Source: a virus
Reading direction: 5' to 3' (one strand)
IMG/VR virus record: IMGVR_UViG_3300010376_000035
Coordinates: 2,543-66,542 of that record
DNA length: 64,000 bases
Part shown: piece by piece, positions 1 to 64,000 of the stretch
Position numbering within the stretch: the first letter of the stretch is position 1
Layout: each line of letters starts with the position of its first letter
Position numbers and translations under genes: made by a program
The notes under the pieces: generated by a model
Seen by the model: the letters and a program-made list of their open reading frames with translations, nothing else
Told to the model about the DNA's origin: nothing
Database searches by the model: none

Positions 1-1
1 G

Positions 2-421
2 GACATCTGGAAGAGAACCGATGCCGGCCAGGTGAGACTGGAAGCTCTGACCGACACGGCCGAGGGCCAGCAGCCGGTGCGGATCCTCGAGCTGTTGGGT
101 GCGCGCTGGCGCCAGTCCACCAACCAGACCACCTATGCGAACTGGCAGGGGTCGGCGCTCACGGGCGTATCCACGTACCTGGCGGGCGCGGATGCGATCG
201 TGTTCATCAACTTCCCCAACAAGAGACATACAAAGCTCGATCCGGAGTGGCACAACATCAACCTCTGGGCCGGCGAGTACGTTGCCAAAACGGCATACGA
301 CCCCAACGGACTCATCATGGCCGGGACCGGGTACAACGCCATTCTGGGCGTGGGCCTTCCGCCCGATCCGGCCGGCGTGAGCCGCGCGCGTATCGCGGTC
401 GCGGTTCCGCAGACCACCTGA
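2..421 (+). CDS. Major capsid protein, C-terminal part (N4-gp56-like family), 5'-truncated by window edge
   Basis: With the mirror extension it reads YNGSIHPFFVGDL...ELLGARWRQST...TYLAGADAI...YDPNGLIMAGTGYN, resembling N4-gp56-type capsid motifs (hIHP..hYDL; G.RF; DPL..R..hGWK). Followed by a terminator and a tail-gene cluster. Confidence 0.7.
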   Translation, partial: DIWKRTDAGQVRLEALTDTAEGQQPVRILELLGARWRQSTNQTTYANWQGSALTGVSTYLAGADAIVFINFPNKRHTKLDPEWHNINLWAGEYVAKTAYDPNGLIMAGTGYNAILGVGLPPDPAGVSRARIAVAVPQTT

Positions 422-428
422 TTCTTTG

Positions 429-472
429 GGAAGGGGGTTTTCCGCCGATTATTATTCCCCCTTCCATTTTTT
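429..472 (+). terminator. Intrinsic terminator after capsid gene
   Basis: GGAAGGGGG (429-437) ... CCCCCTTCC (457-465) followed by ATTTTTT. Confidence 0.6.
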
Positions 473-502
473 CCAAACTAAAAAAACTTAGTTTGCGAGG
501 GG

Positions 503-1105
503 ATGATGCCCAAGCTGGAAGAAGTACAAGCCAAACTTGCCCAGGTGCAACTCGAGCAGGCCGAGATGCAGCTCGAGCAGACGCGCGAATCCGTGGAGGC
601 CTGGAAGAACCAGAAAGAAGAACTGTCGCGGCGCAACGCGCAACGCCAGAAGCAACTGAAGATGGACATCAACGAGCGCGCCAGCCAGGCCAAAGGCTGC
701 ACCCATCGCCAGGGCGGGAGTTTCGGCAATCCCACCGGCGGCAAGGGTCCGAGCGCACTGACCACCGTGATTCTTCCCGACGAGCGGGTATTGATCATGT
801 GTTCGATCTGTCCCATGCGCGTCTTTTCGCCTTTTCCCGGCAATGGCGCCCGCCGGCAGCGCCGCGGCGAGAGCAAGGAGGCGGCCGAGGCGCGCGTGGC
901 CAGATACCAGCAGGAGGTTGCCGAGTTTGAGGCGCTGTCTGCGGAGGCGCGCGACAAGCTGACCGAGGAAGCCGCGCAGCCCATGCATTGCGGCAAGACG
1001 TTTCGCTTTCTGGACGGGGACGGGAATCAGGTGCAGATGCCGGCACCGTGCGATTCCTACGCGCAGGGCCTGGACAATCGCAAAGGAATTCGGCTGGGGA
1101 TCTAG
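503..1105 (+). CDS. Hypothetical phage protein, coiled-coil with Cys/His motifs (200 aa)
   Basis: ORF with GGGA upstream; heptad-rich N-terminus, CTH and CSIC motifs. Confidence 0.7.
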   Translation: MMPKLEEVQAKLAQVQLEQAEMQLEQTRESVEAWKNQKEELSRRNAQRQKQLKMDINERASQAKGCTHRQGGSFGNPTGGKGPSALTTVILPDERVLIMCSICPMRVFSPFPGNGARRQRRGESKEAAEARVARYQQEVAEFEALSAEARDKLTEEAAQPMHCGKTFRFLDGDGNQVQMPAPCDSYAQGLDNRKGIRLGI

Positions 1106-1252
1106 CCGAAACAAGCGGCCCTCGCTGGAACCTTCCAGTGCTGGCGGCCAGCGAGGCCCGGCTGGGAATTGTCCCCCCCATGCCGGGCTTCGTTGTTGTG
1201 GGGGCAGCCGACCAAGGTTGATCCCCACCGAATGGAAAGGAGTGTAGCAGAG

Positions 1253-1390
1253 ATGCCGCTCGTAAAAGGAAAGAGCAAAGGAGCAGTCTCGCAGAACATC
1301 AAGACGGAGATGGCCGCAGGCAAGCCCAGAAAGCAGGCGATAGCGATCGCCATGAGCAAGGCCGGCAAAGCGAAGAACAAGAAGGGGTAG
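1253..1390 (+). CDS. Small basic phage protein (45 aa, [38 protein letters not shown])
   Basis: AAGGAG upstream of ATG 1253. Resembles a widespread small phage peptide type (MPLKKG.S...hS.NI...h..G.P.KQAhAIA). Confidence 0.7.
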
Positions 1391-1393
1391 CGC

Positions 1394-2386
1394 ATGGCGG
1401 TCAGTACCAAGACGCTCCAGGCTGTCTATAACGTGATTGCCGCGCAGGGAATTCCAGACCCGCGGGCGCAGGGCGGCGGCTACGGCGACGACCTGGCGCT
1501 GGACCTGGCCACGCGCGTCATGGCGGACCTGATCACCGAGCGCTTCAACTGGAAATTCAACCGCGCGGTTGCGTGGCCGGTTTACACCAACAGCTGGCAG
1601 CAGGACTATCCGCAGCCGGCGCAGGCCGGCGGCCTGATCGAATGGGGCGAGGATTGCGACATCCTCGATGTCAACAACACCACCATTCCCAAGCCGCTCA
1701 ATTGGGACGGCAGCATCACCTGGGTTCGCCAGCTCACGCGCACATCGATTGCCCGCTGGCGGCCGACGCGCATTTGCTGGATGTACAACGCGGAAATGAG
1801 CTGGGGCACCTGGCCGGGCGCGCTTGTCACGATCTACCCTCTCCTGGGGCCGACCGCGCCGGCCGGGCAGAATCCCTTACTAAACTTTATAGATTCCAAT
1901 GGCAATTACCTGATCCTCTCGACTTTTGGACGCACAGGCCTGACTGCGCCGGCCGCGGCCGCGGCGGCACCTGAAGGGACCACCGTGCCGGATGGCTCGT
2001 GCGTGTGGTCTGTGGTCAGCGGGACGAGCCAGGGATTCCGCGTCGATTTTTTGCCCAACGGCGCGGGCCCCACTTTTCAGCTCACGGCCAGCTATCAGCT
2101 GACCCCGCCGATCTTCACCACCTTCCAGCAGCTTTTGACGCCGATCCCCGACAGTTTCGCGCGCCATTTTCAGACCGGCCTGGAGTGGGCCTGCAAGATG
2201 GCGTCGACCAACCCCGCGGTCAAAAAGGAAGGGCTGGAGAACTACCCGCTCTGGCTGAAAGCCATGGGCACCATGATTCAGCAGGGCGGCAAGGAACCCA
2301 ATGCTTATCGCCTGATCCCCGAAACGAGCGTGGTCGAAAGCCGCTGGGGATGGAAGGGTCCGCATACCGCGGACATGCCGGTGTAA
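1394..2386 (+). CDS. Putative head-tail adaptor / tail tubular A-like protein, paralog 1 (330 aa)
   Basis: Position after the capsid gene; W.FNR...DY and Y.....P.....IPD motifs typical of podovirus adaptor-like proteins. Confidence 0.5.
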   Translation: MAVSTKTLQAVYNVIAAQGIPDPRAQGGGYGDDLALDLATRVMADLITERFNWKFNRAVAWPVYTNSWQQDYPQPAQAGGLIEWGEDCDILDVNNTTIPKPLNWDGSITWVRQLTRTSIARWRPTRICWMYNAEMSWGTWPGALVTIYPLLGPTAPAGQNPLLNFIDSNGNYLILSTFGRTGLTAPAAAAAAPEGTTVPDGSCVWSVVSGTSQGFRVDFLPNGAGPTFQLTASYQLTPPIFTTFQQLLTPIPDSFARHFQTGLEWACKMASTNPAVKKEGLENYPLWLKAMGTMIQQGGKEPNAYRLIPETSVVESRWGWKGPHTADMPV

Positions 2387-2389
2387 GCC

Positions 2390-3097
2390 ATGGCGATGAG
2401 TTTTACAGTGCAGGATGGCATCACGTTCACGCGCGCTTATATCAAGCAGCAGTCGCTCTACGTGAACAACCAGCAGCCTGCGCTGGGGGCGGCGCAGATC
2501 GTTTTGAACGTGGTATTGGGGCCGCCGTTCTCGTGGCGCGCGAACCGCACCACCACCGTAATCAGCATCTCGACTGCGGGCGGCACCGACTATCAGGTGA
2601 ACGTGCCTACGTTCGGGCGCCTGGATACGCAATGGCTGGTAGACGGCAACGGGAAGATCCATCAGCTGGGCGGCGAGATCACGCTGCCGAAGATCGGCAC
2701 CTCGAAACTGCCTACCAAGATTTGCCCGCAGTACGACGACAATGCCGGCAACATCACGTTTCGGTTCGATTCCGTCCCCGACCAGGCCTACAGCGCATAT
2801 CTGGACTATCAACAGAAGGCGCCGCTTGTGACCGGCGCCGCGCAGCCGCTGGGCACCATCTCGGATGAGAACGCGGACCTGTTTTTCGAGGGCATGCTTA
2901 CCTGGGCTTCGCTGCTGGTCAACGATGCGCGCTTTCCCATCTTTGAAAGACAGTTCGTGGCGCACTTATTGTCCCGCCAGGATGGATTGAGCGAACAGGC
3001 AAAAATCATTTTCATGGGCCAGTGGAACGAGTTTATCCGCACCGCGCAGCGCGCCCAGTCCATAACGCAAGGGGCCGCAAGCGGGCGCATGCAATGA
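2390..3097 (+). CDS. Putative head-tail adaptor / tail tubular A-like protein, paralog 2 (235 aa)
   Basis: Shares the motif layout of the upstream gene (FSWRANR..TDYQV; PDQAY..YLDYQQKAP..ISDE..LFFEG..W). Confidence 0.5.
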   Translation: MAMSFTVQDGITFTRAYIKQQSLYVNNQQPALGAAQIVLNVVLGPPFSWRANRTTTVISISTAGGTDYQVNVPTFGRLDTQWLVDGNGKIHQLGGEITLPKIGTSKLPTKICPQYDDNAGNITFRFDSVPDQAYSAYLDYQQKAPLVTGAAQPLGTISDENADLFFEGMLTWASLLVNDARFPIFERQFVAHLLSRQDGLSEQAKIIFMGQWNEFIRTAQRAQSITQGAASGRMQ

Positions 3098-3126
3098 TGT
3101 TAAGGTGATGTCACGCTAGGAGAACC

Positions 3127-6100
3127 ATGCCGAGTCCGTTAGCCCAAGCCGGCGCGACCGTAGAACCGAGCGAGTACGTGGCCCTGGCGATGGACGAGCA
3201 GTTCACGGGCATGTGGACCCAGCGCAGCCCGCTGCGCGATGCGGATGTTCCTTATCTCTATAGAAAGTTTTATTCCGCCTCGCGCTTTGATTCGATGATC
3301 GACGGGATCAACCGCGAGATCAGCGCGCGGCTCACCGATATACGCCGGCCAGGCTCGAGCGTCTACAACAGCCAGGTCCTTCCGCCCATCAACCGTTTTT
3401 ATCCATTCCGCCAATTCGGCGCGAATGGGGAGAATATTCGCGTCATTGCCGACTGCCAAGGCTTCGCCAATCAGCTGCAAAATCCGAACTTCGCCAACGG
3501 TTCCGGCGGGTGGAACTATGAGCCTGGATGGTCTTATACCTATGCTGGCCTGCCTGTACCACCTGGGGTGGGGTATTGTGCGATGTTTGTGGGTCCGGGT
3601 TCGGGCGCAGTTGTAAATCTTCAGCATATCCCCTGCACCACCGGAACGGTGATTGCCGCCAGTTGCTGGGGGCTGGGGGAACATGGGGCAAGCGGCACGG
3701 CAGTGTTGCGCATCAATTTTTACGATGCAAGCAATACTTATCTGGGCAGCAATCAAAGTTCTGCCGTACCGAATAACTACGCCTGGACACAGGTTGGTAT
3801 CAGCGCCGCCGCGAGTTTTTTTACGAACGCTGCATACGCAACCGTCGATTTTATCGTTGAAAGTTCGACCTCAAGCACAGGGCGTTGGTTCGCCTGGGGA
3901 TTCACGGGCAGTCCCGCGCCCGGCGCCGGCACGGTGCGCGATGTCACCGGGCCGAACACCAATCAGATTCTCTGGACGAAGGATCCTGCGGCCGGCAAGA
4001 CCACATTTCTGGGCGTGGGGAACGTTCTCTATGCCGGCGATGGAGTCCAGACGCATCAGATGGTGACGAGCGCGGAGGGCTGGACCGCGAACAAACAGTG
4101 GACGCCAGGCGATTACATTATCGATCCCAACGGGAACATCCAGATGTCCATCGGTTCGCAGACCGGGACCATCGCTTCCATCACGGTGCAGAGTAACGTC
4201 TGCACGGTATTTCTCGCACCCGGCGCGGGCATCCAGATCGCGCCCGGTGTTCAGCTCACCTTCAGCGGGCTTACCACTCTGCCGGCGCTCAATGGCACAA
4301 CCCAGACCATCCCCGCCATTGGCGGCAGCCTGCAATTTTTCTTCGCCTTCACTCATGCCAATCTGGCTCTTAGTTCCGAGACGGGGACCGTCACCACCGG
4401 GAGCGGAGTCAACAGCAATTCTCCACCGACATGGCAGACGGGGATCGGCGCAATCACTGTGGACGGGGGACAACAGTGGGAATGCCGCGGCGGCGCGGTG
4501 CAGAGCATGGGCGGGGCCGGGCCGACGACTGCGCCCACCGTGGTTCAGACAGCCGCCGCTGCGCTTTTTAACAACTGGGCGCCCAATACGTGGTATGCGC
4601 CATCTTTCGTGATTTACGGCGCGGGGCAGTTGCAGCTGCTCATCGGCCCGTCCGCACCGATACAAACAGGCTCCAGCGCTCCATCGTGGAGTACCACTCC
4701 AGGGGGCATCACCACCGAGACGACAGGCACCGGCTCAAATGCGCAATGGAAATGCATGGGATCGGGAAACTGGGTCGGGGGCGCGACTCATGCCGTGGGC
4801 GACTTCGTTGTGGTGAGCTACAACTATGCCACGCCCAGCGGCCCCAGTCCGCTGGTCACATCGCTTTTCAAATGCACTGCGGGAGGAGTCAGCAGCAACA
4901 TAACGCCGAACTGGACCAACGGTTTGGGGACGATCACGAAGGAACCGACCGGATCGCCGGTAACGTGGGTGAACCAAGGAGATAGCCCGCCGGGCTGGCC
5001 GGGATCGAACCAGCTGCTTTCGCTGGATACGACCATTCTGGATTCAAGCGGAAACCTTGAAGCCATTCAGAAAATCGGCAAATCCAGCGCGTCTGCGATT
5101 GTCTGGAATACGAATAAAGGCGGGCTCACGGGCGACAACACGGCCACCTGGCTGAACAACGGTCCCTATTCGGCGGGAAACACGACCGCATGGTACTGGG
5201 CCTATTCCGGCCTGAACTCGATCACCGGGGAGATCACCAATCCTTCTCCGCTCTCGCAGCCGGTAGTTCTCGCGCCCAACATGCACCCGGTGATTCAGGG
5301 GTCGGGGATGCCCAATCCGCCCTACGATTCCATCGTCCTGTGGCGCACCGCGGCCGGCGGCTCGACGCTTTACTACGTCGATCAGTTTCCCAATCCCGGC
5401 ACCGGGCAAACGTGGATCTATACCGACACCACGCCCGACAGCGCTCTTAATACCGCGATGGCCGCGCCCGGTTCGGCCAACACTTCATCGCTGGCCACGC
5501 CCCCACCCTCGACGGCCGTGGCGCCCGAGTACCACTGCGGCCGGATTTTTATGATCGACGGATCCGATGTGATCTACAGCGGAGGACCGGATACGGTTGT
5601 AGGCAACGGCAACACTTCTTTCCCGCCGCTGAATTATTTCCAATTGCCCGAGCAGCCGACCCGGCTGAAATCCGTCACCATGCAGAACGGCGGGCTGATC
5701 GTGGCCTGCGTGGCGAACACTTACGTGATTCTGGGCGAGGGAACCTCGAACAATCCATTCCTGCCGCCCAAGATGTTCATGGAGGGCGTGGGCATCCTCT
5801 CCTATGACTGTTTTTGCATGCGGGGCTCGACCGTCTACGGATTCTCCAACCGATCTAAAGTTTTTAGTTTCGATCCCGGCAACGGGGAGATTGAAATCGG
5901 CTTTTCGATCGGGGACCAGTTCAAGCTCGTCACCACGGGCGGGACGACTGCGGCGCTTTATAATCCGGCGAATTCCTATGTCACCTGGCACGAGCAGAAC
6001 TCGCCCGATACGGGCCTCTATGTGGCCGATGGTACGGTGGGATGGTTCCGCTGGAGCCCGATTGCGCCGCCCGAGTCGGGCTCCCTGTGGAGCCCGCGCG

Positions 6101-6639
6101 CCGCGATCGTGGGCGGCACCAGCGCGGTGCAATCGGTGGAAGTTTCGCCGGGCACGTTCCAGCTGCTGATGGGGCCGCAAACGAGCGGGCCGATTCTCAT
6201 GCGCGACGATGCGGTGAGCGGCGACTGGACGGCCGGCGCCTATGCCGGCTATCCATCCTGGGATGTCAAGGGATCCATCGGATTGTGCGAAACCGGCGAA
6301 GTGGCCGAAATCGTCCATGTCGCAATCAAGAGTATGGCGGTAGGCGCACGGCCAATTGTAAGCCTGCTGCTCGATGAAATCGCGGCCGGCGTCACGGTCG
6401 AAGGACGCACTACCGCGTGGGATACCCTCTCGCTCGATGACGGGCACCACGAGGATCCTCCCAATCTGGAACCTTCGATCACCACCTACAGCGATCGTTA
6501 CCGGGCGTCATCGACGGCCGAGACGCCCAAGTGTGAACACTTTCAACTGAAAATCGACTATGGCAGCCAGCTGGTGGCCGACGAGCTGCTCAAGTTCGGA
6601 ATTTTCGGGGCTCACTTCAAAGAACGGAGACAACAGTAA
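3127..6639 (+). CDS. Large virion tail protein, nozzle / tail tubular B-like, with carbohydrate-binding-like inserts (1170 aa)
   Basis: Size, position between adaptor-like and ejection-like genes, beta-rich composition, an NPNF..G..GW CBM-like insert and repeated Trp modules. Confidence 0.6.
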   Translation: MPSPLAQAGATVEPSEYVALAMDEQFTGMWTQRSPLRDADVPYLYRKFYSASRFDSMIDGINREISARLTDIRRPGSSVYNSQVLPPINRFYPFRQFGANGENIRVIADCQGFANQLQNPNFANGSGGWNYEPGWSYTYAGLPVPPGVGYCAMFVGPGSGAVVNLQHIPCTTGTVIAASCWGLGEHGASGTAVLRINFYDASNTYLGSNQSSAVPNNYAWTQVGISAAASFFTNAAYATVDFIVESSTSSTGRWFAWGFTGSPAPGAGTVRDVTGPNTNQILWTKDPAAGKTTFLGVGNVLYAGDGVQTHQMVTSAEGWTANKQWTPGDYIIDPNGNIQMSIGSQTGTIASITVQSNVCTVFLAPGAGIQIAPGVQLTFSGLTTLPALNGTTQTIPAIGGSLQFFFAFTHANLALSSETGTVTTGSGVNSNSPPTWQTGIGAITVDGGQQWECRGGAVQSMGGAGPTTAPTVVQTAAAALFNNWAPNTWYAPSFVIYGAGQLQLLIGPSAPIQTGSSAPSWSTTPGGITTETTGTGSNAQWKCMGSGNWVGGATHAVGDFVVVSYNYATPSGPSPLVTSLFKCTAGGVSSNITPNWTNGLGTITKEPTGSPVTWVNQGDSPPGWPGSNQLLSLDTTILDSSGNLEAIQKIGKSSASAIVWNTNKGGLTGDNTATWLNNGPYSAGNTTAWYWAYSGLNSITGEITNPSPLSQPVVLAPNMHPVIQGSGMPNPPYDSIVLWRTAAGGSTLYYVDQFPNPGTGQTWIYTDTTPDSALNTAMAAPGSANTSSLATPPPSTAVAPEYHCGRIFMIDGSDVIYSGGPDTVVGNGNTSFPPLNYFQLPEQPTRLKSVTMQNGGLIVACVANTYVILGEGTSNNPFLPPKMFMEGVGILSYDCFCMRGSTVYGFSNRSKVFSFDPGNGEIEIGFSIGDQFKLVTTGGTTAALYNPANSYVTWHEQNSPDTGLYVADGTVGWFRWSPIAPPESGSLWSPRAAIVGGTSAVQSVEVSPGTFQLLMGPQTSGPILMRDDAVSGDWTAGAYAGYPSWDVKGSIGLCETGEVAEIVHVAIKSMAVGARPIVSLLLDEIAAGVTVEGRTTAWDTLSLDDGHHEDPPNLEPSITTYSDRYRASSTAETPKCEHFQLKIDYGSQLVADELLKFGIFGAHFKERRQQ

Positions 6640-6968
6640 TGCCACGGGGACAAAAACGATCCAGCGATGAAATACGGCTGCGAGTGCAATGCACGGCCGA
6701 CGAGAACCACGGAAAAATACTGTACTTCAAGCCGACCGACAATTTAGCCATGATCGAAGCCTTGCAGGCGCTGATCAGCGGCACATCATCGCTCTACAAA
6801 TTTCCGCCGGGGCCTGGTTCGCCTATCGGCCGCTGCGCGATCTGCCAGGCAAAGCTGGAATGCCGCATTGAGCGCATTGAACCGCGGGCGCCCGATGTGG
6901 GCGAAGCCTTGCGAAAGAGTCTTTCGGAGGAGGAGCAAAATGCCGAGCCTGGAAAGTCGATCCACTGA
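6639..6968 (+). CDS. Hypothetical protein (109 aa, CxxC)
   Basis: TAATG coupling to the upstream gene. Confidence 0.6.
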   Translation: MPRGQKRSSDEIRLRVQCTADENHGKILYFKPTDNLAMIEALQALISGTSSLYKFPPGPGSPIGRCAICQAKLECRIERIEPRAPDVGEALRKSLSEEEQNAEPGKSIH

Positions 6969-7179
6969 CATATCGGCTACTCATGTGCGCGCGGGGGGCG
7001 GGGTGGTGACGCCGGCCAGCCCGCCAAGCGCCCCGGCTATGCCCACGCCGCATCCGCCCTATATCGGGCGCCATCCGAGAATGATCAGTTCCCTGCCTTC
7101 GATCTTCTCCACGCCCGATGCGGCGCTGCGCCAGTTTTATGGGCGCAGCACCATTCCCACGGGGAGGGTTGCAATATGA
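6940..7179 (+). CDS. Hypothetical protein (79 aa)
   Basis: GGAGGAG ribosome-binding site before ATG 6940; ATGA overlap with the next gene. Confidence 0.55.
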   Translation: MPSLESRSTDISATHVRAGGGVVTPASPPSAPAMPTPHPPYIGRHPRMISSLPSIFSTPDAALRQFYGRSTIPTGRVAI

Positions 7180-7679
7180 GCGCCAGAGGCACATTCCGAT
7201 TTTCGGAGTTCACCCTGCGGCCGGCGGGCGCCATCGCCACCGATGCGCTTCTGGCTAAACAGTGGACCGAGGCGGATCCCTGGCACAACACGGTGCAGCC
7301 TTCGTTCTGGATCGAGCAGGGCCAGCATTGCGACAGCTACATCCTCTACGACAAAGACGGGCCGGTGTTTTTCTGGAAAGGCGTCCTGATCTCTCCCCGC
7401 TCGATGGAGATGCACATTCAGTTTCCGCCCAGGCCGGCCAATGCGCAGGAGCGCAGGCGGCTCCGCGGGCGCGTTGCTCTGGGCCTGATTGTGGGTCTGA
7501 AGTGGCTGGAGGGGATCCTCTTTGCAACCGGCGTCAAGGAGATTTATTTCGATTCTTTCAGCGACGATCTCATTGTCTTCTGCGTGAACCGGCTGGATTT
7601 CGTTCAGGACGGGCCGTTGCTCAGAAAACGACTCTCAGCCTCACGAGAATCCCAAAAACTTGTGGAAAGGCAAATGTAG
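7176..7679 (+). CDS. Hypothetical virion-module protein, possibly GNAT-like fold (167 aa)
   Basis: Occupies the slot between nozzle and ejection genes where podoviruses often encode an acetyltransferase-like protein. The fold is inference only. Confidence 0.55.
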   Translation: MSARGTFRFSEFTLRPAGAIATDALLAKQWTEADPWHNTVQPSFWIEQGQHCDSYILYDKDGPVFFWKGVLISPRSMEMHIQFPPRPANAQERRRLRGRVALGLIVGLKWLEGILFATGVKEIYFDSFSDDLIVFCVNRLDFVQDGPLLRKRLSASRESQKLVERQM

Positions 7680-7681
7680 CC

Positions 7682-8296
7682 ATGTGCGGTGCAACCGGAG
7701 AGCAAAATACGATCCAGGGCGAACAGATGGCCGCCTACCAGCAGGCGCGCGAGATGATGCAGGAAGAGTACGGCCATCAACAGGCGATCTATGGGCCGAT
7801 GGCCAACCAGCTGGGAAGCATCTTCGCGCTGGGTCCTTCGCAGGAAGGATTTGCGCCCGCCGAGAAAGAGGCATTCGAGACGCAGATCATCGAGGGGACC
7901 GGCCAGAACTATGCCAATGCGGCGCGCGCGGTGAACCAGCAGATCGCCGCGCAAGGCGGAATACCGGGGATGCGTTCGGGTGCCGCCGACCAGCTAAAAC
8001 TTAATACCGCGCTTAGTTCTGCGCAGGAAAAGACGCGCGAGGAATTGGGAGTCACCCAGGCCAACTACGCGCAGGGCCGCGCGAACTGGCAGCAGGCCGG
8101 CACCGGCCTCATGGACATCGCCGCGGGCATGAACCCGCTGGGCTACGAGCAGCAGGCGACCGGCGCGGGGAGCGCAGCCTCGACCACGGCCAATCAGATC
8201 GCGCAGGAGCAGAACAGTTGGATCAATGCAGCCATTGGCGCCGCAGGAACTATCGGGGGAATGGCTACCGGGGCAGGAATCAACAAGTGGGGGTAA
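7682..8296 (+). CDS. Putative internal virion / DNA ejection (pilot) protein (204 aa)
   Basis: Start MCGATG at 7682; Gln/Ala/Gly-rich helical sequence with a hydrophobic glycine-rich C-terminus (AAIGAAGTIGGMATG). Confidence 0.6.
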   Translation: MCGATGEQNTIQGEQMAAYQQAREMMQEEYGHQQAIYGPMANQLGSIFALGPSQEGFAPAEKEAFETQIIEGTGQNYANAARAVNQQIAAQGGIPGMRSGAADQLKLNTALSSAQEKTREELGVTQANYAQGRANWQQAGTGLMDIAAGMNPLGYEQQATGAGSAASTTANQIAQEQNSWINAAIGAAGTIGGMATGAGINKWG

Positions 8297-8299
8297 GCA

Positions 8300-10264
8300 A
8301 TGCCAGATCCTAATCCGATCCCCGACCCCAACAGCTGGATGGATGCCGGCAAGGCCGCGGCGCCGCCCAGCCCGATGCAGCCGCCGGGCGCGGCCAACGG
8401 AGCCGCGCAGCAGGCTCTGGCCAGGGCGCAGGCGCCCAACCAAGCCGCGGCCGCGGGGCTCGAGCCCGCCTCCACGGCAGCCGCGAATCCCTACATCGGC
8501 GGCCAGGTTCCGCTGGTGCTGCGTCCTTCGCGCGGCGGATTGCTGGGCGTGATGGACAAGATCGCGGATGCGCTGACCGGAACGACCCGGCCGGAACTCT
8601 TTCACGATCAGGACGGCAACGAGTTTGTGTATCACCCCAATCTCTCCCGCGGCCAGCAGTGGGCGCGAATCGGCGCCGGCATGTTCAAAGGCGCGGCCGC
8701 AGGTCTGGCCGCGGGCCGCGGCGCCGGCAACATGGGCAAAGCCGCGCTGGCGGGCGTACAAGTCGGGGAGCAGGCCGCCGAACAGGACAAGACACGCGAA
8801 GAGGAACTAAACAAACAGGCTCAGACCGACATGCTCGACCGCGCCAACATGACCATGCTGCGCATGAAAACCATGGAGGAGGCCTGGAGGGCCGCGCGGC
8901 TTCAGACCACAGCGAACGAGGAAGATGCCAAAGCCGCGCAGGATCACATCGAATTCCTTCACCGAATGGGCGGCGAATTCATGGGAGTCGCGCAGCATCC
9001 CGGCGATCTGGCGGGAGTCCTTCATCTCGATCCCAACCTGGCCGAGAATTTCGTGAAGAATCACATCATCGAACCTGTGGCAACCATCGACGCGCAGGGC
9101 CACCAGGGCGTGACGTTTATGAAAATGCCCAATGCCGATTGGCGCAAACAGATGGTTCCCTCCGGTACGACTTTTGATTATTTCAATCCCGCGACCCATG
9201 AAATCGAGAAACACCAGGGCTCTGACGGGCAGACCGCGGGCGAAATCTCCGATCTGAATGTCGCGGCGGCGGCCGCAAAACAGAAATACCTGAATGACCA
9301 GGCGGATCTCAAAAAGAAAGACGCCGAAACGAAAAATCTCCAAAGCGAGACGGAGAAACGCAGCAAGATGCTGCCCGGCGAACTCCAGCAGCAAAAAGCT
9401 GAAACCGCCAAAACGTGGGCCGAGGCGCACAAAGCCAATATGGAGGCCGATGCCGCGAGCGACAAGGGCGCTGGCGAGCAAGGCGATACCGAATCCGAGG
9501 CCCAGGCCCTCATTGATCACCGTTCCGCAGTGAGCCTGATGAACAAGCGCGCGAAAAACTATAACGCTGTGATGCACCGCGCGGATGAACTCTCCCTGGC
9601 CCAGACCGGTCATCCGTATGACCGGGAACAGGGAGAGATTGAGTACCAGAACCGCAAGGGACTTCTCAAGGACTACACCGACGGGCAGGAGGCTAACAGC
9701 CTCGAGAGCTTCGATAAGTTTCTGGGCCATGCGCAGGAAGCGTCGGAAGCGATCAATGGGTTGCGCAATAAAGACGCCAGACTGCTGAACATTCCTCTCA
9801 ACAAACTAGAAACCATGACGGGAGGGGACCGCGCGGCTGACATACAGGCGGCTGTGGTGAAATTCAAGACCCTGCGCAACGAATGGGAAACCTCAATTAA
9901 AAACAACCATGCCCTGACGGTCGAGGACATCAAGGAAGGGCAGAAGCTGCTCGATGAAAACGTGAGCTTGGGCGTGGGCCAGGCGGTGATGAAGGCCATG
10001 GCGAATACAGCCGCGGTGCGCCTGCGGTCCTCAGACTTCAAATACTCGCGAACCATAGGCAAGCATGTGCCGGATCTGTTGAGTCAGGAGGGTGTGAACG
10101 CTTTGCAGCATTTCGGGATCGACCCCAAGGATGTTTATTCCACGCTTCAGAACAAGGCGCCGCAAGCTCCTGTCGGGGCTGTATCCATAGGACGAATGAC
10201 TGACGGAAAAGAACATTATCTGGATGCTCAAGGAAAGGACATGGGCCTGGCGCCACCGCAATGA
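8300..10264 (+). CDS. Putative internal virion / ejection protein (654 aa)
   Basis: Ala/Gln/Lys-rich helical protein with glycine-rich hydrophobic segment (GAAAGLAAGRGAG); ejection-module position. Confidence 0.6.
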   Translation: MPDPNPIPDPNSWMDAGKAAAPPSPMQPPGAANGAAQQALARAQAPNQAAAAGLEPASTAAANPYIGGQVPLVLRPSRGGLLGVMDKIADALTGTTRPELFHDQDGNEFVYHPNLSRGQQWARIGAGMFKGAAAGLAAGRGAGNMGKAALAGVQVGEQAAEQDKTREEELNKQAQTDMLDRANMTMLRMKTMEEAWRAARLQTTANEEDAKAAQDHIEFLHRMGGEFMGVAQHPGDLAGVLHLDPNLAENFVKNHIIEPVATIDAQGHQGVTFMKMPNADWRKQMVPSGTTFDYFNPATHEIEKHQGSDGQTAGEISDLNVAAAAAKQKYLNDQADLKKKDAETKNLQSETEKRSKMLPGELQQQKAETAKTWAEAHKANMEADAASDKGAGEQGDTESEAQALIDHRSAVSLMNKRAKNYNAVMHRADELSLAQTGHPYDREQGEIEYQNRKGLLKDYTDGQEANSLESFDKFLGHAQEASEAINGLRNKDARLLNIPLNKLETMTGGDRAADIQAAVVKFKTLRNEWETSIKNNHALTVEDIKEGQKLLDENVSLGVGQAVMKAMANTAAVRLRSSDFKYSRTIGKHVPDLLSQEGVNALQHFGIDPKDVYSTLQNKAPQAPVGAVSIGRMTDGKEHYLDAQGKDMGLAPPQ

Positions 10265-12864
10265 ATGGTGACAGTCTACAAGTCGTCCCCGGCACGGTGA
10301 GGCCGCTTAACGGCGCGGCGTCATCGCCTGCGCCCACGGCTAACCCGTCAGTCGTCCCCGGCACGGTGAGGCCGCTTAACGGGGCGGCGCCCACGCCATC
10401 TATGCAGCCAGCGCCCGTTACGCCCATCGCGGGCGGGCAGCCGGCCGCGGCGCCAGAAACTAAAATTAAAGATTTTCATGGGCTGCTGGAGGCGATCGAC
10501 AGTCAGCCCGACTGGATGCACTGGGTTCCAGGCTTCAGCCTCATGCACCAGGCCGTGGGCGGGATGGGTGAACTGGCAAGGACGGTAGAAGGTGGCCGCC
10601 GGCTGATGGGGATGGGATCGATGATGGAGGCCGAGAGGCGATATATGCCCGGCTTTAATCAGGAAGGGCCGCCGGGACCGAACGATGTATTGGGGCAGCT
10701 GGCCGCGCACAAGAGCACCAACATTCAGCAGAGCATGGGCGCAACCGGAGAGACCCTGGGGGAATTCGCTTCTGGTGAGGAGTTGCTGGGATTGCTGGGC
10801 AGAAGCGCGAAGCTGCTGCCGTTTGCCGAACAATTCAAACTCGCCACCGGCTTGGCGCAGATGCTCGACAAGTACCCTCTGGTGGCCAAGTTGATGAAAA
10901 TTGGCATCGCTTCCGCCAATCAGGGCACGGTAGCGGCTGGGCAGACCTATTTGAAAACCGGGGATATTGGAGAGGCGGCCAGAACGGGCCTGATTACCGC
11001 CGGAACCACGGCCCTTGCTGCCCCGGTTATGGCCGGCGGCGCCGCACTTCTCGGCAAAGGCGTGGAGGCGGGCCAGGAAGCGGCCGCAGCCCGGCAGGCG
11101 CAGAAAGCCGGCCGCCAGGTGACAGACGAACAGATTGCCCAGGCCCAGCAAGCCAGACAAACGGCCATTGAACAGAACGCGCAGAACCGGGAGCAGTACA
11201 TGCAAGCCAGGGCCACCCACGCGGCTACGGTGAAAGCGGGCGAAGCCGCGCACGAGGCCACGGTGGTGGAGCCGGCCAAGGCCGCCCACGCCCAGGAAGT
11301 GGAAGCTGGAAAGGCCACTCATGCAGAACAGGTGCGCCAGGCCAAAGCCACTCACGCGGCCACGGTCGAAGCCGGCGAAGCCGCCCACGCCGAAACGGTA
11401 CGCCAGGCCAGAACCGCATACGGGCAGGAAGTGGCAGCTGGCGAAGCCGCCCACGCCGAAACGGTGCGCCAGGCCAAGGCCACCCATGCGGCCACGGTCG
11501 AAGCCGGCCAGGCCGAGCATGCGCAACGGGTAGAACAGGCTACCCAGAGAGCCACGGCCGCGGCCCAGGCCGAAGCAGCAGCGGGGCGCGCCGAAGCTGC
11601 TCAGACCTACGGCCGAACCGCGGGTCAGGCGATCGAGCCGCATCTGCGCGCCGTCGAAGAGGCGGGCCAGGGACGGCCTGTCACCATGGCCCAGCCTGGC
11701 GGGGCGGCGCCGGTCGTAGTCGGTACGACCCGGCCGCTGACCAGCATCAACACCAATGAAATTTTGAACCGGGTAGGCGATTACACCACGGCGCGCGATG
11801 AATTCCGCACCGCACTCAACGATTCGATGGATGCCATCGATTCGGAAACCGGCGGCAAATTCCGCGATCTTAATGCAGAAGTGGCAGCCGCGCAAACGCA
11901 CATGCATAACGATCCTCTCGATGCGGAGGCGGTGCGGGCTTATAAACAGAAGCTGGGCGAACTGGACGACCTGATTTCCAAAACTAAAAGTGTGCGGCCG
12001 GATTATGTGTCTGCGGTGCGTTCCGGCTGGCGCCAATACTACGTGATGGGCGACATCGCCAAGGGATTAGACAAATCGCTGATGGGCGTCCCCGGCGGTA
12101 GCGCTGTGAGCCAGGCACAGCGCGGGATCAACGGCAGAGTGGGCACAGCCGAGTTAGGGAAGCTGGTAATCGCTCACGGCCGACCGGCTATCGCGGAAGC
12201 CATGGGTGGCGAGGACCGGCTTAGAACAATCGAGTCGGTCTTTGAAAAGATGTCCACCAACAACGGCCGCGCCCAGATGAACAAAGCCATTCTCAACATA
12301 GCCAAGTATCTGGAGCCGGTTGCGCCCTACGAGCCGCCGCAATACGTTCCCCCTGCACCGTACCAAAAGCCGGAATTTGTGGCGCCGCCCAAATATAAAG
12401 CGCCGGAATTCGTTCCCCCTGCGCCCTATAAAGCGCCGGAATTCAAGGCACCGGAATATCAGCCGCCTGCGCCTCCCGAGCGGCCGGCGCGCGTACCCGT
12501 GCCCAATGTGCCCTCGAGGCCGCTGGCCCTCAAACCCGAACCGACGGCCCAGGGCGCGATCGGCAAGGTTCTAAGACATACGGTAGCCACGACCGCAGCC
12601 ATAGGAGCGTACAGGGCCGGTGGAGGTTTCATCGGCGGGACCATGGCGGCAGCAACCGCGGAAGCGGCCCTGCATTCGGTCCCGGTCATTGCGCGCCGGG
12701 TGCAGGACGCCATGCTCTCGAATCCGCAAGTCGCGAAAAACATTCTCTATGCGGTCGAGTACGGCGCCAAGCCGGAAAACTATGGCCCGTTCATCGCTCA
12801 GATGGTCAGAAAACTAAACGAACAACCTAAACAGGAGGAAACGAATGCCAACACTTCTCGGTGA
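10261..12864 (+). CDS. Putative internal virion / ejection protein with internal repeats (867 aa)
   Basis: ATGA coupling; glycine-rich hydrophobic segments; THAATVEAGEAAHAETVRQA repeats and a PxPY/KAPEF proline-rich tract. Confidence 0.6.
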   Translation: MNGDSLQVVPGTVRPLNGAASSPAPTANPSVVPGTVRPLNGAAPTPSMQPAPVTPIAGGQPAAAPETKIKDFHGLLEAIDSQPDWMHWVPGFSLMHQAVGGMGELARTVEGGRRLMGMGSMMEAERRYMPGFNQEGPPGPNDVLGQLAAHKSTNIQQSMGATGETLGEFASGEELLGLLGRSAKLLPFAEQFKLATGLAQMLDKYPLVAKLMKIGIASANQGTVAAGQTYLKTGDIGEAARTGLITAGTTALAAPVMAGGAALLGKGVEAGQEAAAARQAQKAGRQVTDEQIAQAQQARQTAIEQNAQNREQYMQARATHAATVKAGEAAHEATVVEPAKAAHAQEVEAGKATHAEQVRQAKATHAATVEAGEAAHAETVRQARTAYGQEVAAGEAAHAETVRQAKATHAATVEAGQAEHAQRVEQATQRATAAAQAEAAAGRAEAAQTYGRTAGQAIEPHLRAVEEAGQGRPVTMAQPGGAAPVVVGTTRPLTSINTNEILNRVGDYTTARDEFRTALNDSMDAIDSETGGKFRDLNAEVAAAQTHMHNDPLDAEAVRAYKQKLGELDDLISKTKSVRPDYVSAVRSGWRQYYVMGDIAKGLDKSLMGVPGGSAVSQAQRGINGRVGTAELGKLVIAHGRPAIAEAMGGEDRLRTIESVFEKMSTNNGRAQMNKAILNIAKYLEPVAPYEPPQYVPPAPYQKPEFVAPPKYKAPEFVPPAPYKAPEFKAPEYQPPAPPERPARVPVPNVPSRPLALKPEPTAQGAIGKVLRHTVATTAAIGAYRAGGGFIGGTMAAATAEAALHSVPVIARRVQDAMLSNPQVAKNILYAVEYGAKPENYGPFIAQMVRKLNEQPKQEETNANTSR
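10281..10382 (+). repeat. 33-bp exact direct repeat x2 (10281-10313, 10350-10382), encoding VVPGTVRPLNG
   Basis: AGTCGTCCCCGGCACGGTGAGGCCGCTTAACGG occurs twice, 69 bp apart. Confidence 0.9.
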
Positions 12865-13105
12865 GTATTGCATCCGCTGCGGGGCCAAGTGCGTGACCAC
12901 CCCCAGCGAGGATGGAAAAGACACTGTTTACACATGCCCGCGCGGCGATGGTGTGCAGGCCATCGTGCCCACGAGCAAGACCGATCAGACAGGCAAGGAC
13001 GATCAGAAGTCCGAACACGATCCGAAGTCCGGTTCGGAAGAGGCAAAAAGTGGCAAAAAGCCTTTTCCTACCGAAGAAGGGGAGCCATCCAGGCACAAGC
13101 ATTGA
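12845..13105 (+). CDS. Hypothetical Zn-ribbon protein with charged tail (86 aa)
   Basis: GGAGG upstream; CIRC...C motif; overlaps end of upstream gene. Confidence 0.6.
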   Translation: MPTLLGEYCIRCGAKCVTTPSEDGKDTVYTCPRGDGVQAIVPTSKTDQTGKDDQKSEHDPKSGSEEAKSGKKPFPTEEGEPSRHKH

Positions 13106-13188
13106 TGAAATGGCTCCATGCACTGATGGCCGCATGGGGGAGGAGGAAACCGCGGCCGCACCATCATTCAGAAAGGGGACACCTGTGA
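13105..13188 (+). CDS. 27-aa coupled mini-ORF (MKWLHALMAAWGRRKPRPHHHSERGHL)
   Basis: TGATG overlaps at both ends link 12845..13105 to 13188..14246. Confidence 0.4.
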   Translation: MKWLHALMAAWGRRKPRPHHHSERGHL

Positions 13189-14246
13189 TGTCAGACAAAA
13201 AAATAGAGATGCCGGAAATCGTGATCCCGCCGCACCAGAAGTCGAAGCCAAAGGAACACTGGGCGGATCAGGAAATCAAGAAAGCCGCGCGAGAGATCGA
13301 TGAAGGCAAGTGGGATCCCGAGCCCGATCCCGAGATAGACGATGCCATGCGCAGCCTGCGCATCGCGCTGGGAGCCGGGACCAGCGGCGTGGCCATCGGC
13401 CAGCCGGCCACCGAGGAAGAGTTTCGCTCTACGGAAATGCTCAACCTCATTGGCCGGCATCCGCGGGTCATCGAGGCGCTCGAGAAGATGAAACTAGAAG
13501 TTTATAGTCCTCCCGATCCTCACGCGGCGCTCGAGCGCAACCTGGCCATGCAGGAACTGGCCGTGGCGTCCACCAGGCCGCAGCGCTGGGACGGCCAGGG
13601 GAGGTGGGAGGGCGACGAGAACGAAAAGATGCGCTATGGCCGGATTATGACCCCCATGCAGTTCTATGACCGCCTGGCCAAAGTGGTAGGCAACGGACGA
13701 ATCAAGCTGGGAGAGCATGTGGTGAAAACCAGCCCCGAGGCCAGGAGCGGGCGCATCGGGCTCTACGTGGATAATCCCAGGTGGACCGGCGGCAGACAGG
13801 TCATCGATGACCGGCCCCTCAGGATCCAGCGCCTGCGCAGCGAAGGCGAGGCCCTGCTGCGCACCGCCAAACAGTTGCGCCGGCTGCACATGAATGCCGA
13901 GGCCGAGAGAAAAGTGAGGCTGGCCGGCGAGATGGCCGAGGAGGCCATGCAGCTGCAAATGAACCTCTGCGCGGAGGAGCAGCTGAAAGAGCCCGAATTC
14001 CTGCGCGTGGGGACGCTCCAGTGGCCGGCCATGACCGAGTGGATGATTATGACCTTCACGCGCTACGGCGCCGTCTATGCGGCCAAGTTTTTAGGCTGGC
14101 GAACGGCGCTTTTGACCATGATCCGCGCTAGGGCGATTACCGAGAAGGAAGCGCACAAGGCGTTTCCCGTGCCCAGCGGCCCAGCCGCGGCCTGGTATCT
14201 CCAGCAGCTGGCCATGCTGAGAAACGCGGAGGGAACCGTACAGTAA
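13188..14246 (+). CDS. Hypothetical phage protein (352 aa; likely start 13188)
   Basis: AAAGGGGACA upstream of ATG 13188; TAATG coupling to the next gene. Confidence 0.7.
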   Translation: MSDKKIEMPEIVIPPHQKSKPKEHWADQEIKKAAREIDEGKWDPEPDPEIDDAMRSLRIALGAGTSGVAIGQPATEEEFRSTEMLNLIGRHPRVIEALEKMKLEVYSPPDPHAALERNLAMQELAVASTRPQRWDGQGRWEGDENEKMRYGRIMTPMQFYDRLAKVVGNGRIKLGEHVVKTSPEARSGRIGLYVDNPRWTGGRQVIDDRPLRIQRLRSEGEALLRTAKQLRRLHMNAEAERKVRLAGEMAEEAMQLQMNLCAEEQLKEPEFLRVGTLQWPAMTEWMIMTFTRYGAVYAAKFLGWRTALLTMIRARAITEKEAHKAFPVPSGPAAAWYLQQLAMLRNAEGTVQ

Positions 14247-14692
14247 TGACCATCAATGACGTACAACGCGCCTACCTGGCCATTTTCGCGGCGCGCGAAG
14301 CCGGGCCGGGCGCGTCCGCGGACCAGATGAAGGCGATCGCCATGTGCATCCGCAACCGGGTGCGCCAGGGATGGCACGAGGGCGACTGGATAAAAGTTAT
14401 AGAAAATGCCGACAAATACCGCGCCAATTTGCATCGGCCGGCCCCGATCGACGCCAGCGACCGCAACTTTCAGACCCTGGCGCGCGACATTGACGACATT
14501 TATTTTTCCCGCCGCGACTGGGACAAGGAACCCAGCCACGACCGCATGCCGGGACTGGATGAAGCGATTGGAAACTGCTGCTACTGGGCGTTCGCCAGTC
14601 AGCCGCTCACCAGTTGGTTTCTAATTAACATTGCCAACGATCAAAACCATATCCTTAAAACCAACATGGGGCTTATGATGTTTTACACGTAA
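14246..14692 (+). CDS. Cell-wall hydrolase, SleB-like lytic transglycosylase (Hydrolase_2 type); endolysin or virion lysin (148 aa)
   Basis: LAIFAAREA (candidate catalytic Glu)...MKAIAMCIRNRV...W; C-terminal YW...WF...H...G..FY matches SleB-family layout. Confidence 0.7.
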   Translation: MTINDVQRAYLAIFAAREAGPGASADQMKAIAMCIRNRVRQGWHEGDWIKVIENADKYRANLHRPAPIDASDRNFQTLARDIDDIYFSRRDWDKEPSHDRMPGLDEAIGNCCYWAFASQPLTSWFLINIANDQNHILKTNMGLMMFYT

Positions 14693-14732
14693 TTTTGCCT
14701 AAAACCAGGGGACAAGACTGGATTAGGCCGCA

Positions 14733-15299
14733 GTGGCCGCAGCGCCGGGCATAACGCTGACTGCTCTTTTGCAGGATCTCGCCGGCAATCCCATCGGATC
14801 CGCAGCGAATCCGTGCAAGATTTCGATCGCCCTTTGCGGCTTCGGCCCCATCCTGCCCAAGATCGCCGGCACTTCTATGCTGGCCAAAGTCGGGCCGATC
14901 TACCTCGAGAGCGTCAACGGTTCTTTCTCCACTCTCCTGTGGGGCAATGATGCCATCACGCCCAGCGGCACCTATTACACCATCGCGCTGCTCGACGGCC
15001 AGGGCAACGTGGTGCAGTCGAACGCCTATGTGCTGACCGGCAGCGGCAGCTTCGATCTGAGCAATCTTGTTCCCAATGTCCCCCCCTACGGATTTCTGCT
15101 GAGTGCGCTGCGATACGTGCAATGCAGCGGTTCGCTTATCGGCGGCAATCAGACCTTCACGGCGCCAGGAAAGATCGTGGCGGCGACCTACAACGGGATC
15201 ATCATGAACGGCACACAATGCACCATCAGCGGAAATATCGTGACCGTAAATTTCAACCCAGAGCTGGGGGACCGCATCGATGCCTTCTGTGTGTATTAG
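14733..15299 (+). CDS. Putative tail-fibre anchor / adaptor protein (188 aa, GTG start)
   Basis: Beta-rich N-domain (LWGNDAITPSGTYY); C-terminal NG..Q..ISGNIVT.NF.P..GD.I module resembling those of fibre proteins; directly upstream of the tailspike-like gene. Confidence 0.55.
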   Translation: MAAAPGITLTALLQDLAGNPIGSAANPCKISIALCGFGPILPKIAGTSMLAKVGPIYLESVNGSFSTLLWGNDAITPSGTYYTIALLDGQGNVVQSNAYVLTGSGSFDLSNLVPNVPPYGFLLSALRYVQCSGSLIGGNQTFTAPGKIVAATYNGIIMNGTQCTISGNIVTVNFNPELGDRIDAFCVY

Positions 15300-18200
15300 A
15301 TTTTTTAGTTTTTTGCTTGCCGTAAGTGCTGCGGCTTACGGCCAGGTGAACCCGCACACCCAGATCCGCTGGCCCGCGAGCTGCCGCACCAGCGACGGCA
15401 AAATCTATAACTGGGTCACGAATGATTGCGTGGATCTAAACGACATCGACCCCAATACGCAACTGACCTGGCCCACTAGCTGCAATACGCCGGGAGCGGT
15501 CTACGATGCCACGGCGGGGGAATGCCCCAACAACATCAACAGCATTAACGTGACGAACCAAGTGAACTATCCGGCCAGTTGCGCTACGACGGGCATGGTC
15601 TATGATCCCGCGACCAAGCAATGCACGTATAGCGTGAACCACATCAATCCCGGCACCCAGATGCTGTGGCCTTCCAGTTGCACACCGGGGATGGTCTACA
15701 ACCCTTCCGGTAATACGTGCGTTGCGATGGGGACCGGCAACAATCCCGGCGGGACAAATTTGCAGATGCAGTACAACAACGGCGGCTTTTTCGGGGGGAT
15801 GAACGGAGTCACCTACGACAACAATGGCGGCATCGCGGCGACTGGCACTCTTGCAGCGGGCACGATGCTACAAGCGCCGACGATAGCATCCGGCGGCGCG
15901 CCGACGCTCGATCTTCGCAATAAGACGTTTGCCGGTGGGCTGAAGGCGGATGGCGCAACTGATAATGCCGCCGTGATGACGGCAGCATGGAATGCGCTTC
16001 CTGCTACCGGCGGACGGTTGCTGATCGTGTGCGGAGGCACTCTGGCAACCGCTTGCTATTGGGACAATCCCGCCGCTTTCAACTGGGCCGGTCACACTCC
16101 CGTCACCTTTGAGATTCAGGGTATTCTGCGCACCGGAACCACGCTCAATATCCCGCCCAACTCCGGGACGATAAACTTTATCGGCAAAAACGGTAGCGGC
16201 CCGATACAGTTTCAAGCCCCCGGAGACATTTCGGAAATCTATGTGCGGCCTCTTACCACGCCAATAAGTGGGACTCTGAATACGGCGATTGCTCCCACCT
16301 ATTACGGAACCGGAAACCCTACCGCAACCGTTCCGGTAGCTTGTAATTCTTCGACGACCGGCGCAACCTATCAAGACCTCAATCAAGCCAATTCGGTGTT
16401 ATGGCAGTGCATCTCTACGACGGGAACCATCACTGCCGGGGCCATGAGTACGCTGGTTTTGGCGTCAGCGGCAGGATATGCCAAAGGCGACAGGATTACG
16501 GTAGCTGGAGCAGGAACTTCCGGCGGCACTTTGACATCCATCATCAGCGCCATCTCCGGTACTAGCATCACGCTGGGCACCGCCGCCACTACCGCCGTAT
16601 CCGGTGCGGCAGTCAGCATGGTTGGCAATTATGCCGGGTACTCCATCACGCCCGTCAATGGCTGGATTCAGGGCATATTGCAAACCCTTACGCCTTCGGC
16701 TAATGGATACATATACGGCGGCAGCACGAACCTCACTGGAAACGTGGCAGGAACGAATGGAACCGTGCTGGGCGTGGCCGATTATCAGGTATGCGACCTT
16801 GCCACGGTAAGCCGCACTACTACGCGGGTCACGGGAACCATGCCCTCGACCACTGGCTCGATTACTTCCGGCCAGAGCACTCTTACCATTCCTGCCGGAA
16901 TCACCATCTCCAATGGATCGGCGATCACGATCATAGGCGCGGGGGTTTCCACTTCCCCCCTGCGCACCTACGTCCTCAGCGGCGGCGGCACCACCTCCCT
17001 GACCATCGCCGGGACGGCGGCGAGTACTGTAACCAACCAGGCGGTCAGCGAAAACTGTCATATCCCGGTGAATATCGGCATCAAGATTGCCGGAGTTACA
17101 GACTCTTCGTTCAATGGACAGTGGGGGGGAACTGCGGGGCAATGGCAGATCGTGAATGGCGATTACGTTGCCAACACTCTCGTATGGAGCGTACCCAGCG
17201 GCACAACCGCTACCAGTAGCGGCGGAACCATCACCGGGCTGAATGAAGACTCGCCGGAAACTGTTCCGGTTGCGGACAATACCAGCACGACATTTACGGC
17301 GCGATTCTATCGGCCTCATGTGTCCACGGCGCAATTTTCCGGGGCGGGAATGGAGTTAAATGCTGGCGGGGCTGGGCAGTTGCTGAAAGACCTTCACATC
17401 GTGGCGTCAGGCCCGCAACTGGTGGTTGGCAATAACTCCTACAAATCGGTTCTGGATAATATCGGCCTGTTGGCATCGGGCACTTGCTCCGCGTTTGCCA
17501 GCCAGAGTCTGTCTGGATGGGCGATGGATATACAAGGCGCGGCATTTACCTACTTCAAAGATGGTTCCATTGGTTCAAGCTGTTACCCGTGGTCGATCCA
17601 TCTCTACAATGCGTTCAATACCATCTTCGGAGGAACAGGGCCGTTATATCTGGACAACACATGGATGATTGACGCTATAAAGCTGGATCATGGAGCCACG
17701 GGCGCATTTCTCAACAAGGTTGTCTGTGAACAGTGCTCACGGGGCATTGTCACGTATGACGACAGTCTTGGTTACTGGAGCGGCAACCAGCAACAGGTGG
17801 AAATAAAGCAGAGCGGTTTTCAGGACAACCCCGCCGGAGTCACACAGTGCGGAGTGGCCAGCCTTTTTCCCGATTCGGTGTCGAGTATCACCGTGCAAGG
17901 GAGCGGCATCACTTGCATTAAAAACGACTATGCGGGCGGAACAATCATGAACATTGCTCCGCCCAATGCCGGGGCGCAATACGATCTAAACAATACGACG
18001 GGACCGGCGGGGATCATTCAAGCCAAATCTCTGGAAGCAGAACTGCGTGGAGTCGGTGCGTCTATGGCTCCATCGGTTCTGCCGTATGCATCCCAAAACA
18101 TCAAGACCAACCCCACGACATGGCCGCTGGCTACCTGTACCCTGGCGTCCTCTACGGCAGAAGCGCCAGACGGTACGGCTACCGCAGCATCGCTTAACGG

Positions 18201-18918
18201 GCCAGTTGGAGGATCGTCCGTCAATGTCGGGCCTCTGATCGGACTCACTCCAGCGGTGGGAGACATGATCCTGTTCGGAGTGTGGACGTACACGCCTACC
18301 AAGGGCAAGAACGCGACGGGCACGGGGGCGGGCGCGATGACCATAGAAAACGGCGCCAGTTCCCATTACTTTATCGGCCCGCCCAATGGTTTGGTTAGCA
18401 TCACCACCGGCAACAACGCCAGCACCAGTCCATACGATTCGCAGTTTGTCGATGATTGGTGGCACGTTGTAGTGGGTGTGGCGGAAGTGTTGCAGTCCGA
18501 TGGTACGGCAGGACAGCAGATGCGTGTCTATCTGGGGTGCAACAGCGGCGTGACCCTGAATTATTGGGAACCTTTCGTGATATACGTTCCGGCGAGCGCC
18601 GGAATTTCTCAAGCGGAAGTGATGCGCTGGCGGCAGCAACTGCTGCATGGTTTCGTGCCCCCAAATGTGGCCGCCAACTATCTCTACACCAGCCTGCCGA
18701 CTCGCGTTCCCAACTATCAGGGCCAGGTCACGCTGGCCAGCGGCACCGCAACCGTGAACACAGCTTATGTGCGTTCCGACTCGCGCATCTTTTATTCGCA
18801 CTCCAACTGCGTCAGTTGCGGAGTGCCGTACACGGTAAACATCACTCCCGGCACCAGTTTTCAGGTACAGAGCACGAATGCAGCCGATGGAAGCATCGTG
18901 TGGTGGGAGATAAGGTGA
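15280..18918 (+). CDS. Tailspike / tail-fibre-like beta-helix protein with N-terminal signal peptide and four Cys-pair repeats (1212 aa)
   Basis: RFFSFLLAVSAAAYG|Q signal-like N-terminus; GLKADGATDNAAVMTAAWNALPATGG resembles the Pectate_lyase_3-type start of right-handed beta-helix tailspikes; Thr/Gly/Ser-rich. Confidence 0.7.
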   Translation: MPSVCIRFFSFLLAVSAAAYGQVNPHTQIRWPASCRTSDGKIYNWVTNDCVDLNDIDPNTQLTWPTSCNTPGAVYDATAGECPNNINSINVTNQVNYPASCATTGMVYDPATKQCTYSVNHINPGTQMLWPSSCTPGMVYNPSGNTCVAMGTGNNPGGTNLQMQYNNGGFFGGMNGVTYDNNGGIAATGTLAAGTMLQAPTIASGGAPTLDLRNKTFAGGLKADGATDNAAVMTAAWNALPATGGRLLIVCGGTLATACYWDNPAAFNWAGHTPVTFEIQGILRTGTTLNIPPNSGTINFIGKNGSGPIQFQAPGDISEIYVRPLTTPISGTLNTAIAPTYYGTGNPTATVPVACNSSTTGATYQDLNQANSVLWQCISTTGTITAGAMSTLVLASAAGYAKGDRITVAGAGTSGGTLTSIISAISGTSITLGTAATTAVSGAAVSMVGNYAGYSITPVNGWIQGILQTLTPSANGYIYGGSTNLTGNVAGTNGTVLGVADYQVCDLATVSRTTTRVTGTMPSTTGSITSGQSTLTIPAGITISNGSAITIIGAGVSTSPLRTYVLSGGGTTSLTIAGTAASTVTNQAVSENCHIPVNIGIKIAGVTDSSFNGQWGGTAGQWQIVNGDYVANTLVWSVPSGTTATSSGGTITGLNEDSPETVPVADNTSTTFTARFYRPHVSTAQFSGAGMELNAGGAGQLLKDLHIVASGPQLVVGNNSYKSVLDNIGLLASGTCSAFASQSLSGWAMDIQGAAFTYFKDGSIGSSCYPWSIHLYNAFNTIFGGTGPLYLDNTWMIDAIKLDHGATGAFLNKVVCEQCSRGIVTYDDSLGYWSGNQQQVEIKQSGFQDNPAGVTQCGVASLFPDSVSSITVQGSGITCIKNDYAGGTIMNIAPPNAGAQYDLNNTTGPAGIIQAKSLEAELRGVGASMAPSVLPYASQNIKTNPTTWPLATCTLASSTAEAPDGTATAASLNGPVGGSSVNVGPLIGLTPAVGDMILFGVWTYTPTKGKNATGTGAGAMTIENGASSHYFIGPPNGLVSITTGNNASTSPYDSQFVDDWWHVVVGVAEVLQSDGTAGQQMRVYLGCNSGVTLNYWEPFVIYVPASAGISQAEVMRWRQQLLHGFVPPNVAANYLYTSLPTRVPNYQGQVTLASGTATVNTAYVRSDSRIFYSHSNCVSCGVPYTVNITPGTSFQVQSTNAADGSIVWWEIR

Positions 18919-18952
18919 GGAACAAAAAGGAACAACTTGAGGAGGAGAATCC

Positions 18953-19495
18953 ATGAAGAAAATTGCGCTTGTAGCAGCGTTGGCCGTGGTTTCGTTCGTG
19001 CGGCCGGCGCATAGTGATCCCATCACCGGCAACCTTGCCATCGCCGGGGCAACCACGTACACCAGCACTGGAATGCAGTTTTCCAATCCCTCTGTGACGC
19101 TGATCGCGACGGGCAATTTTCTGCCCCTGATCGGGCACACGGAAATGCTGAACAGTTTCAACTTCGGGACCGCCGCAGGGGCCACGCTGTTTGCCACGGT
19201 ATCACCGGCCCTTTCGATGAATCTCGAGTCGCTCACCGTGATCTCCAACACTGCGAACTTTCTGAATGTTGTCGGCACGGCCATGTTCCTTGAGCCGGGA
19301 TTCGATCCGACCCTTTACGAATTCACGCTGACCGCGACCAGGCCGGATGGCGTAAGCTCCTACACTTTGACCGCCGTTCCTGAAGCGGCGGTGGTTACGT
19401 CGGAACCGTTGACTCTCTTTCTGGTGGGCAGCGGCTTGCTTTGCCTGGCGGGGGTAAAGCTGTATCGCAGGCAGCGGCTCGGGGAGGCCGCGTGA
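18953..19495 (+). CDS. PEP-CTERM sorting-domain surface protein (180 aa)
   Basis: GAGGAG ribosome-binding site; signal peptide MKKIALVAALAVVSFVRPAHS|D; C-terminus TAVPE...SEPLTLFLVGSGLLCLAG-VKLYRRQR (motif, TM helix, basic tail). Confidence 0.8.
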   Translation: MKKIALVAALAVVSFVRPAHSDPITGNLAIAGATTYTSTGMQFSNPSVTLIATGNFLPLIGHTEMLNSFNFGTAAGATLFATVSPALSMNLESLTVISNTANFLNVVGTAMFLEPGFDPTLYEFTLTATRPDGVSSYTLTAVPEAAVVTSEPLTLFLVGSGLLCLAGVKLYRRQRLGEAA

Positions 19496-19659
19496 CCATC
19501 GTCTATGAGACGCAGAAGCGCCGCGACGGCCTGTTCCAGTGGCGGCGGCTGGGGGATGATTGGCAACTCGCCAGAGACTTGGATGAAGCGGTGGCCGCGA
19601 TCCGCAGGGACGCGGACAACGCGCAGTTCCAGATCCGCTACACGGGGAAGTTTCTTTAA
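19492..19659 (+). CDS. Hypothetical protein (55 aa, GTG start)
   Basis: GGAGG upstream, GTGA overlap with the PEP-CTERM stop. Confidence 0.5.
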   Translation: MTIVYETQKRRDGLFQWRRLGDDWQLARDLDEAVAAIRRDADNAQFQIRYTGKFL

Positions 19660-19673
19660 GGAGAAATTCCAAA

Positions 19674-19961
19674 ATGGCCAGGGAACTAAAACTTAATCCC
19701 GCCTCCAAAGGCCACGCGCCCGCGGGCGCCCACGGCCGCGCCGCGGTGCATGCGCTGGGAAGAACGAAAACCACGGGAAACTTCAAGAAGATCGAGGCGG
19801 CCAGAGGCAAGGGCGCGGCGATCGCGGCCTACCAGAACAAACTCGCCGCCCACAAGCACAACGGCCCGGTGGCGCATGTGGCCGGCGGAATGCACTATGG
19901 CGCTCACGCAGGGTTAGACGCGATCACCGCCCAGGAAGGATGCTGCAGTCTTTGCAAGTGA
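19674..19961 (+). CDS. Small basic His/Ala-rich hypothetical protein (95 aa)
   Basis: AAGGAG upstream; compact ORF. Confidence 0.6.
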   Translation: MARELKLNPASKGHAPAGAHGRAAVHALGRTKTTGNFKKIEAARGKGAAIAAYQNKLAAHKHNGPVAHVAGGMHYGAHAGLDAITAQEGCCSLCK

Positions 19962-20185
19962 TCGCATTTTTGGCACAAACGGAACCTTTTTGGAAGTCGG
20001 GATTTTATTTTCTTACGAGCGTGTCCACATGGGTGGGGAATCAGATATGATGTGCCATTGCGAACGGCGTAAGTCTATTAGTTTTATAAAGATTCGCGCT
20101 AACTCTAATTCCCTGCTCTGACTGCCGCAGTGTTGTAAAAAATGTAAGGCGAAGTGCAGTTTGTTGCGTATGGGGAAAAATTCTT

Positions 20186-20413
20186 ATGCGCCCGGTCAGC
20201 GAAATTTTGGCCCACGCCAGACAAAGCGAAAAATCCATCAAGTGCCCCTATAGCAAGGCGCTGATGCATGACACTTCATGCGTCTGCATGGGGACCGGAA
20301 CCGTGACAGTCTGCGAGATGTGCGACGGGGCCGGCTGGGACAGGCCGAACAATCAGGCCTGCAAGAGCTGCCGCGGCCATGGAGCCTTGGCTGCACCCAA
20401 AGTTATGAGGTAA
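20186..20413 (+). CDS. Small Zn-finger protein with DnaJ-like CxxCxGxG repeats (75 aa)
   Basis: CVCMGTG, CEMCDGAG, CKSCRGHG. Confidence 0.6.
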   Translation: MRPVSEILAHARQSEKSIKCPYSKALMHDTSCVCMGTGTVTVCEMCDGAGWDRPNNQACKSCRGHGALAAPKVMR

Positions 20414-20496
20414 AGGGAGGAAAAAATCGAGCCCCCGGACCCATGCCGGGATCCAGGGGCTCCAACCCGGCTTAAAAAACGGAGGTAGCACCTACC

Positions 20497-21084
20497 ATGG
20501 GGACAACCGTAGTGGTGGGCACTGGTGCCTTTCAAGCCAGCAGTACAGCAAACCGGATCCTGAGAGGATCGCGCGGCGAACACGAGGGCCGCGAAACCAT
20601 CATTTGCGGCCATTGCGGGCGTGGCCAGTACGACCGGGGACAGAGGAATTGTATAGCTTGTCATATAGCGCTGCTTATAGCACTCGAGCCGTTAACCGGA
20701 TCAGATGCGCCGTCTGAGAAGTTGGATTGTCATGCCGAGGGCCTGCGGGTATGCCATCGGCTGCGCGATCTGCGCGGCCTGCTGGATGTGACCCAGGCCG
20801 AGCTGGCGGCCGCGGCCGGCTCGGTGCGGACCTACATCAACAAGTACGAAAACGGGTGCATCGTTCCCTCGATCCATTCCCTGGCCCGTTTAGCCGGCGC
20901 CTTCCATCTCAGCCTGGCGGAACTTCTGGATCAGGTTCTTTCGGTAAAAGATCTGGCTGCGCTCTCGCTGATGCGCGAGGGGGCAATCATTCGCGCACTG
21001 CTCGAGAACTGGCAGAGCTTCGATCCGTCGCAGCTGAATACGCTCCTGCATCTGGCCAGGTCGCTGGCCGAAACTGCGCCTTGA
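20497..21084 (+). CDS. XRE-family (HTH_3) transcriptional regulator with N-terminal Zn ribbon (195 aa)
   Basis: GGAGG upstream; RLRDLRGLLDVTQAELAAAAGSVRTYINKYENG..VPSIHSLARLAGAF..SLAELL is a classic XRE HTH; CGHC...CIAC upstream. Confidence 0.85.
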   Translation: MGTTVVVGTGAFQASSTANRILRGSRGEHEGRETIICGHCGRGQYDRGQRNCIACHIALLIALEPLTGSDAPSEKLDCHAEGLRVCHRLRDLRGLLDVTQAELAAAAGSVRTYINKYENGCIVPSIHSLARLAGAFHLSLAELLDQVLSVKDLAALSLMREGAIIRALLENWQSFDPSQLNTLLHLARSLAETAP

Positions 21085-21138
21085 CGGTGATGTCATTTTA
21101 ACGTTATGTTGATACCGGAAGGATGAGAGGTATCAGGC

Positions 21139-21327
21139 ATGTACGTCACCGTCGAGACCGAGCGCGAAGCTCGCATTTCCGAGAAGTTCTATCCGCTTGC
21201 AACCGTGCTGAACCCCAGGCCAAATCGATCGATCCGCGCCGCCCGCTGGCCACGGGCGACGGTGCGGGTGATCTCCATCACGATCCTCGCAGTGGCCGCG
21301 TGGGCTCTAATTGTGCTGGCGAACTAA
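21139..21327 (+). CDS. Small membrane protein (62 aa, C-terminal TM helix)
   Basis: GAGG upstream; VISITILAVAAWALIVLA hydrophobic stretch. Confidence 0.55.
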   Translation: MYVTVETEREARISEKFYPLATVLNPRPNRSIRAARWPRATVRVISITILAVAAWALIVLAN

Positions 21328-21363
21328 GCAAAACTAAGAAGCAAGAAAGTTAGGGGACAAACG

Positions 21364-22977
21364 ATGTCGAGAATTTTTCGCATGACCAGATTTTTCGCGC
21401 AGGATTTCATGGGGCTGCGCTTCGTGGAATTCGTTCCGAAAGGACGCATGACCGTGCTGACCGGCAAGAACTCGGCCGGCAAAACTTCCATCATCACCGC
21501 CATCTGGAGCGTGTTCCTGGGCGCGAAGTATGTTCCGCAAGTGCCCACGCGCCGCGGGGCGACCGATCACGAAATCCGCGTCACCATCGACGGGGAGCAG
21601 TCCTTCATCGCCAAGCGCAACCAGCGCAGCCCGCTGCGCATCGAGATGCAGCCCGGCTCCAAGGCCTGGGGCACTCCGCAGGAGATGATGGACTCGATCA
21701 CCAACAAGTTCATGCTGGACCCGATCGCGTTTGTGAAGCTGGGCCGCGGCGACGGGCCGGGCATCAAGGGGCCGGCGGACGGCAAGAAGGCGCAGGTGGA
21801 TTATCTGAGCCAGGCCATCACGCTGGCCGTGGATCCGACCAAGCTGGACACGGAGAACGAAGCCGATTTCAGGCGGCGCCGCGAGATCGGCCGCGATGTG
21901 GATATGCTCAAAGGCCAGATCGCCGGCATCCCGGTGAACCCCAATCTGCCCGCGGAACGGCCGGAAATCGACGCCATTCAGGCGCGGATCCGCGCCGCCA
22001 ACGAGCACAACTCCACGGTGGTGGCGCAGCTCGAGCGCCGCCAGCAGCTGGCCCAGGCTCTGGCCGAGGCCGAGAAGAACGAGCAGCGCAACCGCGATCT
22101 GATCGGCGTGACCTCCAGCAACGTAGAGGGCCTGGCGGTCGAGATCGAAGCCCTCAATCCGGCCATGAACACGGCAGCCGATATTCGCGTTCAGCTCGAG
22201 GAATTGCACGAGAGAAGCGCCCAGCTGGGCAATCGCGGAGAGCGGCTGACGGAAACCATTGCCGAGGCTTGCGGAAAGGCGTTGGGATGCTTCAACGACG
22301 CGCAGGAACGCATTCAGCAGGCCAGGCAGGAGATGGAGATCGCGCGCAAGACGCTCACCGCCGCCGAGAAGCAGCGGCGGCCGCTGGCCGAAGCGGTGGC
22401 CGAGGCGCGGCTGGCTCTGGAGCAGGCGCCCGTGCCGGTCATGCAGGACATCACGCCCATTGCCGAGGAACTGACCCAGGCGCAAGCCGTCAATCGCGAA
22501 ATGGACCGCCGCGACCGCGCCCAGGAACTCACCAGGCAGAAAGACGAACTCGAGGCTCAGGTGCGCGCTCTGACGCGCGCCATGGAACTGAGGGACCAGC
22601 AGAAGGCAGACGCCATCATCAACGCCAAAATGCCGCTCGAGGGGCTCACCTTCAACATCGATAAGGGCAAAGAGGAAGTGCTTTATCAGGGTGTTCCGCT
22701 CACCCAGCTGGGCGAGGCGCAGCAGATCAAGGTTTCAATCGCCATCGGCCTGGCCATGCAGCCGGAACTGCGCCTGGTCTGCATCCCCAACGGGGAAGCG
22801 CTGGATGATGACAGCCTGGCCGAACTCGAGGAGATGGCCGAGGAGAAGGATTTTCACGTAATCATCGCCAAGGTGGACTCCAGCGGCACGATGGGCATTT
22901 TTCTGGAGGAGGGAGAAGTCAAGCGCGAAAATCCTTCCCCGGCTAAAAAAACTAAAACGAAGGAGGAACTTGCCTAG
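21364..22977 (+). CDS. SMC/SbcC/RecN-like coiled-coil ABC-type ATPase (537 aa)
   Basis: N-terminal Walker A GKNSAGKTS, about 250-aa coiled coil, C-terminal signature-like LGEAQQIKVSIAIG and degenerate Walker B / D-loop LVCIPNGEALDD. Confidence 0.85.
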   Translation: MSRIFRMTRFFAQDFMGLRFVEFVPKGRMTVLTGKNSAGKTSIITAIWSVFLGAKYVPQVPTRRGATDHEIRVTIDGEQSFIAKRNQRSPLRIEMQPGSKAWGTPQEMMDSITNKFMLDPIAFVKLGRGDGPGIKGPADGKKAQVDYLSQAITLAVDPTKLDTENEADFRRRREIGRDVDMLKGQIAGIPVNPNLPAERPEIDAIQARIRAANEHNSTVVAQLERRQQLAQALAEAEKNEQRNRDLIGVTSSNVEGLAVEIEALNPAMNTAADIRVQLEELHERSAQLGNRGERLTETIAEACGKALGCFNDAQERIQQARQEMEIARKTLTAAEKQRRPLAEAVAEARLALEQAPVPVMQDITPIAEELTQAQAVNREMDRRDRAQELTRQKDELEAQVRALTRAMELRDQQKADAIINAKMPLEGLTFNIDKGKEEVLYQGVPLTQLGEAQQIKVSIAIGLAMQPELRLVCIPNGEALDDDSLAELEEMAEEKDFHVIIAKVDSSGTMGIFLEEGEVKRENPSPAKKTKTKEELA

Positions 22978-23085
22978 CGAAACCACACGCCCAAAAGACA
23001 TTTGTTGAACAGTCGCAAGGCCGCTCACCATCCCGGTAAGCGGCCTTCGATCCAAAGGAAGGGGACAAGAGGGGACAGATGCACA

Positions 23086-23343
23086 ATGGCAGAGACATGG
23101 CCGGATCCGATCACCAGCTCGAAACACGTAGCCGAGGCGATCGATTGGGTGAGGCACAGGACCAGGGACAGGGTGCGGCTGATTGTGGCCATCGGACTGA
23201 ACAGCATAGCGGTGGCCAAGCCGCGGGAAGTGGACGCGGAGGACGCGATTGCGATTCTGAACGACTTGCAGGACGAGATCGCCCAGGCCATAAGGCAGAT
23301 AAAAAACCAGACACATACCGCGATGCCGTTACCGGAAAGGTAA
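23086..23343 (+). CDS. Hypothetical protein (85 aa)
   Basis: Tandem AGGGGACA upstream of ATG 23086. Confidence 0.55.
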   Translation: MAETWPDPITSSKHVAEAIDWVRHRTRDRVRLIVAIGLNSIAVAKPREVDAEDAIAILNDLQDEIAQAIRQIKNQTHTAMPLPER

Positions 23344-23363
23344 AGAAGGTTCGCCGCAGCCGC

Positions 23364-23564
23364 ATGGCATATTTGCAGTTTTGCGAGGCGCGCCTGGCCA
23401 GGGAGCGCGCTTTGGCGCTGGGAGGCGCTATACGGCGTTTCGGGGAGCGCGGCAGGGAAATCCTCTACTGCAAGGGCTGCGGCGCGCCTGTGGTCAATTC
23501 TGGGCCGGGAAGGCTACGCCACGCGCAACGTTCGACCCGCTGTAAGGAGGCTATGGAATTATGA
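23364..23564 (+). CDS. Hypothetical Zn-finger protein (66 aa; CKGC...H...C)
   Basis: Internal ATG of the tracked ORF 23079..23564; ATGA overlap with the next gene. Confidence 0.45.
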   Translation: MAYLQFCEARLARERALALGGAIRRFGERGREILYCKGCGAPVVNSGPGRLRHAQRSTRCKEAMEL

Positions 23565-23791
23565 CGAGTCAGCATTTCGACCGTGCGCAGCCTGGTTGGC
23601 AAATGGTGGCGCCAGGTCTTTATCTGGATTCTGAGCAGCAACTGCACATCTTCGCCCACGAGATTCTGACTGCTAACGGCTATGCCAACACAGCCGCCAA
23701 CCGAAAAATGGTTGAAGAAGCGATTTCTAAACAGTTTGGAGAGATTTACCCCGAAGTTCCAGTTACGCATACGTCAAAGGAGCAGCCATGA
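23561..23791 (+). CDS. Hypothetical protein (76 aa)
   Basis: AAGGAGG upstream; coupled at both ends. Confidence 0.65.
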   Translation: MTSQHFDRAQPGWQMVAPGLYLDSEQQLHIFAHEILTANGYANTAANRKMVEEAISKQFGEIYPEVPVTHTSKEQP

Positions 23792-23967
23792 GCTTGGACC
23801 GATATCGCATCTTTACCGGCGTGGCCATGGATGAGATCGAGGTATCGAAGGGATACGTGATCAAAACCGGGCCGTTGCTGTCGCATCTGTTCGGGCGCCT
23901 GTTCTGCAATGTCGAGGAATGGGCGCGGGCTCACGGCTACCAGGTGGAAAAACTAGAGCCGAAATAA
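23788..23967 (+). CDS. Hypothetical protein (59 aa, MSLDRYRIFTG...; below ORF-track cutoff)
   Basis: AAGGAG upstream, ATGA overlap, stop TAA 23965-23967 followed by a hairpin. Confidence 0.55.
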   Translation: MSLDRYRIFTGVAMDEIEVSKGYVIKTGPLLSHLFGRLFCNVEEWARAHGYQVEKLEPK

Positions 23968-23971
23968 ACGA

Positions 23972-24007
23972 AAGGGCCGGCACTAGGAGCACTAGGCGCC
24001 GGCCCTT
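23972..24007 (+). terminator. GC-rich hairpin after the + strand operon
   Basis: AAGGGCCGGC (23972-23981) / GCCGGCCCTT (23998-24007); weak U-tail. Confidence 0.4.
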
Positions 24008-24090
24008 GCAGGATTCGCCCATGTTGGAAGGATGGAGGATCTGCGGCTTTGATTCTGGCATAGGCCGCCGGCTTGGTTCAACTTCTATAA

Positions 24091-24132
24091 AACTAAAAAG
24101 CCCGAAGCCAGGGCGGCTCGGGCTTTTTAGTT
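24091..24132. terminator. Bidirectional intrinsic terminator
   Basis: 15-bp stem AACTAAAAAGCCCGA / TCGGGCTTTTTAGTT with an A-tract and a T-tract on either side. Confidence 0.75.
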
Positions 24133-24649
24133 GTCCATACAAGAACTGGGAGCGGGGAATCCAATTCGGTTAAGGTTGGTGTCTAGGCAACGTAACTGAG
24201 CGGGTTCGCTCCCGTGGATTCATATTGACACTCCCCCGCGCCGAGATCAAGTCTGGATTTGTCTAGGCAAAGTAAATTTTGAGCGTTGAGTATCCAAATC
24301 GGAAACCTCTCGTTCAATCCAAATTTGCCTCGGCCGCGCCCCTGCATGGCATTGCATCCCAGGGGTGGGCGTCCGCGTACAGGATGAGAGCTTGCGGTCC
24401 CGGCGCCCAACAAACAGCACAGAGAGTTTGGGCCGTGCAAAGTAGAGGCGCGGATGCGTAGATGGCCGTGTTGCCGCGCGGCGCGCCTTTGAACGGGGAT
24501 CGGCAAAACGCAAGAGCAAGAGCTAATCCTGCGGAAGACGCAGGTTCCAGGCAACGGTTGGGATATACGCCCTGGTCCGTAATAGAAGTTATTGAAAAAG
24601 CTCACCGAACTCAGCGTTTGGCTCTCTGCGCTCACAGGAGAGGTGTGCG

Positions 24650-24814
24650 ATGAAGCATCCGAGGATCACTTGCGAAACGTGCGGACGGCGGCGGTGCGTG
24701 GATCGTAAAAGACCATTGCCGAAGCCCGATGGCCGTTGGTTCGTATGTCCTGGCTGCGGAAGAGCCGATGGAAAGCGTGAACCTAGGCACGAGCAGAGGG
24801 AAACCTCCCGCTAG
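24650..24814 (+). CDS. Small Zn-ribbon protein (54 aa; CETC...CPGC; below ORF-track cutoff)
   Basis: AGGAGAGG upstream; translated by hand MKHPRITCETCGRRRC...WFVCPGCGRADG. Confidence 0.5.
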   Translation: MKHPRITCETCGRRRCVDRKRPLPKPDGRWFVCPGCGRADGKREPRHEQRETSR

Positions 24815-24969
24815 TCGCTAACGGTTTCCCTCCGCACCACCCATCCCTCTCGCCCTGATCCGGCAACTACTGTTGTTGGAACGGGGAAATCCCGAACTCG
24901 TCCCCGATGTTGATTAACTTGGTTCTATGTTTACTTTGCTGATTCCCTTCTCCGGGGGGATTTTCCCCA

Positions 24970-25224
24970 TCACTCTTCCCCCTTGTAAGGTTGCGGAACG
25001 CCGTATTTGGCGCACAAGTCGTTGATCGCTTCGCCCAACAGCTGCGCCATATTCTTGGGAATCTCTTGTTTAGCCCGAACCATTAACAAGGCGCGATGCA
25101 CCGTGAGTTTGAAGTGTGCCCCGATAAGGCGCGTCTCCGAGGCTTGTTTGGATTTGGGCGCAGGCGTGGATGGTTCCTTTCCCGCGGCGATCTTAACGGC
25201 GGCTAGCAATGACGTTTTCTTCAC
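24970..25224 (-). CDS. Ribbon-helix-helix centromere-binding partition protein (ParG-like, 84 aa)
   Basis: Directly downstream of and overlapping parA; flexible basic N-tail then RLIGAHF (beta strand), helix, QLLGEAINDLCAKYG. Confidence 0.75.
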   Translation of the reverse strand: MKKTSLLAAVKIAAGKEPSTPAPKSKQASETRLIGAHFKLTVHRALLMVRAKQEIPKNMAQLLGEAINDLCAKYGVPQPYKGEE

Positions 25225-25879
25225 GATTCGCTCCCTTGATTGCTATATTCCTATCGTCCTTGAGAACTATAGAAATATAGGAATATAATTCTTGCACTTC
25301 CCTGGCGGCTTTGCTTTCCGGGTCGATCTCCGCGGCCGTCCGCCCCGAATTGCCGGCATCGCCATGGGCGGCGCGGCCGTAGATCACCACCGGACAAAAG
25401 GAAAGGCCGTATTGGCCGGCGACAATTTCTTCCGTTTCGAGATGGCGCCGGCCCTGGATTGGGGCGCGATTGACTACCACGATCGCGGCCGGATTGCCGG
25501 CCAGAGCCAAAACGTCTTTGAGGTTGGCCAAGGTTTCAATGTCGTAGAGCTGGGGCTGTACGGGCATCAGCACAAGGTCTGCGGCCCTCGCTGCGGCAAT
25601 GCTGGCGTCGGTGCTTTTGCCGGGCGTGTCGATGATGGCCAGGTCGGCGCCTTCCTTGCTGGCCGCGGCCAGCACGGAAGATAAGCGGGAAACCTGGCAG
25701 GAGACGACCGCGGGACTCTCCTGGCGGCGCCGATCACTCCAATTGGCCGCAGTGGTCTGCGGATCTAAGTCAACTACAGCGACGGTACGGCCCTGGCGGC
25801 CGGCTTCGACGGCCAGGGCCAGGGCCAGAGTGGTTTTTCCGTTCCCGCCCTTCTGGCCGACTATGGCTATAACATTCAT
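25193..25879 (-). CDS. parA: Type Ib partition ATPase (ParA/ParF-like, 228 aa)
   Basis: Deviant Walker A QKGGNGKTT, VDLDPQ, IIDTPG, ADLVLMP; no N-terminal HTH. Confidence 0.92.
   Translation of the reverse strand: MNVIAIVGQKGGNGKTTLALALAVEAGRQGRTVAVVDLDPQTTAANWSDRRRQESPAVVSCQVSRLSSVLAAASKEGADLAIIDTPGKSTDASIAAARAADLVLMPVQPQLYDIETLANLKDVLALAGNPAAIVVVNRAPIQGRRHLETEEIVAGQYGLSFCPVVIYGRAAHGDAGNSGRTAAEIDPESKAAREVQELYSYISIVLKDDRNIAIKGANREENVIASRR
25243..25290. repeat. Centromere-like repeat block inside the 3' end of parA
   Basis: TTCCTATCGTCCT (25248-25260), CTATAGAAATATA (25267-25279) and TATAGGAA; the same words recur at 25880-25939. Confidence 0.65.
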
Positions 25880-25945
25880 TTCCTATCGTCCTCGATTCCT
25901 TGCTTCCTATATTCCTATAGAAATATAAGGCTATAGGAATAAAGT
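25880..25945. promoter_or_regulatory. Centromere-like / autoregulatory repeat block over the parA promoter
   Basis: TTCCTATCGTCCT (25880-25892), TTCCTATA x2, CTATAGAAATATA (25915-25927), TATAGGAA; overlaps a TTGTAC-16-TATATT promoter-like pair on the minus strand. Confidence 0.65.
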
Positions 25946-25947
25946 AC

Positions 25948-25978
25948 AAACTAAAAGCCGGCCCCGAGGGACCGGCTT
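25948..25978 (-). terminator. Intrinsic terminator upstream of parA
   Basis: On the minus strand: AAGCCGG-TCCCTCGGGG-CCGGCTT followed by TTAGTTT. Confidence 0.6.
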
Positions 25979-26006
25979 GGTTAACAGAAAGAGCCATTAT
26001 CGGACG

Positions 26007-26237
26007 CTATTGCGCGGGCGATTTGAGGGCAAATATCCTGCAGTTATATTCCCGCAAACCTTGGAGATCCGCGCGGTAATCTAAATGTTGACCACATTCA
26101 AGGCACACCCATTTGGGGGTAGGCCCCTGGTTTCGTAAAAGCTGGAGACAGCACAGATGTTCACACTGATCAGATTGCTCGTCTCTTTGTTTGCGTAGGT
26201 CGGCCAGTAGTTGAGTAAGGCGTTCGTCAATGTTCAT
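26007..26237 (-). CDS. Hypothetical Zn-finger protein (76 aa)
   Basis: AAGGAG upstream; CEH...CLECG motif. Confidence 0.6.
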   Translation of the reverse strand: MNIDERLTQLLADLRKQRDEQSDQCEHLCCLQLLRNQGPTPKWVCLECGQHLDYRADLQGLREYNCRIFALKSPAQ

Positions 26238-26296
26238 CGCGACAGCTCCTTGCAGATGCGCAGCACCAGCATAAGAATTTTTATAGTTTTAGTCAT
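26234..26296 (-). CDS. 20-aa coupled mini-ORF (MTKTIKILMLVLRICKELSR)
   Basis: ATGA overlaps at both ends, bridging two genes. Confidence 0.35.
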   Translation of the reverse strand: MTKTIKILMLVLRICKELSR

Positions 26297-26772
26297 TGGG
26301 CGCCCGCCTTTTTCGGTTCCCACTCCCCGAACTGCTCAAACAGGTAATCGATGGCGGGCTGGGCATCCCTCGACCAGAGCCGCTCCACCAGCTCCCACTC
26401 GCGCAGCTCGACGGCCTGGGCGGCTTCCTCATCCCAGCCGGAAGTGTCTACCAGGGCTTTGGCCCAGGCATCGGGAAAGATGCGGTCCCCGGTGACGGCA
26501 GGGAAGCGGACGCCATTGGGAAAGCGGCCGGCGGGCTTGTGATAGCGCGGCGCCACTTCGTCCAGCCACACGAGCAGCTGAGAGGCGATGTTTTCCTGTT
26601 TGTTCGCGTCATACTTGAGCACATATTTTTCGGCGTAGGCAAGCCACAGCAGCGCCTGCAGCTCATCGAAGAAGACCGGCCGCAGCATGGTGTCCGTGGT
26701 GCTGTTGATTACGGCCCAGGCGTCCGTACTCCAAGCGTCATTTTTCTCAAACTTGATCAGGCGAAGTCCCAT
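26293..26772 (-). CDS. Hypothetical protein (about 159 aa; likely start MGLRLIKF)
   Basis: GAGGAGG upstream; protein-like composition; ATG immediately after the upstream stop. Confidence 0.65.
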   Translation of the reverse strand: MGLRLIKFEKNDAWSTDAWAVINSTTDTMLRPVFFDELQALLWLAYAEKYVLKYDANKQENIASQLLVWLDEVAPRYHKPAGRFPNGVRFPAVTGDRIFPDAWAKALVDTSGWDEEAAQAVELREWELVERLWSRDAQPAIDYLFEQFGEWEPKKAGAQ

Positions 26773-26773
26773 T

Positions 26774-27037
26774 TTAGTTTTCATCCTCCTCATCGTCGCC
26801 TTCCAGAGCGGCGAGGCGCTGTTCGTGATCCACAACGATAATGCGAACGTAACGCCCCAGGCGTTTGATGTGCTGGTCCGTTTTCAATTGCATCTGGGAA
26901 ACCAGCTCGAGTGTGTGCGTGATCGCATCAACACGTTCCTCTGTTTTCAGTTGCATCTGGGAAACTAGCTCGAGCGTATGCGTAATCGCTTCGAGGCGTT
27001 CCTCGATGGTAGGCTTTGGCTCATTGCTTTCTGTCAT
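26774..27037 (-). CDS. Coiled-coil protein with a tandem about 21-aa duplication (87 aa)
   Basis: EERLEAITHTLELVSQMQLKT / EERVDAITHTLELVSQMQLKT; ends HEQRLAALEG. Confidence 0.75.
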   Translation of the reverse strand: MTESNEPKPTIEERLEAITHTLELVSQMQLKTEERVDAITHTLELVSQMQLKTDQHIKRLGRYVRIIVVDHEQRLAALEGDDEEDEN

Positions 27038-27054
27038 TTTCAAATGTCCCCTTT

Positions 27055-27312
27055 TTAACCTTTATGATTGGCTTCGAGCTTATCGACCGAAAGCCGGCCG
27101 CGCTTGTTTAACAGCAAGGTGATGGCTTCGCGCAAGAGCTGGGCCACAGTCGTGCTTTCCGTGGCAGCTAAGATTTTTAGTTCCCGCGCGACTGGCGGCA
27201 GAAAATGGCCGGCGATGACCACACGGCCCACGCGGCCCGGCTGTTTCGGATTCCCGCTGGCCGTCATGGTGATGGCCGCGGGCGCGGTTTTCTTGGCGGT
27301 TTTAGTTGCCAT
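27055..27312 (-). CDS. Second ribbon-helix-helix protein, paralogous to the parA partner (85 aa)
   Basis: RVVIAGHF.P.VARELKILAATESTTVAQLLREAITLLLNKRG aligns by eye with RLIGAHF...QLLGEAINDLCAKYG. Confidence 0.75.
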   Translation of the reverse strand: MATKTAKKTAPAAITMTASGNPKQPGRVGRVVIAGHFLPPVARELKILAATESTTVAQLLREAITLLLNKRGRLSVDKLEANHKG

Positions 27313-27338
27313 TGTTGTCCCCTTTCATGTATCCCTTT

Positions 27339-27635
27339 TCAGTATTCGCTGCGAAGCAAGATGGTTGTGCAGGAACGATCGCGCTCAGTGATGATGTAGA
27401 TTTTTTGGCCATCGGGCAGGATGTACATGCTCAGGATCCGATCGCAATCTTCCGGGTCCGGCTGGATCGCGGCTTCATTCATCGCCTTATCCTCGGCGCC
27501 CAGGTCGCCACAGTCGCCGGATTCGTGGCGCTTGAGAAAGATAATCGGGAACGTCTTGTTGTCTTCCAGGGCGCCCAAAGCGCCCTGGGTGGCCAGGCAT
27601 TGGCCTAATGCAAATCGCGGTGTGCTAGCAAACAT
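27339..27635 (-). CDS. Conserved plasmid/phage early-region protein (RH..GD.G...ITE.DRS.TTILL..EY family, 98 aa)
   Basis: F.LGQ..ATQGAL...RHESGDCGDL..ED...N...RILS.Y...IYIITERDRSCTTILL.SEY matches a family common on mobile elements; function unknown. Confidence 0.75.
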   Translation of the reverse strand: MFASTPRFALGQCLATQGALGALEDNKTFPIIFLKRHESGDCGDLGAEDKAMNEAAIQPDPEDCDRILSMYILPDGQKIYIITERDRSCTTILLRSEY

Positions 27636-27658
27636 GTGTCTCCATCCTTCCGCTTTCG

Positions 27659-27687
27659 AGGTTAGCGTGTAAAAGTATACTTGTCAA
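27659..27687 (-). promoter_or_regulatory. Sigma70-like promoter with palindromic operator in the spacer
   Basis: Minus strand TTGACA-17-TAACCT; spacer starts AGTATACTTTTA (palindrome AAGTATACTT at 27673-27682). Confidence 0.7.
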
Positions 27688-27786
27688 CATCGGGAACAAG
27701 TTGAGTTGTGGCGGCTCGGGGCGCGGGCGCGGCGGCCGGCGCCGAAGAGTACAACCCCCATGCCGTAGGACACAACTAAGAGGTTA

Positions 27787-28062
27787 TTAGTTTTCACTAG
27801 CGGCCCCCTGCGGAACGATCCAGGCGACCAGGCCGGCGGAATCCTCGCGCTCGAGGATCTCAGCTCGGGAAGTGCCCACGATCGCGGCGCCGTCACGGGT
27901 AACACCTAAGAACTGGACGCGGCCGGTTACGTTGGCCAGCTCTTGAACGGTTTGAAAGTCGGATTCAGGAACATAGAAGCCCAGACCCATGGCAAGCTGT
28001 ATGTAGCGGCCGGCCGTGAGCGGACCCAACAGGGAAGGCATCGTAAATGGTGTGAGAGCCAT
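27787..28062 (-). CDS. Hypothetical protein (91 aa)
   Basis: AAAGGAAA upstream; lies in the co-oriented operon. Confidence 0.6.
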   Translation of the reverse strand: MALTPFTMPSLLGPLTAGRYIQLAMGLGFYVPESDFQTVQELANVTGRVQFLGVTRDGAAIVGTSRAEILEREDSAGLVAWIVPQGAASEN

Positions 28063-28110
28063 CGGAGTGTTTTCCTTTTGTGGGCCGGATTACGCGCCGG
28101 CCGCGCGGTT

Positions 28111-28254
28111 TTAGTTTTTCTTTAGAACTGCAATTGCTTCATCGATCCTGGCCAACATTAGCTTGGCTACGTGGTCCGTGCGGTTTTCGTACAGCTTGCG
28201 GAGGTCTTCCAGCTCCTGCAGGCTCATTTGGTTTACGGGTTTGCCTTTTGTCAT
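28111..28254 (-). CDS. Small helical protein (47 aa, MTKGKPVNQMSLQELEDLRKLYENR...; below ORF-track cutoff)
   Basis: GAAAGGGGGACAA directly upstream of the ATG; amphipathic helix. Confidence 0.55.
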   Translation of the reverse strand: MTKGKPVNQMSLQELEDLRKLYENRTDHVAKLMLARIDEAIAVLKKN

Positions 28255-28426
28255 TTGTCCCCCTTTCCATGCACCGGACTTTGGACCGGCTGCCAGTGCA
28301 TTACAGCTGGACGGGAGCGAAGCGCCCAGCTGCCATCTGCAAAACTAAAAACAGGTTTACTTTTCGGATACATTCATAAAAGTTCACCCTTTCCTTTCTG
28401 GTAGTTGCTGGGATGTTATTGAACTA

Positions 28427-28978
28427 ATGTCCAACACCAGCAAGAAATATATGCAGCAATGGCGCGACCAGCGAAAAGCTAAAGGTATGTGCTGTAGTTG
28501 TTTCAGCAAAGTATCCAGACCAAACAAGCGTCAATGCGAAAGCTGCGCCGAAAAGCGGAGGCAACGAGAACGCGCACGCTATAAAAATGGATTGTGCGGC
28601 TGTGGCCGGCCGAGGCAAACGGGAAAAAGTAAATGCATCGAATGCAAGAAACGGCATGCAGAATGGATCAAGAATCCCGTCAACAAAGCGCGATGGCAAG
28701 AGAGAGTAAATACCCAAAATGCGGCTCGAAGGATTCGCGTAATCATGCACTATGGGGGAAAATGCGTGTGTTGCGGTGAATCTGGAATGCCATTCTTGAC
28801 TCTTGATCATAGAGACAATGACGGCAAAATCGACCGCGCCCAGGTGCATAGCGGCTATTGGTGGAGATGGATAATCAAACATGGGTATCCGTCCAATCTG
28901 CAAGTGATGTGCTGGAATTGCAATATGGCGAAACAACATTTCGGGAAGGGAACCTGCCCGCACCAGCTAGGACGCTAG
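28427..28978 (+). CDS. HNH endonuclease with Cys-rich N-terminus, homing-endonuclease-like (183 aa)
   Basis: HYGGKCVCCGE...FLTLDHRDNDG...W...LQVMCWNCNMAK...CPH; opposite strand to its neighbours and visibly more AT-rich. Confidence 0.85.
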   Translation: MSNTSKKYMQQWRDQRKAKGMCCSCFSKVSRPNKRQCESCAEKRRQRERARYKNGLCGCGRPRQTGKSKCIECKKRHAEWIKNPVNKARWQERVNTQNAARRIRVIMHYGGKCVCCGESGMPFLTLDHRDNDGKIDRAQVHSGYWWRWIIKHGYPSNLQVMCWNCNMAKQHFGKGTCPHQLGR

Positions 28979-29635
28979 CATTAGCTCTGTCTCAAGGCGC
29001 ATTAGTGCCTCTCGAACATTATTCGATGCTTCCTTTACCAGTCTTGCAAAGTTCGGCTTCGCCGCGGCCGCGGGCGCGTTCTCATTCCAGATCCGCTCGA
29101 GCAATGCGGCCGCCTCTGTCGCGATACCATAGCTCGAGAATTCCACCTGTTTCACGCGCGACAGAAACCGATCCTGCAAACGATCGGTCGCGTTACAGGT
29201 AAAAACCCATATCGTGTTCGGAAGCGCGGCGGTCCCGTCCAGCTTGGAAAGTAAAAACAGCTGCGCCGCGGGCGTCATTTGATCGGCCTCGTCACAGAGG
29301 ATCAAATGCATACGCTTGCCCGCCATCGGAACGTATTGGCACGTGCGACAGATGCGCTCGAGATTGGACAAATCGCAATTCTGCGATGGAATGTGATGGA
29401 CTTCCGCGGGTATCATCTCGGCCAGCGCCGCGGCCATCGTCGTCTTGCCAGTGCCAGACGGGCCAACAAACAGCCAGGCGCTCGGAAAGGGCCGCGCGGC
29501 CAGCTTGGAAACTATAGCTTTAGGTTTGGACAAGCCGACAAACGCATCCATGGTTACCGGCCGGTATCGTTCTGTGAGCGATACCGGGAAACTCAAGGCA
29601 GACTCAGCGGGCGAAGTTGCGAACAATTCAAACAT
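28967..29635 (-). CDS. Clamp-loader-clade AAA+ ATPase (RFC / DnaX / RarA-like, 222 aa)
   Basis: LTERYRP..MDAFVG, Walker A GPSGTGKTT, Walker B LILCDEAD, sensor TCN, FLSR arginine finger. Confidence 0.85.
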   Translation of the reverse strand: MFELFATSPAESALSFPVSLTERYRPVTMDAFVGLSKPKAIVSKLAARPFPSAWLFVGPSGTGKTTMAAALAEMIPAEVHHIPSQNCDLSNLERICRTCQYVPMAGKRMHLILCDEADQMTPAAQLFLLSKLDGTAALPNTIWVFTCNATDRLQDRFLSRVKQVEFSSYGIATEAAALLERIWNENAPAAAAKPNFARLVKEASNNVREALMRLETELMLAS

Positions 29636-29665
29636 GGTTTGATCTCCAGTGATTTCTTAAAAGTT

Positions 29666-30490
29666 TTAGTTCTGAGAATCGGCCGCGGCCGCGATGGACT
29701 GGGCAAATTGCTTCGCCCAGTCCATCGATTCGCGCGGAGAATAGCAGAGTCCCTGCTTATGGCTGATATGAATGAATCCATCGGGCGCGTATTCTTCAGT
29801 GCGCGTACCACAATTGTCGATATCTTTCCCTTGCGCTAGCTCTGAGAGCCCAAACAAGCAGCGGCGAAAGAATGATGGATGGCCAATGATGAATTGAAAG
29901 CGCTGGATATCGATCGCCTGGCCAGCTGCTTTGATCGGAATTAAAAACTTATAGCTATTGCCATCCCGATTGGTATAGGCGCGCACAACGGTCACTTCAA
30001 CCGAATGGCCCTGCAGCTCGAGCGAATTCACCATGGCAATAATCGCTTCGCCGCGGTTCTTTAAGCGCTCCGCGGATATATCGCCCAATCCCCCAATCTC
30101 TACAGCGAACCGCAAGACGCGGCCGACCGGTTTCTGAATCGGTTCGGAGCACTGCCAGTATTCTGGCTCACCACTGCAGAACGAAGAGACATCGAGCACT
30201 TCGCCGCAAACGTCATAGTAATAACGCATATCGTCAGACGCGCTTGTCAGTTTTGGCAAAGTTAAATTCTTAATTTCGGGCGCGCTCCATTGGCCAAATT
30301 CGGCCGCATTGAGCGCGTCAGAATAACTCATGTTTCCGTTCCAATCGTCCGATTCGCGCTTGATAGAGCGCATCCAATTCACCGTCTGATTGGAGCGCAG
30401 GAGCGAAAATAGCTCCTGCAGTCCAATCGTATGAACCGCGTCTGGAGTGAACCGCGGTGTATGCTCTTTTGGTGTTTTCGTCCGGGCCAT
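29666..30490 (-). CDS. Partner of the MoxR-like ATPase (vWA-like / CobT-like position, 274 aa)
   Basis: DVCGEVLDVSSFCSGEPE.W motif and alpha/beta C-terminal half; directly downstream of the AAA gene, as in phage MoxR/CobS-vWA pairs. Confidence 0.55.
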   Translation of the reverse strand: MARTKTPKEHTPRFTPDAVHTIGLQELFSLLRSNQTVNWMRSIKRESDDWNGNMSYSDALNAAEFGQWSAPEIKNLTLPKLTSASDDMRYYYDVCGEVLDVSSFCSGEPEYWQCSEPIQKPVGRVLRFAVEIGGLGDISAERLKNRGEAIIAMVNSLELQGHSVEVTVVRAYTNRDGNSYKFLIPIKAAGQAIDIQRFQFIIGHPSFFRRCLFGLSELAQGKDIDNCGTRTEEYAPDGFIHISHKQGLCYSPRESMDWAKQFAQSIAAAADSQN

Positions 30491-30515
30491 TTTTAGTCTC
30501 CGTTTTTAGTTCCGC

Positions 30516-31586
30516 TTAAAAAGTTGGCAGGGGATACGATGCGAGAATGGCGCGTACGCTCACGCGGTCATAACCGCGGAACACTACCATTTCTGCAACT
30601 TGCTCCACTGGCAGGCCAACCGAAAGCAACTGGGAGCCATCGATGGACGCGCGTTGGGTGGCGGTCACCTTGGGATGAGGGACCTTGCAGAATTCGCGAA
30701 TGGCGCGCACCCAAGTGACCCATGAATCGGAACGGTCGAATTTTTTCGCTGCCAATTGGCGCTCGAGAGTCTCGTCAGTATCCCATTGGACAAAGCAAAA
30801 CCTATCGCGAACAGCGCCATCGAGCGCGCGTCTATCGCTAAATTGAACAGTCGCACCCAAGCACGGCGTGTTGTCAGTCGCGATGCATACGAAGTCTGGA
30901 TGGCGGTTTGTAATGCCGCATGGGAAGGATGCCTTGCCATTGGCTAGCGCGCCATTGAGCGAACCAAGCAAGTTGCCAGACGCAAGCGCCAATTCATCGA
31001 GCAGGAAAATTCCGCCTTGCGAGTAAGCCTTATAAAAATCGCTAGCGATATAGTTTCCAGTTGCGTCCATGTATCCCATGAGACGCGATTCGGTCATTTG
31101 CGCCTGCAATCCAAGGTAGTAATAGGGAAGCGCAAGCAAGTCTGCAATTTGCTTTGCGGCCGTGCTTTTACCAGAGCCCGCCTCGCCCCAAAGGAATACG
31201 TTTTTGCGGAGCGATACCAAGCGAACAACTAGATCGAAGTGCTCGTGCTTTGTACCTTCGACTGTTCCAATTGTCTGGCCATTCTGGATGTAAACGGTTT
31301 TTAGTTCTTTGGGCAGATTGGCTAGTGCTTCATCGATGCGGCCAGAAACAAATTCCTCGAGTTCCGCTGTAATCTCGTCGCGCTGAATCGTGAGAAAGGG
31401 CTGAATGCTAGCGGCGAGAACTGCAGCCAGCGAATCATTGGCGGTTGATTCGCGGCCGATTGGCGCGCGATTTTTGCAGGCAACATGATACTTGCTTGTA
31501 TCGCCCCGTCTGTTCCAAGAAATTTCTTGGCCCACTTCTATCGGACTCTGGCAGATGCTGCAGATTCCCGTTTCGTTCGCAATCAT
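30516..31586 (-). CDS. MoxR/CobS-like AAA+ ATPase (AAA_5 type) with N-terminal Zn-binding motif (356 aa)
   Basis: NVFLWGEAGSGKS Walker A, GGIFLLDE Walker B, HPDFVCIATDN, LDGAVRDRF; N-terminal CSIC...HVAC. Confidence 0.88.
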   Translation of the reverse strand: MIANETGICSICQSPIEVGQEISWNRRGDTSKYHVACKNRAPIGRESTANDSLAAVLAASIQPFLTIQRDEITAELEEFVSGRIDEALANLPKELKTVYIQNGQTIGTVEGTKHEHFDLVVRLVSLRKNVFLWGEAGSGKSTAAKQIADLLALPYYYLGLQAQMTESRLMGYMDATGNYIASDFYKAYSQGGIFLLDELALASGNLLGSLNGALANGKASFPCGITNRHPDFVCIATDNTPCLGATVQFSDRRALDGAVRDRFCFVQWDTDETLERQLAAKKFDRSDSWVTWVRAIREFCKVPHPKVTATQRASIDGSQLLSVGLPVEQVAEMVVFRGYDRVSVRAILASYPLPTF

Positions 31587-31632
31587 TTGGGTTTCGCTCC
31601 GTTTGGTTCGTTTGAATCAACCAACGAAACCC

Positions 31633-31661
31633 ACTGTAAAGATTAAAAGTATACTTTGCAA
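31633..31661 (-). promoter_or_regulatory. Sigma70-like promoter of the telomere-proximal operon, with the same operator as 27659..27687
   Basis: Minus strand TTGCAA-17-TACAGT; spacer AGTATACTTTTAATCTT (palindrome AAGTATACTT at 31647-31656). Confidence 0.7.
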
Positions 31662-31723
31662 CTAGTGAACATGACGAATCGGCCGCAAGTGTAAGAAAAA
31701 TCAGGCAAAAAAAATTATGCGAA

Positions 31724-31837
31724 CCATCGCAGAATTTGCGCGCGGATCGGTTGCGGATCGGTTGCGGATCGATCGGAAAATGGCCGTCAGAAACTAAAAT
31801 TATAAAATCCATCGCAGAATTTGCGCCTAATTTGCGC
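31724..31837. repeat. Subtelomeric direct and tandem repeats
   Basis: CCATCGCAGAATTTGCGC at 31724-31741 and 31809-31826, partial AATTTGCGC at 31829-31837; tandem GCGGATCGGTT x2.7 at 31742-31771. Confidence 0.85.
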
Positions 31838-31913
31838 TTCGATTCGCGCCAGATCTAAAAAAACAGCTAAAATATAAAAATGGCAAAGGGGGTGGTGTGG
31901 AGGAATCTGCCAC

Positions 31914-31943
31914 TTGACACGAATACATGAAAACTGCTAAATT
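31914..31943 (+). promoter_or_regulatory. Sigma70-like promoter pointing into the symmetry axis
   Basis: TTGACA (31914-31919), 18 nt, then extended -10 TGc-TAAATT (31935-31943); predicted start about 31949-31951, just across the axis. Confidence 0.45.
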
Positions 31944-31949
31944 AAATTT

Positions 31950-31979
31950 AATTTAGCAGTTTTCATGTATTCGTGTCAA
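31950..31979 (-). promoter_or_regulatory. Mirror of the axis-pointing promoter
   Basis: Mirror of 31914..31943. Confidence 0.45.
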
Positions 31980-32055
31980 GTGGCAGATTCCTCCACACCA
32001 CCCCCTTTGCCATTTTTATATTTTAGCTGTTTTTTTAGATCTGGCGCGAATCGAA

Positions 32056-32169
32056 GCGCAAATTAGGCGCAAATTCTGCGATGGATTTTATAATTTTAGT
32101 TTCTGACGGCCATTTTCCGATCGATCCGCAACCGATCCGCAACCGATCCGCGCGCAAATTCTGCGATGG
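32056..32169. repeat. Mirror of subtelomeric repeats
   Basis: Mirror of 31724..31837. Confidence 0.85.
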
Positions 32170-32231
32170 TTCGCATAATTTTTTTTGCCTGATTTTTCTT
32201 ACACTTGCGGCCGATTCGTCATGTTCACTAG

Positions 32232-32260
32232 TTGCAAAGTATACTTTTAATCTTTACAGT
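32232..32260 (+). promoter_or_regulatory. Mirror: TTGCAA-17-TACAGT promoter with operator
   Basis: Mirror of 31633..31661. Confidence 0.7.
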
Positions 32261-32306
32261 GGGTTTCGTTGGTTGATTCAAACGAACCAAACGGAGCGAA
32301 ACCCAA

Positions 32307-33377
32307 ATGATTGCGAACGAAACGGGAATCTGCAGCATCTGCCAGAGTCCGATAGAAGTGGGCCAAGAAATTTCTTGGAACAGACGGGGCGATACAAGCA
32401 AGTATCATGTTGCCTGCAAAAATCGCGCGCCAATCGGCCGCGAATCAACCGCCAATGATTCGCTGGCTGCAGTTCTCGCCGCTAGCATTCAGCCCTTTCT
32501 CACGATTCAGCGCGACGAGATTACAGCGGAACTCGAGGAATTTGTTTCTGGCCGCATCGATGAAGCACTAGCCAATCTGCCCAAAGAACTAAAAACCGTT
32601 TACATCCAGAATGGCCAGACAATTGGAACAGTCGAAGGTACAAAGCACGAGCACTTCGATCTAGTTGTTCGCTTGGTATCGCTCCGCAAAAACGTATTCC
32701 TTTGGGGCGAGGCGGGCTCTGGTAAAAGCACGGCCGCAAAGCAAATTGCAGACTTGCTTGCGCTTCCCTATTACTACCTTGGATTGCAGGCGCAAATGAC
32801 CGAATCGCGTCTCATGGGATACATGGACGCAACTGGAAACTATATCGCTAGCGATTTTTATAAGGCTTACTCGCAAGGCGGAATTTTCCTGCTCGATGAA
32901 TTGGCGCTTGCGTCTGGCAACTTGCTTGGTTCGCTCAATGGCGCGCTAGCCAATGGCAAGGCATCCTTCCCATGCGGCATTACAAACCGCCATCCAGACT
33001 TCGTATGCATCGCGACTGACAACACGCCGTGCTTGGGTGCGACTGTTCAATTTAGCGATAGACGCGCGCTCGATGGCGCTGTTCGCGATAGGTTTTGCTT
33101 TGTCCAATGGGATACTGACGAGACTCTCGAGCGCCAATTGGCAGCGAAAAAATTCGACCGTTCCGATTCATGGGTCACTTGGGTGCGCGCCATTCGCGAA
33201 TTCTGCAAGGTCCCTCATCCCAAGGTGACCGCCACCCAACGCGCGTCCATCGATGGCTCCCAGTTGCTTTCGGTTGGCCTGCCAGTGGAGCAAGTTGCAG
33301 AAATGGTAGTGTTCCGCGGTTATGACCGCGTGAGCGTACGCGCCATTCTCGCATCGTATCCCCTGCCAACTTTTTAA
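32307..33377 (+). CDS. Mirror: MoxR/CobS-like AAA+ ATPase
   Basis: Identical to 30516..31586. Confidence 0.88.
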   Translation: MIANETGICSICQSPIEVGQEISWNRRGDTSKYHVACKNRAPIGRESTANDSLAAVLAASIQPFLTIQRDEITAELEEFVSGRIDEALANLPKELKTVYIQNGQTIGTVEGTKHEHFDLVVRLVSLRKNVFLWGEAGSGKSTAAKQIADLLALPYYYLGLQAQMTESRLMGYMDATGNYIASDFYKAYSQGGIFLLDELALASGNLLGSLNGALANGKASFPCGITNRHPDFVCIATDNTPCLGATVQFSDRRALDGAVRDRFCFVQWDTDETLERQLAAKKFDRSDSWVTWVRAIREFCKVPHPKVTATQRASIDGSQLLSVGLPVEQVAEMVVFRGYDRVSVRAILASYPLPTF

Positions 33378-33402
33378 GCGGAACTAAAAACGGAGACTAA
33401 AA

Positions 33403-34227
33403 ATGGCCCGGACGAAAACACCAAAAGAGCATACACCGCGGTTCACTCCAGACGCGGTTCATACGATTGGACTGCAGGAGCTATTTTCGCTCCTGCGCTC
33501 CAATCAGACGGTGAATTGGATGCGCTCTATCAAGCGCGAATCGGACGATTGGAACGGAAACATGAGTTATTCTGACGCGCTCAATGCGGCCGAATTTGGC
33601 CAATGGAGCGCGCCCGAAATTAAGAATTTAACTTTGCCAAAACTGACAAGCGCGTCTGACGATATGCGTTATTACTATGACGTTTGCGGCGAAGTGCTCG
33701 ATGTCTCTTCGTTCTGCAGTGGTGAGCCAGAATACTGGCAGTGCTCCGAACCGATTCAGAAACCGGTCGGCCGCGTCTTGCGGTTCGCTGTAGAGATTGG
33801 GGGATTGGGCGATATATCCGCGGAGCGCTTAAAGAACCGCGGCGAAGCGATTATTGCCATGGTGAATTCGCTCGAGCTGCAGGGCCATTCGGTTGAAGTG
33901 ACCGTTGTGCGCGCCTATACCAATCGGGATGGCAATAGCTATAAGTTTTTAATTCCGATCAAAGCAGCTGGCCAGGCGATCGATATCCAGCGCTTTCAAT
34001 TCATCATTGGCCATCCATCATTCTTTCGCCGCTGCTTGTTTGGGCTCTCAGAGCTAGCGCAAGGGAAAGATATCGACAATTGTGGTACGCGCACTGAAGA
34101 ATACGCGCCCGATGGATTCATTCATATCAGCCATAAGCAGGGACTCTGCTATTCTCCGCGCGAATCGATGGACTGGGCGAAGCAATTTGCCCAGTCCATC
34201 GCGGCCGCGGCCGATTCTCAGAACTAA
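33403..34227 (+). CDS. Mirror: vWA-like partner of MoxR ATPase
   Basis: Identical to 29666..30490. Confidence 0.55.
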   Translation: MARTKTPKEHTPRFTPDAVHTIGLQELFSLLRSNQTVNWMRSIKRESDDWNGNMSYSDALNAAEFGQWSAPEIKNLTLPKLTSASDDMRYYYDVCGEVLDVSSFCSGEPEYWQCSEPIQKPVGRVLRFAVEIGGLGDISAERLKNRGEAIIAMVNSLELQGHSVEVTVVRAYTNRDGNSYKFLIPIKAAGQAIDIQRFQFIIGHPSFFRRCLFGLSELAQGKDIDNCGTRTEEYAPDGFIHISHKQGLCYSPRESMDWAKQFAQSIAAAADSQN

Positions 34228-34257
34228 AACTTTTAAGAAATCACTGGAGATCAAACC

Positions 34258-34926
34258 ATGTTTGAATTGTTCGCAACTTCGCCCGCTGAGTCTGCCTTGA
34301 GTTTCCCGGTATCGCTCACAGAACGATACCGGCCGGTAACCATGGATGCGTTTGTCGGCTTGTCCAAACCTAAAGCTATAGTTTCCAAGCTGGCCGCGCG
34401 GCCCTTTCCGAGCGCCTGGCTGTTTGTTGGCCCGTCTGGCACTGGCAAGACGACGATGGCCGCGGCGCTGGCCGAGATGATACCCGCGGAAGTCCATCAC
34501 ATTCCATCGCAGAATTGCGATTTGTCCAATCTCGAGCGCATCTGTCGCACGTGCCAATACGTTCCGATGGCGGGCAAGCGTATGCATTTGATCCTCTGTG
34601 ACGAGGCCGATCAAATGACGCCCGCGGCGCAGCTGTTTTTACTTTCCAAGCTGGACGGGACCGCCGCGCTTCCGAACACGATATGGGTTTTTACCTGTAA
34701 CGCGACCGATCGTTTGCAGGATCGGTTTCTGTCGCGCGTGAAACAGGTGGAATTCTCGAGCTATGGTATCGCGACAGAGGCGGCCGCATTGCTCGAGCGG
34801 ATCTGGAATGAGAACGCGCCCGCGGCCGCGGCGAAGCCGAACTTTGCAAGACTGGTAAAGGAAGCATCGAATAATGTTCGAGAGGCACTAATGCGCCTTG
34901 AGACAGAGCTAATGCTAGCGTCCTAG
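34258..34926 (+). CDS. Mirror: clamp-loader-clade AAA+ ATPase
   Basis: Identical to 28967..29635. Confidence 0.85.
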   Translation: MFELFATSPAESALSFPVSLTERYRPVTMDAFVGLSKPKAIVSKLAARPFPSAWLFVGPSGTGKTTMAAALAEMIPAEVHHIPSQNCDLSNLERICRTCQYVPMAGKRMHLILCDEADQMTPAAQLFLLSKLDGTAALPNTIWVFTCNATDRLQDRFLSRVKQVEFSSYGIATEAAALLERIWNENAPAAAAKPNFARLVKEASNNVREALMRLETELMLAS

Positions 34927-35466
34927 CTGGTGCGGGCAGGTTCCCTTCCCGAAATGTTGTTTCGCCATATTGCAATTCCAGCACATCACTTGCAGATTGG
35001 ACGGATACCCATGTTTGATTATCCATCTCCACCAATAGCCGCTATGCACCTGGGCGCGGTCGATTTTGCCGTCATTGTCTCTATGATCAAGAGTCAAGAA
35101 TGGCATTCCAGATTCACCGCAACACACGCATTTTCCCCCATAGTGCATGATTACGCGAATCCTTCGAGCCGCATTTTGGGTATTTACTCTCTCTTGCCAT
35201 CGCGCTTTGTTGACGGGATTCTTGATCCATTCTGCATGCCGTTTCTTGCATTCGATGCATTTACTTTTTCCCGTTTGCCTCGGCCGGCCACAGCCGCACA
35301 ATCCATTTTTATAGCGTGCGCGTTCTCGTTGCCTCCGCTTTTCGGCGCAGCTTTCGCATTGACGCTTGTTTGGTCTGGATACTTTGCTGAAACAACTACA
35401 GCACATACCTTTAGCTTTTCGCTGGTCGCGCCATTGCTGCATATATTTCTTGCTGGTGTTGGACAT
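34915..35466 (-). CDS. Mirror: HNH endonuclease
   Basis: Identical to 28427..28978. Confidence 0.85.
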   Translation of the reverse strand: MSNTSKKYMQQWRDQRKAKGMCCSCFSKVSRPNKRQCESCAEKRRQRERARYKNGLCGCGRPRQTGKSKCIECKKRHAEWIKNPVNKARWQERVNTQNAARRIRVIMHYGGKCVCCGESGMPFLTLDHRDNDGKIDRAQVHSGYWWRWIIKHGYPSNLQVMCWNCNMAKQHFGKGTCPHQLGR

Positions 35467-35638
35467 TAGTTCAATAACATCCCAGCAACTACCAGAAAGG
35501 AAAGGGTGAACTTTTATGAATGTATCCGAAAAGTAAACCTGTTTTTAGTTTTGCAGATGGCAGCTGGGCGCTTCGCTCCCGTCCAGCTGTAATGCACTGG
35601 CAGCCGGTCCAAAGTCCGGTGCATGGAAAGGGGGACAA

Positions 35639-35782
35639 ATGACAAAAGGCAAACCCGTAAACCAAATGAGCCTGCAGGAGCTGGAAGACCTCCGCAAGCT
35701 GTACGAAAACCGCACGGACCACGTAGCCAAGCTAATGTTGGCCAGGATCGATGAAGCAATTGCAGTTCTAAAGAAAAACTAA
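35639..35782 (+). CDS. Mirror: 47-aa helical protein
   Basis: Identical to 28111..28254. Confidence 0.55.
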   Translation: MTKGKPVNQMSLQELEDLRKLYENRTDHVAKLMLARIDEAIAVLKKN

Positions 35783-35830
35783 AACCGCGCGGCCGGCGCG
35801 TAATCCGGCCCACAAAAGGAAAACACTCCG

Positions 35831-36106
35831 ATGGCTCTCACACCATTTACGATGCCTTCCCTGTTGGGTCCGCTCACGGCCGGCCGCTACATACAGCTTG
35901 CCATGGGTCTGGGCTTCTATGTTCCTGAATCCGACTTTCAAACCGTTCAAGAGCTGGCCAACGTAACCGGCCGCGTCCAGTTCTTAGGTGTTACCCGTGA
36001 CGGCGCCGCGATCGTGGGCACTTCCCGAGCTGAGATCCTCGAGCGCGAGGATTCCGCCGGCCTGGTCGCCTGGATCGTTCCGCAGGGGGCCGCTAGTGAA
36101 AACTAA
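35831..36106 (+). CDS. Mirror: hypothetical protein (91 aa)
   Basis: Identical to 27787..28062. Confidence 0.6.
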   Translation: MALTPFTMPSLLGPLTAGRYIQLAMGLGFYVPESDFQTVQELANVTGRVQFLGVTRDGAAIVGTSRAEILEREDSAGLVAWIVPQGAASEN

Positions 36107-36205
36107 TAACCTCTTAGTTGTGTCCTACGGCATGGGGGTTGTACTCTTCGGCGCCGGCCGCCGCGCCCGCGCCCCGAGCCGCCACAACTCAACTTGTTCC
36201 CGATG

Positions 36206-36234
36206 TTGACAAGTATACTTTTACACGCTAACCT
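36206..36234 (+). promoter_or_regulatory. Mirror: TTGACA-17-TAACCT promoter with operator
   Basis: Mirror of 27659..27687. Confidence 0.7.
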
Positions 36235-36257
36235 CGAAAGCGGAAGGATGGAGACAC

Positions 36258-36554
36258 ATGTTTGCTAGCACACCGCGATTTGCATTAGGCCAATGCCTGG
36301 CCACCCAGGGCGCTTTGGGCGCCCTGGAAGACAACAAGACGTTCCCGATTATCTTTCTCAAGCGCCACGAATCCGGCGACTGTGGCGACCTGGGCGCCGA
36401 GGATAAGGCGATGAATGAAGCCGCGATCCAGCCGGACCCGGAAGATTGCGATCGGATCCTGAGCATGTACATCCTGCCCGATGGCCAAAAAATCTACATC
36501 ATCACTGAGCGCGATCGTTCCTGCACAACCATCTTGCTTCGCAGCGAATACTGA
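36258..36554 (+). CDS. Mirror: conserved plasmid/phage early-region protein
   Basis: Identical to 27339..27635. Confidence 0.75.
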   Translation: MFASTPRFALGQCLATQGALGALEDNKTFPIIFLKRHESGDCGDLGAEDKAMNEAAIQPDPEDCDRILSMYILPDGQKIYIITERDRSCTTILLRSEY

Positions 36555-36580
36555 AAAGGGATACATGAAAGGGGACAACA

Positions 36581-36838
36581 ATGGCAACTAAAACCGCCAA
36601 GAAAACCGCGCCCGCGGCCATCACCATGACGGCCAGCGGGAATCCGAAACAGCCGGGCCGCGTGGGCCGTGTGGTCATCGCCGGCCATTTTCTGCCGCCA
36701 GTCGCGCGGGAACTAAAAATCTTAGCTGCCACGGAAAGCACGACTGTGGCCCAGCTCTTGCGCGAAGCCATCACCTTGCTGTTAAACAAGCGCGGCCGGC
36801 TTTCGGTCGATAAGCTCGAAGCCAATCATAAAGGTTAA
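36581..36838 (+). CDS. Mirror: second RHH protein
   Basis: Identical to 27055..27312. Confidence 0.75.
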   Translation: MATKTAKKTAPAAITMTASGNPKQPGRVGRVVIAGHFLPPVARELKILAATESTTVAQLLREAITLLLNKRGRLSVDKLEANHKG

Positions 36839-36855
36839 AAAGGGGACATTTGAAA

Positions 36856-37119
36856 ATGACAGAAAGCAATGAGCCAAAGCCTACCATCGAGGAACGCCTC
36901 GAAGCGATTACGCATACGCTCGAGCTAGTTTCCCAGATGCAACTGAAAACAGAGGAACGTGTTGATGCGATCACGCACACACTCGAGCTGGTTTCCCAGA
37001 TGCAATTGAAAACGGACCAGCACATCAAACGCCTGGGGCGTTACGTTCGCATTATCGTTGTGGATCACGAACAGCGCCTCGCCGCTCTGGAAGGCGACGA
37101 TGAGGAGGATGAAAACTAA
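36856..37119 (+). CDS. Mirror: coiled-coil protein with tandem duplication
   Basis: Identical to 26774..27037. Confidence 0.75.
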   Translation: MTESNEPKPTIEERLEAITHTLELVSQMQLKTEERVDAITHTLELVSQMQLKTDQHIKRLGRYVRIIVVDHEQRLAALEGDDEEDEN

Positions 37120-37120
37120 A

Positions 37121-37600
37121 ATGGGACTTCGCCTGATCAAGTTTGAGAAAAATGACGCTTGGAGTACGGACGCCTGGGCCGTAATCAACAGCACCACGGA
37201 CACCATGCTGCGGCCGGTCTTCTTCGATGAGCTGCAGGCGCTGCTGTGGCTTGCCTACGCCGAAAAATATGTGCTCAAGTATGACGCGAACAAACAGGAA
37301 AACATCGCCTCTCAGCTGCTCGTGTGGCTGGACGAAGTGGCGCCGCGCTATCACAAGCCCGCCGGCCGCTTTCCCAATGGCGTCCGCTTCCCTGCCGTCA
37401 CCGGGGACCGCATCTTTCCCGATGCCTGGGCCAAAGCCCTGGTAGACACTTCCGGCTGGGATGAGGAAGCCGCCCAGGCCGTCGAGCTGCGCGAGTGGGA
37501 GCTGGTGGAGCGGCTCTGGTCGAGGGATGCCCAGCCCGCCATCGATTACCTGTTTGAGCAGTTCGGGGAGTGGGAACCGAAAAAGGCGGGCGCCCAATGA
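37121..37600 (+). CDS. Mirror: hypothetical protein
   Basis: Identical to 26293..26772. Confidence 0.65.
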   Translation: MGLRLIKFEKNDAWSTDAWAVINSTTDTMLRPVFFDELQALLWLAYAEKYVLKYDANKQENIASQLLVWLDEVAPRYHKPAGRFPNGVRFPAVTGDRIFPDAWAKALVDTSGWDEEAAQAVELREWELVERLWSRDAQPAIDYLFEQFGEWEPKKAGAQ

Positions 37601-37655
37601 CTAAAACTATAAAAATTCTTATGCTGGTGCTGCGCATCTGCAAGGAGCTGTCGCG

Positions 37656-37886
37656 ATGAACATTGACGAACGCCTTACTCAACTACTGGCCGACCTACGC
37701 AAACAAAGAGACGAGCAATCTGATCAGTGTGAACATCTGTGCTGTCTCCAGCTTTTACGAAACCAGGGGCCTACCCCCAAATGGGTGTGCCTTGAATGTG
37801 GTCAACATTTAGATTACCGCGCGGATCTCCAAGGTTTGCGGGAATATAACTGCAGGATATTTGCCCTCAAATCGCCCGCGCAATAG
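37656..37886 (+). CDS. Mirror: Zn-finger hypothetical protein
   Basis: Identical to 26007..26237. Confidence 0.6.
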   Translation: MNIDERLTQLLADLRKQRDEQSDQCEHLCCLQLLRNQGPTPKWVCLECGQHLDYRADLQGLREYNCRIFALKSPAQ

Positions 37887-37914
37887 CGTCCGATAATGGC
37901 TCTTTCTGTTAACC

Positions 37915-37945
37915 AAGCCGGTCCCTCGGGGCCGGCTTTTAGTTT
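37915..37945 (+). terminator. Mirror: terminator upstream of parA
   Basis: Mirror of 25948..25978. Confidence 0.6.
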
Positions 37946-37947
37946 GT

Positions 37948-38013
37948 ACTTTATTCCTATAGCCTTATATTTCTATAGGAATATAGGAAGCAAGGAATCG
38001 AGGACGATAGGAA
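37948..38013. promoter_or_regulatory. Mirror: centromere-like repeats over parA promoter
   Basis: Mirror of 25880..25945. Confidence 0.65.
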
Positions 38014-38700
38014 ATGAATGTTATAGCCATAGTCGGCCAGAAGGGCGGGAACGGAAAAACCACTCTGGCCCTGGCCCTGGCCGTCGAAGCCGGCCGCCAG
38101 GGCCGTACCGTCGCTGTAGTTGACTTAGATCCGCAGACCACTGCGGCCAATTGGAGTGATCGGCGCCGCCAGGAGAGTCCCGCGGTCGTCTCCTGCCAGG
38201 TTTCCCGCTTATCTTCCGTGCTGGCCGCGGCCAGCAAGGAAGGCGCCGACCTGGCCATCATCGACACGCCCGGCAAAAGCACCGACGCCAGCATTGCCGC
38301 AGCGAGGGCCGCAGACCTTGTGCTGATGCCCGTACAGCCCCAGCTCTACGACATTGAAACCTTGGCCAACCTCAAAGACGTTTTGGCTCTGGCCGGCAAT
38401 CCGGCCGCGATCGTGGTAGTCAATCGCGCCCCAATCCAGGGCCGGCGCCATCTCGAAACGGAAGAAATTGTCGCCGGCCAATACGGCCTTTCCTTTTGTC
38501 CGGTGGTGATCTACGGCCGCGCCGCCCATGGCGATGCCGGCAATTCGGGGCGGACGGCCGCGGAGATCGACCCGGAAAGCAAAGCCGCCAGGGAAGTGCA
38601 AGAATTATATTCCTATATTTCTATAGTTCTCAAGGACGATAGGAATATAGCAATCAAGGGAGCGAATCGTGAAGAAAACGTCATTGCTAGCCGCCGTTAA
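38014..38700 (+). CDS. parA: Mirror: type Ib partition ATPase
   Basis: Identical to 25193..25879. Confidence 0.92.
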   Translation: MNVIAIVGQKGGNGKTTLALALAVEAGRQGRTVAVVDLDPQTTAANWSDRRRQESPAVVSCQVSRLSSVLAAASKEGADLAIIDTPGKSTDASIAAARAADLVLMPVQPQLYDIETLANLKDVLALAGNPAAIVVVNRAPIQGRRHLETEEIVAGQYGLSFCPVVIYGRAAHGDAGNSGRTAAEIDPESKAAREVQELYSYISIVLKDDRNIAIKGANREENVIASRR

Positions 38701-38923
38701 GATCGCCGCGGGAAAGGAACCATCCACGCCTGCGCCCAAATCCAAACAAGCCTCGGAGACGCGCCTTATCGGGGCACACTTCAAACTCACGGTGCATCGC
38801 GCCTTGTTAATGGTTCGGGCTAAACAAGAGATTCCCAAGAATATGGCGCAGCTGTTGGGCGAAGCGATCAACGACTTGTGCGCCAAATACGGCGTTCCGC
38901 AACCTTACAAGGGGGAAGAGTGA
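38669..38923 (+). CDS. Mirror: RHH partition protein
   Basis: Identical to 24970..25224. Confidence 0.75.
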   Translation: MKKTSLLAAVKIAAGKEPSTPAPKSKQASETRLIGAHFKLTVHRALLMVRAKQEIPKNMAQLLGEAINDLCAKYGVPQPYKGEE

Positions 38924-39078
38924 TGGGGAAAATCCCCCCGGAGAAGGGAATCAGCAAAGTAAACATAGAACCAAGTTAATCAACATCGGGGACGAGTTCG
39001 GGATTTCCCCGTTCCAACAACAGTAGTTGCCGGATCAGGGCGAGAGGGATGGGTGGTGCGGAGGGAAACCGTTAGCGA

Positions 39079-39243
39079 CTAGCGGGAGGTTTCCCTCTGC
39101 TCGTGCCTAGGTTCACGCTTTCCATCGGCTCTTCCGCAGCCAGGACATACGAACCAACGGCCATCGGGCTTCGGCAATGGTCTTTTACGATCCACGCACC
39201 GCCGCCGTCCGCACGTTTCGCAAGTGATCCTCGGATGCTTCAT
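39079..39243 (-). CDS. Mirror: 54-aa Zn-ribbon protein
   Basis: Identical to 24650..24814. Confidence 0.5.
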   Translation of the reverse strand: MKHPRITCETCGRRRCVDRKRPLPKPDGRWFVCPGCGRADGKREPRHEQRETSR

Positions 39244-39760
39244 CGCACACCTCTCCTGTGAGCGCAGAGAGCCAAACGCTGAGTTCGGTGAGCTTTTTCA
39301 ATAACTTCTATTACGGACCAGGGCGTATATCCCAACCGTTGCCTGGAACCTGCGTCTTCCGCAGGATTAGCTCTTGCTCTTGCGTTTTGCCGATCCCCGT
39401 TCAAAGGCGCGCCGCGCGGCAACACGGCCATCTACGCATCCGCGCCTCTACTTTGCACGGCCCAAACTCTCTGTGCTGTTTGTTGGGCGCCGGGACCGCA
39501 AGCTCTCATCCTGTACGCGGACGCCCACCCCTGGGATGCAATGCCATGCAGGGGCGCGGCCGAGGCAAATTTGGATTGAACGAGAGGTTTCCGATTTGGA
39601 TACTCAACGCTCAAAATTTACTTTGCCTAGACAAATCCAGACTTGATCTCGGCGCGGGGGAGTGTCAATATGAATCCACGGGAGCGAACCCGCTCAGTTA
39701 CGTTGCCTAGACACCAACCTTAACCGAATTGGATTCCCCGCTCCCAGTTCTTGTATGGAC

Positions 39761-39802
39761 AACTAAAAAGCCCGAGCCGCCCTGGCTTCGGGCTTTTTAG
39801 TT
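39761..39802. terminator. Mirror: bidirectional terminator
   Basis: Mirror of 24091..24132. Confidence 0.75.
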
Positions 39803-39925
39803 TTATAGAAGTTGAACCAAGCCGGCGGCCTATGCCAGAATCAAAGCCGCAGATCCTCCATCCTTCCAACATGGGCGAATCCTGCAAGGGCCGGCGCCTA
39901 GTGCTCCTAGTGCCGGCCCTTTCGT

Positions 39926-40105
39926 TTATTTCGGCTCTAGTTTTTCCACCTGGTAGCCGTGAGCCCGCGCCCATTCCTCGACATTGCAGAACAGGCGCCC
40001 GAACAGATGCGACAGCAACGGCCCGGTTTTGATCACGTATCCCTTCGATACCTCGATCTCATCCATGGCCACGCCGGTAAAGATGCGATATCGGTCCAAG
40101 CTCAT
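39926..40105 (-). CDS. Mirror: hypothetical protein (59 aa)
   Basis: Identical to 23788..23967. Confidence 0.55.
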   Translation of the reverse strand: MSLDRYRIFTGVAMDEIEVSKGYVIKTGPLLSHLFGRLFCNVEEWARAHGYQVEKLEPK

Positions 40106-40332
40106 GGCTGCTCCTTTGACGTATGCGTAACTGGAACTTCGGGGTAAATCTCTCCAAACTGTTTAGAAATCGCTTCTTCAACCATTTTTCGGTTGGCGGC
40201 TGTGTTGGCATAGCCGTTAGCAGTCAGAATCTCGTGGGCGAAGATGTGCAGTTGCTGCTCAGAATCCAGATAAAGACCTGGCGCCACCATTTGCCAACCA
40301 GGCTGCGCACGGTCGAAATGCTGACTCGTCAT
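40102..40332 (-). CDS. Mirror: hypothetical protein (76 aa)
   Basis: Identical to 23561..23791. Confidence 0.65.
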   Translation of the reverse strand: MTSQHFDRAQPGWQMVAPGLYLDSEQQLHIFAHEILTANGYANTAANRKMVEEAISKQFGEIYPEVPVTHTSKEQP

Positions 40333-40529
40333 AATTCCATAGCCTCCTTACAGCGGGTCGAACGTTGCGCGTGGCGTAGCCTTCCCGGCCCAGAATTGAC
40401 CACAGGCGCGCCGCAGCCCTTGCAGTAGAGGATTTCCCTGCCGCGCTCCCCGAAACGCCGTATAGCGCCTCCCAGCGCCAAAGCGCGCTCCCTGGCCAGG
40501 CGCGCCTCGCAAAACTGCAAATATGCCAT
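40329..40529 (-). CDS. Mirror: Zn-finger hypothetical protein (66 aa)
   Basis: Identical to 23364..23564. Confidence 0.45.
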   Translation of the reverse strand: MAYLQFCEARLARERALALGGAIRRFGERGREILYCKGCGAPVVNSGPGRLRHAQRSTRCKEAMEL

Positions 40530-40549
40530 GCGGCTGCGGCGAACCTTCT

Positions 40550-40807
40550 TTACCTTTCCGGTAACGGCATCGCGGTATGTGTCTGGTTTTTTATCTGCCT
40601 TATGGCCTGGGCGATCTCGTCCTGCAAGTCGTTCAGAATCGCAATCGCGTCCTCCGCGTCCACTTCCCGCGGCTTGGCCACCGCTATGCTGTTCAGTCCG
40701 ATGGCCACAATCAGCCGCACCCTGTCCCTGGTCCTGTGCCTCACCCAATCGATCGCCTCGGCTACGTGTTTCGAGCTGGTGATCGGATCCGGCCATGTCT
40801 CTGCCAT
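40550..40807 (-). CDS. Mirror: hypothetical protein (85 aa)
   Basis: Identical to 23086..23343. Confidence 0.55.
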   Translation of the reverse strand: MAETWPDPITSSKHVAEAIDWVRHRTRDRVRLIVAIGLNSIAVAKPREVDAEDAIAILNDLQDEIAQAIRQIKNQTHTAMPLPER

Positions 40808-40915
40808 TGTGCATCTGTCCCCTCTTGTCCCCTTCCTTTGGATCGAAGGCCGCTTACCGGGATGGTGAGCGGCCTTGCGACTGTTCAACAAATGTCTTTT
40901 GGGCGTGTGGTTTCG

Positions 40916-42529
40916 CTAGGCAAGTTCCTCCTTCGTTTTAGTTTTTTTAGCCGGGGAAGGATTTTCGCGCTTGACTTCTCCCTCCTCCAGAAAAATGCCC
41001 ATCGTGCCGCTGGAGTCCACCTTGGCGATGATTACGTGAAAATCCTTCTCCTCGGCCATCTCCTCGAGTTCGGCCAGGCTGTCATCATCCAGCGCTTCCC
41101 CGTTGGGGATGCAGACCAGGCGCAGTTCCGGCTGCATGGCCAGGCCGATGGCGATTGAAACCTTGATCTGCTGCGCCTCGCCCAGCTGGGTGAGCGGAAC
41201 ACCCTGATAAAGCACTTCCTCTTTGCCCTTATCGATGTTGAAGGTGAGCCCCTCGAGCGGCATTTTGGCGTTGATGATGGCGTCTGCCTTCTGCTGGTCC
41301 CTCAGTTCCATGGCGCGCGTCAGAGCGCGCACCTGAGCCTCGAGTTCGTCTTTCTGCCTGGTGAGTTCCTGGGCGCGGTCGCGGCGGTCCATTTCGCGAT
41401 TGACGGCTTGCGCCTGGGTCAGTTCCTCGGCAATGGGCGTGATGTCCTGCATGACCGGCACGGGCGCCTGCTCCAGAGCCAGCCGCGCCTCGGCCACCGC
41501 TTCGGCCAGCGGCCGCCGCTGCTTCTCGGCGGCGGTGAGCGTCTTGCGCGCGATCTCCATCTCCTGCCTGGCCTGCTGAATGCGTTCCTGCGCGTCGTTG
41601 AAGCATCCCAACGCCTTTCCGCAAGCCTCGGCAATGGTTTCCGTCAGCCGCTCTCCGCGATTGCCCAGCTGGGCGCTTCTCTCGTGCAATTCCTCGAGCT
41701 GAACGCGAATATCGGCTGCCGTGTTCATGGCCGGATTGAGGGCTTCGATCTCGACCGCCAGGCCCTCTACGTTGCTGGAGGTCACGCCGATCAGATCGCG
41801 GTTGCGCTGCTCGTTCTTCTCGGCCTCGGCCAGAGCCTGGGCCAGCTGCTGGCGGCGCTCGAGCTGCGCCACCACCGTGGAGTTGTGCTCGTTGGCGGCG
41901 CGGATCCGCGCCTGAATGGCGTCGATTTCCGGCCGTTCCGCGGGCAGATTGGGGTTCACCGGGATGCCGGCGATCTGGCCTTTGAGCATATCCACATCGC
42001 GGCCGATCTCGCGGCGCCGCCTGAAATCGGCTTCGTTCTCCGTGTCCAGCTTGGTCGGATCCACGGCCAGCGTGATGGCCTGGCTCAGATAATCCACCTG
42101 CGCCTTCTTGCCGTCCGCCGGCCCCTTGATGCCCGGCCCGTCGCCGCGGCCCAGCTTCACAAACGCGATCGGGTCCAGCATGAACTTGTTGGTGATCGAG
42201 TCCATCATCTCCTGCGGAGTGCCCCAGGCCTTGGAGCCGGGCTGCATCTCGATGCGCAGCGGGCTGCGCTGGTTGCGCTTGGCGATGAAGGACTGCTCCC
42301 CGTCGATGGTGACGCGGATTTCGTGATCGGTCGCCCCGCGGCGCGTGGGCACTTGCGGAACATACTTCGCGCCCAGGAACACGCTCCAGATGGCGGTGAT
42401 GATGGAAGTTTTGCCGGCCGAGTTCTTGCCGGTCAGCACGGTCATGCGTCCTTTCGGAACGAATTCCACGAAGCGCAGCCCCATGAAATCCTGCGCGAAA
42501 AATCTGGTCATGCGAAAAATTCTCGACAT
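40916..42529 (-). CDS. Mirror: SMC/SbcC-like ATPase
   Basis: Identical to 21364..22977. Confidence 0.85.
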   Translation of the reverse strand: MSRIFRMTRFFAQDFMGLRFVEFVPKGRMTVLTGKNSAGKTSIITAIWSVFLGAKYVPQVPTRRGATDHEIRVTIDGEQSFIAKRNQRSPLRIEMQPGSKAWGTPQEMMDSITNKFMLDPIAFVKLGRGDGPGIKGPADGKKAQVDYLSQAITLAVDPTKLDTENEADFRRRREIGRDVDMLKGQIAGIPVNPNLPAERPEIDAIQARIRAANEHNSTVVAQLERRQQLAQALAEAEKNEQRNRDLIGVTSSNVEGLAVEIEALNPAMNTAADIRVQLEELHERSAQLGNRGERLTETIAEACGKALGCFNDAQERIQQARQEMEIARKTLTAAEKQRRPLAEAVAEARLALEQAPVPVMQDITPIAEELTQAQAVNREMDRRDRAQELTRQKDELEAQVRALTRAMELRDQQKADAIINAKMPLEGLTFNIDKGKEEVLYQGVPLTQLGEAQQIKVSIAIGLAMQPELRLVCIPNGEALDDDSLAELEEMAEEKDFHVIIAKVDSSGTMGIFLEEGEVKRENPSPAKKTKTKEELA

Positions 42530-42565
42530 CGTTTGTCCCCTAACTTTCTTGCTTCTTAGTTTTGC

Positions 42566-42754
42566 TTAGTTCGCCAGCACAATTAGAGCCCACGCGGCCA
42601 CTGCGAGGATCGTGATGGAGATCACCCGCACCGTCGCCCGTGGCCAGCGGGCGGCGCGGATCGATCGATTTGGCCTGGGGTTCAGCACGGTTGCAAGCGG
42701 ATAGAACTTCTCGGAAATGCGAGCTTCGCGCTCGGTCTCGACGGTGACGTACAT
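42566..42754 (-). CDS. Mirror: small membrane protein
   Basis: Identical to 21139..21327. Confidence 0.55.
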   Translation of the reverse strand: MYVTVETEREARISEKFYPLATVLNPRPNRSIRAARWPRATVRVISITILAVAAWALIVLAN

Positions 42755-42808
42755 GCCTGATACCTCTCATCCTTCCGGTATCAACATAACGTTAAAATGA
42801 CATCACCG

Positions 42809-43396
42809 TCAAGGCGCAGTTTCGGCCAGCGACCTGGCCAGATGCAGGAGCGTATTCAGCTGCGACGGATCGAAGCTCTGCCAGTTCTCGAGCAGTGCGC
42901 GAATGATTGCCCCCTCGCGCATCAGCGAGAGCGCAGCCAGATCTTTTACCGAAAGAACCTGATCCAGAAGTTCCGCCAGGCTGAGATGGAAGGCGCCGGC
43001 TAAACGGGCCAGGGAATGGATCGAGGGAACGATGCACCCGTTTTCGTACTTGTTGATGTAGGTCCGCACCGAGCCGGCCGCGGCCGCCAGCTCGGCCTGG
43101 GTCACATCCAGCAGGCCGCGCAGATCGCGCAGCCGATGGCATACCCGCAGGCCCTCGGCATGACAATCCAACTTCTCAGACGGCGCATCTGATCCGGTTA
43201 ACGGCTCGAGTGCTATAAGCAGCGCTATATGACAAGCTATACAATTCCTCTGTCCCCGGTCGTACTGGCCACGCCCGCAATGGCCGCAAATGATGGTTTC
43301 GCGGCCCTCGTGTTCGCCGCGCGATCCTCTCAGGATCCGGTTTGCTGTACTGCTGGCTTGAAAGGCACCAGTGCCCACCACTACGGTTGTCCCCAT
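42809..43396 (-). CDS. Mirror: XRE-family regulator
   Basis: Identical to 20497..21084. Confidence 0.85.
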   Translation of the reverse strand: MGTTVVVGTGAFQASSTANRILRGSRGEHEGRETIICGHCGRGQYDRGQRNCIACHIALLIALEPLTGSDAPSEKLDCHAEGLRVCHRLRDLRGLLDVTQAELAAAAGSVRTYINKYENGCIVPSIHSLARLAGAFHLSLAELLDQVLSVKDLAALSLMREGAIIRALLENWQSFDPSQLNTLLHLARSLAETAP

Positions 43397-43479
43397 GGTA
43401 GGTGCTACCTCCGTTTTTTAAGCCGGGTTGGAGCCCCTGGATCCCGGCATGGGTCCGGGGGCTCGATTTTTTCCTCCCT

Positions 43480-43707
43480 TTACCTCATAACTTTGGGTGC
43501 AGCCAAGGCTCCATGGCCGCGGCAGCTCTTGCAGGCCTGATTGTTCGGCCTGTCCCAGCCGGCCCCGTCGCACATCTCGCAGACTGTCACGGTTCCGGTC
43601 CCCATGCAGACGCATGAAGTGTCATGCATCAGCGCCTTGCTATAGGGGCACTTGATGGATTTTTCGCTTTGTCTGGCGTGGGCCAAAATTTCGCTGACCG
43701 GGCGCAT
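43480..43707 (-). CDS. Mirror: CxxCxGxG Zn-finger protein
   Basis: Identical to 20186..20413. Confidence 0.6.
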   Translation of the reverse strand: MRPVSEILAHARQSEKSIKCPYSKALMHDTSCVCMGTGTVTVCEMCDGAGWDRPNNQACKSCRGHGALAAPKVMR

Positions 43708-43931
43708 AAGAATTTTTCCCCATACGCAACAAACTGCACTTCGCCTTACATTTTTTACAACACTGCGGCAGTCAGAGCAGGGAATTAGAGTTAGCGCGAA
43801 TCTTTATAAAACTAATAGACTTACGCCGTTCGCAATGGCACATCATATCTGATTCCCCACCCATGTGGACACGCTCGTAAGAAAATAAAATCCCGACTTC
43901 CAAAAAGGTTCCGTTTGTGCCAAAAATGCGA

Positions 43932-44219
43932 TCACTTGCAAAGACTGCAGCATCCTTCCTGGGCGGTGATCGCGTCTAACCCTGCGTGAGCGCCATAGTG
44001 CATTCCGCCGGCCACATGCGCCACCGGGCCGTTGTGCTTGTGGGCGGCGAGTTTGTTCTGGTAGGCCGCGATCGCCGCGCCCTTGCCTCTGGCCGCCTCG
44101 ATCTTCTTGAAGTTTCCCGTGGTTTTCGTTCTTCCCAGCGCATGCACCGCGGCGCGGCCGTGGGCGCCCGCGGGCGCGTGGCCTTTGGAGGCGGGATTAA
44201 GTTTTAGTTCCCTGGCCAT
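43932..44219 (-). CDS. Mirror: small basic protein (95 aa)
   Basis: Identical to 19674..19961. Confidence 0.6.
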   Translation of the reverse strand: MARELKLNPASKGHAPAGAHGRAAVHALGRTKTTGNFKKIEAARGKGAAIAAYQNKLAAHKHNGPVAHVAGGMHYGAHAGLDAITAQEGCCSLCK

Positions 44220-44233
44220 TTTGGAATTTCTCC

Positions 44234-44401
44234 TTAAAGAAACTTCCCCGTGTAGCGGATCTGGAACTGCGCGTTGTCCGCGTCCCTGCGGATCGCGGCC
44301 ACCGCTTCATCCAAGTCTCTGGCGAGTTGCCAATCATCCCCCAGCCGCCGCCACTGGAACAGGCCGTCGCGGCGCTTCTGCGTCTCATAGACGATGGTCA
44401 C
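44234..44401 (-). CDS. Mirror: hypothetical protein (55 aa)
   Basis: Identical to 19492..19659. Confidence 0.5.
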   Translation of the reverse strand: MTIVYETQKRRDGLFQWRRLGDDWQLARDLDEAVAAIRRDADNAQFQIRYTGKFL

Positions 44402-44940
44402 GCGGCCTCCCCGAGCCGCTGCCTGCGATACAGCTTTACCCCCGCCAGGCAAAGCAAGCCGCTGCCCACCAGAAAGAGAGTCAACGGTTCCGACGTAACC
44501 ACCGCCGCTTCAGGAACGGCGGTCAAAGTGTAGGAGCTTACGCCATCCGGCCTGGTCGCGGTCAGCGTGAATTCGTAAAGGGTCGGATCGAATCCCGGCT
44601 CAAGGAACATGGCCGTGCCGACAACATTCAGAAAGTTCGCAGTGTTGGAGATCACGGTGAGCGACTCGAGATTCATCGAAAGGGCCGGTGATACCGTGGC
44701 AAACAGCGTGGCCCCTGCGGCGGTCCCGAAGTTGAAACTGTTCAGCATTTCCGTGTGCCCGATCAGGGGCAGAAAATTGCCCGTCGCGATCAGCGTCACA
44801 GAGGGATTGGAAAACTGCATTCCAGTGCTGGTGTACGTGGTTGCCCCGGCGATGGCAAGGTTGCCGGTGATGGGATCACTATGCGCCGGCCGCACGAACG
44901 AAACCACGGCCAACGCTGCTACAAGCGCAATTTTCTTCAT
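44398..44940 (-). CDS. Mirror: PEP-CTERM protein
   Basis: Identical to 18953..19495. Confidence 0.8.
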   Translation of the reverse strand: MKKIALVAALAVVSFVRPAHSDPITGNLAIAGATTYTSTGMQFSNPSVTLIATGNFLPLIGHTEMLNSFNFGTAAGATLFATVSPALSMNLESLTVISNTANFLNVVGTAMFLEPGFDPTLYEFTLTATRPDGVSSYTLTAVPEAAVVTSEPLTLFLVGSGLLCLAGVKLYRRQRLGEAA

Positions 44941-44974
44941 GGATTCTCCTCCTCAAGTTGTTCCTTTTTGTTCC

Positions 44975-47900
44975 TCACCTTATCTCCCACCACACGATGC
45001 TTCCATCGGCTGCATTCGTGCTCTGTACCTGAAAACTGGTGCCGGGAGTGATGTTTACCGTGTACGGCACTCCGCAACTGACGCAGTTGGAGTGCGAATA
45101 AAAGATGCGCGAGTCGGAACGCACATAAGCTGTGTTCACGGTTGCGGTGCCGCTGGCCAGCGTGACCTGGCCCTGATAGTTGGGAACGCGAGTCGGCAGG
45201 CTGGTGTAGAGATAGTTGGCGGCCACATTTGGGGGCACGAAACCATGCAGCAGTTGCTGCCGCCAGCGCATCACTTCCGCTTGAGAAATTCCGGCGCTCG
45301 CCGGAACGTATATCACGAAAGGTTCCCAATAATTCAGGGTCACGCCGCTGTTGCACCCCAGATAGACACGCATCTGCTGTCCTGCCGTACCATCGGACTG
45401 CAACACTTCCGCCACACCCACTACAACGTGCCACCAATCATCGACAAACTGCGAATCGTATGGACTGGTGCTGGCGTTGTTGCCGGTGGTGATGCTAACC
45501 AAACCATTGGGCGGGCCGATAAAGTAATGGGAACTGGCGCCGTTTTCTATGGTCATCGCGCCCGCCCCCGTGCCCGTCGCGTTCTTGCCCTTGGTAGGCG
45601 TGTACGTCCACACTCCGAACAGGATCATGTCTCCCACCGCTGGAGTGAGTCCGATCAGAGGCCCGACATTGACGGACGATCCTCCAACTGGCCCGTTAAG
45701 CGATGCTGCGGTAGCCGTACCGTCTGGCGCTTCTGCCGTAGAGGACGCCAGGGTACAGGTAGCCAGCGGCCATGTCGTGGGGTTGGTCTTGATGTTTTGG
45801 GATGCATACGGCAGAACCGATGGAGCCATAGACGCACCGACTCCACGCAGTTCTGCTTCCAGAGATTTGGCTTGAATGATCCCCGCCGGTCCCGTCGTAT
45901 TGTTTAGATCGTATTGCGCCCCGGCATTGGGCGGAGCAATGTTCATGATTGTTCCGCCCGCATAGTCGTTTTTAATGCAAGTGATGCCGCTCCCTTGCAC
46001 GGTGATACTCGACACCGAATCGGGAAAAAGGCTGGCCACTCCGCACTGTGTGACTCCGGCGGGGTTGTCCTGAAAACCGCTCTGCTTTATTTCCACCTGT
46101 TGCTGGTTGCCGCTCCAGTAACCAAGACTGTCGTCATACGTGACAATGCCCCGTGAGCACTGTTCACAGACAACCTTGTTGAGAAATGCGCCCGTGGCTC
46201 CATGATCCAGCTTTATAGCGTCAATCATCCATGTGTTGTCCAGATATAACGGCCCTGTTCCTCCGAAGATGGTATTGAACGCATTGTAGAGATGGATCGA
46301 CCACGGGTAACAGCTTGAACCAATGGAACCATCTTTGAAGTAGGTAAATGCCGCGCCTTGTATATCCATCGCCCATCCAGACAGACTCTGGCTGGCAAAC
46401 GCGGAGCAAGTGCCCGATGCCAACAGGCCGATATTATCCAGAACCGATTTGTAGGAGTTATTGCCAACCACCAGTTGCGGGCCTGACGCCACGATGTGAA
46501 GGTCTTTCAGCAACTGCCCAGCCCCGCCAGCATTTAACTCCATTCCCGCCCCGGAAAATTGCGCCGTGGACACATGAGGCCGATAGAATCGCGCCGTAAA
46601 TGTCGTGCTGGTATTGTCCGCAACCGGAACAGTTTCCGGCGAGTCTTCATTCAGCCCGGTGATGGTTCCGCCGCTACTGGTAGCGGTTGTGCCGCTGGGT
46701 ACGCTCCATACGAGAGTGTTGGCAACGTAATCGCCATTCACGATCTGCCATTGCCCCGCAGTTCCCCCCCACTGTCCATTGAACGAAGAGTCTGTAACTC
46801 CGGCAATCTTGATGCCGATATTCACCGGGATATGACAGTTTTCGCTGACCGCCTGGTTGGTTACAGTACTCGCCGCCGTCCCGGCGATGGTCAGGGAGGT
46901 GGTGCCGCCGCCGCTGAGGACGTAGGTGCGCAGGGGGGAAGTGGAAACCCCCGCGCCTATGATCGTGATCGCCGATCCATTGGAGATGGTGATTCCGGCA
47001 GGAATGGTAAGAGTGCTCTGGCCGGAAGTAATCGAGCCAGTGGTCGAGGGCATGGTTCCCGTGACCCGCGTAGTAGTGCGGCTTACCGTGGCAAGGTCGC
47101 ATACCTGATAATCGGCCACGCCCAGCACGGTTCCATTCGTTCCTGCCACGTTTCCAGTGAGGTTCGTGCTGCCGCCGTATATGTATCCATTAGCCGAAGG
47201 CGTAAGGGTTTGCAATATGCCCTGAATCCAGCCATTGACGGGCGTGATGGAGTACCCGGCATAATTGCCAACCATGCTGACTGCCGCACCGGATACGGCG
47301 GTAGTGGCGGCGGTGCCCAGCGTGATGCTAGTACCGGAGATGGCGCTGATGATGGATGTCAAAGTGCCGCCGGAAGTTCCTGCTCCAGCTACCGTAATCC
47401 TGTCGCCTTTGGCATATCCTGCCGCTGACGCCAAAACCAGCGTACTCATGGCCCCGGCAGTGATGGTTCCCGTCGTAGAGATGCACTGCCATAACACCGA
47501 ATTGGCTTGATTGAGGTCTTGATAGGTTGCGCCGGTCGTCGAAGAATTACAAGCTACCGGAACGGTTGCGGTAGGGTTTCCGGTTCCGTAATAGGTGGGA
47601 GCAATCGCCGTATTCAGAGTCCCACTTATTGGCGTGGTAAGAGGCCGCACATAGATTTCCGAAATGTCTCCGGGGGCTTGAAACTGTATCGGGCCGCTAC
47701 CGTTTTTGCCGATAAAGTTTATCGTCCCGGAGTTGGGCGGGATATTGAGCGTGGTTCCGGTGCGCAGAATACCCTGAATCTCAAAGGTGACGGGAGTGTG
47801 ACCGGCCCAGTTGAAAGCGGCGGGATTGTCCCAATAGCAAGCGGTTGCCAGAGTGCCTCCGCACACGATCAGCAACCGTCCGCCGGTAGCAGGAAGCGCA

Positions 47901-48613
47901 TTCCATGCTGCCGTCATCACGGCGGCATTATCAGTTGCGCCATCCGCCTTCAGCCCACCGGCAAACGTCTTATTGCGAAGATCGAGCGTCGGCGCGCCGC
48001 CGGATGCTATCGTCGGCGCTTGTAGCATCGTGCCCGCTGCAAGAGTGCCAGTCGCCGCGATGCCGCCATTGTTGTCGTAGGTGACTCCGTTCATCCCCCC
48101 GAAAAAGCCGCCGTTGTTGTACTGCATCTGCAAATTTGTCCCGCCGGGATTGTTGCCGGTCCCCATCGCAACGCACGTATTACCGGAAGGGTTGTAGACC
48201 ATCCCCGGTGTGCAACTGGAAGGCCACAGCATCTGGGTGCCGGGATTGATGTGGTTCACGCTATACGTGCATTGCTTGGTCGCGGGATCATAGACCATGC
48301 CCGTCGTAGCGCAACTGGCCGGATAGTTCACTTGGTTCGTCACGTTAATGCTGTTGATGTTGTTGGGGCATTCCCCCGCCGTGGCATCGTAGACCGCTCC
48401 CGGCGTATTGCAGCTAGTGGGCCAGGTCAGTTGCGTATTGGGGTCGATGTCGTTTAGATCCACGCAATCATTCGTGACCCAGTTATAGATTTTGCCGTCG
48501 CTGGTGCGGCAGCTCGCGGGCCAGCGGATCTGGGTGTGCGGGTTCACCTGGCCGTAAGCCGCAGCACTTACGGCAAGCAAAAAACTAAAAAATCTAATAC
48601 ACACAGAAGGCAT
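44975..48613 (-). CDS. Mirror: signal-peptide-bearing tailspike-like protein
   Basis: Identical to 15280..18918. Confidence 0.7.
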   Translation of the reverse strand: MPSVCIRFFSFLLAVSAAAYGQVNPHTQIRWPASCRTSDGKIYNWVTNDCVDLNDIDPNTQLTWPTSCNTPGAVYDATAGECPNNINSINVTNQVNYPASCATTGMVYDPATKQCTYSVNHINPGTQMLWPSSCTPGMVYNPSGNTCVAMGTGNNPGGTNLQMQYNNGGFFGGMNGVTYDNNGGIAATGTLAAGTMLQAPTIASGGAPTLDLRNKTFAGGLKADGATDNAAVMTAAWNALPATGGRLLIVCGGTLATACYWDNPAAFNWAGHTPVTFEIQGILRTGTTLNIPPNSGTINFIGKNGSGPIQFQAPGDISEIYVRPLTTPISGTLNTAIAPTYYGTGNPTATVPVACNSSTTGATYQDLNQANSVLWQCISTTGTITAGAMSTLVLASAAGYAKGDRITVAGAGTSGGTLTSIISAISGTSITLGTAATTAVSGAAVSMVGNYAGYSITPVNGWIQGILQTLTPSANGYIYGGSTNLTGNVAGTNGTVLGVADYQVCDLATVSRTTTRVTGTMPSTTGSITSGQSTLTIPAGITISNGSAITIIGAGVSTSPLRTYVLSGGGTTSLTIAGTAASTVTNQAVSENCHIPVNIGIKIAGVTDSSFNGQWGGTAGQWQIVNGDYVANTLVWSVPSGTTATSSGGTITGLNEDSPETVPVADNTSTTFTARFYRPHVSTAQFSGAGMELNAGGAGQLLKDLHIVASGPQLVVGNNSYKSVLDNIGLLASGTCSAFASQSLSGWAMDIQGAAFTYFKDGSIGSSCYPWSIHLYNAFNTIFGGTGPLYLDNTWMIDAIKLDHGATGAFLNKVVCEQCSRGIVTYDDSLGYWSGNQQQVEIKQSGFQDNPAGVTQCGVASLFPDSVSSITVQGSGITCIKNDYAGGTIMNIAPPNAGAQYDLNNTTGPAGIIQAKSLEAELRGVGASMAPSVLPYASQNIKTNPTTWPLATCTLASSTAEAPDGTATAASLNGPVGGSSVNVGPLIGLTPAVGDMILFGVWTYTPTKGKNATGTGAGAMTIENGASSHYFIGPPNGLVSITTGNNASTSPYDSQFVDDWWHVVVGVAEVLQSDGTAGQQMRVYLGCNSGVTLNYWEPFVIYVPASAGISQAEVMRWRQQLLHGFVPPNVAANYLYTSLPTRVPNYQGQVTLASGTATVNTAYVRSDSRIFYSHSNCVSCGVPYTVNITPGTSFQVQSTNAADGSIVWWEIR

Positions 48614-49160
48614 CGATGCGGTCCCCCAGCTCTGGGTTGAAATTTACGGTCACGATATTTCCGCTGATGGTGCATTGTGTGCCGTTCATGATGATCCCGT
48701 TGTAGGTCGCCGCCACGATCTTTCCTGGCGCCGTGAAGGTCTGATTGCCGCCGATAAGCGAACCGCTGCATTGCACGTATCGCAGCGCACTCAGCAGAAA
48801 TCCGTAGGGGGGGACATTGGGAACAAGATTGCTCAGATCGAAGCTGCCGCTGCCGGTCAGCACATAGGCGTTCGACTGCACCACGTTGCCCTGGCCGTCG
48901 AGCAGCGCGATGGTGTAATAGGTGCCGCTGGGCGTGATGGCATCATTGCCCCACAGGAGAGTGGAGAAAGAACCGTTGACGCTCTCGAGGTAGATCGGCC
49001 CGACTTTGGCCAGCATAGAAGTGCCGGCGATCTTGGGCAGGATGGGGCCGAAGCCGCAAAGGGCGATCGAAATCTTGCACGGATTCGCTGCGGATCCGAT
49101 GGGATTGCCGGCGAGATCCTGCAAAAGAGCAGTCAGCGTTATGCCCGGCGCTGCGGCCAC
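48594..49160 (-). CDS. Mirror: tail-fibre anchor-like protein
   Basis: Identical to 14733..15299. Confidence 0.55.
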   Translation of the reverse strand: MAAAPGITLTALLQDLAGNPIGSAANPCKISIALCGFGPILPKIAGTSMLAKVGPIYLESVNGSFSTLLWGNDAITPSGTYYTIALLDGQGNVVQSNAYVLTGSGSFDLSNLVPNVPPYGFLLSALRYVQCSGSLIGGNQTFTAPGKIVAATYNGIIMNGTQCTISGNIVTVNFNPELGDRIDAFCVY

Positions 49161-49200
49161 TGCGGCCTAATCCAGTCTTGTCCCCTGGTTTTAGGCAAAA

Positions 49201-49647
49201 TTACGTGTAAAACATCATAAGCCCCATGTTGGTTTTAAGGATATGGTTTTGATCGTTGGCAATGTTAATTAGAAACCAACTGGTGAGCGGCTGACTGGCG
49301 AACGCCCAGTAGCAGCAGTTTCCAATCGCTTCATCCAGTCCCGGCATGCGGTCGTGGCTGGGTTCCTTGTCCCAGTCGCGGCGGGAAAAATAAATGTCGT
49401 CAATGTCGCGCGCCAGGGTCTGAAAGTTGCGGTCGCTGGCGTCGATCGGGGCCGGCCGATGCAAATTGGCGCGGTATTTGTCGGCATTTTCTATAACTTT
49501 TATCCAGTCGCCCTCGTGCCATCCCTGGCGCACCCGGTTGCGGATGCACATGGCGATCGCCTTCATCTGGTCCGCGGACGCGCCCGGCCCGGCTTCGCGC
49601 GCCGCGAAAATGGCCAGGTAGGCGCGTTGTACGTCATTGATGGTCAT
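49201..49647 (-). CDS. Mirror: SleB-like cell-wall hydrolase
   Basis: Identical to 14246..14692. Confidence 0.7.
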   Translation of the reverse strand: MTINDVQRAYLAIFAAREAGPGASADQMKAIAMCIRNRVRQGWHEGDWIKVIENADKYRANLHRPAPIDASDRNFQTLARDIDDIYFSRRDWDKEPSHDRMPGLDEAIGNCCYWAFASQPLTSWFLINIANDQNHILKTNMGLMMFYT

Positions 49648-50705
49648 TACTGTACGGTTCCCTCCGCGTTTCTCAGCATGGCCAGCTGCTGGAGATACCA
49701 GGCCGCGGCTGGGCCGCTGGGCACGGGAAACGCCTTGTGCGCTTCCTTCTCGGTAATCGCCCTAGCGCGGATCATGGTCAAAAGCGCCGTTCGCCAGCCT
49801 AAAAACTTGGCCGCATAGACGGCGCCGTAGCGCGTGAAGGTCATAATCATCCACTCGGTCATGGCCGGCCACTGGAGCGTCCCCACGCGCAGGAATTCGG
49901 GCTCTTTCAGCTGCTCCTCCGCGCAGAGGTTCATTTGCAGCTGCATGGCCTCCTCGGCCATCTCGCCGGCCAGCCTCACTTTTCTCTCGGCCTCGGCATT
50001 CATGTGCAGCCGGCGCAACTGTTTGGCGGTGCGCAGCAGGGCCTCGCCTTCGCTGCGCAGGCGCTGGATCCTGAGGGGCCGGTCATCGATGACCTGTCTG
50101 CCGCCGGTCCACCTGGGATTATCCACGTAGAGCCCGATGCGCCCGCTCCTGGCCTCGGGGCTGGTTTTCACCACATGCTCTCCCAGCTTGATTCGTCCGT
50201 TGCCTACCACTTTGGCCAGGCGGTCATAGAACTGCATGGGGGTCATAATCCGGCCATAGCGCATCTTTTCGTTCTCGTCGCCCTCCCACCTCCCCTGGCC
50301 GTCCCAGCGCTGCGGCCTGGTGGACGCCACGGCCAGTTCCTGCATGGCCAGGTTGCGCTCGAGCGCCGCGTGAGGATCGGGAGGACTATAAACTTCTAGT
50401 TTCATCTTCTCGAGCGCCTCGATGACCCGCGGATGCCGGCCAATGAGGTTGAGCATTTCCGTAGAGCGAAACTCTTCCTCGGTGGCCGGCTGGCCGATGG
50501 CCACGCCGCTGGTCCCGGCTCCCAGCGCGATGCGCAGGCTGCGCATGGCATCGTCTATCTCGGGATCGGGCTCGGGATCCCACTTGCCTTCATCGATCTC
50601 TCGCGCGGCTTTCTTGATTTCCTGATCCGCCCAGTGTTCCTTTGGCTTCGACTTCTGGTGCGGCGGGATCACGATTTCCGGCATCTCTATTTTTTTGTCT
50701 GACAT
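49647..50705 (-). CDS. Mirror: hypothetical phage protein (352 aa)
   Basis: Identical to 13188..14246. Confidence 0.7.
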   Translation of the reverse strand: MSDKKIEMPEIVIPPHQKSKPKEHWADQEIKKAAREIDEGKWDPEPDPEIDDAMRSLRIALGAGTSGVAIGQPATEEEFRSTEMLNLIGRHPRVIEALEKMKLEVYSPPDPHAALERNLAMQELAVASTRPQRWDGQGRWEGDENEKMRYGRIMTPMQFYDRLAKVVGNGRIKLGEHVVKTSPEARSGRIGLYVDNPRWTGGRQVIDDRPLRIQRLRSEGEALLRTAKQLRRLHMNAEAERKVRLAGEMAEEAMQLQMNLCAEEQLKEPEFLRVGTLQWPAMTEWMIMTFTRYGAVYAAKFLGWRTALLTMIRARAITEKEAHKAFPVPSGPAAAWYLQQLAMLRNAEGTVQ

Positions 50706-50787
50706 CACAGGTGTCCCCTTTCTGAATGATGGTGCGGCCGCGGTTTCCTCCTCCCCCATGCGGCCATCAGTGCATGGAGCCATTTCA

Positions 50788-51048
50788 TCAATGCTTGTGC
50801 CTGGATGGCTCCCCTTCTTCGGTAGGAAAAGGCTTTTTGCCACTTTTTGCCTCTTCCGAACCGGACTTCGGATCGTGTTCGGACTTCTGATCGTCCTTGC
50901 CTGTCTGATCGGTCTTGCTCGTGGGCACGATGGCCTGCACACCATCGCCGCGCGGGCATGTGTAAACAGTGTCTTTTCCATCCTCGCTGGGGGTGGTCAC
51001 GCACTTGGCCCCGCAGCGGATGCAATACTCACCGAGAAGTGTTGGCAT
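50788..51048 (-). CDS. Mirror: Zn-ribbon protein (86 aa)
   Basis: Identical to 12845..13105. Confidence 0.6.
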   Translation of the reverse strand: MPTLLGEYCIRCGAKCVTTPSEDGKDTVYTCPRGDGVQAIVPTSKTDQTGKDDQKSEHDPKSGSEEAKSGKKPFPTEEGEPSRHKH

Positions 51049-53632
51049 TCGTTTCCTCCTGTTTAGGTTGTTCGTTTAGTTTTCTGACCATCTGAGCGAT
51101 GAACGGGCCATAGTTTTCCGGCTTGGCGCCGTACTCGACCGCATAGAGAATGTTTTTCGCGACTTGCGGATTCGAGAGCATGGCGTCCTGCACCCGGCGC
51201 GCAATGACCGGGACCGAATGCAGGGCCGCTTCCGCGGTTGCTGCCGCCATGGTCCCGCCGATGAAACCTCCACCGGCCCTGTACGCTCCTATGGCTGCGG
51301 TCGTGGCTACCGTATGTCTTAGAACCTTGCCGATCGCGCCCTGGGCCGTCGGTTCGGGTTTGAGGGCCAGCGGCCTCGAGGGCACATTGGGCACGGGTAC
51401 GCGCGCCGGCCGCTCGGGAGGCGCAGGCGGCTGATATTCCGGTGCCTTGAATTCCGGCGCTTTATAGGGCGCAGGGGGAACGAATTCCGGCGCTTTATAT
51501 TTGGGCGGCGCCACAAATTCCGGCTTTTGGTACGGTGCAGGGGGAACGTATTGCGGCGGCTCGTAGGGCGCAACCGGCTCCAGATACTTGGCTATGTTGA
51601 GAATGGCTTTGTTCATCTGGGCGCGGCCGTTGTTGGTGGACATCTTTTCAAAGACCGACTCGATTGTTCTAAGCCGGTCCTCGCCACCCATGGCTTCCGC
51701 GATAGCCGGTCGGCCGTGAGCGATTACCAGCTTCCCTAACTCGGCTGTGCCCACTCTGCCGTTGATCCCGCGCTGTGCCTGGCTCACAGCGCTACCGCCG
51801 GGGACGCCCATCAGCGATTTGTCTAATCCCTTGGCGATGTCGCCCATCACGTAGTATTGGCGCCAGCCGGAACGCACCGCAGACACATAATCCGGCCGCA
51901 CACTTTTAGTTTTGGAAATCAGGTCGTCCAGTTCGCCCAGCTTCTGTTTATAAGCCCGCACCGCCTCCGCATCGAGAGGATCGTTATGCATGTGCGTTTG
52001 CGCGGCTGCCACTTCTGCATTAAGATCGCGGAATTTGCCGCCGGTTTCCGAATCGATGGCATCCATCGAATCGTTGAGTGCGGTGCGGAATTCATCGCGC
52101 GCCGTGGTGTAATCGCCTACCCGGTTCAAAATTTCATTGGTGTTGATGCTGGTCAGCGGCCGGGTCGTACCGACTACGACCGGCGCCGCCCCGCCAGGCT
52201 GGGCCATGGTGACAGGCCGTCCCTGGCCCGCCTCTTCGACGGCGCGCAGATGCGGCTCGATCGCCTGACCCGCGGTTCGGCCGTAGGTCTGAGCAGCTTC
52301 GGCGCGCCCCGCTGCTGCTTCGGCCTGGGCCGCGGCCGTGGCTCTCTGGGTAGCCTGTTCTACCCGTTGCGCATGCTCGGCCTGGCCGGCTTCGACCGTG
52401 GCCGCATGGGTGGCCTTGGCCTGGCGCACCGTTTCGGCGTGGGCGGCTTCGCCAGCTGCCACTTCCTGCCCGTATGCGGTTCTGGCCTGGCGTACCGTTT
52501 CGGCGTGGGCGGCTTCGCCGGCTTCGACCGTGGCCGCGTGAGTGGCTTTGGCCTGGCGCACCTGTTCTGCATGAGTGGCCTTTCCAGCTTCCACTTCCTG
52601 GGCGTGGGCGGCCTTGGCCGGCTCCACCACCGTGGCCTCGTGCGCGGCTTCGCCCGCTTTCACCGTAGCCGCGTGGGTGGCCCTGGCTTGCATGTACTGC
52701 TCCCGGTTCTGCGCGTTCTGTTCAATGGCCGTTTGTCTGGCTTGCTGGGCCTGGGCAATCTGTTCGTCTGTCACCTGGCGGCCGGCTTTCTGCGCCTGCC
52801 GGGCTGCGGCCGCTTCCTGGCCCGCCTCCACGCCTTTGCCGAGAAGTGCGGCGCCGCCGGCCATAACCGGGGCAGCAAGGGCCGTGGTTCCGGCGGTAAT
52901 CAGGCCCGTTCTGGCCGCCTCTCCAATATCCCCGGTTTTCAAATAGGTCTGCCCAGCCGCTACCGTGCCCTGATTGGCGGAAGCGATGCCAATTTTCATC
53001 AACTTGGCCACCAGAGGGTACTTGTCGAGCATCTGCGCCAAGCCGGTGGCGAGTTTGAATTGTTCGGCAAACGGCAGCAGCTTCGCGCTTCTGCCCAGCA
53101 ATCCCAGCAACTCCTCACCAGAAGCGAATTCCCCCAGGGTCTCTCCGGTTGCGCCCATGCTCTGCTGAATGTTGGTGCTCTTGTGCGCGGCCAGCTGCCC
53201 CAATACATCGTTCGGTCCCGGCGGCCCTTCCTGATTAAAGCCGGGCATATATCGCCTCTCGGCCTCCATCATCGATCCCATCCCCATCAGCCGGCGGCCA
53301 CCTTCTACCGTCCTTGCCAGTTCACCCATCCCGCCCACGGCCTGGTGCATGAGGCTGAAGCCTGGAACCCAGTGCATCCAGTCGGGCTGACTGTCGATCG
53401 CCTCCAGCAGCCCATGAAAATCTTTAATTTTAGTTTCTGGCGCCGCGGCCGGCTGCCCGCCCGCGATGGGCGTAACGGGCGCTGGCTGCATAGATGGCGT
53501 GGGCGCCGCCCCGTTAAGCGGCCTCACCGTGCCGGGGACGACTGACGGGTTAGCCGTGGGCGCAGGCGATGACGCCGCGCCGTTAAGCGGCCTCACCGTG
53601 CCGGGGACGACTTGTAGACTGTCACCATTCAT
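51029..53632 (-). CDS. Mirror: ejection-like protein (867 aa)
   Basis: Identical to 10261..12864. Confidence 0.6.
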   Translation of the reverse strand: MNGDSLQVVPGTVRPLNGAASSPAPTANPSVVPGTVRPLNGAAPTPSMQPAPVTPIAGGQPAAAPETKIKDFHGLLEAIDSQPDWMHWVPGFSLMHQAVGGMGELARTVEGGRRLMGMGSMMEAERRYMPGFNQEGPPGPNDVLGQLAAHKSTNIQQSMGATGETLGEFASGEELLGLLGRSAKLLPFAEQFKLATGLAQMLDKYPLVAKLMKIGIASANQGTVAAGQTYLKTGDIGEAARTGLITAGTTALAAPVMAGGAALLGKGVEAGQEAAAARQAQKAGRQVTDEQIAQAQQARQTAIEQNAQNREQYMQARATHAATVKAGEAAHEATVVEPAKAAHAQEVEAGKATHAEQVRQAKATHAATVEAGEAAHAETVRQARTAYGQEVAAGEAAHAETVRQAKATHAATVEAGQAEHAQRVEQATQRATAAAQAEAAAGRAEAAQTYGRTAGQAIEPHLRAVEEAGQGRPVTMAQPGGAAPVVVGTTRPLTSINTNEILNRVGDYTTARDEFRTALNDSMDAIDSETGGKFRDLNAEVAAAQTHMHNDPLDAEAVRAYKQKLGELDDLISKTKSVRPDYVSAVRSGWRQYYVMGDIAKGLDKSLMGVPGGSAVSQAQRGINGRVGTAELGKLVIAHGRPAIAEAMGGEDRLRTIESVFEKMSTNNGRAQMNKAILNIAKYLEPVAPYEPPQYVPPAPYQKPEFVAPPKYKAPEFVPPAPYKAPEFKAPEYQPPAPPERPARVPVPNVPSRPLALKPEPTAQGAIGKVLRHTVATTAAIGAYRAGGGFIGGTMAAATAEAALHSVPVIARRVQDAMLSNPQVAKNILYAVEYGAKPENYGPFIAQMVRKLNEQPKQEETNANTSR

Positions 53633-55593
53633 TGCGGTGGCGCCAGGCCCATGTCCTTTCCTTGAGCATCCAGATAATGTTCTTTTCCGTCAGTCATTCG
53701 TCCTATGGATACAGCCCCGACAGGAGCTTGCGGCGCCTTGTTCTGAAGCGTGGAATAAACATCCTTGGGGTCGATCCCGAAATGCTGCAAAGCGTTCACA
53801 CCCTCCTGACTCAACAGATCCGGCACATGCTTGCCTATGGTTCGCGAGTATTTGAAGTCTGAGGACCGCAGGCGCACCGCGGCTGTATTCGCCATGGCCT
53901 TCATCACCGCCTGGCCCACGCCCAAGCTCACGTTTTCATCGAGCAGCTTCTGCCCTTCCTTGATGTCCTCGACCGTCAGGGCATGGTTGTTTTTAATTGA
54001 GGTTTCCCATTCGTTGCGCAGGGTCTTGAATTTCACCACAGCCGCCTGTATGTCAGCCGCGCGGTCCCCTCCCGTCATGGTTTCTAGTTTGTTGAGAGGA
54101 ATGTTCAGCAGTCTGGCGTCTTTATTGCGCAACCCATTGATCGCTTCCGACGCTTCCTGCGCATGGCCCAGAAACTTATCGAAGCTCTCGAGGCTGTTAG
54201 CCTCCTGCCCGTCGGTGTAGTCCTTGAGAAGTCCCTTGCGGTTCTGGTACTCAATCTCTCCCTGTTCCCGGTCATACGGATGACCGGTCTGGGCCAGGGA
54301 GAGTTCATCCGCGCGGTGCATCACAGCGTTATAGTTTTTCGCGCGCTTGTTCATCAGGCTCACTGCGGAACGGTGATCAATGAGGGCCTGGGCCTCGGAT
54401 TCGGTATCGCCTTGCTCGCCAGCGCCCTTGTCGCTCGCGGCATCGGCCTCCATATTGGCTTTGTGCGCCTCGGCCCACGTTTTGGCGGTTTCAGCTTTTT
54501 GCTGCTGGAGTTCGCCGGGCAGCATCTTGCTGCGTTTCTCCGTCTCGCTTTGGAGATTTTTCGTTTCGGCGTCTTTCTTTTTGAGATCCGCCTGGTCATT
54601 CAGGTATTTCTGTTTTGCGGCCGCCGCCGCGACATTCAGATCGGAGATTTCGCCCGCGGTCTGCCCGTCAGAGCCCTGGTGTTTCTCGATTTCATGGGTC
54701 GCGGGATTGAAATAATCAAAAGTCGTACCGGAGGGAACCATCTGTTTGCGCCAATCGGCATTGGGCATTTTCATAAACGTCACGCCCTGGTGGCCCTGCG
54801 CGTCGATGGTTGCCACAGGTTCGATGATGTGATTCTTCACGAAATTCTCGGCCAGGTTGGGATCGAGATGAAGGACTCCCGCCAGATCGCCGGGATGCTG
54901 CGCGACTCCCATGAATTCGCCGCCCATTCGGTGAAGGAATTCGATGTGATCCTGCGCGGCTTTGGCATCTTCCTCGTTCGCTGTGGTCTGAAGCCGCGCG
55001 GCCCTCCAGGCCTCCTCCATGGTTTTCATGCGCAGCATGGTCATGTTGGCGCGGTCGAGCATGTCGGTCTGAGCCTGTTTGTTTAGTTCCTCTTCGCGTG
55101 TCTTGTCCTGTTCGGCGGCCTGCTCCCCGACTTGTACGCCCGCCAGCGCGGCTTTGCCCATGTTGCCGGCGCCGCGGCCCGCGGCCAGACCTGCGGCCGC
55201 GCCTTTGAACATGCCGGCGCCGATTCGCGCCCACTGCTGGCCGCGGGAGAGATTGGGGTGATACACAAACTCGTTGCCGTCCTGATCGTGAAAGAGTTCC
55301 GGCCGGGTCGTTCCGGTCAGCGCATCCGCGATCTTGTCCATCACGCCCAGCAATCCGCCGCGCGAAGGACGCAGCACCAGCGGAACCTGGCCGCCGATGT
55401 AGGGATTCGCGGCTGCCGTGGAGGCGGGCTCGAGCCCCGCGGCCGCGGCTTGGTTGGGCGCCTGCGCCCTGGCCAGAGCCTGCTGCGCGGCTCCGTTGGC
55501 CGCGCCCGGCGGCTGCATCGGGCTGGGCGGCGCCGCGGCCTTGCCGGCATCCATCCAGCTGTTGGGGTCGGGGATCGGATTAGGATCTGGCAT
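53629..55593 (-). CDS. Mirror: ejection-like protein (654 aa)
   Basis: Identical to 8300..10264. Confidence 0.6.
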   Translation of the reverse strand: MPDPNPIPDPNSWMDAGKAAAPPSPMQPPGAANGAAQQALARAQAPNQAAAAGLEPASTAAANPYIGGQVPLVLRPSRGGLLGVMDKIADALTGTTRPELFHDQDGNEFVYHPNLSRGQQWARIGAGMFKGAAAGLAAGRGAGNMGKAALAGVQVGEQAAEQDKTREEELNKQAQTDMLDRANMTMLRMKTMEEAWRAARLQTTANEEDAKAAQDHIEFLHRMGGEFMGVAQHPGDLAGVLHLDPNLAENFVKNHIIEPVATIDAQGHQGVTFMKMPNADWRKQMVPSGTTFDYFNPATHEIEKHQGSDGQTAGEISDLNVAAAAAKQKYLNDQADLKKKDAETKNLQSETEKRSKMLPGELQQQKAETAKTWAEAHKANMEADAASDKGAGEQGDTESEAQALIDHRSAVSLMNKRAKNYNAVMHRADELSLAQTGHPYDREQGEIEYQNRKGLLKDYTDGQEANSLESFDKFLGHAQEASEAINGLRNKDARLLNIPLNKLETMTGGDRAADIQAAVVKFKTLRNEWETSIKNNHALTVEDIKEGQKLLDENVSLGVGQAVMKAMANTAAVRLRSSDFKYSRTIGKHVPDLLSQEGVNALQHFGIDPKDVYSTLQNKAPQAPVGAVSIGRMTDGKEHYLDAQGKDMGLAPPQ

Positions 55594-55596
55594 TGC

Positions 55597-56211
55597 TTAC
55601 CCCCACTTGTTGATTCCTGCCCCGGTAGCCATTCCCCCGATAGTTCCTGCGGCGCCAATGGCTGCATTGATCCAACTGTTCTGCTCCTGCGCGATCTGAT
55701 TGGCCGTGGTCGAGGCTGCGCTCCCCGCGCCGGTCGCCTGCTGCTCGTAGCCCAGCGGGTTCATGCCCGCGGCGATGTCCATGAGGCCGGTGCCGGCCTG
55801 CTGCCAGTTCGCGCGGCCCTGCGCGTAGTTGGCCTGGGTGACTCCCAATTCCTCGCGCGTCTTTTCCTGCGCAGAACTAAGCGCGGTATTAAGTTTTAGC
55901 TGGTCGGCGGCACCCGAACGCATCCCCGGTATTCCGCCTTGCGCGGCGATCTGCTGGTTCACCGCGCGCGCCGCATTGGCATAGTTCTGGCCGGTCCCCT
56001 CGATGATCTGCGTCTCGAATGCCTCTTTCTCGGCGGGCGCAAATCCTTCCTGCGAAGGACCCAGCGCGAAGATGCTTCCCAGCTGGTTGGCCATCGGCCC
56101 ATAGATCGCCTGTTGATGGCCGTACTCTTCCTGCATCATCTCGCGCGCCTGCTGGTAGGCGGCCATCTGTTCGCCCTGGATCGTATTTTGCTCTCCGGTT
56201 GCACCGCACAT
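55597..56211 (-). CDS. Mirror: pilot/ejection-like protein (204 aa)
   Basis: Identical to 7682..8296. Confidence 0.6.
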   Translation of the reverse strand: MCGATGEQNTIQGEQMAAYQQAREMMQEEYGHQQAIYGPMANQLGSIFALGPSQEGFAPAEKEAFETQIIEGTGQNYANAARAVNQQIAAQGGIPGMRSGAADQLKLNTALSSAQEKTREELGVTQANYAQGRANWQQAGTGLMDIAAGMNPLGYEQQATGAGSAASTTANQIAQEQNSWINAAIGAAGTIGGMATGAGINKWG

Positions 56212-56213
56212 GG

Positions 56214-56717
56214 CTACATTTGCCTTTCCACAAGTTTTTGGGATTCTCGTGAGGCTGAGAGTCGTTTTCTGAGCAACGGCCCGTCCTGAACGAAATCCAG
56301 CCGGTTCACGCAGAAGACAATGAGATCGTCGCTGAAAGAATCGAAATAAATCTCCTTGACGCCGGTTGCAAAGAGGATCCCCTCCAGCCACTTCAGACCC
56401 ACAATCAGGCCCAGAGCAACGCGCCCGCGGAGCCGCCTGCGCTCCTGCGCATTGGCCGGCCTGGGCGGAAACTGAATGTGCATCTCCATCGAGCGGGGAG
56501 AGATCAGGACGCCTTTCCAGAAAAACACCGGCCCGTCTTTGTCGTAGAGGATGTAGCTGTCGCAATGCTGGCCCTGCTCGATCCAGAACGAAGGCTGCAC
56601 CGTGTTGTGCCAGGGATCCGCCTCGGTCCACTGTTTAGCCAGAAGCGCATCGGTGGCGATGGCGCCCGCCGGCCGCAGGGTGAACTCCGAAAATCGGAAT
56701 GTGCCTCTGGCGCTCAT
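56214..56717 (-). CDS. Mirror: hypothetical virion-module protein (167 aa)
   Basis: Identical to 7176..7679. Confidence 0.55.
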   Translation of the reverse strand: MSARGTFRFSEFTLRPAGAIATDALLAKQWTEADPWHNTVQPSFWIEQGQHCDSYILYDKDGPVFFWKGVLISPRSMEMHIQFPPRPANAQERRRLRGRVALGLIVGLKWLEGILFATGVKEIYFDSFSDDLIVFCVNRLDFVQDGPLLRKRLSASRESQKLVERQM

Positions 56718-56953
56718 ATTGCAACCCTCCCCGTGGGAATGGTGCTGCGCCCATAAAACTGGCGCAGCGCCGCATCGGGCGTGGAGAAGATCGAAGGCAG
56801 GGAACTGATCATTCTCGGATGGCGCCCGATATAGGGCGGATGCGGCGTGGGCATAGCCGGGGCGCTTGGCGGGCTGGCCGGCGTCACCACCCCGCCCCCC
56901 GCGCGCACATGAGTAGCCGATATGTCAGTGGATCGACTTTCCAGGCTCGGCAT
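56714..56953 (-). CDS. Mirror: hypothetical protein (79 aa)
   Basis: Identical to 6940..7179. Confidence 0.55.
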   Translation of the reverse strand: MPSLESRSTDISATHVRAGGGVVTPASPPSAPAMPTPHPPYIGRHPRMISSLPSIFSTPDAALRQFYGRSTIPTGRVAI

Positions 56954-57254
56954 TTTGCTCCTCCTCCGAAAGACTCTTTCGCAAGGCTTCGCCCACATCG
57001 GGCGCCCGCGGTTCAATGCGCTCAATGCGGCATTCCAGCTTTGCCTGGCAGATCGCGCAGCGGCCGATAGGCGAACCAGGCCCCGGCGGAAATTTGTAGA
57101 GCGATGATGTGCCGCTGATCAGCGCCTGCAAGGCTTCGATCATGGCTAAATTGTCGGTCGGCTTGAAGTACAGTATTTTTCCGTGGTTCTCGTCGGCCGT
57201 GCATTGCACTCGCAGCCGTATTTCATCGCTGGATCGTTTTTGTCCCCGTGGCAT
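56925..57254 (-). CDS. Mirror: hypothetical protein (109 aa)
   Basis: Identical to 6639..6968. Confidence 0.6.
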   Translation of the reverse strand: MPRGQKRSSDEIRLRVQCTADENHGKILYFKPTDNLAMIEALQALISGTSSLYKFPPGPGSPIGRCAICQAKLECRIERIEPRAPDVGEALRKSLSEEEQNAEPGKSIH

Positions 57255-60200
57255 TACTGTTGTCTCCGTTCTTTGAAGTGAGCCCCGAAAATTCCGAACT
57301 TGAGCAGCTCGTCGGCCACCAGCTGGCTGCCATAGTCGATTTTCAGTTGAAAGTGTTCACACTTGGGCGTCTCGGCCGTCGATGACGCCCGGTAACGATC
57401 GCTGTAGGTGGTGATCGAAGGTTCCAGATTGGGAGGATCCTCGTGGTGCCCGTCATCGAGCGAGAGGGTATCCCACGCGGTAGTGCGTCCTTCGACCGTG
57501 ACGCCGGCCGCGATTTCATCGAGCAGCAGGCTTACAATTGGCCGTGCGCCTACCGCCATACTCTTGATTGCGACATGGACGATTTCGGCCACTTCGCCGG
57601 TTTCGCACAATCCGATGGATCCCTTGACATCCCAGGATGGATAGCCGGCATAGGCGCCGGCCGTCCAGTCGCCGCTCACCGCATCGTCGCGCATGAGAAT
57701 CGGCCCGCTCGTTTGCGGCCCCATCAGCAGCTGGAACGTGCCCGGCGAAACTTCCACCGATTGCACCGCGCTGGTGCCGCCCACGATCGCGGCGCGCGGG
57801 CTCCACAGGGAGCCCGACTCGGGCGGCGCAATCGGGCTCCAGCGGAACCATCCCACCGTACCATCGGCCACATAGAGGCCCGTATCGGGCGAGTTCTGCT
57901 CGTGCCAGGTGACATAGGAATTCGCCGGATTATAAAGCGCCGCAGTCGTCCCGCCCGTGGTGACGAGCTTGAACTGGTCCCCGATCGAAAAGCCGATTTC
58001 AATCTCCCCGTTGCCGGGATCGAAACTAAAAACTTTAGATCGGTTGGAGAATCCGTAGACGGTCGAGCCCCGCATGCAAAAACAGTCATAGGAGAGGATG
58101 CCCACGCCCTCCATGAACATCTTGGGCGGCAGGAATGGATTGTTCGAGGTTCCCTCGCCCAGAATCACGTAAGTGTTCGCCACGCAGGCCACGATCAGCC
58201 CGCCGTTCTGCATGGTGACGGATTTCAGCCGGGTCGGCTGCTCGGGCAATTGGAAATAATTCAGCGGCGGGAAAGAAGTGTTGCCGTTGCCTACAACCGT
58301 ATCCGGTCCTCCGCTGTAGATCACATCGGATCCGTCGATCATAAAAATCCGGCCGCAGTGGTACTCGGGCGCCACGGCCGTCGAGGGTGGGGGCGTGGCC
58401 AGCGATGAAGTGTTGGCCGAACCGGGCGCGGCCATCGCGGTATTAAGAGCGCTGTCGGGCGTGGTGTCGGTATAGATCCACGTTTGCCCGGTGCCGGGAT
58501 TGGGAAACTGATCGACGTAGTAAAGCGTCGAGCCGCCGGCCGCGGTGCGCCACAGGACGATGGAATCGTAGGGCGGATTGGGCATCCCCGACCCCTGAAT
58601 CACCGGGTGCATGTTGGGCGCGAGAACTACCGGCTGCGAGAGCGGAGAAGGATTGGTGATCTCCCCGGTGATCGAGTTCAGGCCGGAATAGGCCCAGTAC
58701 CATGCGGTCGTGTTTCCCGCCGAATAGGGACCGTTGTTCAGCCAGGTGGCCGTGTTGTCGCCCGTGAGCCCGCCTTTATTCGTATTCCAGACAATCGCAG
58801 ACGCGCTGGATTTGCCGATTTTCTGAATGGCTTCAAGGTTTCCGCTTGAATCCAGAATGGTCGTATCCAGCGAAAGCAGCTGGTTCGATCCCGGCCAGCC
58901 CGGCGGGCTATCTCCTTGGTTCACCCACGTTACCGGCGATCCGGTCGGTTCCTTCGTGATCGTCCCCAAACCGTTGGTCCAGTTCGGCGTTATGTTGCTG
59001 CTGACTCCTCCCGCAGTGCATTTGAAAAGCGATGTGACCAGCGGACTGGGGCCGCTGGGCGTGGCATAGTTGTAGCTCACCACAACGAAGTCGCCCACGG
59101 CATGAGTCGCGCCCCCGACCCAGTTTCCCGATCCCATGCATTTCCATTGCGCATTTGAGCCGGTGCCTGTCGTCTCGGTGGTGATGCCCCCTGGAGTGGT
59201 ACTCCACGATGGAGCGCTGGAGCCTGTTTGTATCGGTGCGGACGGGCCGATGAGCAGCTGCAACTGCCCCGCGCCGTAAATCACGAAAGATGGCGCATAC
59301 CACGTATTGGGCGCCCAGTTGTTAAAAAGCGCAGCGGCGGCTGTCTGAACCACGGTGGGCGCAGTCGTCGGCCCGGCCCCGCCCATGCTCTGCACCGCGC
59401 CGCCGCGGCATTCCCACTGTTGTCCCCCGTCCACAGTGATTGCGCCGATCCCCGTCTGCCATGTCGGTGGAGAATTGCTGTTGACTCCGCTCCCGGTGGT
59501 GACGGTCCCCGTCTCGGAACTAAGAGCCAGATTGGCATGAGTGAAGGCGAAGAAAAATTGCAGGCTGCCGCCAATGGCGGGGATGGTCTGGGTTGTGCCA
59601 TTGAGCGCCGGCAGAGTGGTAAGCCCGCTGAAGGTGAGCTGAACACCGGGCGCGATCTGGATGCCCGCGCCGGGTGCGAGAAATACCGTGCAGACGTTAC
59701 TCTGCACCGTGATGGAAGCGATGGTCCCGGTCTGCGAACCGATGGACATCTGGATGTTCCCGTTGGGATCGATAATGTAATCGCCTGGCGTCCACTGTTT
59801 GTTCGCGGTCCAGCCCTCCGCGCTCGTCACCATCTGATGCGTCTGGACTCCATCGCCGGCATAGAGAACGTTCCCCACGCCCAGAAATGTGGTCTTGCCG
59901 GCCGCAGGATCCTTCGTCCAGAGAATCTGATTGGTGTTCGGCCCGGTGACATCGCGCACCGTGCCGGCGCCGGGCGCGGGACTGCCCGTGAATCCCCAGG
60001 CGAACCAACGCCCTGTGCTTGAGGTCGAACTTTCAACGATAAAATCGACGGTTGCGTATGCAGCGTTCGTAAAAAAACTCGCGGCGGCGCTGATACCAAC
60101 CTGTGTCCAGGCGTAGTTATTCGGTACGGCAGAACTTTGATTGCTGCCCAGATAAGTATTGCTTGCATCGTAAAAATTGATGCGCAACACTGCCGTGCCG

Positions 60201-60766
60201 CTTGCCCCATGTTCCCCCAGCCCCCAGCAACTGGCGGCAATCACCGTTCCGGTGGTGCAGGGGATATGCTGAAGATTTACAACTGCGCCCGAACCCGGAC
60301 CCACAAACATCGCACAATACCCCACCCCAGGTGGTACAGGCAGGCCAGCATAGGTATAAGACCATCCAGGCTCATAGTTCCACCCGCCGGAACCGTTGGC
60401 GAAGTTCGGATTTTGCAGCTGATTGGCGAAGCCTTGGCAGTCGGCAATGACGCGAATATTCTCCCCATTCGCGCCGAATTGGCGGAATGGATAAAAACGG
60501 TTGATGGGCGGAAGGACCTGGCTGTTGTAGACGCTCGAGCCTGGCCGGCGTATATCGGTGAGCCGCGCGCTGATCTCGCGGTTGATCCCGTCGATCATCG
60601 AATCAAAGCGCGAGGCGGAATAAAACTTTCTATAGAGATAAGGAACATCCGCATCGCGCAGCGGGCTGCGCTGGGTCCACATGCCCGTGAACTGCTCGTC
60701 CATCGCCAGGGCCACGTACTCGCTCGGTTCTACGGTCGCGCCGGCTTGGGCTAACGGACTCGGCAT
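57254..60766 (-). CDS. Mirror: nozzle-like tail protein (1170 aa)
   Basis: Identical to 3127..6639. Confidence 0.6.
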   Translation of the reverse strand: MPSPLAQAGATVEPSEYVALAMDEQFTGMWTQRSPLRDADVPYLYRKFYSASRFDSMIDGINREISARLTDIRRPGSSVYNSQVLPPINRFYPFRQFGANGENIRVIADCQGFANQLQNPNFANGSGGWNYEPGWSYTYAGLPVPPGVGYCAMFVGPGSGAVVNLQHIPCTTGTVIAASCWGLGEHGASGTAVLRINFYDASNTYLGSNQSSAVPNNYAWTQVGISAAASFFTNAAYATVDFIVESSTSSTGRWFAWGFTGSPAPGAGTVRDVTGPNTNQILWTKDPAAGKTTFLGVGNVLYAGDGVQTHQMVTSAEGWTANKQWTPGDYIIDPNGNIQMSIGSQTGTIASITVQSNVCTVFLAPGAGIQIAPGVQLTFSGLTTLPALNGTTQTIPAIGGSLQFFFAFTHANLALSSETGTVTTGSGVNSNSPPTWQTGIGAITVDGGQQWECRGGAVQSMGGAGPTTAPTVVQTAAAALFNNWAPNTWYAPSFVIYGAGQLQLLIGPSAPIQTGSSAPSWSTTPGGITTETTGTGSNAQWKCMGSGNWVGGATHAVGDFVVVSYNYATPSGPSPLVTSLFKCTAGGVSSNITPNWTNGLGTITKEPTGSPVTWVNQGDSPPGWPGSNQLLSLDTTILDSSGNLEAIQKIGKSSASAIVWNTNKGGLTGDNTATWLNNGPYSAGNTTAWYWAYSGLNSITGEITNPSPLSQPVVLAPNMHPVIQGSGMPNPPYDSIVLWRTAAGGSTLYYVDQFPNPGTGQTWIYTDTTPDSALNTAMAAPGSANTSSLATPPPSTAVAPEYHCGRIFMIDGSDVIYSGGPDTVVGNGNTSFPPLNYFQLPEQPTRLKSVTMQNGGLIVACVANTYVILGEGTSNNPFLPPKMFMEGVGILSYDCFCMRGSTVYGFSNRSKVFSFDPGNGEIEIGFSIGDQFKLVTTGGTTAALYNPANSYVTWHEQNSPDTGLYVADGTVGWFRWSPIAPPESGSLWSPRAAIVGGTSAVQSVEVSPGTFQLLMGPQTSGPILMRDDAVSGDWTAGAYAGYPSWDVKGSIGLCETGEVAEIVHVAIKSMAVGARPIVSLLLDEIAAGVTVEGRTTAWDTLSLDDGHHEDPPNLEPSITTYSDRYRASSTAETPKCEHFQLKIDYGSQLVADELLKFGIFGAHFKERRQQ

Positions 60767-60795
60767 GGTTCTCCTAGCGTGACATCACCTTAACA

Positions 60796-61503
60796 TCATT
60801 GCATGCGCCCGCTTGCGGCCCCTTGCGTTATGGACTGGGCGCGCTGCGCGGTGCGGATAAACTCGTTCCACTGGCCCATGAAAATGATTTTTGCCTGTTC
60901 GCTCAATCCATCCTGGCGGGACAATAAGTGCGCCACGAACTGTCTTTCAAAGATGGGAAAGCGCGCATCGTTGACCAGCAGCGAAGCCCAGGTAAGCATG
61001 CCCTCGAAAAACAGGTCCGCGTTCTCATCCGAGATGGTGCCCAGCGGCTGCGCGGCGCCGGTCACAAGCGGCGCCTTCTGTTGATAGTCCAGATATGCGC
61101 TGTAGGCCTGGTCGGGGACGGAATCGAACCGAAACGTGATGTTGCCGGCATTGTCGTCGTACTGCGGGCAAATCTTGGTAGGCAGTTTCGAGGTGCCGAT
61201 CTTCGGCAGCGTGATCTCGCCGCCCAGCTGATGGATCTTCCCGTTGCCGTCTACCAGCCATTGCGTATCCAGGCGCCCGAACGTAGGCACGTTCACCTGA
61301 TAGTCGGTGCCGCCCGCAGTCGAGATGCTGATTACGGTGGTGGTGCGGTTCGCGCGCCACGAGAACGGCGGCCCCAATACCACGTTCAAAACGATCTGCG
61401 CCGCCCCCAGCGCAGGCTGCTGGTTGTTCACGTAGAGCGACTGCTGCTTGATATAAGCGCGCGTGAACGTGATGCCATCCTGCACTGTAAAACTCATCGC
61501 CAT
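60796..61503 (-). CDS. Mirror: adaptor-like paralog 2
   Basis: Identical to 2390..3097. Confidence 0.5.
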   Translation of the reverse strand: MAMSFTVQDGITFTRAYIKQQSLYVNNQQPALGAAQIVLNVVLGPPFSWRANRTTTVISISTAGGTDYQVNVPTFGRLDTQWLVDGNGKIHQLGGEITLPKIGTSKLPTKICPQYDDNAGNITFRFDSVPDQAYSAYLDYQQKAPLVTGAAQPLGTISDENADLFFEGMLTWASLLVNDARFPIFERQFVAHLLSRQDGLSEQAKIIFMGQWNEFIRTAQRAQSITQGAASGRMQ

Positions 61504-61506
61504 GGC

Positions 61507-62499
61507 TTACACCGGCATGTCCGCGGTATGCGGACCCTTCCATCCCCAGCGGCTTTCGACCACGCTCGTTTCGGGGATCAGGCGATAAGCATTGGGTTCC
61601 TTGCCGCCCTGCTGAATCATGGTGCCCATGGCTTTCAGCCAGAGCGGGTAGTTCTCCAGCCCTTCCTTTTTGACCGCGGGGTTGGTCGACGCCATCTTGC
61701 AGGCCCACTCCAGGCCGGTCTGAAAATGGCGCGCGAAACTGTCGGGGATCGGCGTCAAAAGCTGCTGGAAGGTGGTGAAGATCGGCGGGGTCAGCTGATA
61801 GCTGGCCGTGAGCTGAAAAGTGGGGCCCGCGCCGTTGGGCAAAAAATCGACGCGGAATCCCTGGCTCGTCCCGCTGACCACAGACCACACGCACGAGCCA
61901 TCCGGCACGGTGGTCCCTTCAGGTGCCGCCGCGGCCGCGGCCGGCGCAGTCAGGCCTGTGCGTCCAAAAGTCGAGAGGATCAGGTAATTGCCATTGGAAT
62001 CTATAAAGTTTAGTAAGGGATTCTGCCCGGCCGGCGCGGTCGGCCCCAGGAGAGGGTAGATCGTGACAAGCGCGCCCGGCCAGGTGCCCCAGCTCATTTC
62101 CGCGTTGTACATCCAGCAAATGCGCGTCGGCCGCCAGCGGGCAATCGATGTGCGCGTGAGCTGGCGAACCCAGGTGATGCTGCCGTCCCAATTGAGCGGC
62201 TTGGGAATGGTGGTGTTGTTGACATCGAGGATGTCGCAATCCTCGCCCCATTCGATCAGGCCGCCGGCCTGCGCCGGCTGCGGATAGTCCTGCTGCCAGC
62301 TGTTGGTGTAAACCGGCCACGCAACCGCGCGGTTGAATTTCCAGTTGAAGCGCTCGGTGATCAGGTCCGCCATGACGCGCGTGGCCAGGTCCAGCGCCAG
62401 GTCGTCGCCGTAGCCGCCGCCCTGCGCCCGCGGGTCTGGAATTCCCTGCGCGGCAATCACGTTATAGACAGCCTGGAGCGTCTTGGTACTGACCGCCAT
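61507..62499 (-). CDS. Mirror: adaptor-like paralog 1
   Basis: Identical to 1394..2386. Confidence 0.5.
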   Translation of the reverse strand: MAVSTKTLQAVYNVIAAQGIPDPRAQGGGYGDDLALDLATRVMADLITERFNWKFNRAVAWPVYTNSWQQDYPQPAQAGGLIEWGEDCDILDVNNTTIPKPLNWDGSITWVRQLTRTSIARWRPTRICWMYNAEMSWGTWPGALVTIYPLLGPTAPAGQNPLLNFIDSNGNYLILSTFGRTGLTAPAAAAAAPEGTTVPDGSCVWSVVSGTSQGFRVDFLPNGAGPTFQLTASYQLTPPIFTTFQQLLTPIPDSFARHFQTGLEWACKMASTNPAVKKEGLENYPLWLKAMGTMIQQGGKEPNAYRLIPETSVVESRWGWKGPHTADMPV

Positions 62500-62502
62500 G
62501 CG

Positions 62503-62640
62503 CTACCCCTTCTTGTTCTTCGCTTTGCCGGCCTTGCTCATGGCGATCGCTATCGCCTGCTTTCTGGGCTTGCCTGCGGCCATCTCCGTCTTGATGTTCT
62601 GCGAGACTGCTCCTTTGCTCTTTCCTTTTACGAGCGGCAT
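62503..62640 (-). CDS. Mirror: small basic phage protein (45 aa)
   Basis: Identical to 1253..1390. Confidence 0.7.
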
Positions 62641-62787
62641 CTCTGCTACACTCCTTTCCATTCGGTGGGGATCAACCTTGGTCGGCTGCCCCCACAACAA
62701 CGAAGCCCGGCATGGGGGGGACAATTCCCAGCCGGGCCTCGCTGGCCGCCAGCACTGGAAGGTTCCAGCGAGGGCCGCTTGTTTCGG

Positions 62788-63390
62788 CTAGATCCCCAGC
62801 CGAATTCCTTTGCGATTGTCCAGGCCCTGCGCGTAGGAATCGCACGGTGCCGGCATCTGCACCTGATTCCCGTCCCCGTCCAGAAAGCGAAACGTCTTGC
62901 CGCAATGCATGGGCTGCGCGGCTTCCTCGGTCAGCTTGTCGCGCGCCTCCGCAGACAGCGCCTCAAACTCGGCAACCTCCTGCTGGTATCTGGCCACGCG
63001 CGCCTCGGCCGCCTCCTTGCTCTCGCCGCGGCGCTGCCGGCGGGCGCCATTGCCGGGAAAAGGCGAAAAGACGCGCATGGGACAGATCGAACACATGATC
63101 AATACCCGCTCGTCGGGAAGAATCACGGTGGTCAGTGCGCTCGGACCCTTGCCGCCGGTGGGATTGCCGAAACTCCCGCCCTGGCGATGGGTGCAGCCTT
63201 TGGCCTGGCTGGCGCGCTCGTTGATGTCCATCTTCAGTTGCTTCTGGCGTTGCGCGTTGCGCCGCGACAGTTCTTCTTTCTGGTTCTTCCAGGCCTCCAC
63301 GGATTCGCGCGTCTGCTCGAGCTGCATCTCGGCCTGCTCGAGTTGCACCTGGGCAAGTTTGGCTTGTACTTCTTCCAGCTTGGGCATCAT
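62788..63390 (-). CDS. Mirror: coiled-coil hypothetical protein (200 aa)
   Basis: Identical to 503..1105. Confidence 0.7.
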   Translation of the reverse strand: MMPKLEEVQAKLAQVQLEQAEMQLEQTRESVEAWKNQKEELSRRNAQRQKQLKMDINERASQAKGCTHRQGGSFGNPTGGKGPSALTTVILPDERVLIMCSICPMRVFSPFPGNGARRQRRGESKEAAEARVARYQQEVAEFEALSAEARDKLTEEAAQPMHCGKTFRFLDGDGNQVQMPAPCDSYAQGLDNRKGIRLGI

Positions 63391-63420
63391 CCCCTCGCAA
63401 ACTAAGTTTTTTTAGTTTGG

Positions 63421-63464
63421 AAAAAATGGAAGGGGGAATAATAATCGGCGGAAAACCCCCTTCC
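63421..63464 (-). terminator. Mirror: terminator after capsid gene
   Basis: Mirror of 429..472. Confidence 0.6.
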
Positions 63465-63471
63465 CAAAGAA

Positions 63472-63999
63472 TCAGGTGGTCTGCGGAACCGCGACCGCGA
63501 TACGCGCGCGGCTCACGCCGGCCGGATCGGGCGGAAGGCCCACGCCCAGAATGGCGTTGTACCCGGTCCCGGCCATGATGAGTCCGTTGGGGTCGTATGC
63601 CGTTTTGGCAACGTACTCGCCGGCCCAGAGGTTGATGTTGTGCCACTCCGGATCGAGCTTTGTATGTCTCTTGTTGGGGAAGTTGATGAACACGATCGCA
63701 TCCGCGCCCGCCAGGTACGTGGATACGCCCGTGAGCGCCGACCCCTGCCAGTTCGCATAGGTGGTCTGGTTGGTGGACTGGCGCCAGCGCGCACCCAACA
63801 GCTCGAGGATCCGCACCGGCTGCTGGCCCTCGGCCGTGTCGGTCAGAGCTTCCAGTCTCACCTGGCCGGCATCGGTTCTCTTCCAGATGTCCACTACTGA
63901 GTTGTTGGTCTGGTCAAGTGCTAAATCGCCAACAAAAAATGGATGTATAGAGCCGTTGTAGGCTCCCGATTTCATCGGCAGAACGGTCGCGCCCAGCAA
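63472..63999 (-). CDS. Mirror: major capsid protein C-terminal part (partial, 108 nt longer than the left copy)
   Basis: Mirror of 2..421 plus LGATVLPMKSGAYNGSIHPFFVGDLALDQTNNSVV. Confidence 0.7.
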   Translation of the reverse strand: MLGATVLPMKSGAYNGSIHPFFVGDLALDQTNNSVVDIWKRTDAGQVRLEALTDTAEGQQPVRILELLGARWRQSTNQTTYANWQGSALTGVSTYLAGADAIVFINFPNKRHTKLDPEWHNINLWAGEYVAKTAYDPNGLIMAGTGYNAILGVGLPPDPAGVSRARIAVAVPQTT

Positions 64000-64000
64000 G

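Follow-up and report, generated by a model that had tools for sequence, protein, structure and literature searches.

Gene content of the phage arm

The window is the whole stretch of 64,000 nucleotides that was analyzed, corresponding to contig positions 2543-66542 of the IMG/VR record IMGVR_UViG_3300010376_000035. The following genes were found in its left half (window coordinates and strand, unless noted otherwise):

1-19495, plus strand, virion module, including a 1170-aa protein
L004 positions 1785-2963, weak major-head-like ORF, starting ahead of the window and ending near window position 421
8300-10264, virion module, P22-type ejection-protein-like ORF of 654 aa
15280-18918, virion module, tailspike of 1212 aa with a K1-lyase C-terminal domain
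20497-21084, plus strand, HTH_3 repressor-like regulator
21364-22977, plus strand, phage SMC/SbcC(Rad50)-like AAA_23 ATPase (phrog_1499), conserved in relatives
24970-25879, minus strand, type Ib-like partition cassette of a ParA ATPase (25193-25879) and a small ribbon-helix-helix (RHH) protein (24970-25224)
27055-27312, minus strand, RHH DNA-binding protein, kept in all four phages sharing the terminal boxes
28451-28978, plus strand, HNH endonuclease (phrog_144, E 5e-6)
28967-29635, minus strand, clamp-loader-like AAA+ ATPase (phrog_168)
29666-30490, minus strand, DUF7192 protein (phrog_1909)
30516-31586, minus strand, CobS/MoxR-like AAA_5 ATPase, terminus-proximal (PF07728, phrog_249)

The AAA_5 ATPase carries a conserved zinc-ribbon-like motif CxxC...HxxC at its N terminus, with C12, H34, and C37 invariant, and in all close relatives its gene is the one found at the right end. 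The DUF7192 gene accompanies it in most relatives and is missing in L023. The terminase lies 4-5 kb from the left end in the single linear arrangement seen. Partition genes (ParA and RHH) were present and an integrase or transposase was absent, as in a linear plasmid prophage; searches for a tyrosine or serine recombinase and a DDE transposase were negative. The host phylum is probably Acidobacteriota, and no similarity at the sequence level to any record of the phage collection was found.

Palindromic structure of the contig

The sequence-only reading had described an exact mirror symmetry about 31946/31947 with neither loop nor indel, which was confirmed: all 31,946 base pairs mirrored about this axis are complementary, with 0 mismatches, 0 spacer, and 0 indels. 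The span then given to the symmetry, 1-63892, is real and was set too narrowly, since the contig is its own reverse complement over the full 68,976 bp, with an arm of 34,488 bp, 0 mismatches, and the axis at 34,488, the exact midpoint. The outer contig ends fall within a portal-like coding sequence and not at a telomere. The window accordingly divides into three parts:

1-31946, plus strand, real arm of unique sequence, the right three quarters of a linear phage-plasmid genome of ~42.7 kb (palindrome; ENA contig)
31946-31947, unstranded, axis, the right-hand genome terminus, read as a hairpin apex or the center of a head-to-head junction (by homology, the contig ends of L015 and L016 and the fold of L023 map within 1-4 nt of it)
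31947-64000, unstranded, mirror copy, an exact reverse complement of the arm written by assembler fold-back (self-conjugate path), with no second gene set (palindrome; unfolded ENA contig of the same DNA; PMC9528984)

The genuine sequence is one arm only, and its doubling is the assembler's rendering of a fold-back. The window opens 2,542 nt into the arm, and a further 8,231 nt of genome precede the arm. The label "inverted terminal repeats" given to the record in IMG/VR is a mislabel resulting from the palindromic contig, and the entry, listed as a 69-kb genome of 70% completeness, should read as a 34.5-kb fragment of a ~42.7-kb genome.

In SPAdes and MEGAHIT, palindromic contigs arise only given a k-mer with a palindromic (k-1) suffix (PMC9528984); reads extending 10 nt or more across the axis are therefore required. 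Both assemblers push through "lonely inverted loops" (Rahman & Medvedev 2022, PMC9528984), which the present contig resembles in being self-reverse-complementary with the axis at the exact midpoint. Unlike plain assembler loops, this fold is a point where all other assemblies stop, involves several phages and samples, and recurs. A pure assembler artifact with read-through was rejected, as the assemblies of relatives and of the same DNA all stop at or before the fold.

The axis as a genome terminus

A ~42.7-kb linear, nonintegrating phage-plasmid has its right end at the axis. That the axis represents a genuine terminus of a linear replicon, as had been proposed from the sequence, is borne out by independent assemblies and diverged relatives, whose contigs end or turn back at one and the same homologous base. 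The ENA reassembly gave an unfolded contig of 42,729 bp (8,231 + 34,488 + 10), which stops ~10 nt beyond the axis, an overshoot equal to (k-1)/2 for k=21. Its left end matches that of the Logan contig to within 1 nt. The Logan contig ends 51 nt before the axis, the right ends of the two contigs being 61 nt apart, and the axis junction was absent from all Logan contigs checked; reads crossing the axis are therefore rare.

Relatives from other samples (72-76% identity) have contigs terminating within 1-2 nt of the corresponding base: the JGI contig behind L015 (42,707 bp) ends 1 nt past the homologous axis, and the one behind L016 (43,545 bp) ends 2 nt before it. The terminal sequence TTTAATTTAGCA is common to this phage and L015. 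A second, independent fold-back was found in the relative L023 (76% identity; SPAdes NODE_2, 83,202 bp = 2 x 41,601), whose axis lies at the exact center between mirrored AAA_5 genes, at the same terminus as here, with folded arms of full genome length and the left terminus at both outer ends.

Homologues with identities of 51% or more provided 15 contexts, drawn from JGI, ENA, and Logan, and in none was any sequence joined beyond the terminus. The AAA_5 gene was located at the contig end or the mirror center in all 15, other genes were never found beyond it, and the arrangement shown was always linear. Assemblies of the family level off at 40-43 kb, unfolded full-length contigs of 42.7-43.7 kb being the majority form. 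Folding was seen at right ends only, left ends being clean dead ends, and no repeat of >10 nt, direct or inverted, is common to both ends of the complete relative. Informative fold-backs may be told from junk by how independent assemblies and diverged relatives behave at the axis, halting there or running on past it.

Terminal region and promoter-like box

The anatomy ascribed to the axis, an AT-rich tip behind 360 gene-free, repeat-rich bases with the nearest gene transcribed away, proved correct. These 360 bases separate the axis from the AAA_5 gene, and the GC content, 58.5% over the arm, drops to 41.9% in the last 360 nt and 26.7% in the last 30 nt. Two features occupy the region:

31587-31913, unstranded, gene-free subterminal region with a G-rich block and repeats, iteron- or centromere-like by sequence
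31914-31943, plus strand, outward-facing sigma-70-like promoter or conserved terminal box, ending 3 nt short of the axis (10/12 match, extended -10)

The subterminal region contains a 31-nt repeat in two copies (31711-31741 and 31796-31826) and an 11-nt repeat in three tandem copies (31742-31774), with analogous 11-nt tandem arrays in L015, L016, and L023; an inward promoter region of the early operon is predicted at about 31648-31677. The box consists of TTGACA (31914-31919), 18 nt, and TG-c-TAAATT (31935-31943). The same box, with the pattern TTGACA-17/18-TAnnnT facing outward, was found at the right end of L015 and the left end of L022, and at five termini the distance from TTGACA to the last base is 33-36 nt. 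An outward promoter-like box is present at both genome ends, with its predicted start site at the last base. Judged by sequence, it is a candidate resolution or recognition site.

Search for end-processing enzymes

The sequence-only reading had placed the element with the protelomerase replicons such as N15, PY54, and Borrelia. This assignment was not upheld, as the ResT/TelK catalytic domain and a tyrosine recombinase went undetected in the arm and in the complete 42.7-kb relative. At E<=1, neither protelomerase PF16684 nor tyrosine recombinase PF00589 had a match in the contig, in the complete relative G003 (42,707 bp), or in G001, G002, G004, and G005, and the large unannotated ORFs showed no similarity to either enzyme. 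The left 8.2 kb of this phage is seen only as gene sizes, with no Pfam matches. Protein-primed PolB (PF03175) and the Pox_A22 resolvase were absent. The complete relative encodes a candidate junction resolvase, a RusA-like ORF (phrog_34, E 4e-9; Pfam RusA subthreshold at 15-16 bits). No such ORF occurs in this phage's own contig; a 183-aa ORF, known by size only, lies at the equivalent position outside it.

Interpretation of the fold

A closed hairpin or a head-to-head replication junction at the right end is the best reading of the fold, and we hold it with slightly better than even confidence. We infer that at least part of the population has the right end covalently closed as a hairpin or present as a replicated head-to-head junction, which would be the only forms able to produce a zero-spacer fold when a complex soil metagenome is sequenced. 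A few reads would have run across the right terminus onto the complementary strand, from which a de Bruijn assembler would have written the 34.5-kb stretch forward and then as its reverse complement. The unfolded L015 and L016 contigs, which stop 1-2 nt from the axis and not (k-1)/2 nt around it, suggest that open-ended molecules exist too.

The strongest competitor, possible though on balance unlikely, is an open or protein-blocked terminus at 31946, where a few chimeric or snap-back library molecules were expanded by SPAdes or MEGAHIT at a dead end. Whole-contig palindromes are a frequent assembler product at dead ends (PMC9528984), the ends of the L015 and L016 contigs are those expected of open molecules, and the rarity of crossing reads (10 additional nt in the ENA contig, no Logan junction) points the same way, as do the missing protelomerase and the HNH gene alongside the terminase genes, an arrangement known from cos-type packaging. 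Against it stands the recurrence of the zero-spacer fold at this terminus in L023, another phage from another sample and assembly. The 3' end has no self-complementary run able to prime a snap-back giving the observed junction, and intermolecular end-to-end ligation between copies of one rare phage in soil DNA would be negligible. A nonintegrating plasmid-like element with bare ends would need other end protection, and outward promoters that reach the final base would be hard to explain if the end were bare.

A giant inverted dimer (left-right|right-left, ~85 kb) as the true replicon or replicative form, with the contig as its duplex palindrome center, is improbable. It would fit the full-genome arms of L023 with the left terminus at both outer ends, a duplex junction and a hairpin are indistinguishable in short reads, and the convergent promoters would be complete only in the dimer. 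Yet unfolded full-length contigs dominate, and a stable full-depth duplex junction should fold or overshoot by (k-1)/2 nt every time, which L015 and L016 do not. Long perfect palindromes are, moreover, unstable in bacteria. Least credible, and already largely refuted, is a circular or concatemeric genome with a natural palindrome inside it, at which the assembler turned back although the genome continues. The AT-rich and repeat-rich character of the region would suit a replication origin, but continuation past the axis was seen in none of the 15 contexts and the ends of the complete relative lack shared repeats. The agreement of the left ends of the ENA and Logan contigs and the disagreement of their right ends show that these are not two halves of one palindrome.

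For the hairpin or head-to-head junction, a poxvirus-like route is proposed because no TelN/ResT-type protelomerase was detected and outward boxes lie at both ends. Replication through the end would create a palindromic junction with one copy of the box on either side, in opposite orientations. This junction could extrude as a cruciform and be cut by a RusA-like junction resolvase such as that of the complete relative, perhaps with the HNH endonuclease or the terminase. Ligation after cutting would give hairpins, or the cut itself might leave the open ends seen in other assemblies. More speculatively, and with considerable doubt, a large, widespread family of ~40-43-kb Acidobacteriota phage-plasmids may have hairpin-type ends without a protelomerase, using an outward box at each terminus and a RusA-type resolvase acting on the extruded junction. 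On this reading, transcription from the terminal box could run around the end into the early AAA_5 operon.

Comparison with known end systems

Protein-primed elements (phi29, PRD1, and the tectivirus plasmids) differ from this phage, which has no PF03175 polymerase and no inverted terminal repeat. In phage T7, the right-end hairpin was reportedly described as a packaging intermediate by Chung, Nardone, and Hinkle in 1990. As in T7, the hairpin here would be specific to the right end of a podovirus-like phage and linked to a nearby outward promoter. T7 differs in carrying direct terminal repeats and lacking a plasmid state; no terminal repeat occurs here.

N15, PY54, phiKO2, and VP882 are linear plasmid prophages with hairpin ends formed by a TelN-type protelomerase at a telRL site. 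The present element is likewise a tailed phage existing as a nonintegrating, partition-equipped, plasmid-like molecule always recovered as linear, its terminus gives a perfect palindrome on read-through or replication (the zero-spacer fold here and in L023), and its partition genes lie in the arm adjoining the telomere. It is unlike the N15 type in that no protelomerase or tyrosine recombinase was detected, no second, circularly permuted (cos) arrangement was seen, one end only was seen folded, and the host is probably from Acidobacteriota and not Gammaproteobacteria.

Poxvirus ends are resolved through the CRS late promoter and the A22 Holliday-junction resolvase. The concatemer-resolution site is a conserved promoter aimed at the hairpin, of which two inverted copies are required (PMC8956199). 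In contrast to poxviruses, this virus infects bacteria and packages its DNA by terminase, its candidate resolvase is of the RusA type and not the RuvC/A22 type and was found in a relative and not in its own contig, long inverted terminal repeats are absent, and the perfect palindrome shows no flip-flop mismatches. Shared with poxviruses are an AT-rich terminus, a promoter-like element directed toward the end with two inverted copies across the replicated junction, the lack of a protelomerase, and possibly a junction resolvase, for which the RusA-like ORF of the complete relative is a candidate. If the end is indeed a hairpin or a resolved palindromic junction, a bacterial virus family would here, for the first time, have solved the linear-end problem with no TelN/ResT protelomerase involved, and the conserved 33-36-nt terminal element would be a concrete, testable target. 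The solution would then be akin to the poxvirus one, in hosts from a soil phylum that ranks among the most abundant and the hardest to work with.

The mirror axis is a conserved genome terminus

Every mirrored pair of positions about 31946/31947 in the window was complementary (31,946/31,946), with a spacer of 0 and no indels. The sequence-only reading had described this zero-spacer palindrome for positions 1-63892; it is exact and extends to the whole 68,976-bp IMG/VR viral contig, a single contig identical to its reverse complement and symmetric about its exact midpoint (34,488), whose outer ends fall within a coding sequence. As a sequence, the 64-kb palindrome is an assembly representation and is to be halved, but the terminus it marks is real. 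The IMG/VR metadata assign the contig the topology "inverted terminal repeats" and a CheckV completeness of 70%, because the contig was doubled by fold-back and the CheckV reference is poor. The complete-looking 42,707-bp relative was given 44% completeness and the topology "linear". CheckV completeness was rejected as a guide, as it is anchored on the distant 97.6-kb Tunturi phage; among isolates, TerL similarity was limited to this phage, Tunturi_3 of Tunturiibacter (97.6 kb; 21% identity).

An unfolded ENA assembly of the same phage (42,729 bp) carries the exact tip-proximal AAA_5 protein and ends 370 nt upstream of its gene, i.e., 10 nt past the axis, and its other end lies 8,231 nt to the left of the IMG contig start, within 1 nt of where a Logan contig starts. 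From the likely source run, a 17,555-bp Logan contig matched with zero mismatches up to 31895 and stopped there. The 51 nt missing before the axis were given less weight as a sign that a closed end depletes reads, since a branch and tip-clipping could result from related strains that co-occur there (contigs with 90-99% identity, depth about 5). None of the records listed crossed 31946, no junction was found among the matches listed for public runs with the three sampled words tested, and the exact tip sequence was not found in IMG/VR.

Diverged relatives end at the same place. The unfolded 42,707-bp JGI contig of a relative from another sample (L015, 73% identity) starts with A|TTTAATTTAGCA, and the window read from the axis gives TTTAATTTAGCA; terminal boxes are common to two further relatives, L016 (72% identity, 43,545 bp) and L023. 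Contigs of AAA_5 protein homologs reach a plateau at 42.6-43.7 kb and those of the portal family at 38-43 kb. Among homologs with at least 51% identity, the AAA_5 gene was located at a contig end or mirror center in 15/15 contexts shown and no gene ever preceded it, while more distant homologs (55% identity or less) were internal or differently oriented, and the terminal position is therefore clade-specific. An internal palindrome within a circular genome is effectively excluded, since the AAA_5 gene was never joined to further genes in these contexts and the terminus is conserved in relatives. Together, the other assemblies, the contig ends of relatives, and the shared terminal sequence show that the linear genome, about 42.7 kb long, has its conserved right terminus at the axis, in line with the linear replicon end proposed by the sequence-only reading; at the contig level, the ENA, Logan, and JGI sequences fold there or stop at or before it, and do not continue into unrelated DNA. 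Direct terminal repeats or cos overhangs common to both ends were ruled out, as comparison of the two ends in the complete relative gave no common repeat above 10 nt.

Tip anatomy and terminal promoter-like element

The tip agrees with its initial description as a gene-free, AT-rich, and repeat-rich segment. From the axis to the first gene there are 360 gene-free bases, GC content declines from 58.5% in the arm (the unique half of the contig) to 26.7% over the last 30 nt, and transcription of the closest operon runs away from the tip. The repeats are as follows:

31711-31741 and 31796-31826, direct repeats
31742-31774, 11-nt tandem triplet

A short tandem-repeat array was present 100-350 nt from the terminus in every close relative, with a sequence that differed from phage to phage: 31742-31774 in the window (11-nt unit), about 130-190 in L015 (11-nt unit), about 100-190 in L016, and about 190-330 nt from the axis in L023, where the unit is longer than in the window and L015. 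These subterminal arrays are iteron- or centromere-like and may serve as an origin or partition site. A contig found in the source soil run (depth 5.1) and in a second run (depth 3.1) joins window position 31786 to 30937 with nine extra letters (AACGAAATT), and probably represents a co-occurring related strain or a rearranged variant.

Boxes conserved among the relatives form a predicted outward-facing sigma-70-type promoter at the very end of the DNA.

Table. Predicted promoter-like elements at the termini (terminus; boxes and spacing; match; distance of the -10 box from the end)
Window right end (axis); TTGACA (31914-31919), 18 nt, TG-c-TAAATT (to 31943); 10/12; -10 ends 3 nt before the axis
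L015 right end; TTGACA, 17 nt, TAAATT; 10/12; ends 4 nt from the contig end
L022, left end of the complete genome of L015; TTGACA, 18 nt, TATACT; 11/12; ends 6 nt from the contig end
L016 and L023 right ends; TTGACA, 14 nt, TGCTAAGCT; weaker -10; 5 nt (L016 end), 7 nt (L023 axis)

From the start of TTGACA to the last base, the five termini measured 33, 33, 34, 36, and 36 nt, so the terminus coincides with the predicted transcription start. In L022, the terminal element was the single promoter-like match within 800 nt. For a promoter ending at the last base to be complete, there must be DNA beyond it, reached round a hairpin or across a junction. In the distant relative G004 (47,429-bp contig, AAA_5 51% identity), an outward TTGACA-N15-TGCTAAGGT was located at L150:451-479 (IMGVR_UViG_3300044946_000155), on the side away from the AAA_5 gene and 21 nt from the contig end there; on the AAA_5 side, no such terminal box was present. 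A terminal-motif scan of IMG/VR returned only the known relative plus 21 chance matches in AT-rich genomes, and a scan with another pattern returned no match.

In another relative (portal 68% identity), the left contig end L012:1-95 (IMGVR_UViG_3300036845_000696) contains two inverted 28-nt arms (1-28 and 68-95, one mismatch), each with TTGACA, on either side of a 39-nt nonpalindromic spacer; this structure may represent a terminal hairpin with imperfect pairing, a left|right junction, or a binding site. Beyond it lie four 27-nt iteron-like repeats (439-618) and a RepA_C plasmid initiator gene (723-1697). Four 22-nt iterons and a RepA_C gene also occur at the contig end of a further relative (L013:47-156), whose large terminase (L013:4229-6673) carries an intein (Hint and Intein_splicing matches) and has 814 aa versus 548-564 aa in the others.

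Closed hairpin or open end

SPAdes and MEGAHIT produce palindromic contigs when a dead-end k-mer has a palindromic (k-1) suffix (Rahman and Medvedev, PMC9528984), so reads must pass the axis by at least 10 nt as a perfect complement. The +10-nt overrun of the ENA contig is the (21-1)/2 that such crossing reads, if present there as well, would leave. In a separate sample, the 76%-identity relative L023 (SPAdes NODE_2, 83,202 bp, coverage 9.5) gave another perfect whole-contig palindrome, with the axis at the exact center between two mirrored AAA_5 genes and an arm of full genome length (41,601 bp).

An open or blocked end with an artifactual fold would account for the unfolded JGI contigs, which stop 1-2 nt from the axis and do not run round it, and for the crossing reads, which must be rare; no Logan contig contains the junction. 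The restriction of folded termini to right ends also counts against a hairpin. Such an artifact would nevertheless have to produce the same whole-contig fold in a different sample; ligation between molecules of a phage this rare in soil DNA is an implausible source of crossing molecules, and the 3' end appears to lack a self-complementary run able to yield this exact junction by snap-back. We therefore regard an artifactual fold as rather unlikely. The recurrent fold and the crossing reads that such contigs require favor, by a modest preference, a covalently closed hairpin at the right end or the head-to-head junction arising from its replication, in either case formed in vivo. Since the JGI contigs end at the axis, part of the molecules are probably open at that base.

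Gene content and nature of the element

The virion module in the arm comprises a weak major-head match, a 1170-aa protein, an ejection-protein-like open reading frame (ORF), and a tailspike; the last two suggest a podovirus-like virion. It is followed by an HTH regulator, an SMC/SbcC-like ATPase, a ParA plus RHH partition cassette, a second RHH protein, an HNH endonuclease, a clamp-loader-like AAA protein, DUF7192, and the tip-adjacent CobS/MoxR-like AAA_5 ATPase, the sole protein always encoded beside this terminus.

8300-10264 (+), 654-aa ORF like P22-type DNA ejection proteins (high Atlas score, a lead only)
15280-18918 (+), 1212-aa tailspike with a K1-lyase C-terminal chaperone domain at its end
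21364-22977 (+), phage SMC/SbcC(Rad50)-like ATPase, conserved in these phages, without an adjacent Mre11/SbcD-like nuclease
30516-31586 (-), AAA_5 ATPase with CxxC...HxxC in residues 1-40 ahead of the AAA+ domain, invariant across 23 homologs

The N-terminal Cys/His motif of the AAA_5 protein points to a DNA-binding head of zinc-ribbon type on a motor resembling CobS/MoxR. Hairpins are attacked by host SbcCD, and N15 TelN is reported to inhibit SbcCD (PMC12624138), so a role of the SMC/SbcC-like ATPase in protecting or processing the end is conceivable.

No tyrosine or serine recombinase, DDE transposase, protein-primed polymerase, or protelomerase domain was detected in the contig and related records, including the complete 42.7-kb relative. 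As partition genes are present and no recombinase or transposase was detected, the element is a non-integrating phage-plasmid; a Mu-like transposable phage was ruled out by the lack of a DDE transposase and of TG..CA ends. The host is probably an acidobacterium, since homologs were found in MAGs named Terracidiphilus and Ca. Acidoferrum. A scan of GTDB genomes yielded one truncated Ca. Acidoferrum MAG contig, together with unrelated AAA genes of Saccharibacteria. PDB sequence searches with five unannotated proteins and TerL gave no match, nor did a near-identity search of the phage collection, and no DNA similarity to any deposited phage was detectable. Single-protein searches of IMG/VR and JGI metagenomes gave only distant, short, uninformative contigs, with no match for a 537-aa protein. 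No description of the element was found in PMC11924767, on Acidobacteriota viruses.

Comparison with known telomere systems

At the poxvirus concatemer-resolution site, a conserved late promoter faces an AT-rich hairpin and two inverted copies are needed; the junction is extruded as a cruciform, which the junction resolvase A22 then cuts (PMC8956199). Near its left end, the complete relative has a gene for a putative RusA-like junction resolvase adjoining an HNH endonuclease, and the phage of the window has a 183-aa ORF at the matching position, outside the IMG contig. By analogy, end resolution might be poxvirus-like and protelomerase-independent, using the outward promoter-like box and a junction resolvase. 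The promoter-like inverted resolution element is shared with poxvirus telomeres, as is, through the RusA-like ORF of a relative, a putative junction resolvase; long terminal repeats and flip-flop mismatches are absent from this element. Like N15-type telomere phages, it is a linear phage-plasmid that carries partition genes, does not integrate, and has a terminus giving a fold-back. It differs in the protelomerase, the defining feature of the N15 family, which was not found, and for this reason it does not belong to that type. Hence, of the original proposal, the telomere-like terminus stands, conserved across assemblies and relatives, and the hairpin or its replicated junction retains a somewhat better than even chance, but the placement with protelomerase replicons was not upheld. 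If the terminus is closed, the element represents a new variant of hairpin-ended replicons.

Follow-up and report, generated by a model that had tools for sequence, protein, structure and literature searches.

Sequence comparison points to a conserved genome terminus at the axis of a palindromic contig from a probable Acidobacteriota phage

The window analysed here (64,000 nucleotides, positions 2,543 to 66,542 of IMG/VR record IMGVR_UViG_3300010376_000035) folds onto itself around a single axis, and by comparison with related contigs this axis is a genuine and conserved genome terminus, because independent relatives end there and no contig reads through it or circularises. The axis lies between positions 31946 and 31947 without a spacer, and all of the testable position pairs (31,946/31,946) are complementary. 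Recovery of the rest of the contig gave a sequence of 68,976 bp, even in length, wholly identical to its own reverse complement and with the axis at its exact midpoint, and brought in the start of the capsid gene, which lies outside the window. Half of this self-reverse-complementary record is redundant, and the unique sequence amounts to one 34,488-bp arm. The palindrome is real, but the second arm of the window is a mirror copy of the first and only ~32 kb of the window is unique. The contig arm is 34.5 kb of a linear double-stranded DNA genome of about 42-43 kb.

Results

Contigs of relatives stop at or very near the same nucleotide. Relative G001 ends at +1 nt; its last 12-13 nt match exactly, against ~74% identity in the flanks. 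The termini of L073 and L145 lie at about -2 nt and about -24 nt, and the contig ends found at +1, +3 and +5 show short palindromic overruns. No read-through past the axis was found in G001, L073, L145, G008 or the Logan contigs, all of which stop at or before it, and the exact 22-nt uncut junction is absent from IMG/VR and never occurs inside another contig. No circular or head-to-tail junction turned up in some 20 long contigs assembled from bulk soil metagenomes. An assembler artefact at an internal site would be recognised by other assemblies reading through the fold point; none did, and this explanation was rejected. The complete relatives (G001 and G008) are linear, free-standing contigs of 41.5-42.9 kb without host flanks, and a size ceiling of 40-43 kb was seen among 120 TerL homologues and 24 contigs carrying the P0024 gene.

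The fold itself recurs in the family. L072, an 83,202-bp SPAdes contig from another pipeline and study with a coverage of only 9.5x, is a second perfect whole-contig palindrome with its axis at the same terminus; L072 and the present contig both come from short-read assemblies. In a 54-kb contig from a long-read-style assembly, a third fold-back marks the opposite terminus, after ~43.8 kb or one genome length. Of the roughly 15-20 contigs that reach a terminus, two to three fold back. Coverage of the present contig falls away before the terminus while the body is at 26x, and the Logan contig of the probable source run ends 51 nt short of the axis. No run in the public assemblies is listed as holding any axis-spanning word; sequence across the axis is below threshold there, which indicates that junction-crossing reads are rare.

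Next to the axis lies an outward-facing promoter-like motif (Table 1) that occurs only once in the arm, with 0 occurrences expected by chance. The same terminal architecture was found at 8 termini of 5 genomes. In G001 and G008 an outward promoter-like motif is present at both ends of each genome, and the tip sequences of the two G001 ends differ. Further inward, G001 and L073 carry arrays of the same period and position as the iteron-like array of Table 1, with a different sequence.

Table 1. Features of the window, with positions counted from its first nucleotide
Feature	Position	Strand	Evidence or remark
Major capsid protein (392 aa in full), C-terminal part	1-421	+	Start 757 nt before the window, at contig position 1785
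Two adaptor-like neck/tail proteins, 330 aa (1394-2386) and 235 aa (2390-3097)	1394-3097	+	SU10_adaptor clusters
1170-aa virion protein, candidate nozzle or tail protein	3127-6639	+	Role suggested by position
Three large proteins (654, 867 and 444 aa), candidate internal/ejection proteins	8300-14246	+	Function suggested by position only
148-aa endolysin-like protein	14246-14692	+	Weak match to Tunturi_3 gp26 endolysin (28%, E 3e-4)
188-aa fibre-anchor-like protein and 1212-aa tailspike (15280-18918)	14733-18918	+	K1-lyase_C
HTH_3 repressor-type regulator	20497-21084	+	Pfam HTH_3 1e-10; NCBIfam phage RstR-family repressor 2.5e-9
SbcC/Rad50/SMC-like ABC ATPase with long coiled coil	21364-22977	+	AAA_23 1.6e-7; weak Rad50/SMC/RecF matches
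Partition cassette	24970-25944	-	ParA 25193-25879 and RHH protein 24970-25224, repeat arrays on both sides
Second ribbon-helix-helix protein, 85 aa	27055-27312	-	Antitox_RHH 2.4e-16
Terminus-proximal operon, read inward from the end	28967-31586	-	MoxR-type AAA_5, DUF7192, clamp-loader-like AAA
Clamp-loader-like AAA	28967-29635	-	AAA 7e-12; RFC small subunit 2e-14
DUF7192	29666-30490	-	DUF7192 5e-24
MoxR-type AAA_5	30516-31586	-	AAA_5 4e-14
Subterminal 11-bp-period tandem array, iteron-like	31742-31771		TRF 2.7 copies, 100% identity
Terminal motif TTGACA-N18-TAAATT, outward-facing, upstream TG	31914-31946	+	Promoter scan 10/12; ends 3 nt before the axis
Mirror copy of 1-31946	31947-63892		Exact reverse complement; no independent sequence or gene set

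The virion genes occupy the plus strand from position 1 to about 19.5 kb, and their products support a podovirus-like, short-tailed particle. Tunturiibacter phage Tunturi_3 (PP885686) is a podovirus of Acidobacteriota whose short tail was observed by electron microscopy (PMC11924767), and it is in Tunturi_3 only that the tail has been seen. In tblastn comparisons the virion module was homologous and syntenic to that of Tunturi_3, with 29% identity for the portal, 32% for the major head protein (E 6e-37 to the protein annotated as such) and 30-34% for gp12, gp13 and gp19. The 330-aa and 235-aa adaptor-like proteins correspond to gp12 and gp13, and their nearest Atlas clusters are SU10_adaptor (PF24175), with feature scores of 0.96-0.98. 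The 1170-aa protein, which has no match in Pfam or PHROG, is 34% identical to gp19 over 525 aa (E 1e-75) and 54% identical to its homologue in G008. These homologies, together with SU10-type signals such as the SU10_portal match in G008 (4e-10), bear out the short-tailed virion proposed in the first-pass annotation. Its "N4-gp56-like capsid" was mis-assigned, the 330-aa ORF at 1394-2386 being adaptor-like and the capsid being the 392-aa ORF that ends at 421. The lack of a tape measure or sheath also held up, as no such family appeared in any Pfam or PHROG scan, including those of G001 and G008.

The major capsid protein, the 148-aa endolysin-like protein and the 188-aa protein are conserved in G001 and G008, as is the order of the 654-, 867- and 444-aa proteins, for which no family or PDB match was found. 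The tailspike, with its K1-lyase_C domain at residues 1147-1211 (E 2e-13), is not conserved in these two genomes. A terminase is encoded (phrog_38 match, 5e-17).

Downstream of the virion module, the SbcC/Rad50-like ATPase is common to G001, L072 and G008 and is the only nonstructural gene in common with the distant G008, whose homologue matches phrog_1499 (4e-91) and the "SbcC-like" phrog_77 (1e-8). In its predicted structure, residues 155-420 form an antiparallel coiled coil modelled with confidence, and gp29 of Tunturi_3 is not homologous to it. In the partition cassette, ParA matches Pfam ParA-type families and NCBIfam ParA_partition (1.2e-47) and is directly followed by the ribbon-helix-helix (RHH) protein (Antitox_RHH 1.2e-8); the repeats (D1, I1 and I2) form TTCCTATAG-type arrays at 25228-25290 and 25876-25944. 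The second, 85-aa ribbon-helix-helix protein is conserved in L072, L073 and the contig carrying P0004. The AAA_5/DUF7192/AAA trio is also found at a contig end in G001, L073, L141 and the P0004 contig, and the lineage encodes a RusA-type resolvase near the opposite end; this gene is present in G001, L138, L139 and L051 and was not found in G008.

No integrase was found in the contig or in the complete relatives (Pfam and PHROG scans of all G001 genes), and 401 host-class genomes contained no integrated copy. Integration with host flanks and an integrase, which the first-pass annotation had set as the contrary case to its reading, was not found, and its description of a phage with a plasmid-type partition cassette stands. 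Virion and partition genes lie on one arm without integration, as in a phage-plasmid. Because ParA, the RHH protein and a repressor are present and an integrase is absent, the phage is probably temperate and kept as a low-copy extrachromosomal element. The host is probably one of the soil Acidobacteriota, the phylum that the first-pass annotation had proposed: the only cultured relative infects Tunturiibacter, and contigs holding other relatives were binned into MAGs of Ca. Acidoferrum and Terracidiphilus. Tunturi_3 shares the host phylum but differs in its genome of 97.6 kb (97,608 bp), deposited as circular, in its nucleotide-metabolism and recombination genes and, over the 45 kb examined, in the absence of a ParA/RHH cassette.

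Discussion

The arrangement of the arm, with structural genes followed by oppositely oriented ParA and RHH genes and then the palindromic end, is real, and its likeness to the partition-bearing end of N15 was verified in the N15 record, where tail genes are followed by opposed ParB/ParA and telRL. Like N15 and the PY54, phiKO2 and VP882 group, this phage appears to be temperate, with a ParA-type partition cassette near the terminus and no integrase. The proposal that it is a telomere phage nevertheless holds only in part: the axis as a genuine genome end is upheld, while membership among the N15-type phages is not, since no protelomerase was found and the uncut junction was never found inside another contig. 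A six-frame search with PF16684 of G000, G001 and G002 returned nothing at E<=1, Pfam and PHROG scans covering every gene of the complete relatives G001 and G008, both ends included, revealed no protelomerase or tyrosine recombinase, and PF16684 was absent from 301 host-class genomes. The same ends occur in all contigs here, and nothing points to a permuted virion form that carries the tel site internally, since every family contig that reaches the terminus region ends or folds there. In N15 such ends belong to the prophage only; here they do not, since ends of this kind are also present in G008, a relative devoid of any partition or lysogeny module. N15-type phages also have a long-tailed virion and a gammaproteobacterial host, in contrast to a short-tailed Acidobacteriota phage, and no protein-level kinship beyond a generic ParA was detected.

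Our best reading, to which we give about an even chance, is that the molecule terminates in a covalently closed hairpin, or that the terminus is the head-to-head junction produced when such a hairpin is replicated. The assembler would then have reached the right-hand physical end, crossed it and returned along the complementary strand to give the mirror contig, the fold-back being seeded by rare reads running round the hairpin. The palindromic overruns are what breakage of hairpin loops close to the tip would be expected to produce, and the collapse of terminal coverage fits a loss of hairpin-bearing fragments and misfits blunt ends in a ligation-based library. Weighing against a hairpin, junction-crossing reads are rare, no hairpin-forming enzyme was identified and the RusA-like gene was not found in G008. 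Assemblers are known to generate whole-contig fold-backs as artefacts, and the one in the long-read-style contig could have arisen as a template-complement chimera at an open end. The two tip sequences of G001 differ, moreover, which a single site-specific resolvase would hardly account for.

An open but equally real end is possible, though we lean against it. The terminase would then cut out linear molecules of unit length, leaving blunt ends or a short 3' overhang that is removed during end repair; the mirror contigs would be assembler or library artefacts arising from a graph dead-end at the same nucleotide, and the outward promoters would become functional only once the ends join in the cell. 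Palindromic ("mirror") contigs are indeed a documented artefact class of de Bruijn-graph assemblers (Rahman and Medvedev 2022, PMC9528984), and the present contig resembles them in that the whole of it equals its own reverse complement, with an even length and a midpoint axis. It differs from that class in that the relatives' assemblies all stop at the fold point, where there is a conserved terminal motif. Most family contigs simply stop at the terminus, and the encoded terminase and the subthreshold level of axis-spanning sequence agree with an open end, as does the presence of the same ends in G008, which makes them look like packaged-genome ends. Were the ends joined, the gene orientations are such that each terminal promoter would read sense into the operon at the other end. 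Against an open end, assembler fold-back requires at least about 10 nt past the axis in the data (PMC9528984), whereas the relatives stop at -2 to +5. The number of fold-backs among the terminus-reaching contigs, one of them at such low coverage, also speaks against it. Both 5'-overhang cos ends and terminal direct repeats are ruled out, since no direct repeat is common to the two contig ends. A prophage that carries ParA would be expected to reside mainly inside cells, yet the long bulk-soil contigs gave no head-to-tail junction or circle, and blunt ends should give a high terminal depth rather than a collapsing one.

Two further explanations carry much less weight. Ends capped by a covalently bound terminal protein are found in phi29, PRD1-type tectiviruses and Streptomyces linear plasmids, and such ends would be lost in library preparation, leaving the fold-back as an artefact. 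The short inverted-terminal-repeat-like ends, the terminal coverage loss and the linear unit-length contigs would all suit this, but we regard it as very improbable, as neither of the complete relatives G001 and G008 yielded a family-B polymerase, a terminal protein or indeed a polymerase of any kind, the unassigned ORFs outside the virion module are all too small, and a large terminase is present; to our knowledge, phi29-type protein-primed phages are without a large terminase in this form. A random fold-back chimera at an arbitrary break in a circular or longer (~97-kb) genome, which would leave the "end" without biological meaning, is effectively refuted by the terminus and motif shared among relatives. 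IMG/VR and CheckV metadata do suggest 70% completeness of a roughly 97-kb genome, but this estimate traces to the distant cultured relative Tunturi_3, and family contigs reach their ceiling at 40-43 kb.

If the terminus is a hairpin, its formation would not be N15-style. The conserved promoter-like box adjoining a variable AT-rich tip, at both ends, would recall the telomeres of poxviruses and rudiviruses. In poxviruses a promoter-like resolution site is combined with a Holliday-junction resolvase that cuts the extruded junction (PMC8956199). Head-to-head junctions, seen here as fold-backs, and the RusA-type Holliday-junction resolvase gene in the lineage extend the likeness, but the viruses and hosts are unrelated, hairpin ends are putative here and G008 gave no such resolvase. 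The RusA-like protein and the conserved Rad50/SbcC-like ATPase are no more than candidates for hairpin processing, and a role of transcription in resolution would be pure analogy with the poxviruses.

The fullest form of the hairpin reading, which we put forward as speculative and on the whole unlikely, is that these phages may constitute a podovirus-type Acidobacteriota family with a unit-length linear genome and covalently closed hairpins in both lytic and plasmid-like temperate members. Such hairpins would arise with no protelomerase involved, head-to-head junctions formed in replication being resolved in the manner of poxviruses or rudiviruses. The conserved sigma-70-type promoter pair flanking the junction would be the resolution element, the RusA-like resolvase or the terminase nuclease would cut, and handling or shielding of the palindromic DNA would fall to the conserved Rad50/SbcC-like ATPase.

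Results

The first-pass annotation had reported a palindromic end, and the mirror symmetry is real, with two corrections to that annotation as a whole. A direct pairwise test about the axis found complementarity at 31,946 of 31,946 position pairs with a spacer of 0, and the ORF table of the window is mirror-symmetric about the same point. The single IMG/VR virus contig of 68,976 bp, of which the window is positions 2543-66542 with 2,542 and 2,434 nt lying beyond it, reads identically when reverse-complemented, and its midpoint coincides with the axis; it holds only 34,488 bp of unique sequence, and the public record is half redundant. The "inverted terminal repeats" flag on the record and its CheckV completeness of 70%, implying ~97 kb, are misleading artefacts that stem from the duplicated mirror half and from AAI against the distant 97.6-kb phage Tunturi_3. 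The true unit genome is ~42 to 43 kb, and the arm (the unique half) represents ~80% of it.

The axis is a genuine, conserved genome terminus. G001, a complete linear relative of 42,707 bp from a different metagenome (IMG/VR), is collinear with the arm and longer by 9.4 kb; this extra stretch encodes the portal, the large terminase, a tail fibre, a RusA-like resolvase and an HNH endonuclease. Its end lies 1 nt beyond the axis position, and its last 12 to 13 nt are identical to the arm, compared to ~74% identity over the preceding 550 nt. Two further relatives stop ~2 nt (L073; JGI, 43,545 bp) and ~24 nt (L145) short of the equivalent point, and L072, an ENA SPAdes contig of 83,202 bp at 9.5x coverage, is a perfect palindrome from end to end whose axis falls at this terminus too. 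A fold-back at the opposite, terminase-side terminus was found in a 54,016-bp contig with a name in long-read-assembler style, ~43.8 kb from its start, and the mirror arm of this contig is noisy (95.6% identity, 84 gaps over 5.9 kb). No read-through of either end was present among the family contigs, and an IMG/VR search for the exact uncut junction gave 0 matches inside any contig.

The fold-back at the left terminus, in L138 (ENA ERZ25039552 contig_123327, 5640-5990), has an imperfect AT-rich centre of ~46 nt and no recognisable adapter; if real and not read noise, this centre would be like the mismatched "flip-flop" hairpins of poxviruses. In the 49,978-bp contig that encodes the protein P0022, AAA_5 is preceded by 2.8 kb almost devoid of ORFs, and this contig might be another fold-back. 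A looser terminal pattern had 36 matches in IMG/VR, all of which except G001 were unrelated low-GC chance matches. The generic Walker-A pattern overwhelmed metagenome and genome scans with an AAA_5 alignment, which yielded only L092 and L120 in addition. Contigs of ~94 to 98 kb with AAA_5 and DUF7192 were rejected as doubled palindromes: they belong to larger, unrelated phages and carry the two genes internally.

Contigs with terminase homologues have a length ceiling of 40 to 43 kb, one family member present on 24 contigs never exceeds 43.1 kb, and all family contigs are classed as linear. At both ends of G001 and of G008 (the second complete linear relative, 41,483 bp), an outward TTGACA is followed after a 17- to 18-nt spacer by a TAAATT-like hexamer, only a few nucleotides from the terminus; in the window a promoter scan located the motif beside the axis, and it is unique in the arm. 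The unit genome is therefore a ~42-kb linear molecule with short, motif-level inverted terminal repeats. In the terminal architecture the promoter-like box is conserved, the spacer is not, and the AT-rich tip varies. Tandem arrays that repeat every 11 bp, or one helical turn, lie 100 to 250 bp inside the end and separate the terminal motif from the first gene in the window and in two other sequences (L008, 2706-2811; L073, 101-186); they differ in sequence but share period and place, a pattern suggestive of iterons or of binding sites for an end-binding or replication protein specific to the lineage.

Features of the arm (window positions)
Feature	Position	Strand	Evidence or remark
Virion module	left edge to ~19.5 kb	+	family searches almost blank
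Major head protein (392-aa ORF)	ends at 421	+	32% identity, 6e-37, to Tunturi_3 major head protein
Adaptor-like protein (the 330-aa ORF)	1394-2386	+	SU10-adaptor clusters
330-aa, 235-aa and 1170-aa ORFs	virion module	+	match Tunturi_3 gp12, gp13 and gp19
Tailspike (1212 aa)	virion module	+	K1-lyase_C domain
180-aa protein, N-terminal signal-like sequence	18953-19495, directly after tailspike		weak PEP-CTERM match, E 0.04
Repressor-type HTH	20497-21084	+	profile matches
Rad50/SbcC-like ATPase	21364-22977	+	profile matches
ParA, then second RHH protein	flanked by repeat arrays	-	profile matches
MoxR-type AAA_5, DUF7192, clamp-loader-like AAA, RHH protein	axis-proximal	-	profile matches
Recurring word AACTAAAA	24091-24132; also e.g. 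28336-28351, 31292-31306		at gene boundaries
63-nt unit, tandem duplicate	26877-27002		84% identity; just downstream of second RHH gene
19-nt box with palindrome AAGTATACTT	27670-27688; 31644-31662		upstream of two minus-strand operons
Cys-rich 183-aa ORF	28427-28978	+	strand opposite to neighbours
Antisense ORF	28424-28963	-	overlaps 183-aa ORF
11-bp-period array	31742-31771		
Terminal motif	31914-31943		TTGACA-18-TAAATT with upstream TG

The virion module could be named only through Tunturi_3, the sole cultured relative, and through Atlas clusters; PHROG and Pfam scans of nine large virion ORFs gave no match except K1-lyase_C. The portal and terminase of G001 match Tunturi_3 gp2 and gp1, and the 330-aa and 235-aa proteins group with SU10-adaptor clusters. 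The gene first annotated as the capsid thus had to be reassigned as adaptor-like, and the major head protein is instead the ORF at the left edge. Beyond the Rad50/SbcC-like gene, the rest of the genes in the arm are on the minus strand and are transcribed inward from the axis. The described order holds: virion genes come first, then the opposed partition genes, then the axis, as in the record of N15, the protelomerase-dependent Escherichia telomere phage.

Several smaller features accompany these genes. The word AACTAAAA is found once within a terminator-like hairpin with a perfect 15-nt stem and is also present in the subterminal regions of three relatives (L092, L141 and L145). The 19-nt box shared by the two minus-strand operons, with AAGTATACTTGTCAAC at the equivalent place near the AAA_5 gene of G001, is probably an operator for one HTH or RHH regulator. 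The 183-aa ORF has an HNH-like look, with the stretches ...LDHRDNDG... and ...CWNCN..., and no Pfam or NCBIfam match; since it is absent from G001, L072 and L073, it may be a mobile homing endonuclease. Four terminase homologues (P0138, P0139, P0210 and P0212) are 740 to 878 aa long versus ~565 aa and contain the intein/LAGLIDADG domains PF14890, PF14528 and PF05203; judged by these domains, the extra length is best read as inteins within the large terminase of soil Acidobacteriota phages.

The enzymes expected of an N15-type telomere phage were not found. A PF16684 (protelomerase) search had no hit in the contig, G001 or G002, and Pfam and PHROG scans of every gene of G001 and G008 revealed no protelomerase, tyrosine recombinase, integrase, polymerase or terminal protein. 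Nor was a ResT/TelK domain, as would be expected of a host-encoded protelomerase, detected in the Acidoferrum MAG or among 301 genomes from the same class. G008 has neither ParA nor AAA_5 and carries no lysogeny module, but its ends are of the same kind, which makes them a feature of the genome as such rather than one tied to a prophage form. Apart from the virion module and terminase, the two lineages, represented by G001 and G008, share just one gene, which encodes the Rad50/SbcC-like ATPase. Neither this protein nor a 444-aa protein matched any solved structure; AlphaFold was confident only in the coiled coil of the former, and DUF7192 had a pLDDT of 58, so neither model was good enough for a fold search. 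Two other candidates were ruled out: the 197-aa protein upstream of the large terminase gene is a beta-sandwich fibre-like protein and not an end-processing enzyme, and Tunturi_3 gp29 ("DNA repair exonuclease") is not homologous to the Rad50-like ATPase on comparison. A RusA-type resolvase is encoded near the left end of G001, L138, L139 and L051 and was not found in G008; the proteins of G001 and of L138/L139 belong to different families, and the mixed profile is therefore uninformative.

Discussion

The phage represents a new lineage of linear, podovirus-like phage-plasmids of Acidobacteriota, and the axis is a genuine, conserved terminus of its genome. Electron microscopy showed Tunturi 3, which was isolated on Tunturiibacter psychrotolerans, to be a podovirus (PMC11924767). 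Contigs with family members have been binned into one MAG of Ca. Acidoferrum and one of Terracidiphilus, two soil metagenomes from separate studies contain the phage DNA, and no integrated copy was found in 401 genomes of the host class. The PEP-CTERM match earlier taken as a hint to the host is there but weak, and the 180-aa protein that carries it has no homologue in G001 or G008. The initial interpretation holds for a podovirus-like Acidobacteriota phage-plasmid with a real terminus but not for a telomere phage: with no protelomerase in the contig, G001, G008 or host-class genomes, it is not of the N15 type, and the label would be premature for an element that lacks the defining enzyme and whose hairpin is putative.

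What kind of end the axis represents is a closer call. We give about even chances to a hairpin or its replicated junction. Relatives' contigs end at the fold point with no read-through, and of roughly 15 to 20 contigs that reach a terminus, 2 to 3 fold back, including one at a coverage of 9.5x; a fold-back at a random internal site can effectively be dismissed. Short palindromes are seen where contig ends run past the axis, by +1, +3 and +5 nt, the depth collapses ahead of the end, and no circular junction was seen despite the partition system. An assembly fold-back requires a k-mer with a palindromic (k-1)-suffix (Rahman and Medvedev, PMC9528984), and therefore the data must reach at least ~10 nt past the axis. 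However, the Logan contig of the probable source run (26x) ends 51 nt before the axis, and a public-run word search found axis-spanning words in no listed run, so axis-crossing reads are rare. The long-read fold-back could also be a template-complement chimera, and the hairpin reading is drawn from assembled contigs. An open, terminase-cut end with artefactual fold-backs is a serious competitor, if the less probable of the two, while a protein-capped end is very improbable; no polymerase or terminal protein is encoded, which favours the hairpin.

If the end is a hairpin, poxvirus telomeres offer a comparison, in which a late promoter acts as the resolution site, the sequence of the tip does not matter and the extruded junction is cleaved by a Holliday-junction resolvase (PMC8956199). 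The ends of the present lineage are alike in having a promoter-like box beside a variable AT-rich tip, and by this analogy a poxvirus-like resolution, with the RusA-type resolvase as a candidate, may be envisaged. Since host SbcCD threatens hairpin telomeres (PMC12624138), the conserved Rad50-like protein would be an end-handling candidate of interest.

To our knowledge, every characterised hairpin-ended bacterial replicon or phage depends on a protelomerase, and the telomere phages that we know of are long-tailed and from Proteobacteria. Fixed linear ends and repeated fold-backs without protelomerase, polymerase or terminal protein mean either a new way of making or maintaining bacterial linear ends or a case of real genome termini seeding mirror-image contigs. 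As far as we know, very few phages or plasmids have been described from Acidobacteriota, a dominant soil phylum that is difficult to work with, and for this reason a 42-kb self-partitioning linear element with defined ends could serve as a genetic tool for these bacteria.

Follow-up and report, generated by a model that had tools for sequence, protein, structure and literature searches.

The genome of a soil phage-plasmid was found to carry about 25 copies of an 8-base word, AACTAAAA. The octamer occurs only in those relatives that possess the gene of a small ribbon-helix-helix (RHH) protein, and it is therefore most likely the genome-wide binding site of that protein. The reading that we favour, at somewhat better than even odds (about 0.55), is that the word is a dispersed double-stranded DNA recognition site of the phage's own 85-amino-acid RHH protein, acting as a genome-wide silencer. 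This gives a concrete and testable protein-word pair in an uncultured soil and peat phage-plasmid family in which hardly any gene has a known function. It suggests that a regulator of very small size can shape the choice of codons throughout a genome, conserved structural genes included, and that a genome-wide signature can be on or off between close relatives along with one mobile cassette.

Abundance in the phage, its relatives and potential hosts

The analysed window, a stretch of 64,000 nt, corresponds to C1:2543-66542 of a full record of 68,976 bp. It contains a perfect palindrome with its axis at 31945/31946. An earlier note on this DNA had listed 19 octamers in one arm; all 19 were exact matches when checked, and the same 19 are mirrored as exact matches in the second arm (32094..63417). 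The window total of 38 compares with 0.64 in dinucleotide shuffles (maximum 4). Outside the window, four further tandem copies of AACTAAAA are present at C1:486-525, immediately 5' of the ATG at C1:531, which gives 23 octamers per 34.5-kb arm (19 in the window and 4 outside). In 500 shuffles that preserved the amino-acid sequence, the codon usage of each gene and the intergenic base content, 0.77 copies were found (sd 0.85, maximum 4) against the 23 observed, and the octamer is the core of the top over-represented 7-, 8- and 9-mers genome-wide. The claim of strong over-representation was thus borne out. The note had called for codon-preserving shuffles and had named loss of the enrichment under such control as grounds for giving the claim up; the excess persisted, and therefore those grounds were absent. 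Its count of 12 copies within the final 8 kb before the telomere was also correct, and the near-copies that it listed are genuine one-mismatch sites. The word is 8 bp long, or 10-11 bp with flanks; it extends to the consensus RR-AACTAAAA-a, and in many cases a weak inverted half-site comes after it, with the ideal form AACTAAAA-N-TTTTAGTT. A literature search for the octamer sequence found nothing related.

Enrichment in related phages, for which the note had also asked, was found in eight further genomes or contigs with 10-25 octamers each. On the capsid tree the distribution is patchy, with motif-free sister lineages present, and the positive contigs span two capsid clades that are only 40% identical. 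Among contigs that include the partition region with parA, the nine with the RHH gene have 0.48-1.45 copies per kb and the five without it 0-0.06. In a prospective test, seven more contig lineages were fetched by RHH protein homology alone, with their gene context, and all seven were octamer-enriched. The nine positive contigs belong to at least two structural clades and are kin through a shared mobile module; therefore they do not represent nine independent events. Five other enriched contigs (G003, G005, L085, L053 and G004) stop short of the regulatory arm, and the cassette with the RHH gene is presumed to lie there, in the case of G004 because the P0010 phage has a capsid that is 97% identical. 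In motif-free relatives no other dispersed, lineage-specific word was found, the top k-mers being local tandem or coding repeats. No match was obtained when the arm was compared with the phage collection by megablast, in a capsid search of species genomes with a single protein, or in RHH and MoxR pattern scans of IMG/VR; one further scan returned G001 only.

Host enrichment was found neither among 151 Acidobacteriaceae genomes nor among 401 Acidobacteriota genomes. Counts were compared with those of the reversed word, the 10-mer being used for the 151 Acidobacteriaceae, and the octamer was at or below this control in all 151 and in 400 of the 401. The single outlier, G215 (92 against 16), is explained by one IS-like repeat of about 90 copies with identical flanks. 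The host set includes the unpublished genomes G009, G032 and G201, and the null result is independent of them. In two Terracidiphilus metagenome-assembled genomes the octamer occurs 36 times per 7.2 Mb, against 198 for the control. On these three sets of counts a host-wide motif was rejected. Relatives sit in Terracidiphilus metagenome-assembled genomes, and the family comes from soil and peat.

Placement, orientation and codon choice

The first copy in the window (476..483, plus strand) stands 20 nt 5' of the ATG at 503 and has an inverted partner in the form AAACTAA-N6-TTAGTTT; this inverted repeat folds with a z-score of -4.1, and G001 has copies at the same junction. An antisense copy with the partner CTAAA-N3-TTTAG lies in the gene of a 1170-amino-acid protein (5862..5869, minus), and two exact sense copies lie in the 867-amino-acid gene (10458..10465 and 11982..11989, both plus). 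Further exact matches are found antisense at the junction of the 188- and 1212-amino-acid genes (15303..15310, minus) and 10 nt past the ATG of a 95-amino-acid gene (19684..19691, plus). Where the SMC-like gene ends, 5' of the next ribosome-binding site, lies a copy (22950..22957, plus) that has a counterpart at the homologous place in G001. Two octamers form the left (24091..24098, plus) and right (24125..24132, minus) arms of an inverted pair around a GC hairpin, a bidirectional terminator that folds at -28.4 kcal/mol (z -6.5). Between parA and the operon upstream of it, another copy (25949..25956, plus) adjoins a GC hairpin, and on the minus strand this copy is a terminator T-tract.

Closer to the telomere, an exact copy runs across a stop/start junction (GAA AAC TAA A ATG; 26772..26779, minus), and two others supply the stop codons of a 46-amino-acid gene, where an exact match is followed by a short GC hairpin (28109..28116, minus), and of a DUF7192 gene, with the next ATG 29 nt downstream (29664..29671, minus). 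A twister-P5 ribozyme match has one copy (28343..28350, plus) directly against its 5' end. Between the MoxR-like and DUF7192 genes, the octamer (30504..30511, minus) is followed by a direct 7-base repeat, ACTAAAA, just 5' of the ATG, and the MoxR-like gene itself holds an exact sense copy (31299..31306, minus). The last copy (31792..31799, plus) lies 150 nt from the palindrome axis, that is, the telomere, with one-mismatch copies at 31853 and 31865; it may be compared with an octamer about 250 nt from the contig end in G001. Intrinsic terminators as a class were rejected: of the 19 copies in the first arm of the window, four (24091, 24125, 25949 and 28109) form the T-tract of a hairpin and the others do not.

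Orientation and placement were counted for 95 copies from seven enriched genomes. Fifty-seven are sense and 38 antisense to the local gene, and strand composition alone, the sense strand being A-rich, predicts about 70-75% sense; in G004 and G005 the orientation is close to 50:50. Hence, the mostly mRNA-sense orientation put forward in the earlier note is no special property of the word. Concentration at gene junctions held in part. The word occurs 1.51 times per kb within 30 nt of gene ends, 1.12 times per kb in the remaining intergenic DNA and 0.33 times per kb in the interior of genes, which makes boundaries 4-5 times denser than gene interiors, yet 52 of the 95 copies lie deep in coding sequence. 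Likewise, some copies do contain a real stop codon, as had been claimed of many, but their number is only about 10-15 of the 95.

The observation that in-gene copies use uncommon AT-rich codons was confirmed by comparing identical peptides. At site 5862, the peptide SKVFSF is written TCT AAA GTT TTT AGT TTC here and in G001, and TCC AAG GTG TTT TCC TTC in the motif-free G002. The capsid peptide NILVLTT uses ATT TTA GTT TTG in G003, G004, G005 and the P0010 phage, and CTN and GTG codons instead in G168, L118 and L057. The rare codons for identical peptides were found in enriched genomes only. Antisense copies are under selection as strong as that on sense copies. The shuffles and these codon comparisons show that selection acts at the DNA level, in both orientations, rather than on protein or RNA.

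In 11 of the 95 copies TTTAG stands within the next 16 nt 3' of the octamer, against a background of 0.9%, and its spacing peaks at that of a 17-bp palindrome; partial inverted partners are present at many octamers. Units in direct pairs stand 6-14 bp apart and inverted pairs are present, although most units are single. One array of 5-6 units, at C1:486-525, consists of four exact and one or two near units. Free orientation, partners and tandem or inverted pairs are all features that mark the word as a probable double-stranded site. Isolated sites folded no better than shuffles (z -0.9 to +0.3), and no Rfam family covers the octamer sites.

The RHH cassette as candidate reader

A comparison of gene content showed that only two genes are common to the nine positives and absent elsewhere: that of the RHH protein and its neighbour, which encodes 98 amino acids. 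All nine enriched parA-bearing contigs have the RHH gene, whereas it is missing from every one of the other contigs of the family, about 90 in number. The two-gene cassette occupies 27055-27635 of the window on the minus strand, with the RHH gene, the candidate octamer reader, at 27055..27312 and the partner gene, always directly 5' of it, at 27339..27635. A promoter-like site with the spacer palindrome AGTATACT (27659..27687, minus) precedes the cassette and is given as context only, being distinct from the octamer. About 140 nt 5' of the cassette start is a palindromic pair of one-mismatch copies, AACTAAGA-N3-TATTAGTT (27774..27792). The RHH gene itself contains two octamers, an exact one at codons 3-5 (27300..27307, minus) and one with a partial inverted partner at the codons for E-L-K-I-L-A (27175..27182, minus); the latter and its partner are kept at the same place in 8 of 9 homologs.

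The 85-amino-acid protein matches the RHH family PF20605 in Pfam (E 2.4e-16). In the model, helices span residues 39-51 and 56-70, and residues 29-37 pair antiparallel in the dimer. The homodimer scored 0.82 against 0.00 for the best control. Among proteins solved as pairs of one chain, 20 of 30 attain this mark, and among those solved as single chains 1 of 23; the pass may reflect likeness only, because RHH dimers have been solved. Three runs agreed in at least 95% of contacts, with a partner pLDDT of at least 83. The protein is thus predicted to have the RHH fold and to form a dimer with a two-stranded β-ribbon. The predicted β-strand and the first helix hardly vary among homologs, which matches the invariance of the word and counts for the RHH protein as its reader. 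A profile of 14 homologs retrieved no solved RHH protein at E up to 1, so that no sequence homology to omega, ParG, Arc or CopG was found, and the 98-amino-acid partner belongs to no family in Pfam, PDB or Atlas.

The earlier note had proposed two RHH proteins, among others, for binding tests. One of these does track the motif, as the sole DNA-binding gene to do so; the other, ParG-like one does not. The cassette always lies 0.4-1.2 kb 5' of parA in the same orientation, and in enriched and non-enriched members of the family alike every parA is followed directly 3' by a small RHH-like partner of its own, which is not tied to the motif. The ParA types differ among enriched genomes (26-30% identity). 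ParA, the ParG-like RHH protein, an AAA protein (AAA-222) and the SMC-like protein were rejected as correlates, since they also occur in the motif-free G168, and a 195-amino-acid XRE protein was missing from most positives. The SMC-like ATPase, the tailspike, the 148- and 188-amino-acid proteins and a 450-amino-acid protein of G001 are either found in motif-free genomes or no DNA binders. In relatives, the slot of the cassette holds anti-defence-like genes, which resemble ArdC in G168 and methyltransferases in L251, L261 and L262.

Proposed mode of action, alternatives and known systems

The RHH protein would be made from the cassette in the telomere-proximal regulatory arm, and at each unit of 7-8 bp its dimer would insert the β-ribbon in the major groove. 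Adjacent units, direct or inverted, would be bound cooperatively, and some 25 units across the replicon could bring the whole genome under one small protein. Its likeliest action would be to silence lytic genes throughout the linear plasmid-prophage, by promoter occlusion and by road-blocks at gene junctions, with autoregulation through the octamer inside the RHH gene. We infer both the binding and the repression; the association of cassette and word is one of genetic linkage, and the 98-amino-acid partner or an unseen gene of the mobile module could be the true reader. The in-gene majority of copies is unusual for operators, and the single state of most units is unlike the contiguous units of omega. 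Antitoxins normally have just one operator, and PF20605 carries an antitoxin name. A wider reading, which we regard as possible but tentative, is that the cassette moves between distant linear phage-plasmids and that the whole genome becomes recoded with its word for recognition of self DNA. About one copy per 1.5 kb would then be maintained, in conserved capsid genes too, and would decay after loss of the cassette; the RHH protein would tell self DNA from that of host or competitor in silencing, immunity, segregation or protection. Such a system would be the phage counterpart of uptake sequences or Chi, the difference being that the phage itself carries the reader.

It is rather unlikely that the same RHH protein reads the word for DNA organisation, with octamers as centromere-like or pairing sites that aid ParA segregation, or in compaction. 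Omega heptads do serve as parS, the cassette keeps its place and orientation next to parA, and the C1:486-525 array would suit such a role. Proteins that organise chromosomes typically have sites inside genes and in either orientation (the parS, matS, Noc and SlmA sites), as is the case for the octamers. Against this, each parA already has a partner with no tie to the motif, enriched genomes differ in their type of ParA, and the 4-5 times higher density at junctions fits expression control better. Unlikely, too, is a reader other than the RHH protein (the 98-amino-acid partner, another early-module product or a lineage-specific host factor), with the cassette as a mere marker. The support for the RHH protein is associative, the 98-amino-acid protein is equally exclusive, the promoter operator AGTATACT indicates that several specificities travel together, and the same slot elsewhere holds anti-defence-like genes. 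However, of the exclusive genes that of the RHH protein is the only one with a recognisable DNA-binding fold, the nearly invariant strand and first helix of this protein match the invariant word, the octamer is retained in its coding sequence, and the sampled host genomes show no enrichment.

The earlier note was right to see a selected cis-signal, as the codon-preserving excess, the recurrence in relatives and the rare synonymous codons in conserved proteins demonstrate; neither of its two interpretations stood. That AACUAAAA in mRNA is a processing or translational-regulator site at cistron boundaries is very improbable. Boundaries are enriched, some copies lie between ribosome-binding site and ATG or hold a stop codon, and a twister ribozyme adjoins one; but 38 of the 95 copies are antisense to the local gene, synonymous codons keep antisense copies in conserved genes across genomes, isolated sites fold like shuffles, no Rfam family covers them, and the orientation bias is that of composition. 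It is hardly credible that the word is a polar one of the Chi or KOPS kind, with a recombination or translocation motor that reads it in one direction. The family encodes an SMC-like ATPase, and the dominant strand does flip near the convergence of transcription here and in G001, but this flip coincides with the change of coding strand and arises because sense strands are A-rich. Polarity beyond composition is lacking, with G004 and G005 near 50:50; palindromic partners occur at many sites, motif-free relatives also have the SMC-like gene, and none of about 550 candidate host genomes is enriched.

Silencing by the RHH protein may be compared with known dispersed-operator systems. The stoperators of Cluster A mycobacteriophages, read by repressors of the L5 gp71 type, occur in more than 20 dispersed copies, many at junctions or stop codons, and the stoperator word goes with a particular phage-encoded repressor and differs among mosaic relatives (PMC9283540). 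The octamer is likewise a short asymmetric site in more than 20 copies genome-wide (23 per 34.5 kb). Stoperators, however, are 13-mers read by a monomeric two-domain HTH protein, strictly follow transcription and lie in short intergenic spaces, whereas the octamer has 8 bp, a candidate RHH dimer as reader and free orientation (57:38), and more than half of its copies are in genes by way of synonymous codons. A stoperator-type HTH reader was rejected, as XRE/HTH proteins do not track the octamer and only the RHH protein does.

Omega, the ParB of pSM19035, is an RHH dimer that binds 7-bp units in mixed orientations; its gene lies beside that of ParA, the protein is both regulator and centromere binder, and it activates its ParA only with at least four contiguous units (PMC9499535). 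The candidate reader here would similarly be a small RHH dimer for a unit of 7-8 bp, direct or inverted, with its gene near parA. Omega requires two to four contiguous units, and its sites are confined to three promoters, where 7-10 units follow one another without gaps, whereas octamers are mostly single and scattered over about 35 kb, structural genes included. Also unlike omega, a second, ParG-like RHH protein already partners ParA here, and the 85-amino-acid protein is without detected similarity to solved RHH proteins. If the binding is true, dispersed-operator control, as in stoperators, omega and KorB, would extend to an RHH protein with orientation-free, in-gene sites, resembling the stoperators and omega heptads while differing in protein class, site length and orientation, and octamer density would be a simple sequence marker of regulatory or immunity type in these phages.

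KorB of IncP plasmids, at its OB sites, and C1 of the phage-plasmid P1 each have a dozen or more dispersed copies, some in genes or far from promoters, and in both cases one protein is a global silencer with sites of 13-17 bp. KorB is an HTH protein of the ParB family and C1 has a different fold; no ParB-type protein was found among the proteins searched here. The KorB half-sites TTTAG/CTAAA happen to resemble the partial palindrome of the octamer; the half-site order in OB is reversed.

Abundance of the octamer in phages and hosts

By pattern search, the octamer AACTAAAA occurs 38 times in the window, compared with 0.64 copies in dinucleotide shuffles. The 19 positions listed in the earlier note all matched exactly and have 19 mirror images besides; the window is a perfect palindrome with zero spacer, its axis lying at 31945/31946. 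The window spans C1:2543-66542 of its record, a 68,976-bp IMG/VR contig. Four further tandem copies (C1:486-525) sit in the 2.5 kb of the record outside the window, in the 77-bp gap preceding the ATG at C1:531, which brings each 34.5-kb arm to 23 copies. Among words of k = 7, 8 and 9, the octamer ranks first in the genome for over-representation, and it is a sharp word, because its one-mismatch variants are just mildly enriched. The extended consensus is RR-AACTAAAA-a (46 copies), and no fixed promoter-like partner was found in the 46 aligned copies. Shuffles that fix each protein sequence, the codon pool of each gene and the intergenic base content gave 0.77 expected copies (maximum 4 in 500 shuffles) against the 23 observed, so that the enrichment survives the control for codon, amino-acid and intergenic base content that had been named beforehand as its possible refutation. 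For three relatives, the same shuffles gave 1.69, 0.96 and 0.25 expected copies, with 23, 14 and 15 observed.

The family was sampled as about 160 related loci retrieved through the capsid protein. Recurrence in related phages was confirmed: the octamer is the top dispersed octamer in this genome and in the relatives G001, G003, G004 and G005 (z 11-20, 7-20 separate places), with weaker enrichment in two further loci (L085, 6 copies in 21 kb; L053, 4 in 12 kb). Other close relatives have 0 or 1 copy (G002, 0 in 27.6 kb; G168, 1 in 43.9 kb), and no comparable dispersed word was found in other relatives. On the capsid tree, enriched genomes occupy three or more positions and have motif-free sister lineages. 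When this genome is compared with G001, about 7-8 of 18 loci retain a copy within ~100 nt, often with a changed orientation or copy number, a pattern that suggests turnover of sites where a copy is locally required.

Capsid-gene relatives are present in two Terracidiphilus MAGs, and Acidobacteriota are therefore the likely hosts. In both MAGs, the octamer is scarcer than its reversed control. Enrichment in the host, a comparison proposed in the earlier note, was not seen among the Acidobacteriota surveyed (151 family genomes, searched for the word as a 10-mer, and 401 phylum genomes), save for an excess in genome G215; the conclusion that there is no host word is independent of the three unpublished genomes in the survey (G009, G032 and G201). 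G215 was rejected as an enriched host, its 92 copies all falling in one ~90-copy repeat with identical flanks. The near-identical copies of this repeat (e.g. L211-L250) are spread over both contigs, are identical over at least 75 bp and fall in ORFs of about 200-230 codons; it is probably a massively expanded insertion sequence.

Placement of the copies and their probable form of recognition

Placement was analysed for 95 copies in seven enriched genomes. The proposed concentration at gene junctions holds for density, which is 1.51 copies per kb up to 30 nt from a gene end, 1.12 in the remaining intergenic DNA and 0.33 deep in coding sequence; it does not hold for the bulk of the copies, since 52 of the 95 lie in the deep-coding class despite its having the lowest density. 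The contexts are heterogeneous: some copies stand between a ribosome-binding site and the ATG, about 10-15 overlap stop codons and others lie directly past start codons, while four copies in the window flank GC hairpins, and tandem pairs, inverted pairs and copies within long genes on both strands also occur. With respect to the local gene, 57 copies are sense and 38 antisense. The A-rich composition of the sense strand would by itself give 70-75% sense copies; orientation is therefore not under selection, and the special mRNA-sense bias claimed previously falls away.

Selection on the word is visible in synonymous codons. In a gene for a 1170-aa protein, the peptide S-K-V-F-S-F is encoded as TCT AAA GTT TTT AGT TTC in this genome, and the same site in G001 reads TCT AAA TGT TTT AGT TTC; these codons yield the octamer and an inverted partner (CTAAA-N3-TTTAG) on the antisense strand. 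For this peptide, the motif-free G002 uses TCC AAG GTG TTT TCC TTC. Likewise, within the capsid peptide N-I-L-V-L-T-T, four enriched genomes of another clade use ATT TTA GTT TTG and their motif-free sisters use ATC/ATT CTN GTG CTN. Inverted partners are also common in general: within 16 nt downstream of the octamer, 29 of 95 copies have TAG (background 8%) and 11 of 95 have TTTAG (background 0.9%). Spacings peak at that of the 17-bp palindrome AACTAAAA-N-TTTTAGTT, whose perfect form occurs in G004. An RNA element, as the earlier note had suggested, is disfavoured, as isolated octamer sites fold no better than shuffles and no Rfam family covers octamer sites. A polar single-strand signal, the note's other proposal having been a polar DNA site of the Chi or KOPS kind, is argued against by the synonymous-codon sites, the palindromic partners and the lack of orientation selection. 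Taken together, the codon, partner, folding and Rfam results point to recognition of the octamer as double-stranded DNA.

The RHH cassette as candidate reader

No structural or core gene was found to track the octamer. Among the genes common only to this genome and G001 is one for an 85-aa ribbon-helix-helix protein (RHH; window 27055-27312, minus strand; Pfam PF20605, E 2.4e-16); the 98-aa protein encoded upstream (27339-27635, minus) was likewise limited to these two genomes in that comparison. Five enriched contigs end short of the regulatory arm, in which this cassette lies upstream of parA. A homologue search with the RHH returned 15 proteins of 66-81% identity, whose contigs were fetched regardless of octamer content. 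All seven new lineages carry the octamer (0.48-1.45 per kb), which is top or near-top in six of them; the seventh, L262, has 6 copies in 12 kb. For one of the seven, a merged contig of 34.6 kb has 25 copies, the diagnostic capsid site among them, and its capsid is 97% identical to that of G004 and 40% to that of this genome, so the RHH-octamer link extends to two structural clades that are deeply diverged. Of 14 family contigs that contain parA, nine bear the RHH and reach 0.48-1.45 copies per kb; the five that lack it stay at 0-0.06. Presence in all nine positives together with absence from about 90 other contigs was seen for just two genes, those of the RHH and its 98-aa neighbour. The motif-free G168 shares the AAA protein that flanks the cassette (75%), ParA (68%) and an SMC-like protein with the enriched genomes, and at the cassette position it carries an ArdC-like gene among others.

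The RHH hardly varies in its strand and first helix, and in eight of nine homologues the gene itself holds the octamer and its inverted partner at E-L-K-I-L-A (GAA CTA AAA ATY TTA GC). A homodimer model scored 0.82 (best control 0.00), a mark attained by 20 of 30 proteins whose solved structures are same-chain pairs and by 1 of 23 whose structures are single chains. The runs agreed in at least 95% of contacts, with a partner pLDDT of at least 83 and antiparallel pairing of residues 29-37; because RHH dimers have already been solved, this score is a likeness rather than a proof.

By association, the RHH is the candidate reader of the octamer, and we infer both its binding and its effect. A dimer would read one 7-8 bp unit, and binding to the octamers would silence the lytic genes of a linear plasmid-prophage. 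The RHH would also regulate itself through sites inside and ahead of its own gene, and the multi-unit array in front of the structural block's first gene would act as a strong operator. Omega of pSM19035, which binds heptads in direct or inverted order, is both a regulator and a centromere binder (PMC9499535), and the main alternative is that the RHH sites serve segregation or compaction. The 98-aa protein, which has the same distribution as the RHH and no match to a known family, may itself read the octamer; with the RHH as reader, it may be a modulator. In its dispersed units and candidate RHH, the octamer system would work like the omega heptads and like stoperators, the scattered repressor sites by which an entire prophage is silenced (PMC9283540). 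However, stoperators are tied in orientation to transcription and are read by a monomeric HTH protein, whereas the octamers are free of that tie and their candidate reader is an RHH. Unlike omega heptads, the octamer units are mostly single and many lie in genes. No RHH protein of solved structure was detected as a homologue of this RHH by sequence, and a literature search returned no paper using the octamer in such a role.

Genome ends and other elements of the family

The left end of the record (C1:1-114, L001) lies within a homologue of a portal-like gene (737 aa), and G001 runs on for another 9.4 kb, through a terminase-like gene; hence, the record is incomplete and the true monomer exceeds 34.5 kb. 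The last 40 bases of the G001 contig (L007) are the terminal sequence of the palindrome axis, GCTAAATTAAAT (window 31900-31946), and L251, an unrelated ENA contig of 83 kb from the family, likewise forms a mirror-image dimer (around 5860). The shared end and the second dimer favour a genuine hairpin end over an artefact of assembly.

The slot between AAA-222 and parA, where the cassette sits, contains ArdC-like or methyltransferase-like genes in various relatives (G168 972-1853; L251 8267-9415; L261 676-1731; L262 2959-4077), and looks like a variable early island of the anti-defence type. In the cassette promoter, the palindrome AGTATACT directly follows a TTGACA box (window 27659-27687; also 31633-31661) and is conserved in the homologous promoters of L251, L255, L257, L261, L262 and L263. 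Motif-free relatives have different palindromes there (GTGAGCAC in G002 and G168, GAGTACTC in G174), which suggests that another repressor-operator pair exists, distinct from the first and likewise lineage-variable. Elsewhere in the early arm, Rfam matched a type-P5 twister self-cleaving ribozyme (window 28274-28341, minus; 48.2 bits, gathering score 37.6, E 2.9e-7) immediately upstream of a 46-aa gene, with an octamer copy adjoining its 5' end. The RHH-bearing L262 encodes a Rep3-type plasmid replication initiator beside the par genes (7063-7851), which fits a plasmid lifestyle of the family. In the motif-free L109/G158, clusters of the heptamer-like repeats CTAACCCC/CTAATCCC occur in five separate places (including 7014-7035, 12176-12197, 15152-15180 and 15489-15503) and may be another dispersed binding array. 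The motif-free L111/G159 has seven iteron-like 42-bp repeats in tandem at 6200-6470.
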